Assembly: GCA_963804165.1 (NCBI GenBank)
Contig: CAWDPO010000005.1
Location: 1-40,367 of the forward strand
Direction: 5' to 3'
DNA from: an uncultured delta proteobacterium
Lineage (GTDB): Bacteria > Desulfobacterota > Binatia > UBA9968
Length of the DNA stretch: 40,367 bases
Made by a program: the position numbers and the translations under genes. Positions 1-40,367 of the stretch are shown here, piece by piece; positions within the stretch are counted from its first letter, which is position 1, and every line of letters starts with the position of its first letter. The notes under the pieces are model-generated. The model saw only the letters and a list, made by a program, of their open reading frames with translations, did not search any database and was not told the DNA's origin.

Positions 1-165
1 CAAAGAAGTCCCGCACCATCCGATAAAGTCCGCTCACCCACTGTAAGCTCTGATTCTCATAGTGTATAGTGTCCGGCATATTCCGATGTCGTCCATCTAA
101 AGCGGCCTAGTATGCGGGGCAGCTATGGGGGCAACAGTGGAGTATAGAAAGTGAGTTGCCCCCAC

Positions 166-372
166 ATGCCGCTAACAGACACTGCTACTCGCTCTGCGAA
201 GGCCCGCACCCAACCCTTCAAGTTGTTCGACGGCGGAGGACTTTATCTGGAAGTTAACCCTGCCGGTGGGAAGTGGTGGCGTTGGAAATATCGTTTTGGT
301 GGTAAGGAAAATCGTCTTTCGTTTGGTGTCTATCCTGATGTGAGCTTAAAAGCGGCTCGCGAAAAACGTGAA
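166..372 (+). pseudogene. 5' fragment of P4-type integrase (Arm DNA-binding/DUF4102 domain only)
   Basis: MPLTD...KLFDGGGLYLEV...GGKWWRWKYRFGGKENRLSFGVYPDVSLKAAREKRE is the typical P4-family arm-binding N-terminus. Similarity stops at ~372, where an oppositely oriented SBP fragment begins. Confidence 0.85.
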
Positions 373-1004
373 AGGCGCTCTCTAAACCTTTGGCGTCGGG
401 TTGAGTTTCGATCTCTTCCAATTTTAGCTTCAGTGCCAGAGTCGCAGGCCTCAGATCTTTCAATTGGAGCTCGTCTGCTATACCGCCTCCCGACAGCCGC
501 AGAAGTCCAACTCGGCCGAGCTTGGGAACTGCGTCCTTCAGTATCTCTAGCCTTTTGGTATTTAGCTCACCTAAACTTGACAAACCCGTGACATTGCCTC
601 CCGGCCGCGCCAGACTAGCAACCAGACCTGCTCCTACGGGGTCTCCGCCACTCGCCATCACGATGGGAATGGTAGTAGTCGCTTTCTTCGCCGCTAACGA
701 AGATGGCGTCCCTGATACCACGATCAGATCAACCTTAAGACGAACCAAGTCCGCCGCAAGCTCAGGTAGGCGCTCAGACTTTTGCTCCGCAAACCGGTAC
801 TCGAAAGCTATATTTTTCCTCGATCCAGCCGAGCTTACTCAGCTCGTGGCGGAACGCCTCCAAGAGGACCGCGCTACCGGAAGCGGTGCCACTCTCCAGG
901 TAACCTATGCGAAAGATTTTTCCTGCCTGCTGCGCTTCGACTGAACCGCAAAGCGCAAAGAGCATGGCGCATAGCAGGATTGATAAGACACGAGCTTTCT
1001 TCAT
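371..1004 (-). pseudogene. ABC_sub_bind-family substrate-binding protein, 3'-truncated and frameshifted (copy A)
   Basis: Signal peptide MKKARVLSILLCAMLFALCGSVEAQQ (ORF 774..1013) plus LVRLKVDLIV...[11 protein letters not shown]...KRLEILKDAVP (ORF 254..748). Ends at GLESAF, ~371. Confidence 0.85.
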
Positions 1005-1026
1005 TGCACACACACCATTCGGTATG

Positions 1027-1113
1027 TATCACGGCGGCATGAGCGGTAGTAGAGAAAAGTGAGATTTATGACGAACAGACGTTCATCGAGTGGGAGACCA
1101 AGTTTAGCCCTGA
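1027..1113. promoter_or_regulatory. Conserved ~88-bp leader between SBP start and palindromic doublet (copy 1 of 5)
   Basis: TATCACG...AAAAGTG-GATTTA...TTCATCGAG...TTTAGCC; homologous copies start at 8529, 12488, 20203 and 22534. Confidence 0.7.
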
Positions 1114-1181
1114 GATTGAGCTGAACGATGCTTCAGTTTGATCTAGCGCGAGATTGATTAGATGGAGAATTCAGTTCAATC
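1114..1181. repeat. Palindromic doublet element, copy 1
   Basis: GATTGAGCTGAA-CGATGC-TTCAGTTTGATC, 8 bp, GATTGATTAGAT-GGAGAA-TTCAGTTCAATC. Confidence 0.95.
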
Positions 1182-1185
1182 ACAG

Positions 1186-1285
1186 CGCTAACGTTCGCCG
1201 TCACGGGCCACCACCAAACCGTAGACCTTCACGTTCAGCGGGAACCGCCAGCGGGCGCCGGGCTCGTGCACGGCGTTGGTTAGCT
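1186..1285 (-). other. Integron-type attC site
   Basis: Minus strand AGCTAAC-CAACG-CCGTGCACG...CGTGACGG-CGAAC-GTTAGCG, with an extra base in L''. R'' (CAGCTAAC) is the exact complement of GTTAGCTG at 2564-2571, upstream of the gene. Confidence 0.85.
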
Positions 1286-1350
1286 GGTCTTCTCGTCCGT
1301 GCGGAGCAAAGAGGATCACAACCAAGTCGTCCGACAGCTCATGCCGGACA

Positions 1351-2518
1351 TCACAGCATAAATATCGGGATGTCCGGCTCCAGTCCAAACAACACCCGGC
1401 CGACGGTCTCCAGGACGCGGGGCTGGACGCCTATATGCTGGGTGACGGCGTGCACATCCCGAAAAGCGCGCTCAATCGAGGAGGTTGCGTAGAGCGAGGT
1501 CGCACCACCTGTGAGATAGATGAGGTCGACTGCCTGGACGGCGCTCGTTACCGCATGCCAGCTCGCCAACCGCACTTCTGCCCGACTCTGGACAATCGCG
1601 TCGCGTCCCGAGAGCACGTCATCCCACAGTCGATTGGCCGCGTCGAAGAGAAAGAGCCGTGCCGAACGCACTAAAGCTTCTGCCTGCGACAGCCGAGTTT
1701 GCGCGCCCCGATCTTCCCCCAGACTGGCGAGTCCGTTCATGACGCTTTTCCGCCGCCAGGTCGAGTAGTGTTTCGATCGCACTCCGCGCAATGCCGAGCG
1801 CGATCACACCGAGGCCGGGGCCGGCGCGCGAATGAGGAGGGATCTGGTACCGCGGCTCGGTCAACACGATTGGGTCTGTGTGGAACGACGCATAGCGGGC
1901 CGGTACGAAGCGATCCTCCACCACGACGTCGTGGCTCCCAGTGCCACGCAGTCCGCTGACCGTCCACGTATCGATGATGGTGCAATCGACAGCCGGGCAG
2001 AGCATAAACCGGAATTCCTGCGCCCCCGACGGTGTAAGTCGGGGCTTACCGTTCTCGTGGACGATGCACATGAGGATGAACCAAGAGCTGATCTGGCAGC
2101 CGCTCACCAGTGACCAGCGCCCGTTCACCCGGTAGCCACCATCGACGACCGTGGCCCGTCCCGTAGGGCGGGTGCTGTTCGCGAGGATCATATTCGGGTC
2201 CGCAAAGATCTCTTGTGCAACCTCTTTCGACAGCCGAGCAGTGGTCCAGTGGACGTTCCCGTTCCACACGCACCAAGCCACAGAGGCGTCCGCTCGCGCT
2301 AGCTCTTCATACACCTCCATCGCATCCATAGGGGTGAGATCGAGGCCGCCATAGGCAGCAGGTAAGAAGATGCGGAAGAACCCCGCTCGGGCCAGTTCCT
2401 GGGTGAGTTCCTCGGGCAACCTCCGGTCAGCCTCAAGGCGCTCACGCTCCGCCAGGATCCGCGACCGGAGCGCGCGAGCGGCTTCCAGTATCATAGTCGA
2501 TGCTCTGCTATTGGCCAC
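1351..2518 (-). CDS. Acyl-CoA dehydrogenase-family / HsaA-like flavin-dependent monooxygenase, one frameshift near 1730; gene cassette
   Basis: ORF 1619..2518 (LPAAYGG, GYRVNGRWSLVSG, DTWTVSGLRGTGSHD) and ORF 1351..1791 (GGATSLY...IERAFRDVHAVTQH). AAGGAG RBS before GTG 2518. Confidence 0.85.
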
Positions 2519-2564
2519 GGGCTTCTCCTTTCACGTAAGTATGCCTGCTTCGTCCCCCTTCGTC

Positions 2565-2658
2565 AGCTAACGTATAGCGTTTTATCCCTGGAGGTTAGAG
2601 GCAGTCAAGTTGGGTGGAGAGCGCGGAGTAACGCCAAAGGGATAAAACGAGGTTGGAC
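2565..2658 (-). other. attC-like hairpin at the downstream end of the recombinase/IS91 element
   Basis: Minus strand GTCCAAC (perfect RYYYAAC)...GTTAGCT, with an 11-bp inverted repeat CGTTTTATCCC (2578-2588)/GGGATAAAACG (2639-2649). Confidence 0.6.
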
Positions 2659-2902
2659 TAAACCGCGGAGCAGCCGTGAGACTTCGGCTATGGGGATTGT
2701 AACAGGATGCAGTGCCGCGGGGCTTGACACACTGTTAACGAAAGAAAGGCCCGAGGACTGCAGTCGAGATCGGCGCCGGTGGCGTTGCGCCGATTGCGAC
2801 ACTGCCATGCGACTTCAAAGTTAGTTTTGGCTACTGCCAGACACACCCGCGCGATGGCGGTGGATGGAAATTCACACGAGCTGAGATACAAAGGAATCTT
2901 TT

Positions 2903-4078
2903 TCATGAAGAATCCCAACGAGCTAAACTCAACGAAGCCGGCAGGTCGCCGACGGCAATCATCGTTCCCTCAAGACAAGACGGGCAGCGAGAAAGATCGA
3001 TGCCGGTGATTTTTAGCAGCAAGTTTTTAGCTGAGAGAATGGGGCTTTGAGGCACAGCGGGAGCAAGTTTCAAGAGTTTGCGGCATTGAGCGAGGGCTTG
3101 TTTCTTGGATCGGTTGGCCAAGAAGCCGAAGTGGCGGATGCGCATGAAGCCCTCGGGCAGGACATGAAGCAGGAAGCGACGGATAAATTCCTGGGCATCA
3201 AGGAGGAGGGTCTTTTTTTGATTCCCATCTTTTCGATCTCGGTAGCTCAAGGTGACCTCTGCGTTTTCGATTCTGAGGATGCGGTCATTGGACAGAGCCA
3301 CACGATGAGTGTAGCGGCCGAGGTAATCGAGGACAGTTTGTGGCGAGCCGAAAGGCTTTTTCGCGTAGACGATCCAGCTCGTTTTGCGCAATGCTTTGGT
3401 TTCCTTGTCGGCCGCAGGGAGTTTTCCTCTCTCACCGGCCTGCTGCAACAGAGTCAAAAACTTTCCACGAAACACCCGGCTTAAGGCCTTAACCGGAAAC
3501 AGAAAGTTTTCGCGCGCCGGTATCCAGCGGCTGTGATCGAAAGACAGAGCGCCTGCGGGTACCAGACAGTGCAGATGAAAATGATCTTTAAGGGTTTGAT
3601 CCCAGGTGTGCAGCACAGCAGTGATACCGATGGATCCCTTAAGACGTGTCTGGCCAAACTCCAATAAAGTTTTACTGACAGCTTTAAACAGCAAAGCCAA
3701 CACCAGCTTTTTATGGGTCAGAATCAGACCGTTAAGCTCATGCGGTAAGGTGAAGACCAGATGAAAGTATCCCACCGGCAAAAGCTCAGAGGTTTGCTTC
3801 TCCAACCACCGAGCCTTAGCCAAGGCTTGGCACTTGGGACAGTGGCGGTTACGACAGGAGTTATAAGCCGGGCGCTCAAAACCGCAAGACTCGCATCGAT
3901 CCAGATGCCCGCCCAATTCTGGAGTCCGGCACACCGAAACGGCCCGCATCACTTTCTGCTGGGAAGCCGAAAATCGATGCGTTCGTTGATATCGCTCCCC
4001 GTACTGACGAAAGACATCGGCCAGCTCGGGGCTTGCCTTTTTTTCTCCTGCCGCCCGCCCATCAGCGCGAGACAGCAC
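2903..4078 (-). CDS. IS91-family (Y2/HUH) transposase with N-terminal Zn-binding domain
   Basis: CRT..LGGH...C..C...YNSCRNRHCPKCQ; YFHLVFTLP; LHTW...HFHLHC (HUH); YLGRY (Y2); FIRRFLLHVLP.GF.RIRHFG. Confidence 0.95.
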   Translation of the reverse strand: MLSRADGRAAGEKKASPELADVFRQYGERYQRTHRFSASQQKVMRAVSVCRTPELGGHLDRCESCGFERPAYNSCRNRHCPKCQALAKARWLEKQTSELLPVGYFHLVFTLPHELNGLILTHKKLVLALLFKAVSKTLLEFGQTRLKGSIGITAVLHTWDQTLKDHFHLHCLVPAGALSFDHSRWIPARENFLFPVKALSRVFRGKFLTLLQQAGERGKLPAADKETKALRKTSWIVYAKKPFGSPQTVLDYLGRYTHRVALSNDRILRIENAEVTLSYRDRKDGNQKKTLLLDAQEFIRRFLLHVLPEGFMRIRHFGFLANRSKKQALAQCRKLLKLAPAVPQSPILSAKNLLLKITGIDLSRCPSCLEGTMIAVGDLPASLSLARWDSS

Positions 4079-4092
4079 CGTGAGACCGCTTC

Positions 4093-4929
4093 TTAGTTCG
4101 GCAGTCTCAGCAGATCCAAAGGATTGGCCGTGGTAGTGATCTTGTGCTGGCGAATCTGCAAGTAGCGCTCGGTGCTGGCCATCGAGTTATGACCCAATAG
4201 CGTCTGAATGGTCCTCAGATCCACCCCGGCTTCCAATAGATGGGTGGCAAAACAGTGTCTGAGCGTATGGATACCGTGGCCTTTTTGGATACCAGCCTTC
4301 AACTTGGCAAGATTGTAGATTCGCTGGGCGTAGTCGATTGATATCGGACCACCCTTTCGGTTGGGGAACAGGTAAATCGGCGAACGATGCTCTTTCCAAT
4401 AAGAGCGCAGCTCGGTGAGCAAACGGGCAGATAAGATCGTGTAGCGGTCTTTTCTACCCTTGCCCTGCTCCACCCGCACCATCATCCGTTCACTGTCGAT
4501 GGCGCTGACTTTGAGCCGAACCAATTCACTGACCCGCAGCCCCGTGGCGTAAGCCGTCATCAACAGACAACGGTCGCGCTGTTTTGCCGCGGCCAACAGC
4601 AAACGCTCGACTTCCTTCTGGCCTAACACTTCGGGCAGTTGCCAACTGCGCCTTCTCGGCGGAATAAACAACTGCTTGTCGTTCCAGCTCAACATCTGGT
4701 GGTAAAAGAACTTCATCCCCGAGATCGCCACGTTGCGCGAACTGGGCGACAAACCGCGCTTTTCCAGATGCAAAAGATAAGCGCGAATCTCCTCTTGTGT
4801 GAGTTGGTCCGGCGAGCGTCGATAATGCTTGACCAGTCCGATCACGGCCGCCAGATAGGACTGCTGGGTGCGGGGCGAGAAGTTTCTCAACCTCATCTCC
4901 TCGATCATCCTTGTGCGTAACGCTCCCAT
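4093..4929 (-). CDS. Tyrosine recombinase (IntI-related, no obvious integron-specific insertion)
   Basis: SAM-like N-terminus (MRLRNFSPRTQQSY); YATGLRVSE; QGKGRKDR; HTLRHCFATHLLE; LLGH...T.RY catalytic residues; 278 aa. Confidence 0.95.
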   Translation of the reverse strand: MGALRTRMIEEMRLRNFSPRTQQSYLAAVIGLVKHYRRSPDQLTQEEIRAYLLHLEKRGLSPSSRNVAISGMKFFYHQMLSWNDKQLFIPPRRRSWQLPEVLGQKEVERLLLAAAKQRDRCLLMTAYATGLRVSELVRLKVSAIDSERMMVRVEQGKGRKDRYTILSARLLTELRSYWKEHRSPIYLFPNRKGGPISIDYAQRIYNLAKLKAGIQKGHGIHTLRHCFATHLLEAGVDLRTIQTLLGHNSMASTERYLQIRQHKITTTANPLDLLRLPN

Positions 4930-5306
4930 AACAAATCCTCCTTGGATTTAAATTTGGGAGCGACGCTATCACGCGAGATAAAAAATGGACGCTGAGTTCG
5001 AGCTATGAAAACTACGAAGAGATGAGGGGAGAACCTGAGGGGAACAGAAACACACCGCACGGCATCCGCCACCGCGCAGCGGTTTAGTTCAACTACCGAG
5101 TATACTGACCAGTGTATAGGATAATTTAAAATCCCGGCCAAAGGAATTTACTCGTTCTTTCAATCAGTTGTCAATTACGACACCTCTCAAGAACCACAAT
5201 ACACTGGTCAGTGTATTACCAATATACGTGCTAGCGCTAACGAGGGTTTTTCACGCTTGCCGGTGGCGCACTTGGTTTCATCGTTTTTTGGAAATGTGTT
5301 TCTTGA

Positions 5307-5374
5307 GATTGAACTGAACGACGCTTCAGTTTGGTTGCTGAGAAGATTGAGTTGATGGAGAATTCAGTTCAATC
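5307..5374. repeat. Palindromic doublet element, copy 2
   Basis: GATTGAACTGAA-CGACGC-TTCAGTTTGGTT, 8 bp, GATTGAGTTGAT-GGAGAA-TTCAGTTCAATC, followed by CTGGCATCGC. Confidence 0.95.
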
Positions 5375-5391
5375 CTGGCATCGCTGCGTGG

Positions 5392-6377
5392 TTACTTAAT
5401 CACCTTATCCGCTCTCGCGAGCACATTCGGTGGAATCGTTAGCCCAATCCGCTTTGAGTCTTCAAATTGATCACGAACTCAAACTTGCTCGATTGCTCGA
5501 CCGGAATGTCCGCGGGTTTGGCGCCTTTGAGAATCTTGTCGACCATCACCGCCACGCGCTTGAAGGGCTCAACCTCGTCCGCACCGTAGGACATCAAGCC
5601 GCCGTTCTGAACAAAGTCTTCGCGATAGTGAATCGTGGGTAGTTGGTACTTAGCCGCTAGCGCGATGATCCGTTCTTGATTCTCGGTGCTCTGAGATAGA
5701 CGATGCCGTGTTACGGTGAGACCAATGTTGCCCTTCTTGGCGGCCTCTTTGAAAGCGCTCTCAAAGTTGTCCGTGTTGATCTCCATGGAGTGGAGTTGCA
5801 GCCCAAGTTGCCGTGCCACAAGTTGGCTTTCTGTCCACTGTGGCTCACTGCCCTCAAACTTTGGGTACCACAACACGGCGACGCGGGTGAGTTTTGGTAT
5901 GGCCTCCTTAAGTACCTGCAGTCTTTTGCCAGCTAAAACATCGGCCATGGAGTAAAATCTCGTGATGTTGCCTCCGGGCCGCGCCAAGCTGTCAACCATG
6001 CCGCGCGCAACCGGATCGGTGTTGGAATCCGTAAAAATGATGGGAATCGCTTTGGTAGCCTTCTTGGCGGTCAGGCCATCGTTTGGACCACCCGCGATGA
6101 TAAGATCGACCTTGAGACGAACCAGCTCATCGGCCAGGGCGGAGAGCCGCTCGGGTTTCTCTTCCGCGTTGCGAAGCTCGAAAACGATGTTTTTACCCTC
6201 GACATAACCAAGATTGCGGAGCTCTCGTCGTAGCGCGTCTTGGCCAAATCTGGAGCTAGATAGTCCCCCGGACAATCTTCCGACGCGATAGACTTTTTCT
6301 GTCTGCTGCGCCCTCGCAGAAGAAACAGTCATCAGAAATGAAGTAGCCAGTAGCAGGAGCGAGATCGGCGCATTCAT
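5392..6377 (-). CDS. ABC_sub_bind-family SBP (copy B), frameshift near C-terminus
   Basis: ORF 5439..6377 has the family motifs ([38 protein letters not shown]). The tail [14 protein letters not shown] is in another frame and ends at 5392. Confidence 0.85.
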
Positions 6378-6811
6378 GGTTTGCTCCTAAACGTTCGGGT
6401 CTTCATCGAATCACCTTATCCGCCCGGTACAGCACCGACTGTGGAATCGTGAGGTTGAGCGCTTTCGCTGTCTTGAGATTGATCACCAACTCGAATTTCG
6501 TGGGCTGTTCGACCGGCAAATCGGCAGGCTTGGCTCCCTTCAGGATTTTGTCCACGTAGATAGCTACGCGCCGATAGCCGTCCGCGACGTCCCGGCCGTA
6601 GGACATGAGCCCACCAGCTTCTACAGCTTCTCTGCTGAAGTACACCGACGGTAGCCGGCTCTTTAACGCAAAGCCCACGATTCGTTTTAGGTTAGGACGC
6701 ATTACCGGGCCCGCGGTGAGCGCGTAGAGTCCATCCGGGCGCTGCTTGTTTAGCGCAGCAAAGACCTTCTCGAAGTCATCCACCGCTCGTATCTCCCAAG
6801 GTTGAATAGTC

Positions 6812-7911
6812 GGTACAAACAACTTTATTTGGTTGAAAGTTTTTTACCATTGCACATGACAAGGGGACGAGTCCTGATCAGAGCCGTAGTCCACAGAAGT
6901 AAAGCTTGAGGACTACGAATGCTACGAGTCTGGCGCATCAAATCACGAACTCTTCGGTTCATAGCTTCTAGGCTGCCGGTAGTGGTTGGCAGATTTAATT
7001 TTGGGTATTTGCGATAGGCTCTGAAATGGTCGATCCGCCTGAGAAACTCTCGAACGATCATGCGCATGACACGCAGTCGTTTTGCTTGCCGAACGCGATT
7101 GTTGAGCTGAGCGAGCACCGATCGGAGCGGAGGGCCATCGGGAAGCTCGAGAGCTTGGCGGGTCAGTTGATAGAGCGCCTCGCGCAGGGGTCTGCCATGG
7201 AGTCTGTGATTTCGTCGGCCGCGGCAGTTCTGCAATCGGCTGATGAGATGAAAATGGCAGAGCTGAACGATCCAGCCTTGGCTTGTGCCGAGTTTGACAA
7301 TACCAGAAACCTCGTCGGAGACCGAGGCACGGATACGTCTGTGTATAGAGGGCGGAATGGTTGTGAAGGCGTGAGACCACCCTTGCATGTTCTCTCTGCC
7401 TTTGCGCAGCACAGGATCGAGGAAGATCGCTCGATTTTGATGACACGGCTTTACCGCCATCAAATACACAACCCAATCTTTGCCGCGAAAGCGAAAGTAC
7501 AGTCCGTCCAAGACCAAAACCAAGGAACCTTTGGGCAAGCGCAAATCCCGAGATCGCGATGTGAACTGTCGCAGAGTTCCACGAAACCGCCGACTCAACC
7601 CTTGGTGGGTAAGACCATAGCGTGGAGCGAGAGTTTTCAGTGTGCGTCCGTCGAGCAACACTGCTTTGAGAGTTCCAGGACGCGCTCGCCGAGGCTTGCG
7701 GCCGCGCTGTTTCTTGCGGATCCTCCACGTACGCTTGCACTGACTGCACTGACGACGTCGGGAACCGAAGTGATAAATTTTCGCTCTGCAACACCGAGAA
7801 TTCGCGTGCCACGAATGCATGCACGCGAACTACACACAGATTAAAGGTCAAAGTATTCAAAAACACGGAGAAATCTCGTTTAGTTTTCAACCAAATTTCG
7901 TTGTTTGTACC
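6812..7911 (-). mobile_element. Compact 1100-bp IS256/Mutator-like insertion sequence
   Basis: 27-bp TIRs GGTACAAACAAC-NNN-ATTTGGTTGAAA (24/27 identical); 8-bp TSD GAATAGTC at 6804-6811 and 7912-7919. Confidence 0.92.
6825..7820 (-). CDS. DDE transposase, IS256/Mutator-like
   Basis: LVLDG (D1), VSDE (D2), QLCHFH (CxxH), TTGSLEAMN (E); Cys-rich N-terminus; lies between the TIRs. Confidence 0.85.
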   Translation of the reverse strand: MHSWHANSRCCRAKIYHFGSRRRQCSQCKRTWRIRKKQRGRKPRRARPGTLKAVLLDGRTLKTLAPRYGLTHQGLSRRFRGTLRQFTSRSRDLRLPKGSLVLVLDGLYFRFRGKDWVVYLMAVKPCHQNRAIFLDPVLRKGRENMQGWSHAFTTIPPSIHRRIRASVSDEVSGIVKLGTSQGWIVQLCHFHLISRLQNCRGRRNHRLHGRPLREALYQLTRQALELPDGPPLRSVLAQLNNRVRQAKRLRVMRMIVREFLRRIDHFRAYRKYPKLNLPTTTGSLEAMNRRVRDLMRQTRSIRSPQALLLWTTALIRTRPLVMCNGKKLSTK

Positions 7912-8617
7912 GAATAGTCAACTTTAGTGCATGCGCGTCGGCTGGGAGAAGCTCTTTTACCTCGTGTAAACTGGGCGGATCGGCCGGATCGTAGAGAACC
8001 GCGACACGGGAAAGTTTGGGAACGGCTTCTTTGAGCAGCTCCAGCCGCTTCCCGCCCAGTTCCCTGGCAAGGGCTGTGAGGCCGGTGACATTGCCGCCGG
8101 GACGAGCAAGGCTTTCAACGAAGCCTGCCCTAACAGGATCGGACCCAACGCCCACCATGACGATGGGAATCGTCTTGGTTGCATTCTTGGCCGCCCGGAT
8201 CCCGGGTCCCCTGACGCTACCACGATGATATCAACCTTCAGACGCACAAGCTCCGCCGCATGCTCAGGGGCCCGATCGACCTTCCCCTCCGCATATCGGT
8301 ACTCGATGGCGATGTTCTGTCCTTCTATGTAGCCAAGCTCGCGCAGAGCTAGCCGAATTCCCTCGGCGCGGGCGGAGTCAGTAGCCGGGTCGGTATTGGA
8401 TAGATACCCTAACCGAGAGACTTTCTTCGGCTGCTGCGCCTGAGCCGTCACTCCAACAGCAAGCAGCATCACTACAAGCAGGATTGATAAGACACTAACT
8501 TTCTTCATTGCACACACAATTCGTTATGTATCACGTGGGGCCGTGTAGAGGAAACTGAGATTTATGACGGAAGGCGACAGGTATTCGTCGAGTGGAAAAA
8601 CTAGATTTTTAGCGTGA

Positions 8618-8685
8618 GATTTAACTGAACGACGCTTCAGTTTGGTTGCTGAGAAGATTGAGTTGATGGAGAATTCAATTCAATT
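8618..8685. repeat. Palindromic doublet element, copy 3
   Basis: GATTTAACTGAA-CGACGC-TTCAGTTTGGTT...GATTGAGTTGAT-GGAGAA-TTCAATTCAATT; interior identical to copy 2. Confidence 0.95.
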
Positions 8686-8696
8686 TCAGGGTTAAC

Positions 8697-8788
8697 GGCT
8701 AACACGTTTCGGCTGGGCAGCGATCAAAATGGTCGCGCGGTCTTCTGGTAGTTCAGCCGGATTGTCCGCTCCAGCCGACTGGTTAGCT
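8697..8788 (-). other. Integron-type attC site of the cupin cassette
   Basis: Minus strand AGCTAAC (contains the cupin stop TAA)-CAGTCGGCTGG...CCAGCCGAAACGT-GTTAGCC. Confidence 0.75.
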
Positions 8789-9190
8789 GGCGACACGCGC
8801 TCCGTCTTTGTCCCAAGTTATGTTCCTTTTGGACCGGTCAAAGAACGGAGCGAAGATTGATAGCACCTCGAGTCGCCCACCTTCCGGGATGATCGGTCCA
8901 TGCAACGTGTTCTGCGGAATGAAGATCATATCGCCTGCATTCACGTGCCTCGTCTCGTCGCCGACACGGAAATCTGCTTCACCTCCGAGAATCAGAACGA
9001 TCTCGTCGTGCGAGGGTTGCGTGTGCAAGGCGTTACCACTTTCTTCGATTATTGAAGCGTTCGCAGTGATGAACTGCCCGTCACAGAGAAACATGCGTTT
9101 AATCGGGTCTCGGGCAGTCGATGGATCAGCCTTCATCGCCCGTAGCGCGTCGTTTAGATTCGTAAAAGCGTTCATGTCTACTCCTTTCAC
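8783..9190 (-). CDS. Cupin-domain protein (gene cassette)
   Basis: LHTQPSHDEIVLILGG...GDMIFIPQNTLHG cupin motifs; flanked by attC sites on both sides. Confidence 0.85.
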   Translation of the reverse strand: MKGVDMNAFTNLNDALRAMKADPSTARDPIKRMFLCDGQFITANASIIEESGNALHTQPSHDEIVLILGGEADFRVGDETRHVNAGDMIFIPQNTLHGPIIPEGGRLEVLSIFAPFFDRSKRNITWDKDGARVAS

Positions 9191-9194
9191 TGAC

Positions 9195-9278
9195 GGCTAA
9201 CATGATGCCGCTGAGCCGTTATCAAAAAATACATCAATCATCTTTGATCTCGCTATCGGCTCAAGCGGCGGGTTATGT
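9195..9278 (-). other. Integron-type attC site
   Basis: Minus strand ACATAAC-CCGCC-GCTTGAGCCG...CGGCTCAGC-GGCATCAT-GTTAGCC; extra base in L''. Confidence 0.8.
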
Positions 9279-10289
9279 GGTCGGCTTTACGCAACAAAGA
9301 CTTTACTCACTTGTTCGGTCGACCCGCGAATAACTGAAGAAGAGCATATCATGGTAAAGCTCCTGCCTAGCAATATTTGTTCGGGTAAAATAAATGTAAC
9401 CGTGTCCGACCATACTTGATTAGCACTCCACGCCACGGTCAGCATCGCAATCAGCACCACTCTACGCGCTATAGCATGCTGAAAGAGACAAATCGCCTCG
9501 TCGATTTTACCAGTTTGACGTGGAGAGTAATTGCTGTTGCGCACATGATGCTTCAACAAAATCGCGCCATTCTTAATGCCCTCAGCATCGACACTATCGC
9601 ACTTGTTGACTGCAAGGGAGGGCGCATCCCATTTTACTTGCTACCAATGAGCGCCTTTTGTCAGGAATGTCAAAGGTGTCCCATACGGGCTGGCGAGCAC
9701 TCGGTATTGCGACTTACAACTGAAGCTAGTTCAGTCCAACGCATGACGCCTTTACTCGGCACCATGTTTGCGCAACAGGCAATTCCCCTAGCCGTAACAA
9801 GGGGAAATTCTCATGGGAGTCTTCACGGGGAAAACCGCCGATTTTAATGCTAAGCAGAGGATCGATGGGCAAATAGAATCAGAACGCTCGTTTAAAATTG
9901 ACGATTCGGAGCCGAATAGTAACCCTGTCTCAAAAGAGACGGTTAAGAGTAGTAAAGAGATATCGCCTACCTTTAACCGACGGCGAAAGACTCGTGTCTA
10001 CTTCCCCATATGACCGCTCAACCTTACGATAGCGGCAATGAAGCTAAAACTAACCGGATCGATTGATGAGCAAGCGACCAGAATGGCCTATTTTAAGGGT
10101 GAGATGTTTGCTCTGTGGCCACCTAAGTTGCCCCGCTTGTCGAGAGGTGTCATTTTCTATCTTGGCATGTTGTAAATGCCGAGCGAGAGCGCTGAAGCGC
10201 CTGCAAGCACTTCAGGAGCGCAAGACAAAACTGGTGGCAGGAAATAGTTGAGTCTCGGTGTTTCGTATCGGATGCATGAGTACCTGCAG

Positions 10290-10319
10290 TTTTAAGGTGA
10301 AGGAGAATTCAATCCAATC
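10290..10319. repeat. Single degenerate palindrome unit (GGAGAA type), copy 4
   Basis: ...GGTGAA-GGAGAA-TTCAATCCAATC followed by CTGCGATTGCCGC and an SBP stop codon. Confidence 0.8.
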
Positions 10320-10336
10320 CTGCGATTGCCGCGTCG

Positions 10337-10490
10337 TTATTTGATCACCTTATCCGCTCTCGCCAGCACGTTCGGCGGAATGGTCAGCCCGATCTGCTTG
10401 GCAGTCTTGAGATTCACGATCAATTCGAACTTTGTCGGCTGCTCCACCGGAATGTCCGCGGGCTTCGTGCCTTTTGAAGTTTTGTACATG
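10337..10490 (-). pseudogene. SBP 3'-end fragment (copy D)
   Basis: Encodes [45 protein letters not shown] with no 5' part. Confidence 0.9.
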
Positions 10491-10527
10491 TAGTCGTAAA
10501 CGGCTCGTACCGTTCCGGCCGCCCGCG

Positions 10528-11196
10528 TTAAGGACTAGAGGTCCTGTAGAGTGTATCCCAGTACATGAGCTCGTAGGCCTGGAGTAACCGGGCCGCGCGT
10601 TGGATCGGCCGCGGCTCGGTGCCGCGATCGAGCCCTTGCTGAATAACGCTCAGGGCGTTGGCTTCAAACGTAGCTGGAGGGGAGGCAAAGAGATCAAAAA
10701 AAGCGACCTCCTTCTCGCCCAGACCGAAACGCTCTTTCAAGATACGGCTTAGCCGGCCACAGTTTTGACCCCAGGCTGGAAAATTGATCAGGTAGGCAGC
10801 GGCAATCTCGGCGTCAGAGGCATAGAGCGCAAGCCACGCCATGTAGCAGGTGTAGGCGTGAGCGCCGGGCAGTGGCTCGTGCTCGCGCAGTTGAGTTTCG
10901 CTTAGGCCGAGGGCATGGGCGAACGTTAGCAGGGCATCCCAGGCAGCTCTTTCACCCTGCAGGATGCCAAGAAAAAAATCACGGCTCGGCGCGCTACCGA
11001 AACGGCTAACCAGATACGCGATGCTTTTGAGATCACTCGCTATAGTGTTGTACTGCTCGCCTGCGAAAAGACGGAGATTCTCCCGCCCGATCTTCCCTTC
11101 CTCCAGAGCCTGCACGTACGGATGGCGAAGAAGCTGTTCGGTGACGGTCTGCAAATCTTGCCGGATCTCCTCTAACAGAGCCTTGGCATCGACCAT
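10528..11196 (-). CDS. TenA/THI-4-family protein
   Basis: [13 protein letters not shown]...[10 protein letters not shown]...[13 protein letters not shown]; GGAGG RBS directly after the upstream SBP stop. Confidence 0.8.
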
Positions 11197-11206
11197 AGCA
11201 TCCTCC

Positions 11207-12246
11207 TTATTTGATCACTTTATCCGCCCTCGCCAGCACGTTCGGCGGAATTGTCAGCCCGATCTGCTTCGCCGCTTTCAAATTGATGATGAACTCGAAC
11301 TTTGTCGGCTGCTCAACCGGCAGCTCCGCGGGCTTGGTTCCTTTGAGTATTTTGTCCACATAACCGGCGGCGCGATGATTCAGGTCCGTAAAGCTGACAC
11401 CGTAACTCATTAGCCCCCGTCTTTTACCCATTCAGGTGAGTAGTATATCGCTGGATGTCGGCCCTTGATTGCGAGATTAACGATCTGTTTTCGGTGAGAA
11501 TTGAGAACGAAGCTCTGCAGCAGTAGAACTGCGTCGGCACTTTCCCTGCTCGCGGCTCGGAACGCCGGCTCGATATCCTGCGGGCCCAACGTGTCTAGGT
11601 ATTGAATCCGCACTCCGAAGGCCGCCGCGGCGAGTTCGGTTTCTTTTAACGATTGCGCGTTGCCCGGATAGTTCGAAGTGCCGAGTGTGGCTACCCGGGA
11701 GAACTTAGGGACACTCTCCTTTAGAAGCTCCAACCGTTTTCCGCTTATCTCAGGGGCCAGCGTGGACAGTCCAGTGACGTTGCCGCCAGGCCGTGCCAGG
11801 CTGGCGACGAACCCACTGCCTACAGGATCGCTATCCTGAACCATCACAATCGGAATCGTGCTCGTCGCTTCCCTGGCGGCACGGGTTGATGCGGCACCGG
11901 CCGTCACGATGACGTCTACTTTGAGACTAACGAGCTCGGACGCAAGAGCTGGGTACCGTTCGGATTTGCCCTCTGCCGCCCGGTAGTCAAGGACGATGTT
12001 TTTCCCCTGCACGTATCCGAGCTCGCGCAGCCCCTGTAGAAATGCTTCGATGCGATCCGCATTCACAGTCAGGGAGGAACCCGCGAGATATCCGAGTCGA
12101 AAGGTTTTGGTTTTTGGTTGCGCCCGGGCGGGAGCCGCAGTTGTCAGCAAGAAAGTTGCCAGTAAACAGACTAAGGTCTTTCCACTCATCGTTTTCGCTC
12201 CCACTTTTCTGCTGCCAACTGACGACTGATCACTGACAACTCTCAT
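11207..12246 (-). CDS. ABC_sub_bind-family SBP (copy E), frameshift near 11415
   Basis: ORFs 11410..12246 and 11207..11431 join at GG/LMSYG. Confidence 0.88.
12212..12241. repeat. Degenerate heptamer tandem repeat
   Basis: CTGCCAA CTGACGA CTGATCA CTGACAA. Confidence 0.7.
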
Positions 12247-12290
12247 CTGATTACTCGATCCGCCCTCGCCAGCACATTCGGCGGAATCGC
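12243..12290 (-). pseudogene. SBP 3'-end fragment (copy F)
   Basis: [15 protein letters not shown]; its TGA overlaps the ATG of the ORF at 12246 (ATGA). Confidence 0.85.
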
Positions 12291-12302
12291 CCTACCATTT
12301 TA

Positions 12303-12327
12303 GATTTTCGATTTTGGATTTTCGATT
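12303..12327. repeat. Heptamer tandem repeat
   Basis: GATTTTC GATTTTG GATTTTC GATT. Confidence 0.8.
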
Positions 12328-12333
12328 GTTCGG

Positions 12334-12490
12334 TCATCGGATAACTTTGTCGGCTCTAGCCAATACATTGGACGGAATAGTTAAGCCGATCTGTTTTGCC
12401 GTTTTCAGGTTGACGATGAACTCGAACTTCTTCGGCTGCTCCACAGGCAGATCGCCAGGCTTGGCTCCCTTCAAGATTCTGTCAACGTAT
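12334..12490 (-). pseudogene. SBP 3'-end fragment (copy G) fused directly to the conserved leader
   Basis: [51 protein letters not shown]. Confidence 0.9.
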
Positions 12491-12576
12491 CACGGATACG
12501 GAAACGGAGAAAAGTGTTATTTTACGGCAGAAGGAAAACAGATTCATCGAGGGGAAAAAGGTTGATTTCGACGTAG

Positions 12577-12643
12577 GATTGAACTGAACGACGCTTCAAT
12601 AAAGTATCAGTAGGATGGAGTTGAAGGAGAATTCAATTCAATC
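12577..12643. repeat. Palindromic doublet element, copy 5
   Basis: GATTGAACTGAA-CGACGC-TTCAAT...GATGGAGTTGAA-GGAGAA-TTCAATTCAATC-CTGGCATTGCCGC. Confidence 0.93.
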
Positions 12644-12669
12644 CTGGCATTGCCGCTTTGCTCTTTTGC

Positions 12670-12750
12670 TCACTTGATTCGCCCGCGAGAGAAATTCCGG
12701 CGAGAGTGTCAGTCCGATCTGTTTTGCCGCCTTAAGATTTATGATGAACT
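12670..12750 (-). pseudogene. SBP 3'-end fragment (copy H)
   Basis: [25 protein letters not shown]. Confidence 0.8.
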
Positions 12751-13198
12751 TCTGGGCCAACTGGGAAGAACAGCTGCTTTCCTGTCATCGACTGTAGCAC
12801 GACCATATCGAGCGGGTTGTCGCCAACAGGGCAGTATTGCCGCCGAGAAGACCGCGGGTTGATTTCATCTTGGCCGACTTGTGCATCCCGTCAGGGCTGG
12901 AACTGTGCGTGCCGCCGCCCGTGGTCTTGCGCGTTTCGCCCTTAGCCATTTTTCCCGACTTCCTCTGCGGCTTGCCGGCCGGCCAATGCTCGATTAGCGC
13001 CTTGCTGCGTGCCAGTGGACCCAGACGCACCGCTACCAGGCGAAACTCGCCCCATGGCGCTTGTTCGTAATTCCAGCGATGAAGGTAAACATGCAACCCG
13101 TGCTCACACCAATGGCTTGATCGGGGTCCAGTGTGTTATCTACCGGCTTGGGCCACTACGCGCCTCATAACTATTGACGTTTCCTCGACTATCGATGA

Positions 13199-14872
13199 TC
13201 ACCGCCTACGCGCGTGTATCATCTCCACTGCGTCAAAGTACTTCGGTTCGCTGCGTACGATGTCAAAGCCCGTATCGACGAGCCACTCTTTGTACTGTTC
13301 CAGCGAGTAACGTCTCGCGATGGTTCTTTCAATGGCGCGGTTGACGGATACGAGCCTGTCATAGTGCTCGCGGCAACTCTCGAACTTTGCCTTCGAGACA
13401 AGATCGTCCCTGATGCCCTCCAACAGCGAATCGAGATTCGTCTTAGAATGAGTTGTCGATAGCGTGAAAACTCCGCCTCTTCTCAACGCTTCGGCTACTT
13501 TCCTGAAGCATCCCGGCGGATCGTCCAACGCATAAGCGACATTCACCGCAACCACAGCGTCGAAGTCATTTTGGCCGTCGAATTCCGTGTTCTCCACCGA
13601 TTCCATCAGGAGCGTCAAATTCTTGTTCGATCCCAGGCGCTTCTCCGCCATCTTCTCCAGCATGAACGGATTGTTCTCGACCGCCAAGACCTGGTAATTG
13701 CGTAGCAGCAGTTTCTCCGTAACGTTTCCTGTGCCGGCTCCCAGCTCGAGGACCCGGGTTGCCCGTGCCGGAATACCGCTTATGACATCCTGGATCAGAT
13801 CTTCATAGGGCTTGAAGCCTCTCAGCAGCGCATCGTAAGAGACGGCGTAAAGGCCCCACATCCGGTCTTCAGAAAGCCGCTCTTCCAAGTCCCTCTGGAA
13901 TAGTTTCCAATCAAATTTCTTTGGCAAAAGCGCCACTGACCAAGCTTTCAGATTGGCGTCCGCGTCCGTCAGCTGGGTTGCCACTTTTATGAATTCCATT
14001 TTGCCGTAGTCCGGCGACTCGTAGACCAGCGGTTCCAGGTCAACCAGCGGGAGGTGGCCCTCTTTTACCTTTTCTGTAAATTCTCTGGCGTGCTCGAAAA
14101 CTTCAGTCTGATTGGCCAATTCGATAATAAAGTTGTTGACGTGTCGACGGCGAATCGCGGGCAGAATCCGCCTGAATATCACCTCAAATGCAACATTCCA
14201 GGCAACTACTGCCAAATGCGTGTCCAGGAAATAAGTCGGAGTCGTATATCTCGGCGCCTGGTACATCACCGAACGGAGATCGCGCAGTCGGCTGATTTGG
14301 TCCTCAGCGTTCAGCGGCGGCCGACCGGCGTCTATAACATTCTGATTCTGTTGATACTGACGCTTGAATTGATCGAAATCTCCCTCATAGGACTCGAGTG
14401 GATTAAGATTGTAGAGCAGTTGCTGATACCGGAATTCGAAGTCAATCGTTCCATCTGCCGCGGTCTTACCCGAGTCTTCGACAAGGCTGAACGGCAGCCC
14501 CTGGATGACCGCAAAGCGTCTCGGCAGATCGTATTTCGTATGAATGACGGGAAGAATTTTGCCCTTCGATCCATTCGGATCTTGTGTCTGCAGAATATTG
14601 GCTTCAAAGCGGGGCCACTCATTATCAAAGTACTCCGGAGACCACACCAGGATAACTTTCTTGGTGCGATCAATATATTCGGCCAGCACGTCGATCCAGG
14701 TCTTGCCGATGAATCGCGGCATCTCCCAATCATCGAAGAAGACATGATACCCGTTATCGCGGAGCCGCCGCGCCAGCGCGCGAGTCCAGTCCTTTTGTGC
14801 GGAATTGTAGCTTAGAAAAACATCGTATCTGACAGCTCTGTTCTCCATCGCAATCGCAGCTTGTGGCGCCAT
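13199..14872 (-). CDS. TIR domain + PAS/MmyB-like domain + class I SAM methyltransferase fusion
   Basis: YDVFLSY...VFFDDW...VILVWSPEY...WPRFE (TIR with the conserved Glu); PTYFLD...VVAWNVAF (PAS-like); VLELGAGTG...FDAVVAVN...LRRGG (MTase); GAGG RBS. Confidence 0.85.
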   Translation of the reverse strand: MAPQAAIAMENRAVRYDVFLSYNSAQKDWTRALARRLRDNGYHVFFDDWEMPRFIGKTWIDVLAEYIDRTKKVILVWSPEYFDNEWPRFEANILQTQDPNGSKGKILPVIHTKYDLPRRFAVIQGLPFSLVEDSGKTAADGTIDFEFRYQQLLYNLNPLESYEGDFDQFKRQYQQNQNVIDAGRPPLNAEDQISRLRDLRSVMYQAPRYTTPTYFLDTHLAVVAWNVAFEVIFRRILPAIRRRHVNNFIIELANQTEVFEHAREFTEKVKEGHLPLVDLEPLVYESPDYGKMEFIKVATQLTDADANLKAWSVALLPKKFDWKLFQRDLEERLSEDRMWGLYAVSYDALLRGFKPYEDLIQDVISGIPARATRVLELGAGTGNVTEKLLLRNYQVLAVENNPFMLEKMAEKRLGSNKNLTLLMESVENTEFDGQNDFDAVVAVNVAYALDDPPGCFRKVAEALRRGGVFTLSTTHSKTNLDSLLEGIRDDLVSKAKFESCREHYDRLVSVNRAIERTIARRYSLEQYKEWLVDTGFDIVRSEPKYFDAVEMIHARRR

Positions 14873-14990
14873 TGTGTACCTCTCATTTTAAAATGTGCAG
14901 CAGCATGCCGGTCTGATATCTAAGCACCGTCGTATCCGCAGCTCCAACGAATTCGCCATACTTGATCACGAGATTTGCTGTCGTCCATCT

Positions 14991-16265
14991 CTAATCATCG
15001 TTCAGCCGGGCGGTTATTGTCGCGATCGCTTGAGGCTGCAGTTCCATCGCTATCATCGTCCGCTTGACGTCGATGACGCTCGCCTCCACGCCGTCGAGTC
15101 GCTTGAAGCCGTGCTTTTCATAAATTTGCTCGTGGATCTTCAGGCACTCCAGAAAAATTGGGTTGATCCCTTTTCCTACCGCCGTTTCCAACGCCTCGGT
15201 TATCAGGCGGCCCGAGATTCCGGCTCCACGGAATGAGCGATCGACGATGACGCGGCTCAGTTCGCCGCACTTCTTGCGATTTCTGAGGATATCGATCATC
15301 CTGCCGGCCAATGTCTTGTGCGTCTGAAAAATCGCTAAGCTGAGCGGATACGCATCGTTGAGGCGGCGCTTGGACACCGGATCCGTTTCGGCAATCCTTG
15401 CAAACAACTCAACCAGCATTGGATCCGCCTCGCCGTTCATAGCCACGCGTGCCGAACCAATCAACACTTCGCCGAATCCCGATCGCCGGAATGCCCCGAG
15501 ATGAATCGAGTGCGTATCGGCCTCGTTCATCTCGAGTTTGCTCGAACTTGCCTCCATAGCTTCGTCAAGATAGCCCATCTGCGCATACACCCGGTGGCGA
15601 AGCCGGAAATACTCGCGAAACTCTCGTTCGTTGTGGCTCCGCAACGGCCGCAAGATGATCGAATCCGGATCGAATTCGGGCCGAGCTTTCGGCGCGGTGA
15701 GATATTCAAGGCGGCCAATCAGCAGCACCATCGCACGCGTTAAATCTTCACGGGTGACATCCGGCTTGATAATACGGTCAATGTCCGTTACTCGCTTCCG
15801 CGACGGCCGGATTGCTATCGTTCCTAGTGCGTGGTGCGCGAACCTCGCCTGGCATTCGCGCGTCAAACAGTCCTCGATCGATTCGGACGGCGGCTTCAGC
15901 AGGTCAGAGATCAGGATTAAAGGTCTCGAATCGCCTTTTAGAAAATATCCGTGAAGCCACTCAAGAACTCTACTCTGGTCCTCGCCAAGGTCGCCAGCGG
16001 AGGTAAGGTCGGCCGCCGTCTTCGCTCTAATCTCGAGAGCAGCTTCGTTGAGGATCCTGGCGATGTGCTGCCTGGTTTCAGGCTCCGAAACCGCTAGCGC
16101 CACCGCGACTTCGTTCGGGGCAGCCGCTCTTGAATGGAAACTCGAGCTGATTAAAGAACGAGTATGTCGATGGAGGTCAGTAGGGGGCGCCGGAAACAAA
16201 GCTGGTTTCCGTCCATCGAAAATATTTGCAGAGGGTGCTTGTGCATTCGAACCAGGCCTGTCCAT
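14991..16265 (-). CDS. Protein with C-terminal GNAT acyltransferase (LuxI/FeeM-like) and uncharacterised N-terminal domain
   Basis: YFRLRHRVY..MGYL...E.D..SIHLGAF...IGSARV; GELSRVIVDRSFRGAGIS (acetyl-CoA motif A); YEKHGF. Start at ATG 16265 chosen from the GGGAG RBS; the ORF extends to 16358. Confidence 0.75.
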   Translation of the reverse strand: MDRPGSNAQAPSANIFDGRKPALFPAPPTDLHRHTRSLISSSFHSRAAAPNEVAVALAVSEPETRQHIARILNEAALEIRAKTAADLTSAGDLGEDQSRVLEWLHGYFLKGDSRPLILISDLLKPPSESIEDCLTRECQARFAHHALGTIAIRPSRKRVTDIDRIIKPDVTREDLTRAMVLLIGRLEYLTAPKARPEFDPDSIILRPLRSHNEREFREYFRLRHRVYAQMGYLDEAMEASSSKLEMNEADTHSIHLGAFRRSGFGEVLIGSARVAMNGEADPMLVELFARIAETDPVSKRRLNDAYPLSLAIFQTHKTLAGRMIDILRNRKKCGELSRVIVDRSFRGAGISGRLITEALETAVGKGINPIFLECLKIHEQIYEKHGFKRLDGVEASVIDVKRTMIAMELQPQAIATITARLNDD

Positions 16266-17057
16266 GGCAACTCCCTTCATACGAGGGAAACAAATCCAGG
16301 TTTTGTCTTTTTTCGCTCGATTTTGACAAAGAGCAAAGAAAATGCCACCGCAAGTCATTATTGCACATGGAAGGCCTATGGTCCGATTGCGTCAAGATGT
16401 ATTCTTGCAGATTTATCGCAAAAACGTGGTCTTACGAATCTTACTTGATAGCCGTTATGGATGGAAAAGAATCGACCGAAGTCAGCATCATTGAAAAGTT
16501 CTTATTCTCGAAATCGGGTGCCGTTGTAAACGAAGTATTCTTTCGTTGACACTATTGTAGCCAAAGTATTCATTCGAACCGGTCGGACCAGCATAAGTAT
16601 CCAGGCCCCAAGGTTGCACGAATCGCCTGCCTTAGTACCGGAGCGAATTCTCACACAACGAAACCGTCCCCATCGTTCCAGGATGTTGGATCGCTACGGT
16701 CATTCAAATCATGTGCTGAAACAAAATGTGGATCTTCAAAATTCAGGAATTCTCGATTTCTTGACGCATGTTAGCCTGCTGTGGTTTTAGCTGCATGCCC
16801 TTTATTGGGCTTGTGCTTGCCCCCTTCTGCAGAGCGTCCACTAGTGGGCACTCCCTGCCGTGTACTAGAAGAGACAAAGGCACTCAAATCGAATTTAACC
16901 GCACGAGGATTGTTAATCCTCGTAGCGCGTCTAACTCCTAGAGAAACACATGACAATTTTTTCACTTTGCCATTACTTTGCCACAACCAAATCGCTATGG
17001 CAGAATGACTCTAACGATTCGCAGGTTATCTCCAACAGACCACCGTAAAACCGTTAG

Positions 17058-17125
17058 GATTTAACTGAACGACACTTCAACGTTATGTGTCGCGAGATTG
17101 CATTGATGGAGAATTCAATTCAATC
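17058..17125. repeat. Palindromic doublet element, copy 6
   Basis: GATTTAACTGAA-CGACAC-TTCAAC...GATTGCATTGAT-GGAGAA-TTCAATTCAATC-CTAGCATCGC. Confidence 0.93.
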
Positions 17126-17152
17126 CTAGCATCGCGGCTTCGCTTTCTTTGT

Positions 17153-18145
17153 TCACTTAATTACCCTATCCGCCCGCACCAACACATTCGGTGGAATCGT
17201 CAGGCCGATCTGCTTGGCGGTTTTGAGATTAATAACCAAGTCGAGGTCTTTCGGTGCCTCGACAGGTAAGTCCGCCGGCTTAGTCCCTTTGAGGATTTTG
17301 TCCACATAGACGGCGGCGCGCCTGAAGACGTATTCTCGATCTTGTCCGTAGGACATCAAGCCACCGGCCACGGTATGACTTCCCCGAGGATAAATCGCCG
17401 GCAGCCGATTTTTTACCGCCAGGCCCGTGATCTGTTTTTGGTTAGCGTTGGCCAAACTGTCCTGCGTCACGGCAAGTGCTGTGCTTCGCGCCTTGATCGC
17501 CTCTTTGAACGCGCTTTCGTATTTGTCGGTGCTGCTTACTTCCATCGAGTGAAGCTGCAGACCCAGATCTCGCGCCGGCAGTTGGCTTTCTTTCCATTCT
17601 TGAGCGGAGCCTGGGTTCTGTGGATTCCACAGCACCGCAACTCGAGCGAGCTTGGGAACGGTTTCTTTGAGTAGCTCCAGTCGTTTGCCCATCAACACGG
17701 CTGAAATAGTGGTGAATCCCGTGATATTTCCGCCGGGCCGCGCCAGACTGTCGACCAACCCGTCCGCGACCGGATCAGACACCTCTAAGAAAACGATGGG
17801 GATCGACCGGGTAATGTTCTTGGCAGCTAATGCCTCAACATCAGTGGGCGTGACGAGTACATCGACTTTGAGACGAATTAGCTCATCAACCAAAGCGGGG
17901 AGCCGGTCGTACTTGCCCTCTGCGTAGCGAGATTCAAAGGTTACGTTTTTACCGTCAACGTAGCCTAGCGCGCGGAGCTCCCGCCCCAATTGCTCGCGCC
18001 CTCTGGCAATTGCCGCAGGACGGGCTCCGAGCCAGCCAATCTTAGGGACCTTTCCTTGCTGCTGCGCTTCCGCGGACAAGCAAAGCGCAAGGAGCATAGC
18101 GCTAAGCGAAAGACCGAAGAATGAATTTCTCATCAATTCCCTCAC
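17153..18145 (-). CDS. ABC_sub_bind-family SBP (copy I), intact
   Basis: 330 aa with signal peptide and all family motifs. Confidence 0.92.
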   Translation of the reverse strand: MRELMRNSFFGLSLSAMLLALCLSAEAQQQGKVPKIGWLGARPAAIARGREQLGRELRALGYVDGKNVTFESRYAEGKYDRLPALVDELIRLKVDVLVTPTDVEALAAKNITRSIPIVFLEVSDPVADGLVDSLARPGGNITGFTTISAVLMGKRLELLKETVPKLARVAVLWNPQNPGSAQEWKESQLPARDLGLQLHSMEVSSTDKYESAFKEAIKARSTALAVTQDSLANANQKQITGLAVKNRLPAIYPRGSHTVAGGLMSYGQDREYVFRRAAVYVDKILKGTKPADLPVEAPKDLDLVINLKTAKQIGLTIPPNVLVRADRVIK

Positions 18146-18179
18146 GTGCTTTCATCTGACATCTGATCGCTAGCCGCTG

Positions 18180-19149
18180 TCATCTGATGACCCGATCCGC
18201 CCGCGCCAGCACATTCGGCGGAATCGTCAGGCCGATCTGCTTCGCAGCTTTCAGATTGATGATCAGTTCAAACTTCGTTGGCTGCTCAACGGGAATGTCG
18301 GCGGGCTTCGCGCCCTTTAAAATCCTGTCAACAAAAACCGCGGCGCGCCTATACAATTCGGCCCGGTCGGTTCCGTAGGACATCAAGCCGCCGTGTTGTA
18401 ATAAATTCTGATCGATCAAAAACTGCCGGTAGGCGATACTTTGCTGCCAAATCCGTGACTAATTTTGCATTGGTTGTTGCGACCGAGCCCGCTATGACAG
18501 TGAGAGCAGCGCTATGCAACTTCGTCGCCTCTTTAAAGGCACCCTCGAATTTCTCGGCGTTACTCACCTCCATGGAATGAAGTTGTAAGCCCAGTGCACG
18601 TGCCGCGAATAGGCTTTCCTTCCATGATTCAGCAGAGCCTGGATTCTGCGGATTCCAGTAGCACAGCGACGCGGGAAAGCTTGGGAATAACTTCTTTCAG
18701 CAACTCTAATCTTTTGCCGGTGAGAGCACAGTCCGATCGAGGTCACTCCTGTGAGGTTGCCTCCCGGTCTGGCCAAGCTGTCAACTAACCCCTCCGCAAC
18801 AGGATCGGTCCCGATATTAAAAATGACAGGAATCGTCTTCGTGGCGTTTTTGAAGGCGACGGCTTCGGGTGTGGAGGAGGCAACGAGGACGTCGACTTTG
18901 AGACGGACCAAATCATCGGCTAAGGCGGGGTATCGATCAAGCTTACTCTCTGCAAAGCGAGTCTACATAGCCGAGCTCGCGGAGTCTTGCCCGGAACACC
19001 TGGCGCCCGGTGCCTAAACCGGGACGGTCTTGGCCTCTGAAGACTAACTCCCCAATCTTGGCTATCTTTGCTTGTTGCTGCGCCTCCACGGGAAGGCAAA
19101 GCGCAATGAGCATGGCGCTAAGCGCAAAGCCAAAGACTTTTTTTCTCAT
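18180..19149 (-). pseudogene. ABC_sub_bind-family SBP (copy J), multiple frameshifts
   Basis: Split across ORFs 18943..19149, 18564..18911, 18349..18573 and 18180..18419; also appears to lack the GKNIxIE segment. Confidence 0.85.
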
Positions 19150-19193
19150 GAGATTTCTTCAGTATGCTTGTCTACGCTTAGCCCTCTGCTACT

Positions 19194-20177
19194 TCACTTG
19201 ATCACCTTGTCCGCCCGGTACAGCACGGACTGCGGAATCGTCACGCTGATGTGCTTTGCAGTCTTCAGATTGATGACGAACTCAAATTTCGTCGGCTGTT
19301 GGACAGGCAAGTCCGCGGGCTTCGCACCTTTGAGGATCTTATCTACGAAGTACGCGGCACGCCGCATCGAATCCTGACGGCTCGCGGCATAGGAAATGAG
19401 GCAACCATCATCGGCGAACGCAGCCCGTCCACACATCGTTGGAAACCGGTGCTTCGCGGCAAACTCGAAGAACTGTCGTCGATGGGAAAAGTTGAAGCTG
19501 TTGTTAGTGATGATAAGCGCTTCCGCGCGATCCTTGATGATTGCGCTAAAAGCGCCCTGAAACCGTCCAGGGTCTTTCAGGTCTTGGGATTGAATCCGTA
19601 CTCCCAAAGGCTGCGCCGCAGTCCGCGTCTCTTTCAATTCGTCCTGATCTCCTCGATTCCCCTCGTGAGAAAGGACAGCCACGCGCGAGAGCTTGGGAAA
19701 GGCTTCCTTGAGAAGCTCTAACCGCTTCGCGCTCATATCCGAGTCAACGTTCGTCGATCCGGTGATGTTTCCGCCTGGTTTTGCTAAGCTGGCGACGTAT
19801 CCGTCCCCAACAAGATCACCTGCACTCCCCACGACAATCGGAATCGTGCTGGTGGCGCTCTTGGTTGCGGCAAGTGTCCCACCCACGGTAACAAGCACGT
19901 CCACTTTTAGACGGACTAACTCGGCTGCAAGCTCCGAAAACCGATCCCGCTTCCCCTCCGCGTATCGGGATTCAATAAGAATGTTTTGGCCGACAACGTA
20001 ACCCAACTCATGCAGGCCCTCCTGGAATGCGTCAAGGTAGGACGCATAGACAGACGCCGTTTCAGGCACGAAAACCCCAACTACCGGAACCTTTTTTGCC
20101 GGCTGCGCCTCGGCTTTGACCGCAACAGCAAGCAGTAACAATGCAACCAGGATTGATGCCGCCGCAGCTCTCTTCAT
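19194..20177 (-). CDS. ABC_sub_bind-family SBP (copy K), intact
   Basis: 327 aa with signal peptide and family motifs. Confidence 0.92.
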   Translation of the reverse strand: MKRAAAASILVALLLLAVAVKAEAQPAKKVPVVGVFVPETASVYASYLDAFQEGLHELGYVVGQNILIESRYAEGKRDRFSELAAELVRLKVDVLVTVGGTLAATKSATSTIPIVVGSAGDLVGDGYVASLAKPGGNITGSTNVDSDMSAKRLELLKEAFPKLSRVAVLSHEGNRGDQDELKETRTAAQPLGVRIQSQDLKDPGRFQGAFSAIIKDRAEALIITNNSFNFSHRRQFFEFAAKHRFPTMCGRAAFADDGCLISYAASRQDSMRRAAYFVDKILKGAKPADLPVQQPTKFEFVINLKTAKHISVTIPQSVLYRADKVIK

Positions 20178-20291
20178 TGCGCACCTCGTTTCGAGCGTTA
20201 TCTATCACGCGGATAGAGATAAAAGAAAGTGTGATTTACACGGCGGAAGGACAGGTATTCGTCGAGTGAACGAACCAGATTTTTAGCCTGA

Positions 20292-20357
20292 GATTGAACT
20301 GAACGACGCTACAGTCCAATCTCGTAGGATTGAATCGTAGGAGAATACAATTCAATC
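20292..20357. repeat. Palindromic doublet element, copy 7
   Basis: GATTGAACTGAA-CGACGC-TACAGTCCAATC, 6 bp, GATTGAATCGTA-GGAGAA-TACAATTCAATC. Confidence 0.93.
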
Positions 20358-20363
20358 CTAGCG

Positions 20364-21339
20364 TTATTTGATCACCTTATCCGCTCTCACCAGCACGTTC
20401 GGCGGAATCGCTAGGCCGATTTGCTTCGCGGCTTTAAGGTTGATGATAAATTCAAACATCTTTGGTTGCTCAACGGGAATATCGGCCGGCTTCGTGCCTT
20501 TCAAGATTTTGTCGACAAAAACGGCTACGCGCTTGTAGCGTTCGGTGCGGTCGGCTCCATAGGACATCAAACCGCCGCTGACAACGAAACTTCCCTGGAC
20601 GTAAATCGCCGGCAGCCGATTTTTTGCCGCCAGCTCGACAATCCGTTCTTGATTCGACGCCCCTAACGGAGTCGAGCACGCGGCAAGAGCAGCGCTGCTC
20701 GCTTTTACCGCCTCTTTGAACGCGTTCTCATATCTGTCGGCACTGCGCACCGCCATGGAATGAAGCTGTAGCCCAAGGTTCAGGGCTGCGGTCTGCGTCT
20801 CTTTCCATTCCTGCGCGGAGCTTGGATTCTGCGGATCCCACAGGACCGCAACACGAAGCAGTTTCGGAACGGTTTCCTTGAGCAGCTCCAGCCGTTTGCC
20901 CGCCAACGCGGTTTCGACGCTGGTGAACCCCGTGATGTTTCCGCCGGGCCGCGCCAAGCTGTCAACCAGCCCCGTCGCAACCGGGTCGGTCACGTCTGTG
21001 AAAACGATGGGAATAGTCTGAGTGGCTTTTTTTAGAGCCAGGGCGCCGGGAGTTCCGGGCGTTACCAGTACGTCAACCTTGAGACGAACCAGCTCCTCGG
21101 CTAGGGCAGGAAGCTGGTCGAGCTTGTCATCCGCGAATCGATATTCAAAGGCTATGTTCTTTCCTTCAACGTAGCCAAGATCGCGGAGCATACTGACGAT
21201 AGTCTCTTGGCCGATGTTTGAAGCGCCGCGGGCTGAGAGCCAGCCGATCTTCGATACCCTGGTTTGCCGCTGCGCCTCGGCGGGCTCGAACGAGACGAGA
21301 ACCAAAGCCGTGAGCAGCCCAAGGACTTTTCTATTTCAT
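20364..21339 (-). CDS. ABC_sub_bind-family SBP (copy L)
   Basis: ORF 20364..21305. Removing one A after ATG 21339 gives the signal peptide MNRKVLGLLTALVLVSFEPAEAQ. Confidence 0.88.
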
Positions 21340-21533
21340 AGCCGTTGCCTCTTTACAGCAACGGATATGCCATAAGCCGGAGCTAATGAAAACGATAATT
21401 TTGCCAGCGCAGGAAACGGGAAGAGTCGCAATTCGACTACAGGGCGTAGCAGATTTGATTCGCTTGCGGACGGATGAAGCGACGGAAGGCGACCCACAGT
21501 CGGTAGCCGGATTAGATCAAGTTTTTTCGCCAG

Positions 21534-21563
21534 GATTGAACTGAACGACGCTTCAGTTCGATT
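21534..21563. repeat. Single palindrome unit (CGACGC type), copy 8
   Basis: GATTGAACTGAA-CGACGC-TTCAGTTCGATT. Confidence 0.93.
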
Positions 21564-21596
21564 ACGTGGGACACTTCACATAAAAAGTGCCACGGC

Positions 21597-22435
21597 TTAC
21601 TGCGCTGGCTTTGTCCCGACGGCAAATAAGGCGCGACTCACTTTATGAAAGCCACCTTCCTGTTTCAGCATCTGCAATTTTCTAAACACTTCACTCTTTG
21701 CTTGTTCGAGCGTTCCGGTGTCATTTTCTCCAATTGCCGCCGTATTCCAGCCGACCAGAGAGACAACCAAAACTCCTCCTCACATGTATAGATAAAATCG
21801 TTTTCTTCGACGGTAATGCGGATGTGTTCGAAACCGGCTTGTTGTAACGCGGTTTCTATCTGTAACGGCGTGTCAAACCTAACATCGATTTTCGCAGAAA
21901 AATCCTTTGCCGCGGGCGTCGACACAAAGGGGCGAAGCACTTCATGACACCAAGTTTGATACGGATTATCAGCGGCCCAAGTGCTGAGAGCTACCCGCCC
22001 TCCGCGCCTGAGCACACGGTAAAACTCCTGGAGAACGCACGCGGGTTCAGCGAACATCCAAAGGGCAAAGCCGCACATAACCCAATCGAACGGCGCATCC
22101 GGTAGATTCATTTGTTCAGCGTCCATATGACGGATTTCAGCGTGGCTTAGTTTTCGACTCTCGATGTCTTTAGCTGTTTCGCGTACCATGTCCGGAGAAA
22201 AGTCGATAGCGGTAACATGGCCAGTCGGTCCGACCTTTGCGGCCGCTGGAAACAACAACGCGCCTCTCCCAGCCGCTACGTCGAGCACTTTATCGCCCGA
22301 ATCCAGGTCGGCAAGATCGACCAAGCATTGACCGAAATAAGAGAAAATTTGTGGACCGATCCGGTCATAGATTGTGGCAGCCTGGCTGAACACTCGCAGG
22401 CTTTCTTCCCGCTTCTCAATACCTTTGTCAGTCAT
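21597..22435 (-). CDS. Class I SAM-dependent methyltransferase (UbiE-like), probable frameshift near C-terminus
   Basis: VLDVAAGRG, AIDFSPDM, MDAEQMNLPDAPFD, RVLRRGGR. ORF ends at 21665; an alternative-frame tail GGFHKVSRALFAVGTKPAQ* ends at 21597. Confidence 0.85.
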
Positions 22436-22620
22436 TACTACGTCCTTGCCACAGAAACAAAAGCAACAACCCGATTTTGTTGTTGCGGAGTAGCACTTAA
22501 TGATAAGGGCATATCCCAGGCCTTGAAGCTACTTATCATGAACAGAGAAGCTGACAAAAGTGTTATTTACAACAGAGGGGCAACCAGATTCGCGAGGGGG
22601 AAAAGGTAAAATCGGCCTGG

Positions 22621-22650
22621 GATTGAACTGAAGGAGAATTCAGTTCAATC
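22621..22650. repeat. Single perfect palindrome unit, copy 9
   Basis: GATTGAACTGAA-GGAGAA-TTCAGTTCAATC, with the leader on the left and CTGGCATCGC on the right. Confidence 0.96.
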
Positions 22651-22666
22651 CTGGCATCGCAGATAC

Positions 22667-22691
22667 CCCCGGACCCGCTGATTAAGAGTCA
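22667..22691 (-). other. tRNA-Lys(CTT) internal fragment, probable att remnant
   Basis: Minus strand TGACTCTTAATCAGCGGGTCCGGGG = anticodon arm, variable loop and 5' T-stem; no acceptor, D arm or T loop. Confidence 0.7.
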
Positions 22692-22931
22692 AATCCAGAG
22701 CGGACCAGAACCGAACATTGACTAGAAAACCCAAGCATTTCGAGTCCCGCTTGCTGTTTCTTCGACAGTTGAGGGTGTATGTTCTGCCCAGGTTCAGGCA
22801 CAAAACAAGCACAGCCGAACACTCAAGACGGGAACGGCCCTCGGCTTGCGAGCGGCCTTTGCCGATATTAATATCCACAAAAGCCGGTCAGTATATTACT
22901 GGTTAGCTGTACCAGAGCGAAACGATAAATT

Positions 22932-23501
22932 ATGGGTCTAGCGAGCGGTCAGGTTTCTATCGCGGACTACACAGGGGAATGGCTGGAGGCGTTTGAAGAG
23001 GAGCGCGATTGCTTGGTCACGGCGCTCGGGCCGCTCGCCCTAGCCGTTGAGCACGTCGGGAGCACCTCCGTTCCCGGACTTTGCGCAAAGCCGGTGATAG
23101 ATATCGCGATTGGCGTAACAGATCTGCTGACTGGAAAAGAGTGCGTTGCGCCGCTTTCGACCCTTAGCTACGAGTACAAAGGAGACGCAGGCATCCCAGG
23201 GAGGCACTTCTTTGCCAAAGGAAACCTGGAGAATAGGACACACTACGTCCATGTCGAGCCGCTCAACGGGGTACTCTGGCGCAACCATATTCTTTTCAGG
23301 GACTACCTGCGGTGCCATCCCGATGAGGCGGTAACCTACGGCCAATTGAAAAGAGTTCTTGCTGAGAAATTCAGTGAGGATCGTGACGCATACGCTTTAG
23401 GGAAGAACAATTACATTGAGAACATCATTAAAATTGCATCACAAGAGTATGAGCTGGATGAATCGGGGCGGTTACGCCCAAGAAACAAAAAGGACAGCTA
23501 A
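22932..23501 (+). CDS. GrpB/UPF0157-family nucleotidyltransferase-fold protein (gene cassette)
   Basis: EHVGSTSVPGLCAKPVIDI, FRDYLRCHP, Y..LK..LA, Y...K; flanked by GTTAGCTG (22902) and CAGCTAAC (23495, contains the stop). Confidence 0.9.
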   Translation: MGLASGQVSIADYTGEWLEAFEEERDCLVTALGPLALAVEHVGSTSVPGLCAKPVIDIAIGVTDLLTGKECVAPLSTLSYEYKGDAGIPGRHFFAKGNLENRTHYVHVEPLNGVLWRNHILFRDYLRCHPDEAVTYGQLKRVLAEKFSEDRDAYALGKNNYIENIIKIASQEYELDESGRLRPRNKKDS

Positions 23502-23577
23502 CCCTGTGTTGGTGCCGACGGGCCACAATCGCCACGTTTAATCTACTGCCGTGCTGGCCCCGCGGGTAAGGTAAGAC
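23496..23577 (+). other. Degenerate/truncated attC
   Basis: AGCTAAC-CCTGT-GTTGGTGCCGACGGGCCAC...GTGCTGGCCCCGCG; L'/R' are missing or degenerate (GTAAGAC). Confidence 0.55.
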
Positions 23578-23594
23578 TGAGAAACGGTAATAGC

Positions 23595-23798
23595 ATGAAC
23601 TCACAAACTACAGGATTGCGAGTTGCAAGTGTTGTGTTCGGTCTGATGGCCATCGCGCAATTGGTGCGGCTCGTGATACGCCCAGAGGTGCTCGTCGCCG
23701 GTCATTCGATGCCGTTGTGGCCAAGTGTGCTGGCCTTGATCATTTTGGGCGGTCTCAGTCTTTGGATGTGGAAACTTGCTCGCACGCCGACCAAATGA
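23595..23798 (+). CDS. Small two-TM membrane protein, probable cassette ORF
   Basis: Two hydrophobic helices in 67 aa; followed by an attC left half. Confidence 0.7.
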   Translation: MNSQTTGLRVASVVFGLMAIAQLVRLVIRPEVLVAGHSMPLWPSVLALIILGGLSLWMWKLARTPTK

Positions 23799-23814
23799 AC
23801 GAATCTCGAACCAT

Positions 23815-23866
23815 GCCTAACCCGCGCTCAACCGGGACCGCCCTCAAGCATCGCTTGCGGGTGCCC
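23815..23866 (+). other. attC left-half remnant
   Basis: GCCTAAC-CCGCG-CTCAACCGG...CAAGCATCGCTTGCGGG; no matching L'/R' downstream. Confidence 0.55.
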
Positions 23867-24913
23867 AGGATGCACAACTAGTGTCTCTGGTAAATACAGC
23901 ATCGAATGAGAATGCACCGCTGATCGAATATCAGACGTTCCGCACGGGTTGCGCGAGCGGATTGTCTTGAGTTCAACGCCTCCATAGCTCACGCCTACGC
24001 CGCTTCCCTGCTTGCCTCGTCCGCCTCGTGCGGCCTCTGCCGCCAGTTGGGCACGTAGCCGCAGTTGCGGCAATAGAACTGCTCGGGAATATTGTCGTGA
24101 CACCGTGGGCAGCTACACCCATCGTCCTTTTCGGCTTTCATTGTCTCGCCATCACTTTCAAATTTGTTTGTTTGCGTTATCCGCAGTCATCATTGCATCC
24201 GAAACTTTAGCCATACGCTCGCTCAACTCAAACATTAAGCCCCGCTTTGCTTACGATATACTTAGCGATCACAATTTCGGTCTAATATTAGACCAAAGTC
24301 AAAAAGAAACTAATGTCGTGGGAACGGAAGTCAGTGCCGTTTCATTTCAGTGTGCCAGGCAGCAAGAACAAAGTTTTGTCCACTATCGTTGTTGATAAGC
24401 TCTTGATAAATCCCCTTAGGCTGGTGGCAAAGTCGCTATCGGCGCGTGTTTCTACGAATTGCCTAAATTGTCCCCACAAAAAAGCGAGCATAATTCCTAA
24501 ACGTCCTTTCTTGAGATTGGGGCATCAAACGAATATGAAGCGATAGGAAGTTTAATGGAGAAGTATCGCGAGTCCATCGTGTTCTATGTCTACCAGAGGC
24601 GAGAGGAAACCTATTACCTGATTGGGAGGCTCGTTTACGACAGCTCCCAACTGGCACCGCTTAAAAGGAAAGTTTGGGCATCGGTAAAGGTGAATGCTTT
24701 AAATCTAGGCGACTCGTTCACCGGGAAAGATGAATTCTTAAAGCGAATTCAGGCTGTAGAACATGAGAAGCGTGACCTTTAAAGTCCGGGTACTTTTCTT
24801 CTCGTATGCGTTTTACTATAAAATCGCAAAAAAATATGAGAACAATTGGAAACTATTCGATCAGGAAAACGGTTAAATGAGTGCTCTCCAGTGTGAGATC
24901 CGAGGAGTAACCA

Positions 24914-25252
24914 ATGCAAGAGAACGAACCGATGAGCAACCCTAGGGCTGAGGTAAAGAGCCTCAAGAGCCTGTTACAGTATCAAGATAGTTCTGTTGTT
25001 AGCCGAGTTCTGCTAAAGAATTCCAGCGGTACGGTGACGTTATTTGCGTTTGCAAACGGCGAGGGGCTTAGCGAGCACACTGCCGCATTCGATGCATTCG
25101 TGATCTGTGCTGAAGGAGAAGCTGAGATACAGATATCAGGGCAGAAGTACCGACTACTGGAAGGAGAGACAATAACAATGCCAGCGAACCAGCCTCATTC
25201 AATAAAAGCAGCAAGCAATTTTAAAATGCTATTGGTTATGATCAAGACATAG
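24914..25252 (+). CDS. Cupin-domain protein
   Basis: GTVTLFAF..GEGLSEHTA, GE.I.MPANQPH, FKMLL; GAGGAG RBS. Confidence 0.9.
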   Translation: MQENEPMSNPRAEVKSLKSLLQYQDSSVVSRVLLKNSSGTVTLFAFANGEGLSEHTAAFDAFVICAEGEAEIQISGQKYRLLEGETITMPANQPHSIKAASNFKMLLVMIKT

Positions 25253-25363
25253 GCAGAATCAAACTTACTTTCCAAAATCTGCAAAAAGCCATTTGAGTGC
25301 TTGACCGATCTGTTTTCGTGGTCGCTATCACTCATTTTTGTCGTCGGAGTCATGAAAGATGAG

Positions 25364-25846
25364 CTAGGATGAAACAGTCGAGGTTTGAGACTTGCGCAGG
25401 ATTCGCCCGCTGATCTCCGATATGCGTTCGGCTTGGGCGAAATCCGAAGGCTGTCGTGGCCCTATGTTCTCGCTGATGGCCCTCTGCACATCTTTATAAA
25501 TAATTGGTTTTTGTAAACACACCTGAATACCGTGTTCTGTCAGATCGCACAATTCGGATATAGGGTGATATCCCGCCATAGCTATGATCAACACGTCGGT
25601 CCTTTTTATCGCGTGTCGTAGAATTGCTCTCCAGTCAGGCATCTCAAGGTCTACAAGTAACACGGCAAAATTCTCAACCGTGTTGAGATGGGAAATAGCC
25701 GCTTTAGGGCTGTCCGCCTGAAACACTCGATACCCATCGTAGCTCAACAGTGCAGCGAGCGCCGCCCTAGCAATCGGCTGTTTTTCGGCAACCATGACCG
25801 TGAGAGGCGTTCGCTGAGTGTCTACCGGGTTACCGTTATCATCCAT
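25364..25846 (-). CDS. Single-domain response regulator receiver (degenerate acidic pocket)
   Basis: VMVAEK...GYRVFQA...LLVDLEMP...IIAMAG...CLQKP. Confidence 0.75.
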   Translation of the reverse strand: MDDNGNPVDTQRTPLTVMVAEKQPIARAALAALLSYDGYRVFQADSPKAAISHLNTVENFAVLLVDLEMPDWRAILRHAIKRTDVLIIAMAGYHPISELCDLTEHGIQVCLQKPIIYKDVQRAISENIGPRQPSDFAQAERISEISGRILRKSQTSTVSS

Positions 25847-25852
25847 GCTCAG

Positions 25853-26170
25853 TCATTCTGATGAGGAATATCCAATTCGGCAATTTCCTTGGCGACCACA
25901 GTTGCGCTTCAACAACTCACACAATTCCTTGCAAAATTCGCTGTTCTCTAGCTGGAGAGTTCCCATATACGTCTGCCCCTCTTGATTTACGATTAAGTAA
26001 CACCTGCGGTCGTCGATCACTGACCCATAGACTTCTTCGAGAATACCCACTACCTCATCGGTTGTCGTATCGTCATGTCTCGGTATCGGCATCCACATCG
26101 GTGGCCAATGACATCGACCCCCGAAAGATATTAACGGGTGGTCGCGCAGCTTCATGTCCTCCCTCAACAC
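25853..26170 (-). CDS. Hypothetical protein
   Basis: ORF (MKLRDHPLI...WPPMW) with GAGG RBS and an upstream sigma54-like promoter. Confidence 0.6.
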   Translation of the reverse strand: MLREDMKLRDHPLISFGGRCHWPPMWMPIPRHDDTTTDEVVGILEEVYGSVIDDRRCYLIVNQEGQTYMGTLQLENSEFCKELCELLKRNCGRQGNCRIGYSSSE

Positions 26171-26188
26171 GAACCTACACGTCTCTAG

Positions 26189-26204
26189 AGCAACGATTGT
26201 GCCG
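26189..26204 (-). promoter_or_regulatory. sigma54 -24/-12 promoter motif
   Basis: Minus strand CGGCACAATCGTTGCT (GG-N10-GC). Confidence 0.65.
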
Positions 26205-26470
26205 CCGATAATCAGGGTTATTGCCGGGTAATTTGAACAATGCGAGAGAACGGGTTCTTAGGCATGCAAAAAAATCGACGATTCTTTACCAATGCTGCGA
26301 GTGAATACGGACCGACAAGGTCGATTCCAACCAACTCGACTCTACCAGCCCACGCGAACCGGCGCTCGGTTACTTAAGGCACTTTTCCACGGATAAGGAA
26401 TCCTAAACAAATCATTCCCATTGATGCGAAATTCTGCACCCTGCGAGTTGAAAATAATGAGCTATTTTAC

Positions 26471-26486
26471 CGGCATGTTACTTGCG
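26471..26486 (+). promoter_or_regulatory. sigma54 -24/-12 promoter motif
   Basis: CGGCATGTTACTTGCG (GG-N10-GC). Confidence 0.55.
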
Positions 26487-26573
26487 CTCTCCTAAAATTA
26501 GGGAGCAAGCCAGTTTCGACCTCGGTTGGTGTTTTAGGATTGCTAAATTTACCTCGATGAACCCGGAGGAAAC

Positions 26574-26861
26574 ATGACAGCCACTGCATGGGAGTTTCGC
26601 AATAAACTCTTGGCTATTTTGAGCGCGGCAAGGTATGGCGGTAAGCCTTATGTGGATGTGGAGTCGAGTAATCTATTTGCACAGCTCGGAGGCGATTCAA
26701 AGTCGAATCTTAGGATGCTGATTTGCCATGACATAATGACAAAGATGATGCGTCCGGGTGATTTGATTCTACAGGACAATGAGGACGGCGAGCGTACAAC
26801 AATGCTGATACGTTACGTTCTTAAAGCCAAGCATGAGAACGAAAAACCTCTGCACTCATAG
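26574..26861 (+). CDS. Hypothetical protein
   Basis: Strong GGAGG RBS, 95-aa ORF. Confidence 0.65.
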   Translation: MTATAWEFRNKLLAILSAARYGGKPYVDVESSNLFAQLGGDSKSNLRMLICHDIMTKMMRPGDLILQDNEDGERTTMLIRYVLKAKHENEKPLHS

Positions 26862-27051
26862 AATTCGCTCTAGCAAATATGCCAGCCGGTCGATCACGGC
26901 TAGCAAAAACGGACAGTGGAGAGCGCAAATGAAGTCCGTCGATGTAAACCTACAAAAGCTCGGTTACCGGCAGTTGGTATTTTTGCAGCGCACTATTCAG
27001 GCAGGTTCCAAGGCGAATTTGCCACACGATTAAGTATCGGAAAGGCCGCGA

Positions 27052-27306
27052 ATGGATCGATTAGAGAACAAGGATATTGGAGTGATTTGGGCACGGCACT
27101 ATCCTAAACGGGCTGAGAGCGCATCGTCAATGTCGCTCTGTGTGACGCTTACTCTGATCATAAAGCAGCGAGCCAGGGCCGTTCTTCAACACGAGGCCTG
27201 GTCCGTTAAATTACGCCATACTCTTGCAGCCACTCGTGTGCCGAAAGAGGAGTTTGAAACGTTGGAAAGTGAGTCCAAAGCTGAGTTGATACCACCGTTG
27301 CAGTGA
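27052..27306 (+). CDS. Hypothetical protein
   Basis: 84-aa ATG ORF with plausible composition; no recognised motif. Confidence 0.4.
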   Translation: MDRLENKDIGVIWARHYPKRAESASSMSLCVTLTLIIKQRARAVLQHEAWSVKLRHTLAATRVPKEEFETLESESKAELIPPLQ

Positions 27307-27335
27307 CCGCAAATCTGGATCGTCCGTGCTAACAA

Positions 27336-27857
27336 ATGGGGGTGGACAAGATGAGAGTAATATTCACATTCGCGATATGGTTACTCGCCTCATCATTGGC
27401 CCTGGCGCAGGATACAAGAATCCGTGTCGCTGTGTCCCATTCAGGTTATGATAAAGTGGGCCAGCAACTTGCCTTCGCTTTAAAAGAGGCTATTCGCGGC
27501 TCGCGTTCTTTTCGTTTTGTTGATCACGAAATAGGCCCAACTTCTCCAAGAATTGTGGTTTATCTCGTAAGTATCGATTCCGACGTTAGTGGAGTCAACG
27601 CCGCCATTTCTAACGCCATTATTTATGATCATGTTTCCATACCGGGCTGGGGAATAATTCTGTCGTTAGGAGTTCAATCCTGCAGTCAAGATCGCGTTGA
27701 GACTTGCGCAAAGGAAATTCTGCCGAACATTGATTCGGGTGTTGAAGCTTTACGCAGGGGTTGGCCGGATCTGTGGAGGAGTCTCGTAACGGACGAGGAT
27801 AGATATACAGAGGGACAAACGCCTGAACGACGGCCCCTCTTTTTCGTTTCGAGCTAA
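27336..27857 (+). CDS. Hypothetical secreted protein
   Basis: Signal peptide MRVIFTFAIWLLASSLALA-QD. Confidence 0.65.
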   Translation: MGVDKMRVIFTFAIWLLASSLALAQDTRIRVAVSHSGYDKVGQQLAFALKEAIRGSRSFRFVDHEIGPTSPRIVVYLVSIDSDVSGVNAAISNAIIYDHVSIPGWGIILSLGVQSCSQDRVETCAKEILPNIDSGVEALRRGWPDLWRSLVTDEDRYTEGQTPERRPLFFVSS

Positions 27858-28140
27858 CCGCTAGGATCAGCGGAAATGAAAAACCCGCCAAAAGCTCGGG
27901 CAATATTTGATCTCCCGATTCTACGCGCCAGTGACGAGGGCAGGTGCTCGCAGTTTTCAGTGGACTCAATCTTTAACTCGATGATGTACCTTCCTAAGGC
28001 CGAACTCGAAATGGCTGAATAAGATGAGGTCACGCGCCCCATTCGATATGCCGCTTCGCATTCTCGCCAATTGGTTTATCAAATATTGGAAACAGCACGT
28101 GTCCTCATAAAGAATTACCAACGAAAAGGCGCACCCAATT

Positions 28141-28156
28141 TGGCACAGTATAAGCA
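28141..28156 (+). promoter_or_regulatory. sigma54-like -24/-12 motif
   Basis: TGGCACAGTATAAGCA (GG-N10-GC), 30 bp before ATG 28186. Confidence 0.5.
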
Positions 28157-28185
28157 TTGAGAGGCCATTTTTGTTGGAGGTAGGA

Positions 28186-28413
28186 ATGGAACTCAAAACG
28201 CCGAGCGGTAGAGTAATCGATCCCAACAGCATCGATTATATCTTTTGGGGAAAAGGGGTCACTGGCATCCCAGGGATTTTAGTTCAGTTAAAAACTGGTG
28301 ACGAGGTGTTTTTGGAGAACTCAGAAGAGGAAGTTATAGACGAGATGAGCAAAGCTACCGAACAATCAGCGGCAGATTGCGCAGTAGAATCAACTTTCCA
28401 CGAGGTTTTTTAG
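28186..28413 (+). CDS. Hypothetical acidic protein
   Basis: GGAGGT RBS before MELKTPSG. Confidence 0.6.
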   Translation: MELKTPSGRVIDPNSIDYIFWGKGVTGIPGILVQLKTGDEVFLENSEEEVIDEMSKATEQSAADCAVESTFHEVF

Positions 28414-28901
28414 TCCTCATACTGTAACTATGCACCGACGTGTCTGAAAGCGTTCTGGTTGCCTGATGGGCCGGATCTGCCGCGTATGCCGGCCATGCGC
28501 TAGAGAATAGCGGATAGACGGGGTTTTTGCCTGCGAATTCGCGGGATTCGATCTGGCAGACGTGAATGGATTCGTTTTTTTTCATCTAACTTTTCTGTAA
28601 ATAAATTCATCTGTAATTACATGTGCTTGCACGCGCTAAGAGAATTGACAATCCTCGTGTCGGTGGGATTTGTCTCGGTCAGAAAACTAAAGAGATCACT
28701 GGCTGTGATGCACTGATGGGCAAACTTGATTGGGAATCAAGTTCGTTCGCGGTCAGGCTATGTGACACAGGCGCGGCCCTGCCAAGCTGCTATCCTGATG
28801 GGAACCGCTGATATTCAATCAGCAGACCATTTCTATTCGATGTACCTTCCCGATGGATGTTTGGATGTTCGAGACGTAGCGTCAAAATCGGCAATCTAAA
28901 A

Positions 28902-29560
28902 TCACTTGATCACCTTATCCGCTCTCGCCAGCACATTCGGTGGAATCGTCAGTCCAATCTGCTTTGCGGTCTTGAGATTGATGATGAATTCAAATTTCGT
29001 CGGCTGCTCGACGGGGAGGTCAGTAGGCTTTGCACCTTTGAGGATTTTGTCTACGTACAAAGCGGCGCGGCGGAACAAATCGGAAAAGTTTTCTCCATAT
29101 GTCATGAGACCTCCCGCTTCGGCAAATTCCCTTCGGAGGTAAATTGCGGGGAGCCGGTGCTCCCGTGTTAAGGCCGCAAGCCGCTGTCGATTAGTAGAAA
29201 ACATTGACGATCCCAGAATGAGGAGTCCAGCCGAATGCGCGTTTCTGGTGGCTGAGAACGCGCTGTCAAAATCCCTAGGTTCCCGCACACTCTGAACGTC
29301 AAGCCTCAATCCCAATGCTCCGGCCGCTAGCCGGATATCCTTCAACATTTCCGGCCCGTGGATTCCCTGGTGTGACAATACGCCAACGCGTGACAAGTTC
29401 GGTTTTATCTCTTTCAAAAGTTCCAACTGTTTCGTGGCGATCTCTGTGTTGAGCACGGCTAGTCCAGTGATGTTACCACCTAGATGAGCCAGACTTTGTA
29501 TGAGCCCGAGATGAATCGGATCGTTTACTGCGATGGCGACAATCGGGATGCTCGTAGTGT
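28902..29560 (-). pseudogene. ABC_sub_bind-family SBP, 5'-truncated (copy M)
   Basis: Homology starts at TTSIPIV; no signal peptide or N-terminal third. Confidence 0.88.
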
Positions 29561-29613
29561 CCTCGTGGCGGTCAAGTTCGATGTCATTGGCCATCGTCTA
29601 TATGCTCGATTAC

Positions 29614-29829
29614 TTATTCAGTCCGTAGACCGGGTTTCCCGCCCTGGCAATTCGGGCAGAGTCGCTGGAAGATGTCTGATCCGTTCGCGCCGTACTCTGT
29701 GCCACAGTCTTCGCACCGAAGAACATAGATTTTCTGGAGGTGGTCGGTGCCCGCCAAGTCGGTCGCACGAATAACGCGCTGACGGTTGCGGTTCGTATAT
29801 CCAAGTGTGGTGGTATTGGATTCGCTCAT
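29614..29829 (-). CDS. Small zinc-ribbon protein
   Basis: CEDC...YGANGSDIFQRLCPNC (two CxxC motifs). Confidence 0.7.
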   Translation of the reverse strand: MSESNTTTLGYTNRNRQRVIRATDLAGTDHLQKIYVLRCEDCGTEYGANGSDIFQRLCPNCQGGKPGLRTE

Positions 29830-29854
29830 ATTAAGATGCCCGTCAAGTTCTTAT

Positions 29855-30358
29855 TCAGCCACCGTCGGCCCGCTTGCGGCCAGACGGCTGCAACCGGTGA
29901 AGCATCTGCTTGCTGTAACATCGCTTGAACCCCCAACTCTCGCTAAGGTCATCGGCCTTTTTTTCCGCGTCGGGATCATCGTGAATCCTGTGATCTTCCC
30001 GAACGATATGAGCGATCTCATGGGACACTAAGTTCAGGAGGTTTTTTCGCTTGGTAATCTTTGGCTCTAGGTAGATGCCGTTGACTCGAAGAGAACGGTC
30101 GGATGGTATATGAGGTGGAATCGCGATGGTATAACTGAAAACGCGTCCCGGATAGGCGGAGCAGATAATATTCGGGCGTTCCCCGAGAAACTTCTCGAAG
30201 TCTTCTTCCGGAAGGAATGCGAGAACGTGAAAAAAGGCTTGCCGTAAGAGGGCATATTCTTCGGACGGTAATTCAACCACCGACTCGGCACCACTCCACC
30301 AATATTCGATGCCTACGTTACGTTCCCCGTGGTCCATTGAGATCAATCTGACCTGCAA
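29855..30358 (-). CDS. HExxH zincin-like hypothetical protein
   Basis: LVSHEIAHIV...AEKKADDL..WGF; start uncertain. Confidence 0.6.
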   Translation of the reverse strand: MQVRLISMDHGERNVGIEYWWSGAESVVELPSEEYALLRQAFFHVLAFLPEEDFEKFLGERPNIICSAYPGRVFSYTIAIPPHIPSDRSLRVNGIYLEPKITKRKNLLNLVSHEIAHIVREDHRIHDDPDAEKKADDLSESWGFKRCYSKQMLHRLQPSGRKRADGG

Positions 30359-30389
30359 AATTAAACTTTAATCGTGTGTTTGCATAGGA

Positions 30390-30503
30390 GCCGGACATGC
30401 CGCAGTAAATCAGAGTGTCGGTGTCCCATACTACATAGACGCCAGCGGCGAACGCTGGCAGCTCTGCATTGGGCCAAATCCGGGAACCTGTATCATCTGC
30501 CAT
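30390..30503 (-). pseudogene. Possible GIY-YIG nuclease N-terminal fragment
   Basis: GVYVVWD...LIYCGMSG. Confidence 0.45.
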
Positions 30504-30945
30504 TTACGGGTTACATTAATCTCGTCGATAGCCGCTGGCAAGGTGAGGGCTGATGCCGCCGATCCGGTCGGTCACGGGGGGGGGTTGTTTGCAGTGAAAA
30601 TCAAACCGGAACCACGAAGTTGACATGATTAAATCGAACGAATAGTGGTCCACCCACCAAACTCAGCAGGCTGAGATTGTGGACCGCTGCCGGTGCTACA
30701 GACATTTCGGGCAAAGAGCCGTTCTCCCGGCATGGCGGGTGCGCCACGAGGTGAGGACAGAGACGTTGGCCGACGTGGTTAACGTCGTGAAGGATTTATG
30801 CGAGGTCGGTACAGTCCCGCCGGAATTGTTCAAGCTGGACGATACACTACTGCATAGTCGAGCATTGAATTTTACCGCTGAGCCAAGGTGTCGAATTGGC
30901 GAGTCTCTCCTTGAAACTCATCTGCCTGTTGTCTTACAAGATTCT

Positions 30946-33672
30946 GTGGCCGTCGTTCATCCGCGATACTTGCCGGTGCCCTATCAGGAGTCCGCTGAAG
31001 CAGGACGCTTAATCTTGCGTGATGGTACGACCGCAACCGTCCGTTTGGCTCATCCTGAGGACCATGGGTTGATGGCGGAGTTTTTTAGCAAGCTCTCCAA
31101 AAATTCCCAGCGGCTAAGGTTTTTTTCCCTGACCCCACCCGGCGGTAAACTGATCGAGTCATTTTGTGACGACTCCGACTTCCGTAAACGGCTTTGTCTA
31201 ATCGTCACGCGCGCTTCAGGCAGCGGCTCTCGCATTATCGCATCCGCTAATTACATGGCTCATGACGAAGCGACAGCTGAAATCGCGTTGGCCGTTGACG
31301 ACGCCTTCCAGGGAAAAGGAGTTGGTTCGCTGCTGCTTGAGCGATTGGCGGTCCTTGCCGTGCGCAATGGCTTTCGTCGTTTTTGGGCGATCACGATGTC
31401 GGATAATCAGGGGATGCTGGATGTTTTCCGTCAATCCGGCTTCGAATGCCGCTCCCGAGCTAATGATGGCTGTGTAGAAATCGATCTCTCCGTCGTTCCC
31501 AACGAAAGCAGTGTTGCTCGTGCCGAGTTTCGCGATCGCGTGGCGACCAGCGCCTCACTTCGTCCGTTCTTTCAACCGTCGTGTGTGGCCATAGCAGGCG
31601 CGTCGCGCAGCCCTACGAACATTGGAACTCGCGTCTTAAACGCCATCGTCAGCGCAGGTTTTCGAGGAACGGTCTATCCGGTGAATCCCAAAGCTGATGT
31701 TGTCCGCTCGCTGAAAGCATATCCCAGTATCCGTGCGTTGCCCAAAGTTCCAGACCTCGTGGTCGTGGCGGTTCCAGCGCATGCGGTTGACGCCGTCATT
31801 GATGACTGCGCCAGTCGGGGCGTGCGCGCTGCGATCGTCATCTCGGCCGGATTCGCCGAAGTCGGCGCGGAAGGACGAAAGCGACAACACCAGCTACTCG
31901 CAAAGATCCGTGGCTCCGGCATGCGCATGGTCGGGCCCAACTGTCTCGGTTTGCTCAACACCGATCCTGTCGTCCGTTTAAATGCGTCTTTCGCGCCGGA
32001 TTTTCCCACACCGGGAAACGTCGCCTTCTGCTCTCAAAGCGGCGCCCTCGGCTTGGCCGTTATAAACCTGGCGCGGCAACGTAGTTTGGGACTTGCCAGC
32101 TTCGTAAGCGTCGGCAACAAAGCGGATGTCTCGGGCAATGATCTGCTGCAGTACTGGGAAGAAGAGCCCCGCACCAAAGTTATTCTTCTTTACTTGGAAT
32201 CGTTCGGCAATCCACGCCGCTTTGCGCGGATCGCCAAGCGAGTCGGTCGCAACAAACCGATCGTCGCCGTAAAAGCGGGCCGTACCAGCGCCGGACGTCG
32301 CGCGGCGGGCTCGCATACGGCCGCCTTAGCCGCCGACGACGTTGCGACCGAGGCGCTGTTTCATCAAACCGGTGTCATCCGCGCCGAAACGTTGGGTGAA
32401 ATGTTCGATCTTGCGCTCACGCTCAGCAGCCAGCCGTTGCCGAAAGGGCGTCGAGTCGCGATCCTCACCAATGCCGGCGGTCTCGGCATACTCTGCACCG
32501 ATGCGTGCGAGGCCAACGGACTCGTGATCCAGCAACCCAGCGCTCAAACAAAGCGCCGATTGAGGGAGTTCTTATCACCGGCGGCGAGCGTCGAAAACCC
32601 GGTAGACATGATCGCATCAGCCTCCGCAGAAGATTTCCGCAGAGCCGTCGAGATTTTGCTGTGTGCCGATGAAGCGGATGCATTGATCATCCTCACGATT
32701 AACGTGGGGCTCGCCGACATCGCCGCTATCTCGGGCCAAATCCGCCGGGGTGTGATTGCGAGTAGATCCAAAAGCGGCGCCGGGAAACCGGTTCTGACTT
32801 GTATCATGGATGGAGAAAAAGCTCCGAAAGCGGCGCCGAGTGGAGTCGAGCAGCTGCCCAACTTAGCTTTTCCGGAAAGCGCCGCGCGGGTTCTCAGCAA
32901 GTTAGCGCAATACGCTGAGTGGCGGGCTCGTCCCGAGGGCATGATCCTTGACTTCGACGATATCCGCCCGCAAGAGGCGCGCGCGATCTGCGAGCAGGCG
33001 CGCCGCGAGCATGGCGCCGGTTGGCTGTCAGGCGCAGAGACGCGTAAAGTGCTTTCCGCTTTCGCACTGCCCGTGCCGCAGGGCGGTATATGTGCGAACG
33101 CTAACGAAGCGGCAAAGCTGGCCGCACAAATCGGTTTCCCCGTGGCGCTTAAGCTCGCTTCGCGTACGATCGTACACAAGACCGAATTCGGTGGCGTGCG
33201 TTTGAATCTCGAAAGCGAAACCGCCGTGCGCCAAGCTTTCCTGGAGATCCAACAGCGGGTCGCGCAAGACAACAAGGTTGCAGAAATGGACGGCGTCCTG
33301 ATCCAGCCGATGATTTCGGATGGTGTCGAGCTGATGATTGGCGTTTCCCAAGATCCTCTCTTTGGGCCGCTGATTGGTTTTGGTCTCGGCGGAATTCATG
33401 TCGAGATTCTCAAGGATGTTTGTTTTCGCGTCACTCCTATCACCGACCTTGATGCTACGGAGATGGTGCGCAGCATCAAAGGATATCGTCTGTTGGAAGG
33501 TTATCGCGGCCACCCAGCCGCCGATATTGCGGCTATCGAGGATCTGCTCTTGCGAATCGCGCGGCTGGTGGAAGAAGTACCGCAGATCACCGAGTTAGAC
33601 TTGAACCCGATTATTGCATTACCACCAGGCCACGGCTGTCAGATCGTCGACGCACGCATTCGCGTTGCCTAA
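30946..33672 (+). CDS. GNAT + NDP-forming acyl-CoA synthetase-like fusion (Pat/ACD family)
   Basis: LILRDG...RF...AEIALAVDDAFQGKGVG (GNAT); VAIAGAS, MVGPNCLG, SQSGALG, SVGNKAD, GSHTAALA, HKTEFGGV, ELDLNP. Start GTG 30946 is inferred; the ORF is open from 30679. Confidence 0.9.
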   Translation: MAVVHPRYLPVPYQESAEAGRLILRDGTTATVRLAHPEDHGLMAEFFSKLSKNSQRLRFFSLTPPGGKLIESFCDDSDFRKRLCLIVTRASGSGSRIIASANYMAHDEATAEIALAVDDAFQGKGVGSLLLERLAVLAVRNGFRRFWAITMSDNQGMLDVFRQSGFECRSRANDGCVEIDLSVVPNESSVARAEFRDRVATSASLRPFFQPSCVAIAGASRSPTNIGTRVLNAIVSAGFRGTVYPVNPKADVVRSLKAYPSIRALPKVPDLVVVAVPAHAVDAVIDDCASRGVRAAIVISAGFAEVGAEGRKRQHQLLAKIRGSGMRMVGPNCLGLLNTDPVVRLNASFAPDFPTPGNVAFCSQSGALGLAVINLARQRSLGLASFVSVGNKADVSGNDLLQYWEEEPRTKVILLYLESFGNPRRFARIAKRVGRNKPIVAVKAGRTSAGRRAAGSHTAALAADDVATEALFHQTGVIRAETLGEMFDLALTLSSQPLPKGRRVAILTNAGGLGILCTDACEANGLVIQQPSAQTKRRLREFLSPAASVENPVDMIASASAEDFRRAVEILLCADEADALIILTINVGLADIAAISGQIRRGVIASRSKSGAGKPVLTCIMDGEKAPKAAPSGVEQLPNLAFPESAARVLSKLAQYAEWRARPEGMILDFDDIRPQEARAICEQARREHGAGWLSGAETRKVLSAFALPVPQGGICANANEAAKLAAQIGFPVALKLASRTIVHKTEFGGVRLNLESETAVRQAFLEIQQRVAQDNKVAEMDGVLIQPMISDGVELMIGVSQDPLFGPLIGFGLGGIHVEILKDVCFRVTPITDLDATEMVRSIKGYRLLEGYRGHPAADIAAIEDLLLRIARLVEEVPQITELDLNPIIALPPGHGCQIVDARIRVA

Positions 33673-33983
33673 AAATAATTTACCGAGCCGCTTTAAGTCT
33701 GTGAGATACCCTCCCCTCGCCGCGAGCTGAGCTCACCCGCTTTCTTTCGAAGTTTCACGCAGAATACCGACGGGATCGATTTCTTCCCCCCGCCAGAGTG
33801 GTTTTCCTGGATCGCGATCGTGCACCCATCGAGATAGTCGCTGACGAGATCCATTAGCGTTTAACTGACTCGTCGATTTTGTGCCAACCTCTTTCAAACA
33901 GCTCAATGCGCACGGCGGTGCGTGCAATGGAGTCATTGAAATTTCCAGCGTCGAAACAATCGCGAACAAATGGTAGAAAGTAG

Positions 33984-37698
<3,715 letters not shown>

Positions 37699-37707
37699 GA
37701 GGAGCGC

Positions 37708-38703
37708 ATGGATCTCAGCACAAGTTATCTCGGACTCAGGCTGCCGCACCCTATAGTCCCCGGCGCGTCACCGCTAAGCGACGATCTCGATGCCGTTAAA
37801 CAGCTCGAGGATGCGGGCGCCGGCGCGATTGTTTTACGCTCGCTCTTCGAGGAACAGATCACTCGAGAAGCTGAAGCAACCCATGATCACTGGGACAGTC
37901 ACGACGATGCTTTCGCCGAGGCGGTCACATTCTTCCCCAGCGCCGACTCCTTCGTGCTCGGCCCGGACGAGTACCTCAATCACGTGCAGCGCGTGAAGCA
38001 AACGGTGCGGGTCCCCGTTATCGGCTCGCTCAACGGCATGACTCCCGGCGGCTGGCTCGCATACGCGCGTCTCATTGAGCAAGCCGGCGCGGACGCTCTA
38101 GAGCTGAATGTCTACCACGCCGCGACCGACTTTGAGACGAGCGGAAACGACGTCGAGCGCCAGATCATCGAAATGGTTCGCCAGGTAAAACATGACTTGA
38201 AAATTCCGGTGGCTGTAAAGCTCTCGCCCTACTTCACTGCATTCGCCCACTTTGCGCGCCAACTCGATGATGCCGGCGCCGACGGGCTCATCCTGTTCAA
38301 CCGCTACTACGATCCCGACATCGACGTGCGAGAGCTGAACGTACTGCGCACTTTGCAACTTTCCAACTCCACCGAGTTGCCGTTGCGTTTGCGCGGAATC
38401 GCCGCGCTCGCTGGACGGGTCAAAGCCTCGCTCGCGGTTACCGGCGGCGTTCACACGGCCCTAGACGTCGTGAAGTCGACGATGGCAGGGGCGCACATCA
38501 CTCAGATGGTGTCGGCACTGCTTCAAAACGGTCCCGGCCACCTCAGGAAGGTTCGCGCCGACCTTGAAGCATGGATGGAAGAGAACGAATGGTCCTCACT
38601 CAATGAGATGCGCGGCAACATGAGCCAGGAGCGGATTCCCAACCCGCAAGTATACGAGCGCGCCAACTACATGCTGATGCTTCAGACTTGGGAACGGATG
38701 TAA
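37708..38703 (+). CDS. Dihydroorotate dehydrogenase-like flavoprotein
   Basis: MDLSTSYLGL.L..P, SLFEEQI, ADALELN, PVAVKLSP, LFNR; coupled to the PFOR gene. Confidence 0.88.
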   Translation: MDLSTSYLGLRLPHPIVPGASPLSDDLDAVKQLEDAGAGAIVLRSLFEEQITREAEATHDHWDSHDDAFAEAVTFFPSADSFVLGPDEYLNHVQRVKQTVRVPVIGSLNGMTPGGWLAYARLIEQAGADALELNVYHAATDFETSGNDVERQIIEMVRQVKHDLKIPVAVKLSPYFTAFAHFARQLDDAGADGLILFNRYYDPDIDVRELNVLRTLQLSNSTELPLRLRGIAALAGRVKASLAVTGGVHTALDVVKSTMAGAHITQMVSALLQNGPGHLRKVRADLEAWMEENEWSSLNEMRGNMSQERIPNPQVYERANYMLMLQTWERM

Positions 38704-38895
38704 AGCGCTTACCAAGCGCACAATCGTTCAAGGTTCAAGAGTTCCAAACAGGGATTCGAAGAAACAAAATCCAAACAGAAGCGGATCGGATCGATTGTTT
38801 TTCAGTCCGTCTGAAAAAAACGGACTCGCAGTCATCACCGCGAGTCCGTTGGCTACTGATGGCTCTGCCTTCCAGAGCCACATTATTAACTAACC

Positions 38896-40278
38896 CTACC
38901 CCAGATAGAAGCGGAGATAAGGTACGCCGATCAAGAGTATCGCCGCCAGGTAAATCGCTCCGAAAATCAAACCCAGCGTCCAGAAGTCTTTCCGGCTCAC
39001 ATACCCGCTGCCGTAGTATATCGGGCCAGGGCCGGTCGCGTACGGAGAAATGACCCCCATCAAGCCGAGCGTGTAGCAGAACAGCAGCGAGATCAACTTG
39101 ACCGGCATATCAGGCACCGCGATCGCTGCTGTGAGCAGCACAGGAAGCAACGCGGTGGTGTGAGCGGTCAGGCTCGCAAACATATAGTGCACGACGAAGT
39201 ATACGACGGTAAGTGCAACGACGATCGTCATCACCGAGTAGCCGCTCAACGCGCCGGCCGCACCGCCGGCAAACCATTTGAGAAAACCGACCTTGTTCAG
39301 ACCGTCAGCCATCGTGACCAGTGTGGCGAACCACACGAGCACGTTCCAGGCCTGCTTGTGCGCGAGCACGTCATCCCATTCGACGATGCGTGTCATGACC
39401 ATCAATGAAAGCACCAGTAGGGCAACCGTCGTGGCGTTGATGAAGTCGCCGCCGAAGATCCAGAGACCCAGGGCGAGCAATGCGAGCAATGCCATCCAAA
39501 TTTCTTTGAAGCTGACCCGGCCCATCTTTTTGAGTTCTTCTCCCGCCCACACAGGCACATCGGGACTGCTCTTGAGCTCGGGCGGATAAACCTTGTAAAT
39601 GATCCACGGCAAGAAAACGAACAGCAGCAAGCCCACCGGCGCCATGCCCATGAACCATTCGGTCCAGCTGATGTCGATCTTCGCGGTGGTTTTGACCAGT
39701 GACAACGCTAGTAGGTTGGGCGCCAAACCGGTCAGAAACATGGAGCTGGTCAAACACGTCGTCGCAAACGCGGTCCACATAATATAGGAACCGATCTTAC
39801 GCGCCGTCGGACCCGGCTCGGAGCCGTAAAGCGGCGGAATATTCTTGATCACGGGAAAAATCGTCCCGCCGCTGCGCGCCGTATTGGACGGAGTGAATGG
39901 TGCAAGCACGAGGTCTGCGAGAGCGACTGCATAACCAAGTCCTAGAGTTCGCTTACCTAGCCATTTCACCAGGTTCAGGGCGACGCGACGACCCAGGCCC
40001 GTCTTCTCATAGCCCAAGGCGAACATGAAAGCGACAAAGATCAGCCACACTGTGCCGTCCTGAAATCCAGACAACGCCCACTTGAGTGCGTCGGCTGGTT
40101 TAGGCACGACCAGCAGCGAAACCGTCGCGGCCGTAACTCCGATCAGGCCCACGGCTGCAGCGGGAATCGGTTCAAGGATCAAGGCTATGATTACCGCAAC
40201 GAAGAGCGCGAAGTAGTACCAAGCATTCGGCTTGAGCCCTTCGGGGATCGGCAGCAGCAGCAGTGCCGCTCCCACCAC
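38896..40278 (-). CDS. DASS-family di/tricarboxylate anion permease (CitT/TtdT-like)
   Basis: KTGLGRRVAL, PSNTARSGG, SSMFLTGLAPN, HYMFASLTAH, SPYATGP..IYYGSGY; true start uncertain. Confidence 0.92.
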   Translation of the reverse strand: MVGAALLLLPIPEGLKPNAWYYFALFVAVIIALILEPIPAAAVGLIGVTAATVSLLVVPKPADALKWALSGFQDGTVWLIFVAFMFALGYEKTGLGRRVALNLVKWLGKRTLGLGYAVALADLVLAPFTPSNTARSGGTIFPVIKNIPPLYGSEPGPTARKIGSYIMWTAFATTCLTSSMFLTGLAPNLLALSLVKTTAKIDISWTEWFMGMAPVGLLLFVFLPWIIYKVYPPELKSSPDVPVWAGEELKKMGRVSFKEIWMALLALLALGLWIFGGDFINATTVALLVLSLMVMTRIVEWDDVLAHKQAWNVLVWFATLVTMADGLNKVGFLKWFAGGAAGALSGYSVMTIVVALTVVYFVVHYMFASLTAHTTALLPVLLTAAIAVPDMPVKLISLLFCYTLGLMGVISPYATGPGPIYYGSGYVSRKDFWTLGLIFGAIYLAAILLIGVPYLRFYLG

Positions 40279-40367
40279 AATTGCGCTGCGAAGAGACTCG
40301 TTGAAAATTGGCGGGATTGGGAATGCGAGGCCTTTCAGAGCCGAGTTACAGAGAGATATCGTCAGAC

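Follow-up and report, generated by a model that had tools for sequence, protein, structure and literature searches.

The paired palindromic element that recurs along this contig may be an attC-type (59-base-element) recombination site specific to this lineage, forming the 3′ end of cassettes in integron-like arrays that have no neighbouring integrase; this is the best explanation of our data, and it is advanced tentatively, with slightly less than even confidence. The DNA analysed (hereafter the window) is a stretch of 40,367 nt, contig CAWDPO010000005.1 of assembly GCA_963804165.1, from an uncultured soil bacterium of Binatia UBA9968 whose genome (G000) is 81% complete. An idealised 12-6-12 pattern (≤3 mismatches) matched the window five times and 100 shuffled sequences not once, and a scan with arms and spacers recovered nine sites, all on the + strand (Table 1). 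The preliminary description, which listed nine copies in a single orientation, thus stands, with no chance matches, as do its six doublets of 66–68 bp; the other three sites are single units. Its account of the spacers was also accurate: unit 1 (A) carries CGACGC, with the variants CGATGC at 1114 and CGACAC at 17058, and unit 2 (B) always carries GGAGAA. The last unit of the array is a collapsed doublet, consisting of an outer-left arm, GGAGAA and an outer-right arm. A CTRGCATCGC-like right flank followed by an SBP stop codon, described as usual, was present at five of the nine sites but absent at 1114 and 8618, where a canonical attC-like hairpin is found instead.

Table 1. Sites, cargo and flanking features in the window
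Feature	Position	Strand	Basis
Conserved leader abutting unit A; outer-left arm begins 1 nt later	1040..1112	+	nhmmer, E 5.4e-10
Doublet site, unit A (spacer CGATGC) and unit B (GGAGAA)	1114..1181	+	pattern and arm/spacer scans
Canonical attC-like hairpin (CGCTAAC ... GTTAGCT), starting 4 nt after unit B	1186..1285		fold of -45.9 kcal/mol, RNA parameters
IS91-family element inside module: transposase 2903-4078, tyrosine recombinase 4093-4929; extent set from copies on C10, C37 and C41	2567..5093	-	Pfam Y2_Tnp, Phage_integrase; NCBIfam transpos_IS91, 439 bits
Doublet site	5307..5374	+	pattern and arm/spacer scans
SBP gene (ABC_sub_bind)	5439..6377	-	Pfam PF04392, E 1.3e-44
Conserved leader abutting unit A	8544..8616	+	nhmmer, E 4.7e-15
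Doublet site	8618..8685	+	arm/spacer scan
Canonical attC-like hairpin (GGCTAAC ... GTTAGCT), at 3′ end of cupin gene 8783-9190	8697..8788		sequence; cupin by Pfam
Solo unit B, left arm degenerate, followed by remnant of SBP 3′ end	10290..10319	+	scan, array comparison
Conserved leader abutting unit A	12493..12575	+	nhmmer, E 2.5e-13
Doublet site	12577..12643	+	arm/spacer scan
Cargo of one module: TIR-methyltransferase fusion 13199-14872 and GNAT/FeeM-like protein 14991-16358	13199..16358	-	Pfam
Doublet site, spacer CGACAC	17058..17125	+	arm/spacer scan
Module with SBP genes 17153-18145 and 19194-20177 and SBP fragment 18564-18911	17153..20177	-	Pfam PF04392
Conserved leader between site and ribosome-binding region of SBP gene starting at 20177	20207..20290	+	nhmmer, E 7e-12
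Doublet site; stop codon of SBP gene 20364-21305 is 6 nt away	20292..20357	+	pattern scan, sequence reading
Solo unit A, 3′ side of methyltransferase module	21534..21563	+	scan; identity with contig C8 begins at 21532
Methyltransferase cargo, also in other arrays (C8, 96.7%; C7, 77.9%)	21665..22435	-	Pfam, array comparison
Conserved leader abutting last site	22545..22619	+	nhmmer, E 5.9e-08
Solo unit B, perfect arms, last site of array	22621..22650	+	pattern scan
Conserved flank past last site, with further copies behind B units on C8 and at three loci of relative G018	22651..22722	+	sequence comparison

We characterized the architecture of the site using 50 distinct doublets from the source genome and three relatives. 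Each doublet comprises two antiparallel 12-6-12 palindromes (63–70 nt in total), and, as first described, the outer arms (GATTGAACTGAA and TTCAGTTCAATC) are conserved and the inner arms and linker variable: the two outer arms are Watson–Crick complementary at 10.6 of 12 positions, inner arms form 6.2 Watson–Crick and 2.4 G-T pairs, and the linkers (6–8 nt, and 3–10 nt across the full span of doublet lengths) split into two classes. The spacers CGACGC and GGAGAA are near-invariant, and the symmetry of the palindrome reaches approximately 4 nt past the 12-nt arms. The previously noted correspondence with the core sites of tyrosine recombinases is supported by this architecture. Inner-arm transitions that preserve G-T pairing on the A-to-B strand outnumber those of the reverse kind (168 versus 74), and the arrays show no background skew. 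On the same strand, ACTGAAC followed by G spans the arm/spacer boundary, one mismatch away from the R-box consensus, and the partner reads ATTCAGT, which leaves the C of ACTGAAC unpaired. The integron R-box consensus is RYYYAAC/GTTRRRY, with a G after the AAC that marks the cleavage point; the arms of the site match it with one or two mismatches. When folded as a long hairpin, which for some copies is the fold of lowest energy, the doublet has a 6×6 unpaired spacer. Folded as DNA, the hairpins reach only −6 to −12 kcal/mol and favour neither strand consistently; this weakness counts against a simple integron reading, and inner arms form hardly more Watson–Crick pairs with their own partners (6.16) than with shuffled ones (5.79), which counts against an attC-like site. 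In attC sites, strand choice is set by extrahelical bases on the R″–L″ arm; no conserved extrahelical base was seen here when doublets were split into fixed 12-nt arms, the mismatches being scattered.

The motif is present elsewhere in the source genome and in related genomes, the two places where the preliminary description would have it sought. With ≤2 mismatches allowed in the 18-mers (outer arm plus spacer), the genome-wide scan yielded 114 units (29 doublets, 29 solo A and 23 solo B) and a reversed-pattern control none. Fourteen clusters, none of mixed orientation, contain 99 of these units. Solo units, which make up about half of the total and thereby count against a simple integron reading, are frequently collapsed or split doublets; the 18-mer is kept and the palindrome lost in 13 of 29 solo A and 5 of 23 solo B units. 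The sites are indeed junctions between modules with unrelated cargo, as proposed earlier, in co-oriented arrays with mostly one gene per module. Among 66 intervals of ≤1,750 bp, 24 contain an SBP gene, 38 another open reading frame (ORF) and four neither, and modules can reach 8 kb. The largest ORF lies on the strand opposite to A-to-B in 70 of 95 intervals, and the sites lie just past the stop codons of opposite-strand genes (6–30 nt for SBP stops). Single-gene modules fall mostly in B-to-A intervals; A ... B pairs enclose 0.5–8 kb of cargo, and the pair around the methyltransferase (21534–22650) recurs on C8 with both ends.

Modules reappear in different arrays with different neighbours, and these recurrences reveal what travels with the site. 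In all three clean pairs (C5/C8, C12/C20 and C21/C23), identity by descent covers the entire doublet, its variable inner part included, together with the right-hand gene (in + coordinates), whose 3′ end the doublet follows, and the site flanking that gene's opposite end is not co-inherited. The module boundaries drawn in the preliminary description, which began each module at a GGAGAA unit and ended it at the following CGACGC unit, are therefore not retained: the doublet stays whole with the gene preceding it. In support of its module junctions, identity between arrays breaks within sites, with approximately 12 of 40 or so HSP ends (20 array-to-array matches) lying ≤14 nt from a site edge and the remaining ends elsewhere. 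On C21 and C23 the rare arm variant GATTGACCTGAA is kept with the leader side and the rest of the site differs, so that at this one junction the break falls where the outer-left arm meets the spacer. Homologous recombination would equally be expected to give breaks at repeats, and this counts against an attC-like site. So does the presence at many sites of a conserved SBP 3′ flank and of a conserved leader of approximately 85 nt, found to the left of many A units (of 27 nhmmer hits, 25 directly adjoin the arm), as for paralogous intergenic regions. The reading frame of one cassette SBP shares 95.5% identity with a paralogue on the chromosome whose flanks are unrelated.

In the passages of PMC2727003 and PMC4889954 that supplied the definitions for our comparison with attC sites and CALINs (attC arrays that have no integrase beside them), attC consists of two antiparallel core sites (R″–L″ and L′–R′) whose R boxes are conserved and L boxes poorly so, with a central spacer that is unpaired and a terminal structure that varies; its length is 57–142 nt, and R pairing can extend to 9–11 nt (PMC2727003). 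By these definitions the doublet resembles attC in its antiparallel core sites with conserved outer and variable inner boxes, its length, its spacers that are unpaired when folded and its short variable loop. It further resembles attC in lying at the 3′ end of cassettes that are co-oriented, mostly carry one gene and have diverse cargo, in moving with the ORF, in having received a mobile element and in sharing arrays with canonical attC-like sites. The AAC-then-G at an arm/spacer boundary, on the complement of the ORF strand, may be a further parallel. In contrast to attC, the arms are 12 nt long (16 with flanks) rather than 7–8 nt, the 6×6 spacers are sequence-invariant, the stems are AT-rich and weak and show no conserved extrahelical base, half of the units are solo, modules reach 8 kb and a conserved leader follows the site. 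If the doublet is a site of this type, a tyrosine recombinase would bind the arms and exchange strands at an arm/spacer boundary, for which the GATTGAACTGAA/CGACGC boundary on the A-to-B strand is the best candidate; AAC then G straddles it, as at the attC bottom-strand cleavage point. Cassettes of leader, gene and site would be excised and re-inserted. The recombinase may act on the A-to-B strand (the complement of the coding strand) in folded form, duplex DNA being the alternative substrate, and the enzyme could be an integron integrase of the kind found in relatives, the host Xer proteins or another protein.

No recombinase acting on the sites was found. In a complete integron an integrase and attI are adjacent; the source genome has no match to the integron integrase (TIGR02249) above the cut-off. 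Integron integrases that pass the family cut-off are found in many relatives, and none lies ≤20 kb from the sites examined in them or ≤2 kb from 62 palindromic sites at 79 metagenome loci. With no TIGR02249 match and no integrase near the sites, the arrays would count only as arrays without an integrase. Across 25 genomes of the genus, seven have both sites and an integron integrase, eight only sites, seven only the integrase and three neither; the two are uncorrelated, so that doublets, unlike attC, do not track the integrase, which counts against a simple integron reading. Rfam gave no hits for an attC family. Canonical attC-like hairpins follow eight of the 50 doublets within the same arrays (offset, 3–12 nt), and such sites of the genus fold far better than the doublets (RNA parameters for the former, DNA for the latter). 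A canonical attC-like site directly before a doublet is odd if both are cassette ends, and this too counts against an attC-like doublet. Three copies of an IS91-type element with a tyrosine recombinase sit at the spacer/arm boundary, the product of at least two insertion events; this element is not supported as the cognate mover, as it is itself inserted into sites and its integrase was not found in three site-rich relatives (G017, G018 and G024).

The earlier interpretation of an integron- or pdif-like array is partly supported. As in pdif modules and other Xer-dependent elements, modules here are bounded by two-arm sites with a 6-bp spacer, and for such elements the recombinase need not be encoded nearby. 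However, pdif modules are bounded by inverted sites, whereas the sites here are all direct repeats with two fixed spacer classes side by side, and only 6 of 11 positions agree between the arm and the XerD-side arm of the candidate dif on C15 (the single perfect match in the genome to the dif consensus); the pdif-like part of the interpretation was accordingly set aside. It is unlikely, if conceivable, that the arrays represent a second cassette system distinct from integrons, in which a non-adjacent recombinase would act on two classes of duplex 12-6-12 core sites and mobilise genes with their own leader, interleaved with classical integron cassettes.

Among the alternatives to recombination sites, we regard a REP/BIME-like repeat as rather unlikely, though the strongest competitor. 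The units would then be structural or regulatory elements in the intergenic regions of an expanded SBP family, acting for example through nucleoid-protein binding or effects on mRNA or replication; arrays would arise by tandem duplication, and shuffling and collapsed units by homologous recombination or slippage between repeats. Consistent with this, the units are short imperfect palindromes of two types, single or paired with two classes of defined linker, just downstream of genes that often encode SBPs (6–30 nt past their stop codons), conservation spans the whole intergenic region from leader to SBP 3′ flank beyond the palindromes, hairpins are weak, no recombinase was found and the source genome has large SBP arrays. 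Yet such arrays on C6, C16, C37 and C38 have no sites, more than half of the short modules (38 of 66) carry non-SBP cargo, and the units are clustered in 14 arrays rather than dispersed, bounding mobile-looking modules with unrelated cargo. BIME pairs are inverted, whereas the paired units here are direct repeats. REP/BIME palindromes flank an associated RAYT (Y1 transposase) gene, and no RAYT-type gene is associated with the units here: only 2 of 18 Y1 transposase (Y1_Tnp) genes lie ≤4 kb from a site, a result that also speaks against an HUH transposase as the mover. A role in mRNA stabilisation is not favoured, the G-T-tolerant strand being antisense to the genes, and none of 18 terminator-like hits (G+C-rich stem then T run) in 4000–23000 coincides with a site.

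It is improbable that the sites are MITE-like or transposon-derived, with the 18-mers as terminal inverted repeats, the doublet as a minimal element of 66–68 bp and A ... cargo ... B units as loaded versions moved by a transposase. The two outer 18-mers are the most conserved parts and outlast the palindrome in solo units, and A ... B pairs do enclose cargo, as in the methyltransferase module shared with C8. Against this, most single-gene modules occupy B-to-A intervals and hence lie outside such elements, site orientation is strictly bound to gene direction, and neither a target-site duplication, an empty/filled pair nor a cognate transposase was found, the IS91-type element, whose integrase was not found in the three site-rich relatives, itself sitting inside sites. 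Least probable are tandem operators, where the two palindromes, lying upstream of the leader, would be targets of a dimeric transcription factor that controls the next gene downstream. The 12-6-12 symmetry, the invariant spacers and the position of the site 100–350 nt upstream of the next start codon, with the leader running on to the ribosome-binding region, agree with this. However, the inner half of each palindrome is poorly conserved, the strand-specific substitution bias is not predicted by duplex binding, the site is co-inherited with the upstream rather than the downstream gene, no promoter-like match was found at the sites, and neither the array's last site nor the solo half-units fit.

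Should the sites prove to be a REP-like repeat, they would be an ordinary lineage-specific repeat family. If they are recombination sites, they widen the range of integron-type attachment sites to longer arms, fixed spacers and the lack of an extrahelical base, and dozens of cassettes, including those for transporter binding proteins, are shuffled across many chromosomal arrays of an abundant uncultured soil lineage. The adjacency of canonical attC-like and new sites would allow the co-evolution of site classes and integrases to be tested. A cassette reading frame near-identical to a non-cassette paralogue bears on the question of cassette birth; if the SBP identity reflects recruitment, a second cassette system could show chromosomal genes becoming cassettes. 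The site may mark lineage-specific gene shuffling in this bacterium.

Searching by outer arm plus spacer recovered on the + strand all nine sites that the preliminary description had listed in one orientation, with the spacers it had given. Its six doublets of 66–68 bp (unit A with spacer CGACGC, a linker and unit B with spacer GGAGAA, both units being 12-6-12 palindromes) were confirmed, and the three other sites are single units. The pattern GATTGAACTGAA-N6-TTCAGTTCAATC, allowing up to three mismatches, matched five times in the window and not once in 100 shuffles. The genome that holds the window (G000; 7.5 Mb in 46 contigs, 81% complete, 55.8% G+C) carries 114 units (at most two mismatches in the 18-mers formed by outer arm and spacer), comprising 29 doublets, 29 solo A units, 23 solo B units and two units of each type in degenerate doublets. 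Fourteen clusters hold 99 of the 114 units, and none is of mixed orientation; a reversed-pattern control scan gave no match. At the contig ends, window 1–6144 is 97% identical in reverse orientation to C41:1–6201, including two doublets and an IS91 element, a likeness that reflects either a genuine duplication or the presence of two strain variants in a bin with 5% contamination.

Coordinates of sites, hairpins, repeats and mobile elements in the window, other contigs of the same genome (C) and loci in relatives (L)
Feature	Location	Strand	Basis
Doublet	window 1114	+	arm + spacer search
Doublet	window 5307	+	arm + spacer search
Doublet	window 8618	+	arm + spacer search
Doublet	window 12577	+	arm + spacer search
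Doublet	window 17058	+	arm + spacer search
Doublet	window 20292	+	arm + spacer search
Single B unit, degenerate left arm	window 10290	+	arm + spacer search
Single A unit	window 21534	+	arm + spacer search
Single B unit, perfect arms	window 22621	+	arm + spacer search
Canonical attC-like hairpin	window 1186–1285		
Canonical attC-like hairpin	window 8697–8788		
IS91-family element, tyrosine recombinase gene upstream of Y2 transposase	window 2567–5093		
IS91-family element, same gene order	C23:251628–254230		
IS91-family element, same gene order	C23:259524–262121		
IS91-family element, same gene order	C18:~37100–39750		
GTTCAA repeats	L024 13266–13350		
GTTCAA repeats	L026 5433–5487, 6246–6300		
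GTTCAA repeats	L027 3292–3334, 4491–4598		
GTTCAA repeats	L028 169–211, 513–564, 3884–3977, 6135–6195		

Across 50 distinct doublets from G000 and three relatives, the spacers are nearly invariant and Watson–Crick pairing between the two outer arms extends to 10.6 of 12 positions; the inner arms reach 6.2–7.2 Watson–Crick positions plus 1.4–2.4 G–T pairs with either partner. The linker falls into two classes (6 nt and 8 nt), and the palindrome reaches about four bases past the 12-nt arms. Unit A is preceded on its left by a conserved leader of ~85 nt, which a profile search of G000 (used in place of a blastn-short search that returned only two extra copies) placed at 27 positions, 25 of them directly followed by the outer-left arm; a third leader type is also present. 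Three kinds of sequence follow unit B on the right: the 3′ end of an ABC_sub_bind (SBP) gene set off by a conserved spacer, a canonical attC-like hairpin whose ends read CTAAC ... GTTAG, and a third recurring flank. At the doublet at 20292, in gene direction, the stop codon is followed after 6 nt by unit B; then come the linker, unit A and the leader, and a GAGG ribosome-binding motif precedes the start codon. Beyond the last site (window 22651–22904), 72 nt recur after B units on C8 and at three loci of the relative G018, and the next ~170 nt resemble the flanks of IS91-type copies on C37 and C10.

The largest ORF lies opposite the A-to-B strand in 70 of 95 inter-site intervals. An SBP gene occupies 24 of the 66 intervals of at most 1750 bp, another ORF 38, and four have no ORF. 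Twenty proteins of the non-SBP cargo gave matches to GDSL hydrolase, ArdC-like, cupin, SnoaL/DUF4440, lipocalin-like, methyltransferase, TenA and serpin families, with no family for seven, and the window cargo is similar in kind to that of other G000 arrays. A 1.1-kb insertion (6798–7914) divides one SBP gene into a C-terminal (6403–6822) and an N-terminal (7957–8517) piece; the insertion codes for a 331-aa protein that matches the IS256 family weakly, and a 98.8% identical copy lies on C31. The module at 13199–16358 pairs a TIR-domain/methyltransferase fusion (557 aa) with a 455-aa GNAT/FeeM-like protein, which could be defence-related cargo. An SBP array without sites holds a paralogue (C37:133717–134632) that shares 95.5% identity with the cassette SBP frame at 20364–21305. 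The likeness ends within the signal-peptide region on one side and at the stop codon on the other, the flanks are unrelated, and the pattern points either to gene conversion or to a chromosomal gene having been recruited into a cassette.

Comparison between arrays bears on how the sites are inherited. The methyltransferase module at 21532–22722 recurs with 96.7% identity on C8, starting 2 nt ahead of unit A, and with 77.9% identity on C7, with different neighbours at each. Many ends of the 20 array-to-array matches of at least 88% identity lie 0–14 nt from a site edge, and others fall within genes or flanks. In three clean pairs (the window contig C5 with C8, C12 with C20 and C21 with C23), the site on the 3′ side of the gene is the same in both copies, variable inner part included, and the 5′-side site differs; like an attC, the site thus belongs to the gene upstream of it. 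A solo unit can be an exact collapse of a doublet: a C7 doublet aligns with the solo B unit of C5 and C8, which is made of outer-left arm, GGAGAA and outer-right arm. A C21 doublet and a C23 solo B unit agree only in a rare outer-left arm, GATTGACCTGAA, and in the adjoining leader, which indicates one break between outer-left arm and spacer. Tested for linkage with the left or the right side, rare arm variants gave two of four versus 1 of 15 informative pairs; this test is only suggestive, the pairs are interrelated, and single mutations could explain the differences. The best run of public reads held at most 0.18 of the sampled words, and joints in contigs of four runs are doublets from elsewhere mapping half-and-half, with sides below 30 nt, and are not informative about excision.

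Inner-arm transitions by which the A-to-B strand keeps G–T pairing (A>G, C>T) were counted 168 times and those of the opposite kind 74 times, at equal site numbers; these counts overstate independence because the copies are interrelated. Background skew is absent from the arrays (GC skew −0.015, TA skew 0.017). The favoured strand is the complement of the coding strand and in this resembles the attC bottom strand, which is the recombined strand according to one study (PMC2727003). Folded as DNA, doublet stems are weak (−6 to −12 kcal/mol), two hairpins alternate with one long hairpin and a consistent strand preference was not seen; the consensus fold of leader plus doublet retains outer-arm pairing only. 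The weak stems, alternating folds and absent strand preference speak against folding.

The co-occurring recombinase anticipated in the preliminary description did not emerge; no integron integrase above the family cut-off (that of TIGR02249) was found in the 81% complete G000. Contig C34:24302–27305 carries a 30-residue remnant of an integron-integrase C terminus followed by canonical attC-like hairpins (25835–25894 and 27219–27305), and looks like a decayed classical integron. Integrase matches (E ≤1e-35) occur in 14 of 24 genus relatives (13 of 23 without G005), and 9 of the 41 genomes searched have one above the cut-off. Site and integrase presence are uncorrelated (both in seven, sites only in eight, integrase only in seven, neither in three); all five relatives with at least four site copies have a match. 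Doublets are absent from the DNA flanking five integrase genes in three relatives, where canonical attC-like sites are found, as are arrays of 9-bp repeats that contain GTTCAA and have a core resembling a doublet arm. These repeats run in tandem, three or four at a time, just upstream of integrase genes and also form inverted pairs around short segments; they may represent attI repeats to which the integrase binds, or else another kind of site. The tyrosine recombinase at 4093–4929 is part of a multi-copy IS91-family element. In the subtype on C23 (two copies) and C18, the insertion lies where the spacer of a site meets its TTCAGTTCAATC arm; the window copy sits within a module, 214 nt from the nearest site. 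We rejected the IS91-linked integrase as cognate enzyme, as searches of the site-carrying relatives G017, G018 and G024 lacked it, and likewise a Xer-like pseudogene in a G018 array, whose closest G000 match is 40% identical. Comparison with the host dif site was also negative: the arm shares 6 of 11 positions with the one perfect G000 match to the dif consensus, a candidate dif site.

Scanning of relatives bore out a wider occurrence. Of the 24 other genus genomes, 14 carry the A 18-mer (at most one mismatch; 13 of 23 when the unpublished G005 is set aside), at 1 to 25 copies each (8, 25 and 7 A motifs in G017, G018 and G024, respectively); outside the genus, it is present in 1 of 16 genomes drawn from two further families of the same order. 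Exact copies also turn up in public MAG entries whose titles read Candidatus Binatia or ‘delta proteobacterium’. Among 80 public genome loci with exact copies, 20 hold full doublets and 43 a palindromic unit; in 79 metagenome loci from soil and sediment, doublets numbered 22 and solo palindromic A units 40, and a further 18 matches lacked the palindrome and probably arose by chance. Right-flank synteny in relatives is confined to one conserved gene at 67–78% identity, so these genomes are too distant for array comparison. The 12-nt arm did not occur in the literature searched, no listed match on Binatia and integrons named ‘Binatia’ or ‘Binatota’, and Rfam gave no match at a permissive threshold in window 1–24000.

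All of these exchange patterns could also be produced by homologous recombination or repeat slippage, and a REP/BIME-like repeat shaped by homologous recombination is an appreciable, if rather unlikely, explanation; the HUH transposase or RAYT link failed, with only 2 of 18 Y1 genes near sites. A MITE-like element appears improbable, and operators, also raised in the preliminary description, more improbable still; no promoter-like or terminator-like consensus match coincides with a site.

We tentatively favour the doublet as an attC-like recombination site, its cognate recombinase not found. Doublets occur among canonical attC-like sites, but differ from attC in lacking an extrahelical base, in their invariant spacers and weak stems, in how many units occur alone and in showing no tie to an integrase. 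We regard the feature as real and lineage-specific, and the layout, position, polarity, cargo and inheritance of the doublets fit attC sites better than other known kinds.

Follow-up and report, generated by a model that had tools for sequence, protein, structure and literature searches.

Does a tyrosine recombinase riding beside an IS91-family transposase, in a unit bounded by motifs that resemble integron core sites, make an insertion sequence behave like a gene cassette? The question is raised by a stretch of 40,367 nucleotides from an uncultured delta proteobacterium (hereafter, the window), in which a unit on the minus strand couples a gene for a tyrosine recombinase with one for an IS91-family Y2/HUH transposase, and also shows an inverted repeat matching at 17/20 positions and a 12-bp hairpin whose stem is perfect. 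Read along that strand, GTTGAAC at 5093 comes first, followed by GTCCAAC (2652-2658), the hairpin and GTTAGCT (2571-2565). The original prediction took GTTGAAC and GTCCAAC as the two termini of the unit, and assigned GTTAGCT, after the hairpin, to the neighbouring oxidoreductase cassette as its first core site.

The limits of the unit were drawn by comparison with other copies, in this genome and in others: homology begins at 5093 and stops at about 2567-2572, the flanks beyond being unrelated, and the contig cover of the element in four soil runs drops outside about 2569-5107. GTTGAAC does mark the start. GTCCAAC is present where it had been seen, yet it is not the end of the unit, for the element runs on to CTATAC at 2572. 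The hairpin followed by GTTAGCT exists too, but it does not belong to the site of a neighbouring cassette, because the homology reaches CTATAC and the flanks differ past the following GTT; the hairpin is intra-element, and no match to a classical attC was found in the window. The features are as follows.

5094..5243, minus strand: hairpin element of about 130-150 nt ('class A'), directly adjoining the insertion sequence on its left side, with 17-nt arms at 5101-5117 and 5199-5215.
2572..5093, minus strand: complete insertion sequence as delimited under the IS91 convention, from GTTGAAC... to ...CTATAC, 2,522 bp.
5069..5093, minus strand: left, terIS-like end from aligned ends, comprising GTTG, the left arm of the inverted repeat and the small palindrome ACCGC-TGC-GCGGT (5071-5083); the motif is also present in ISAzo26, and the layout agrees with that given for the terIS of IS801 and IS1294 (PMC13181058).
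4093..4929, minus strand: tyrosine recombinase, 278 aa (Pfam Phage_integrase, 1.4e-39; Phage_int_SAM_4, 5.2e-19).
2903..4078, minus strand: tnpA, IS91-family Y2/HUH transposase, 391 aa, GTG start (Pfam Y2_Tnp, 5.3e-56; Zn_Tnp_IS91, 6.4e-33).
2652..2671, minus strand: right arm of the inverted repeat (...GCTCCGCGGTTTAGTCCAAC), internal to the element and the first of the ori-region palindromes; every full copy has it, and so do the solo right ends.
2578..2649, minus strand: oriIS hairpin, a perfect 12-bp stem (arms 2578-2589 and 2638-2649, 100%) with a 48-nt loop.
2572..2577, minus strand: terminal CTATAC of the ori end, where conservation stops and the flanks begin to differ.
2565..2571, minus strand: target-derived heptamer GTTAGCT, outside the element, whose positions 4-7 differ among copies and follow GTT-A/G-G-G/A-C (88 junctions).

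Units related to class A, with the same terminal hairpin and a 6-7-nt spacer, precede the insertion sequence in other genomes. A BLAST of the element against the window returned only the element itself; an open reading frame of 278 aa at 11410-12246, considered as a second copy of the recombinase, was rejected, as it encodes an ABC substrate-binding protein.

The transposase leaves little doubt as to the family. TnpA scores 439 bits against the IS91 equivalog model NF033538 (cut-off 125), its translation shows the HFHLH and YLGRY motifs (HUH and two tyrosines), and it combines the Y2/HUH core with the N-terminal zinc-binding domain by which the IS91 family is recognised; its dN/dS ranges from 0.15 to 0.21. 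The recombinase gene lies immediately upstream, 14 nt from tnpA, and both are comprised within the conserved ends, which is the arrangement that defines the ISAzo26 subgroup. In ISAzo26 itself, on plasmid 2 of Aromatoleum aromaticum EbN1 (NC_006824.1, about 95.2-97.8 kb), where the annotation reads recombinase and 'IS91-like element ISAzo26 family transposase', the same two genes stand in the same order with the recombinase directly upstream, its product being 46.8% identical to that of the window. The left end, GTTGGACTAAACCGC plus a small palindrome, is like that of the window element, and the two share the AATCCCCATAGCC motif and an internal inverted arm (...CAGTCCAAC) followed by a hairpin before the right end. 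ISAzo26 differs in its phylum and host replicon, in a longer hairpin and in its terminus, ..CTCTGC^ATTA (one copy; the caret marks a junction). ISfinder lists several ISAzo26-like members. The gene pair is thus already catalogued, in ISAzo26 and its relatives, and the segment 2572-5093 (minus) belongs to an already known ISAzo26-type subgroup of IS91.

The ends, too, can be read against the family. According to PMC13181058, the oriIS of IS91 lies downstream of tnpA, adjoins the target tetranucleotide and carries two subterminal palindromes; the ter end has one palindrome, beside a GTTN cleavage tetranucleotide; and in IS91 and IS801 the ter palindrome is repeated within the ori region. Judged from the layout, the window element conforms: GTTG and a small palindrome on the left, upstream of tnpA, and on the right, downstream of it, two palindromes abutting the target GTT. 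The original prediction had opposed the inverted repeat to the ori/ter ends of classical IS91 elements, an opposition which dissolves, as the element has ori and ter ends of IS91 type and the supposed terminal inverted repeat is the ter palindrome repeated in the ori region. The repeat (2652-2671 / 5074-5093) spans 20 nt at 85% (17/20), its first 15 positions giving the 14/15 previously noticed, and its right arm is internal, 80 nt short of the true right end. A 17/20 repeat alone is not rare in 3 kb, further pairs of similar quality having been listed; what shows it to be real is its conservation, since every full copy carries it, whether in this genome or elsewhere, as does ISAzo26. At loci L025 and L027, TA-to-GG changes affect both arms. 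The left end is 96% conserved among copies whose interiors are 73-78% identical, and conservation of the hairpin, on which the original prediction had staked itself, holds across 14 aligned ends from several subfamilies, with 11/11 stem pairs kept and three of them showing compensatory changes.

This genome harbours four intact and several decayed copies, and at 10/10 of its TnpA-encoding places the recombinase gene sits beside the transposase; an IS91 element free of the recombinase, which could have served for comparison of ends and targets, was not found in it. The left-end motif occurs in 27/90 genomes of the family (13/23 genera). The pairing and order of the genes persist, as do the motifs of both ends, from Binatia to Nitrospirota, Verrucomicrobiota, Kiritimatiellota and Betaproteobacteria, with proteins 43-47% identical, and internally deleted derivatives of about 451, 513 and 535 bp retain both ends. 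In reads, related sequence was met only in Logan contigs of soil metagenomes, at a share of 0.21 or less. Neither a joint between the two ends nor a tandem copy appeared in the assembled contigs of four runs, which are short pieces and say nothing on circles.

One might suppose that the recombinase is an unrelated passenger gained by one-ended transposition, the likeness of the GTT and hairpin motifs to cassettes being due to chance. IS91-family elements do carry neighbouring DNA when termination fails (PMC13181058), but the conservation of the pair and of both ends from Binatia to Betaproteobacteria is hard to reconcile with such an accident, as are the single clade formed by the IS-borne recombinases (81/97), the purifying selection acting on the gene (dN/dS 0.05-0.27) and a bias of the flanks towards GTTRRRY that goes far beyond chance (see below). 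The passenger explanation, already disfavoured, is therefore very improbable.

The reading that best joins these observations, to which I assign a probability of roughly 0.6, is that of an intact ISAzo26-type IS91 copy, moved by TnpA in rolling-circle fashion, with the recombinase in an accessory role. TnpA would nick at CTATAC^GTT, next to the conserved hairpin of the right end (oriIS), rolling-circle synthesis would displace the strand antisense to the genes, and TnpA would terminate at the left GTTG and its small palindrome to yield a single-stranded circle; the copy would then be inserted immediately 5' of a GTT with no target duplication, the recombinase possibly helping in end or target recognition or in circle processing. 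That the chemistry is of rolling-circle type, and which strand is displaced, are assumed here from membership of the family. In IS91, TnpA alone suffices for transposition and no target duplication arises, according to PMC13181058. The same source describes IS91, IS801 and IS1294 as sharing with the window element a Y2/HUH transposase, an ori end located downstream of tnpA at a tetranucleotide with T in second position (GTTC or CTTG), a ter palindrome next to a GTTC-type cleavage site and the lack of target duplication; upstream of its transposase, IS91 has the accessory orf121, a non-enzyme of 121 aa, at the place where the window element has its recombinase. IS91, IS801 and IS1294 differ in having no tyrosine recombinase and a target of four bases, against seven here.

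The seven-base target emerges from 88 independent right junctions. The right flank starts with GTT in 80/88 of them and with GTTRRRY in 51/88, the background of GTTRRRY being 4.9%; the commonest heptamers are GTTAGGC (22), GTTAGAC (10) and GTTGGGC (8). The preference spans seven bases, GTT-A/G-G-G/A-C (GTTRRRY type), and includes the R' cores of classical attC, all three heptamers being such cores beside true IntI genes in two genomes of the same genus. In this and other genomes the left junctions read flank^GTTGAAC... and the right ones ...CTATAC^GTTN, a specific tetranucleotide with T second at the ori end, as in IS91; the two flanks share nothing past the GTT that also opens the element, hence no target duplication, and the sequences would suit cleavage on the 5' side of GTT as well as at G^TT. 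Nearly all boundaries of other copies fall at GTT/AAC motifs, and the targets have the GTT core that the original prediction invoked, some copies standing at attC R' in attC arrays. For the window's own insertion, no empty site was recovered, its 372-nt right flank being unmatched in 30 genomes of the same genus. Full-text literature searches returned no paper describing the target preference of this subgroup. The sole related item was a one-line remark, in PMC9229058, that the IS91-like element ISShvi3 adjoins an attC in a Shewanella integron.

As the seven-base preference equals the integron core consensus, it fits an integron-like tyrosine recombinase at least as well as it does an HUH enzyme. 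An alternative possibility, then, is that of a self-mobilising cassette, in which TnpA only makes the single-stranded circle and the element's own integron-like recombinase joins the folded ends to a GTTRRRY core. The inverted-repeat arms and the ori hairpin would pair to give an R box, an asymmetric spacer and an L-like stem; crossover with a double-stranded target, for instance attC R', would take place at G^TT, and replication would resolve the product as in integron cassettes and CTX phage. This alternative is doubtful, though to be taken seriously, and the evidence is divided. In its favour, besides the logo of the targets, their identity with attC R' cores and the position of ISShvi3, is the predicted fold of the joined ends, which resembles a bottom-strand attC: a two-tier hairpin made of a 15-bp stem between the arms and the 12-bp hairpin, the circle-junction fold reaching -27.8 kcal/mol against -17.4 +/- 2.9 for shuffles. 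The right end shows the box order of an attC (GTCCAAC, stem, loop, stem, CTATAC, GTTAGCT), with an RYYYAAC-like box, a stem, a loop, the stem again, a 6-nt spacer and GTT; GTTAGCT departs from GTTRRRY at one position, the ori stem has no bulge, and the spacers are uneven (1-2 vs 6 nt). Pairing with the internal arm does not explain the target, position 4 being A in 64/88 junctions where pairing would want G; and recombinase-free IS91 elements show the same junction geometry (PMC13181058).

The recombinase itself points both ways. Its catalytic residues R132, K157, H221, R224, H247 and Y256 are invariant across 11 IS-borne homologues and two IntI, the R-K-H-R-H-Y set being common to all tyrosine recombinases. 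Since all of them are kept across phyla and the gene is under purifying selection, the protein is probably active in cutting and joining DNA and not just a DNA binder; it appears from these features to be a conserved, catalytically competent accessory. In a published classification, the 'integron-like' group takes in the recombinases of IS91 elements, and that of the window falls in this subgroup (10.1101/542381), in agreement with the suggested relatedness of IS91-linked recombinases to integron integrases. Against the IntI model TIGR02249 the recombinase gets 164 bits (cut-off 265), split over two separate stretches, a fit no better than to the Xer models (XerA, 198 vs 220; XerD, 172 vs 330; XerC, 172 vs 335), and it scores under every NCBIfam cut-off. 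The IntI-specific insertion (I2 region), which reads the extrahelical bases of a folded attC, takes up 41 columns in two IntI from relatives and is absent from all 11 IS-borne proteins; in an alignment with VchIntIA (2a3v), residues 176-205 of the recombinase face chain residues 179-251. In a small tree, which does not settle the link to Xer, the IS-borne recombinases form their own clade, apart from IntI. In the literature on IS91 elements and integrons looked through, no description of the role of such a recombinase was found.

Insertions at attC sites also bear on the matter. At loci L021, L258 and L259 (3/34 left flanks) the insertion sequence stands in a classical attC exactly at spacer^GTT (R'), in cassette orientation, and the insertion points coincide with the IntI crossover position. 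L021 is a five-site array, with attC-like sites at 1229, 2237, 3285, 6499 and 7664; the one at 3285 hosts the element, which is oriented like a cassette. The background is 0.0093 sites per kb, with at least three sites in 0/1,036 windows of 5.3 kb. Most insertions, however, are outside classical attC, and the crude attC test is weak (3/34 left flanks vs 13/400 controls). An attC in reverse orientation, sought as an inverted partner heptamer plus hairpin, was seen in 0/88 right flanks (7/600 in controls), while a perfect-stem hairpin 3-9 nt before the left junction gave a weak signal (mean 5.3 vs 4.7; stems of at least 7 in 5/34 vs 40/600).

Host IntI might instead move the element as a passive cassette, the right end (GTCCAAC, hairpin, CTATAC, GTT...) serving as an attC recombined into attC or attI. 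True IntI genes are indeed encoded in 9/41 related genomes (a count that takes in one unpublished genome, G005), and the three insertion points just mentioned would suit the enzyme; yet in this genome, 81% complete, no IntI was found at cut-off (best match 105 bits) despite the four intact and several decayed copies. About 26/29 left flanks of the GTTGAAC type are not scan-positive for classical attC, the element also resides on Pseudomonadota plasmids such as that of EbN1, outside integrons, and its perfect ori stem is devoid of the bulged bases typical of attC. Passive mobilisation by IntI is accordingly improbable.

Taken beside integron cassettes, the window unit has the GTTRRRY core at the insertion point in common with them, and differs by its 2.5 kb with enzymes of its own, its perfect stem and asymmetric spacer (6 vs 1-2 nt), and the lack of attI and Pc. 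The IS1111-attC group and the group IIC-attC introns are alike in being mobile elements that home to attC in cassette arrays (PMC9229058). A further analogy, CTX-type phages and XerCD (IMEX), is named in PMC9345347. Those phages employ host Xer proteins and the dif site, and are not insertion sequences. Their HUH Rep makes single-stranded DNA, the folded hairpin is recombined by tyrosine recombinases and replication completes integration. As for the IS1111-attC elements and the group IIC-attC introns, their enzymes (a DEDD transposase, and a reverse transcriptase with a ribozyme) are unrelated, and they occupy another position and orientation in the attC.

A sister subfamily inserts only into a palindromic repeat of about 80 nt, which forms co-oriented arrays in this contig; filled and unfilled repeats show a clean insertion with no duplication. 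The repeat has a 7-bp box, an unpaired spacer of 5 nt and an inner stem, its arms look like the IS ends, and its profile found none near IntI in four 20-kb stretches from two relatives. While the gene pair was known, the seven-base GTTRRRY target, the insertion at attC R' cores and a sister lineage that targets only a palindromic repeat found in arrays are new.

Between strand transfer by TnpA with a helper recombinase and integration made by the recombinase, the former is somewhat more likely. A bolder proposal, which I put forward as a speculative one, is that ISAzo26-type IS91 elements are self-propelled integron-like cassettes, combining an HUH-made single strand, a paired-end mimic of attC and an I2-less, IntI-related recombinase of their own inserting at GTTRRRY; on that proposal, the head-to-tail stacking of elements and miniature derivatives, and their entry into attC arrays, would follow. 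By extension, the repeats of about 80 nt might be attC-like sites of a second class, on which the recombinase of the sister subfamily acts; if so, there would be an integron-like cassette system in which an insertion sequence carries the integrase.

To sum up, if the recombinase does the joining, rolling-circle transposons would be linked mechanistically, and perhaps evolutionarily, to integrons, and insertion sequences would have a way into cassette arrays, which they could disrupt or extend. Otherwise, target recognition in the IS91 family is still extended from four to seven bases.

The ISAzo26-type element spans 2,522 bp by the IS91 convention (window 2572-5093) and carries two intact genes on the minus strand, read from 5093 to 2572 and separated by 14 nt:

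4929-4093, minus strand: tyrosine recombinase gene, 278 aa (Phage_integrase, 1.4e-39, and an N-terminal SAM-like domain)
4078-2903, minus strand: transposase gene (tnpA), 391 aa (IS91 zinc-binding and Y2 transposase domains)

The transposase scores 439 bits against the NCBI IS91 equivalog model (cut-off 125), and its translation shows an HUH motif (HFHLH) and a two-tyrosine motif (YLGRY). The original prediction regarded the gene pair as packaged like an integron cassette, and the features it named are all present: GTTGAAC at 5093, GTCCAAC at 2658-2652, GTTAGCT at 2571-2565, a hairpin that is perfect over 12 bp (2578-2589 with 2638-2649), and an inverted repeat agreeing at 14 of its first 15 positions and 17/20 overall, whose right arm is internal, 80 nt from the element end. 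The assignment of hairpin and GTTAGCT to the core site of an adjacent cassette does not hold: homology among all copies starts exactly at GTTGAAC and ends in AAAACGCTATAC, GTT coming next, and since the flanks differ beyond this point, the hairpin belongs to the element and GTTAGCT to the flanking DNA.

The host assembly (7.5 Mb, 81% complete, the window being its whole contig C5) holds two other full copies, 84% and 76% identical, along with truncated copies, one right end on its own and a family that is more distant. Contig C41 (1-5300, against window 1-5400) repeats the first 5 kb of the window at 97% identity, with the element at the same site and shared flanks. Many 1-nt indels break the genes there, and rather than a separate insertion this copy probably reflects a second strain or redundancy in the assembly. 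Two truncated copies, at loci L004 (contig C37) and L006 (contig C9), break within tnpA at about element position 1443-1457, with other mobile DNA next to them; past the break, L004 encodes an IS5-like transposase end (identified by eye).

Right junctions, at the ori end downstream of tnpA, were gathered from the window, the host genome, named genomes and one metagenome scan (120 matching stretches, 80 of them retrieved). An internal arm was required within 135 nt, armless matches, several of them chance 16-mers, being discarded, and the merging of identical 25-nt flanks left 88 junctions.

Bases of the right flank (counts out of 88 junctions)
Positions 1-3: GTT 80
Position 4: A 64, G 13, C 10
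Position 5: G 71, T 14
Position 6: G 51, A 24, C 12
Position 7: C 60, T 19

RRRY stands at positions 4-7 in 51/88, against a background of 4.9% after GTT in the host genome, the top heptamers being GTTAGGC (22), GTTAGAC (10) and GTTGGGC (8); the predicted tie of the boundaries to GTT core motifs is borne out by nearly all copies. The heptamer is target rather than element, because its bases vary among copies and it also occurs at element-free neighbouring array sites. True IntI genes (>440 bits) are encoded by 9/41 relatives, a count that takes in one unpublished genome (G005), and none was found in the 81% complete host assembly. Beside IntI in two relatives, a simple scan detects classical attC sites with the R' cores GTTAGAC, GTTGGGC and GTTAGGC; the same type of scan finds none in the window, which speaks against the cassette context proposed there. 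Reverse-orientation attC sites occur in 0/88 right flanks.

Classes of the 35 distinct left flanks (assigned by reading aligned output)
Class A, about 13 flanks (one, L227, from an unpublished genome): hairpin unit of ~130 nt whose end is a short TATAC..GTATA stem followed by 6-7 nt; in the window, 5094-5243, the element's own left flank
Class B, 6 flanks: ~200-nt unit ending in CACTTAATA
Class C, 6 flanks: ~80-nt palindromic repeat
Class D, 3 flanks: scan-positive classical attC (the scan is positive in 13/400 controls), with the element exactly between spacer and GTT
Class D?, 2 flanks (L214, L231): attC-like by eye only
Unclassified, 5 flanks

At locus L021 the element lies in cassette orientation between attC-like sites at 1229, 2237, 3285, 6499 and 7664, of which the one at 3285 is the host site, and L258 and L259 each have a host site and one neighbouring attC-like site. 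The background of such sites is 0.0093 per kb (2.79 Mb of host genome), and 0/1,036 windows of 5.3 kb in that genome contain three or more. A free copy of the class B unit elsewhere is directly followed by GTTGACC. The hairpin unit at 5094-5243, whose 17-nt arms are separated by 81 nt, lies directly against the left end and starts near GTTAGCG. Other genomes have related units in front of the element, and the unit may be either a structured target or a miniature element of IS91 type. GTTGAAC, the left end of the element, is a good target in its own right, so small relatives may have inserted there to give the class A and B units, or the other way round.

The recombinase falls below all curated cut-offs (198 bits against 220 for XerA, 172 against 330 for XerD, 164 against 265 for IntI), and recombinases of IS91 elements are classed, in a published survey (10.1101/542381), in an 'integron-like' subgroup without the IntI insertion. 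In an alignment of 11 IS-borne proteins with two true IntI from relatives, R132, K157, H221, R224, H247 and Y256 are invariant and a 41-column insertion is confined to the IntI rows, so that the IntI-like I2 helix for which a check had been proposed finds no counterpart; against VchIntIA (2a3v) the match is split, 30 residues standing opposite 73. A tree of 19 rows puts the 12 IS-borne proteins in a single clade (81/97) and IntI in another (100/99); it does not resolve the branching relative to Xer-like proteins, and its outgroup branches are long. Compared with other copies, the recombinase gene has a dN/dS of 0.05-0.27 and tnpA one of 0.15-0.21, and a recombinase is present at 10/10 IS91-transposase places in the host genome. 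On account of its residues, dN/dS, linkage, missing insertion and place in the tree, the recombinase is not an IntI and is a maintained, probably catalytic component of the element.

The hairpin is conserved: in 14 right ends from several subfamilies all 11/11 pairs of the core stem (CG-TTTTATCC-C with G-GGATAAAA-CG) are kept, 3 of the 11 with compensatory changes, and in distant members the internal arm of the inverted repeat has changed in step with the left arm. When the ends are joined as in a circle, both strands are predicted to fold into a 15-bp arm-arm stem plus a 12-bp hairpin (bottom strand -27.8 kcal/mol vs -17.4 +/- 2.9 for shuffles, z = -3.6). At locus L018 (2627-2674) the final ~23 nt of the ori end (..GGGATAAAACGCTATAC) are tandemly duplicated with GTT after each copy, a duplication that may have been left by re-initiation, or by cleavage of the ori junction more than once.

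All junctions agree equally well with two readings: either the HUH enzyme cuts 5' of GTT, in the manner of IS91, or a tyrosine recombinase makes a crossover between G and TT, in the manner of integrons. Whether a copy has the first G or not, at the one junction or the other, does not separate the two. Integration by the recombinase, which I consider less likely, is supported by the 7-base integron-type core at the target, by homing to attC R' sites, by joined ends that fold much as an attC does and by the catalytic residues being conserved as a set. Membership of the IS91 family, the same geometry in recombinase-free IS91 members and a recombinase devoid of the IntI insertion support integration by the HUH enzyme only, which I favour at a probability of roughly 0.6 and in which TnpA would cut 5' of GTT as in IS91. 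No empty site for the window's own insertion was obtained from 30 same-genus genomes, nor any circle junction or tandem copy from the assembled contigs of four soil runs, which says nothing about circles.

A sister family, with left end GTTGGAC or ATTGGAC, resides in the host genome and at least five others and was seen only within the ~80-nt palindromic repeat, between GCGTC and GTTCAGTTCAATCC or, in the other arm, between GGAGA and ATTCAGTTCAATCC; the unfilled form comes from 38 near-full uninterrupted repeats. The repeat has 77 profile matches in the host genome, with co-oriented arrays on at least 7 contigs, and recurs in the window:

1107-1190, 5302-5380, 8611-8690, 12569-12655, 17055-17135 and 20285-20365: ~80-nt repeats
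near 21530 and 22610: half-sites of the repeat

Most of these directly follow the 3' end of a minus-strand gene, among them genes for ABC substrate-binding paralogues and a cupin. Single copies fold with an outer stem of 13 bp and an inner stem that varies, leaving CGACGC / GGAGAA unpaired; a consensus fold over the whole alignment gave no structure. With its paired box, unpaired spacer of 5 nt and variable stem inside, the repeat is attC-like in geometry, and its arms resemble the IS ends; it was not found near IntI in the two relatives checked. Among other genomes of the genus, one has the repeat in abundance and four have few copies. At 21530-22660, two half-repeats (covering 6-49 and 36-86 of the profile) stand on either side of a 1-kb segment with a methyltransferase gene (21665-22435), which looks as if DNA had been inserted mid-repeat; similar half-site pairs exist on other contigs.

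Elsewhere in the window, an acyl-CoA dehydrogenase-like ORF with N-terminal and middle domains only (1619-2518, region 1351-2518) adjoins the element, and an overlapping same-strand ORF (1351-1791) suggests a frameshift or sequencing error. Inside the repeat-bounded region, a 557-aa ORF (13199-14872) combines a TIR domain (5.5e-21) with a SAM methyltransferase domain; its neighbour is a GNAT/FeeM-like gene, and the ORF may have a part in defence or signalling. At the contig edge (151-748), two gene fragments overlap on opposite strands: the N-terminal part of an Arm-DNA-binding integrase on the plus strand (151-591) and part of an ABC substrate-binding gene on the other (254-748). Pyruvate:ferredoxin oxidoreductase (34005-37698) is split into overlapping ORFs, 34005-34784 and 34711-37698, probably by a frameshift or assembly error.

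In the published plan of IS91, IS801 and IS1294 (PMC13181058), the ter end precedes the genes and has a single palindrome next to the GTTN tetranucleotide at which cleavage occurs, the ori end lies downstream of tnpA with two palindromes abutting the target tetranucleotide (T second), target duplication is absent, and IS91 itself has an accessory ORF upstream of tnpA; the layout of the element matches this plan. A named relative, ISAzo26 on plasmid 2 of Aromatoleum aromaticum EbN1, has the identical two-gene design, RefSeq annotating a 'tyrosine-type recombinase/integrase' immediately 5' of the 'IS91-like element ISAzo26 family transposase', and its ends share the motifs (GTTGGACTAAACCGC plus palindrome, AATCCCCATAGCC, an internal arm ...CAGTCCAAC and the hairpin). 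Recombinase homologues are common: 7,985/8,000 scored candidates from a protein collection are significant, the best 120, mostly from 1-5-kb contigs, are at least 84% identical, and 431 plasmid records contain one. The 21 named-genome loci range from Binatia and Syntrophobacteraceae to Nitrospirota, Verrucomicrobiota, Kiritimatiellota and Burkholderiaceae, and the left-end motif occurs in 27/90 genomes (unpublished G005, G059 and G076 included) and 13/23 genera of the host's family. With layout, gene pair and ends matching, and homologues this common, the element is a further member of an already known group, the IS91 family elements of ISAzo26-like two-gene design.
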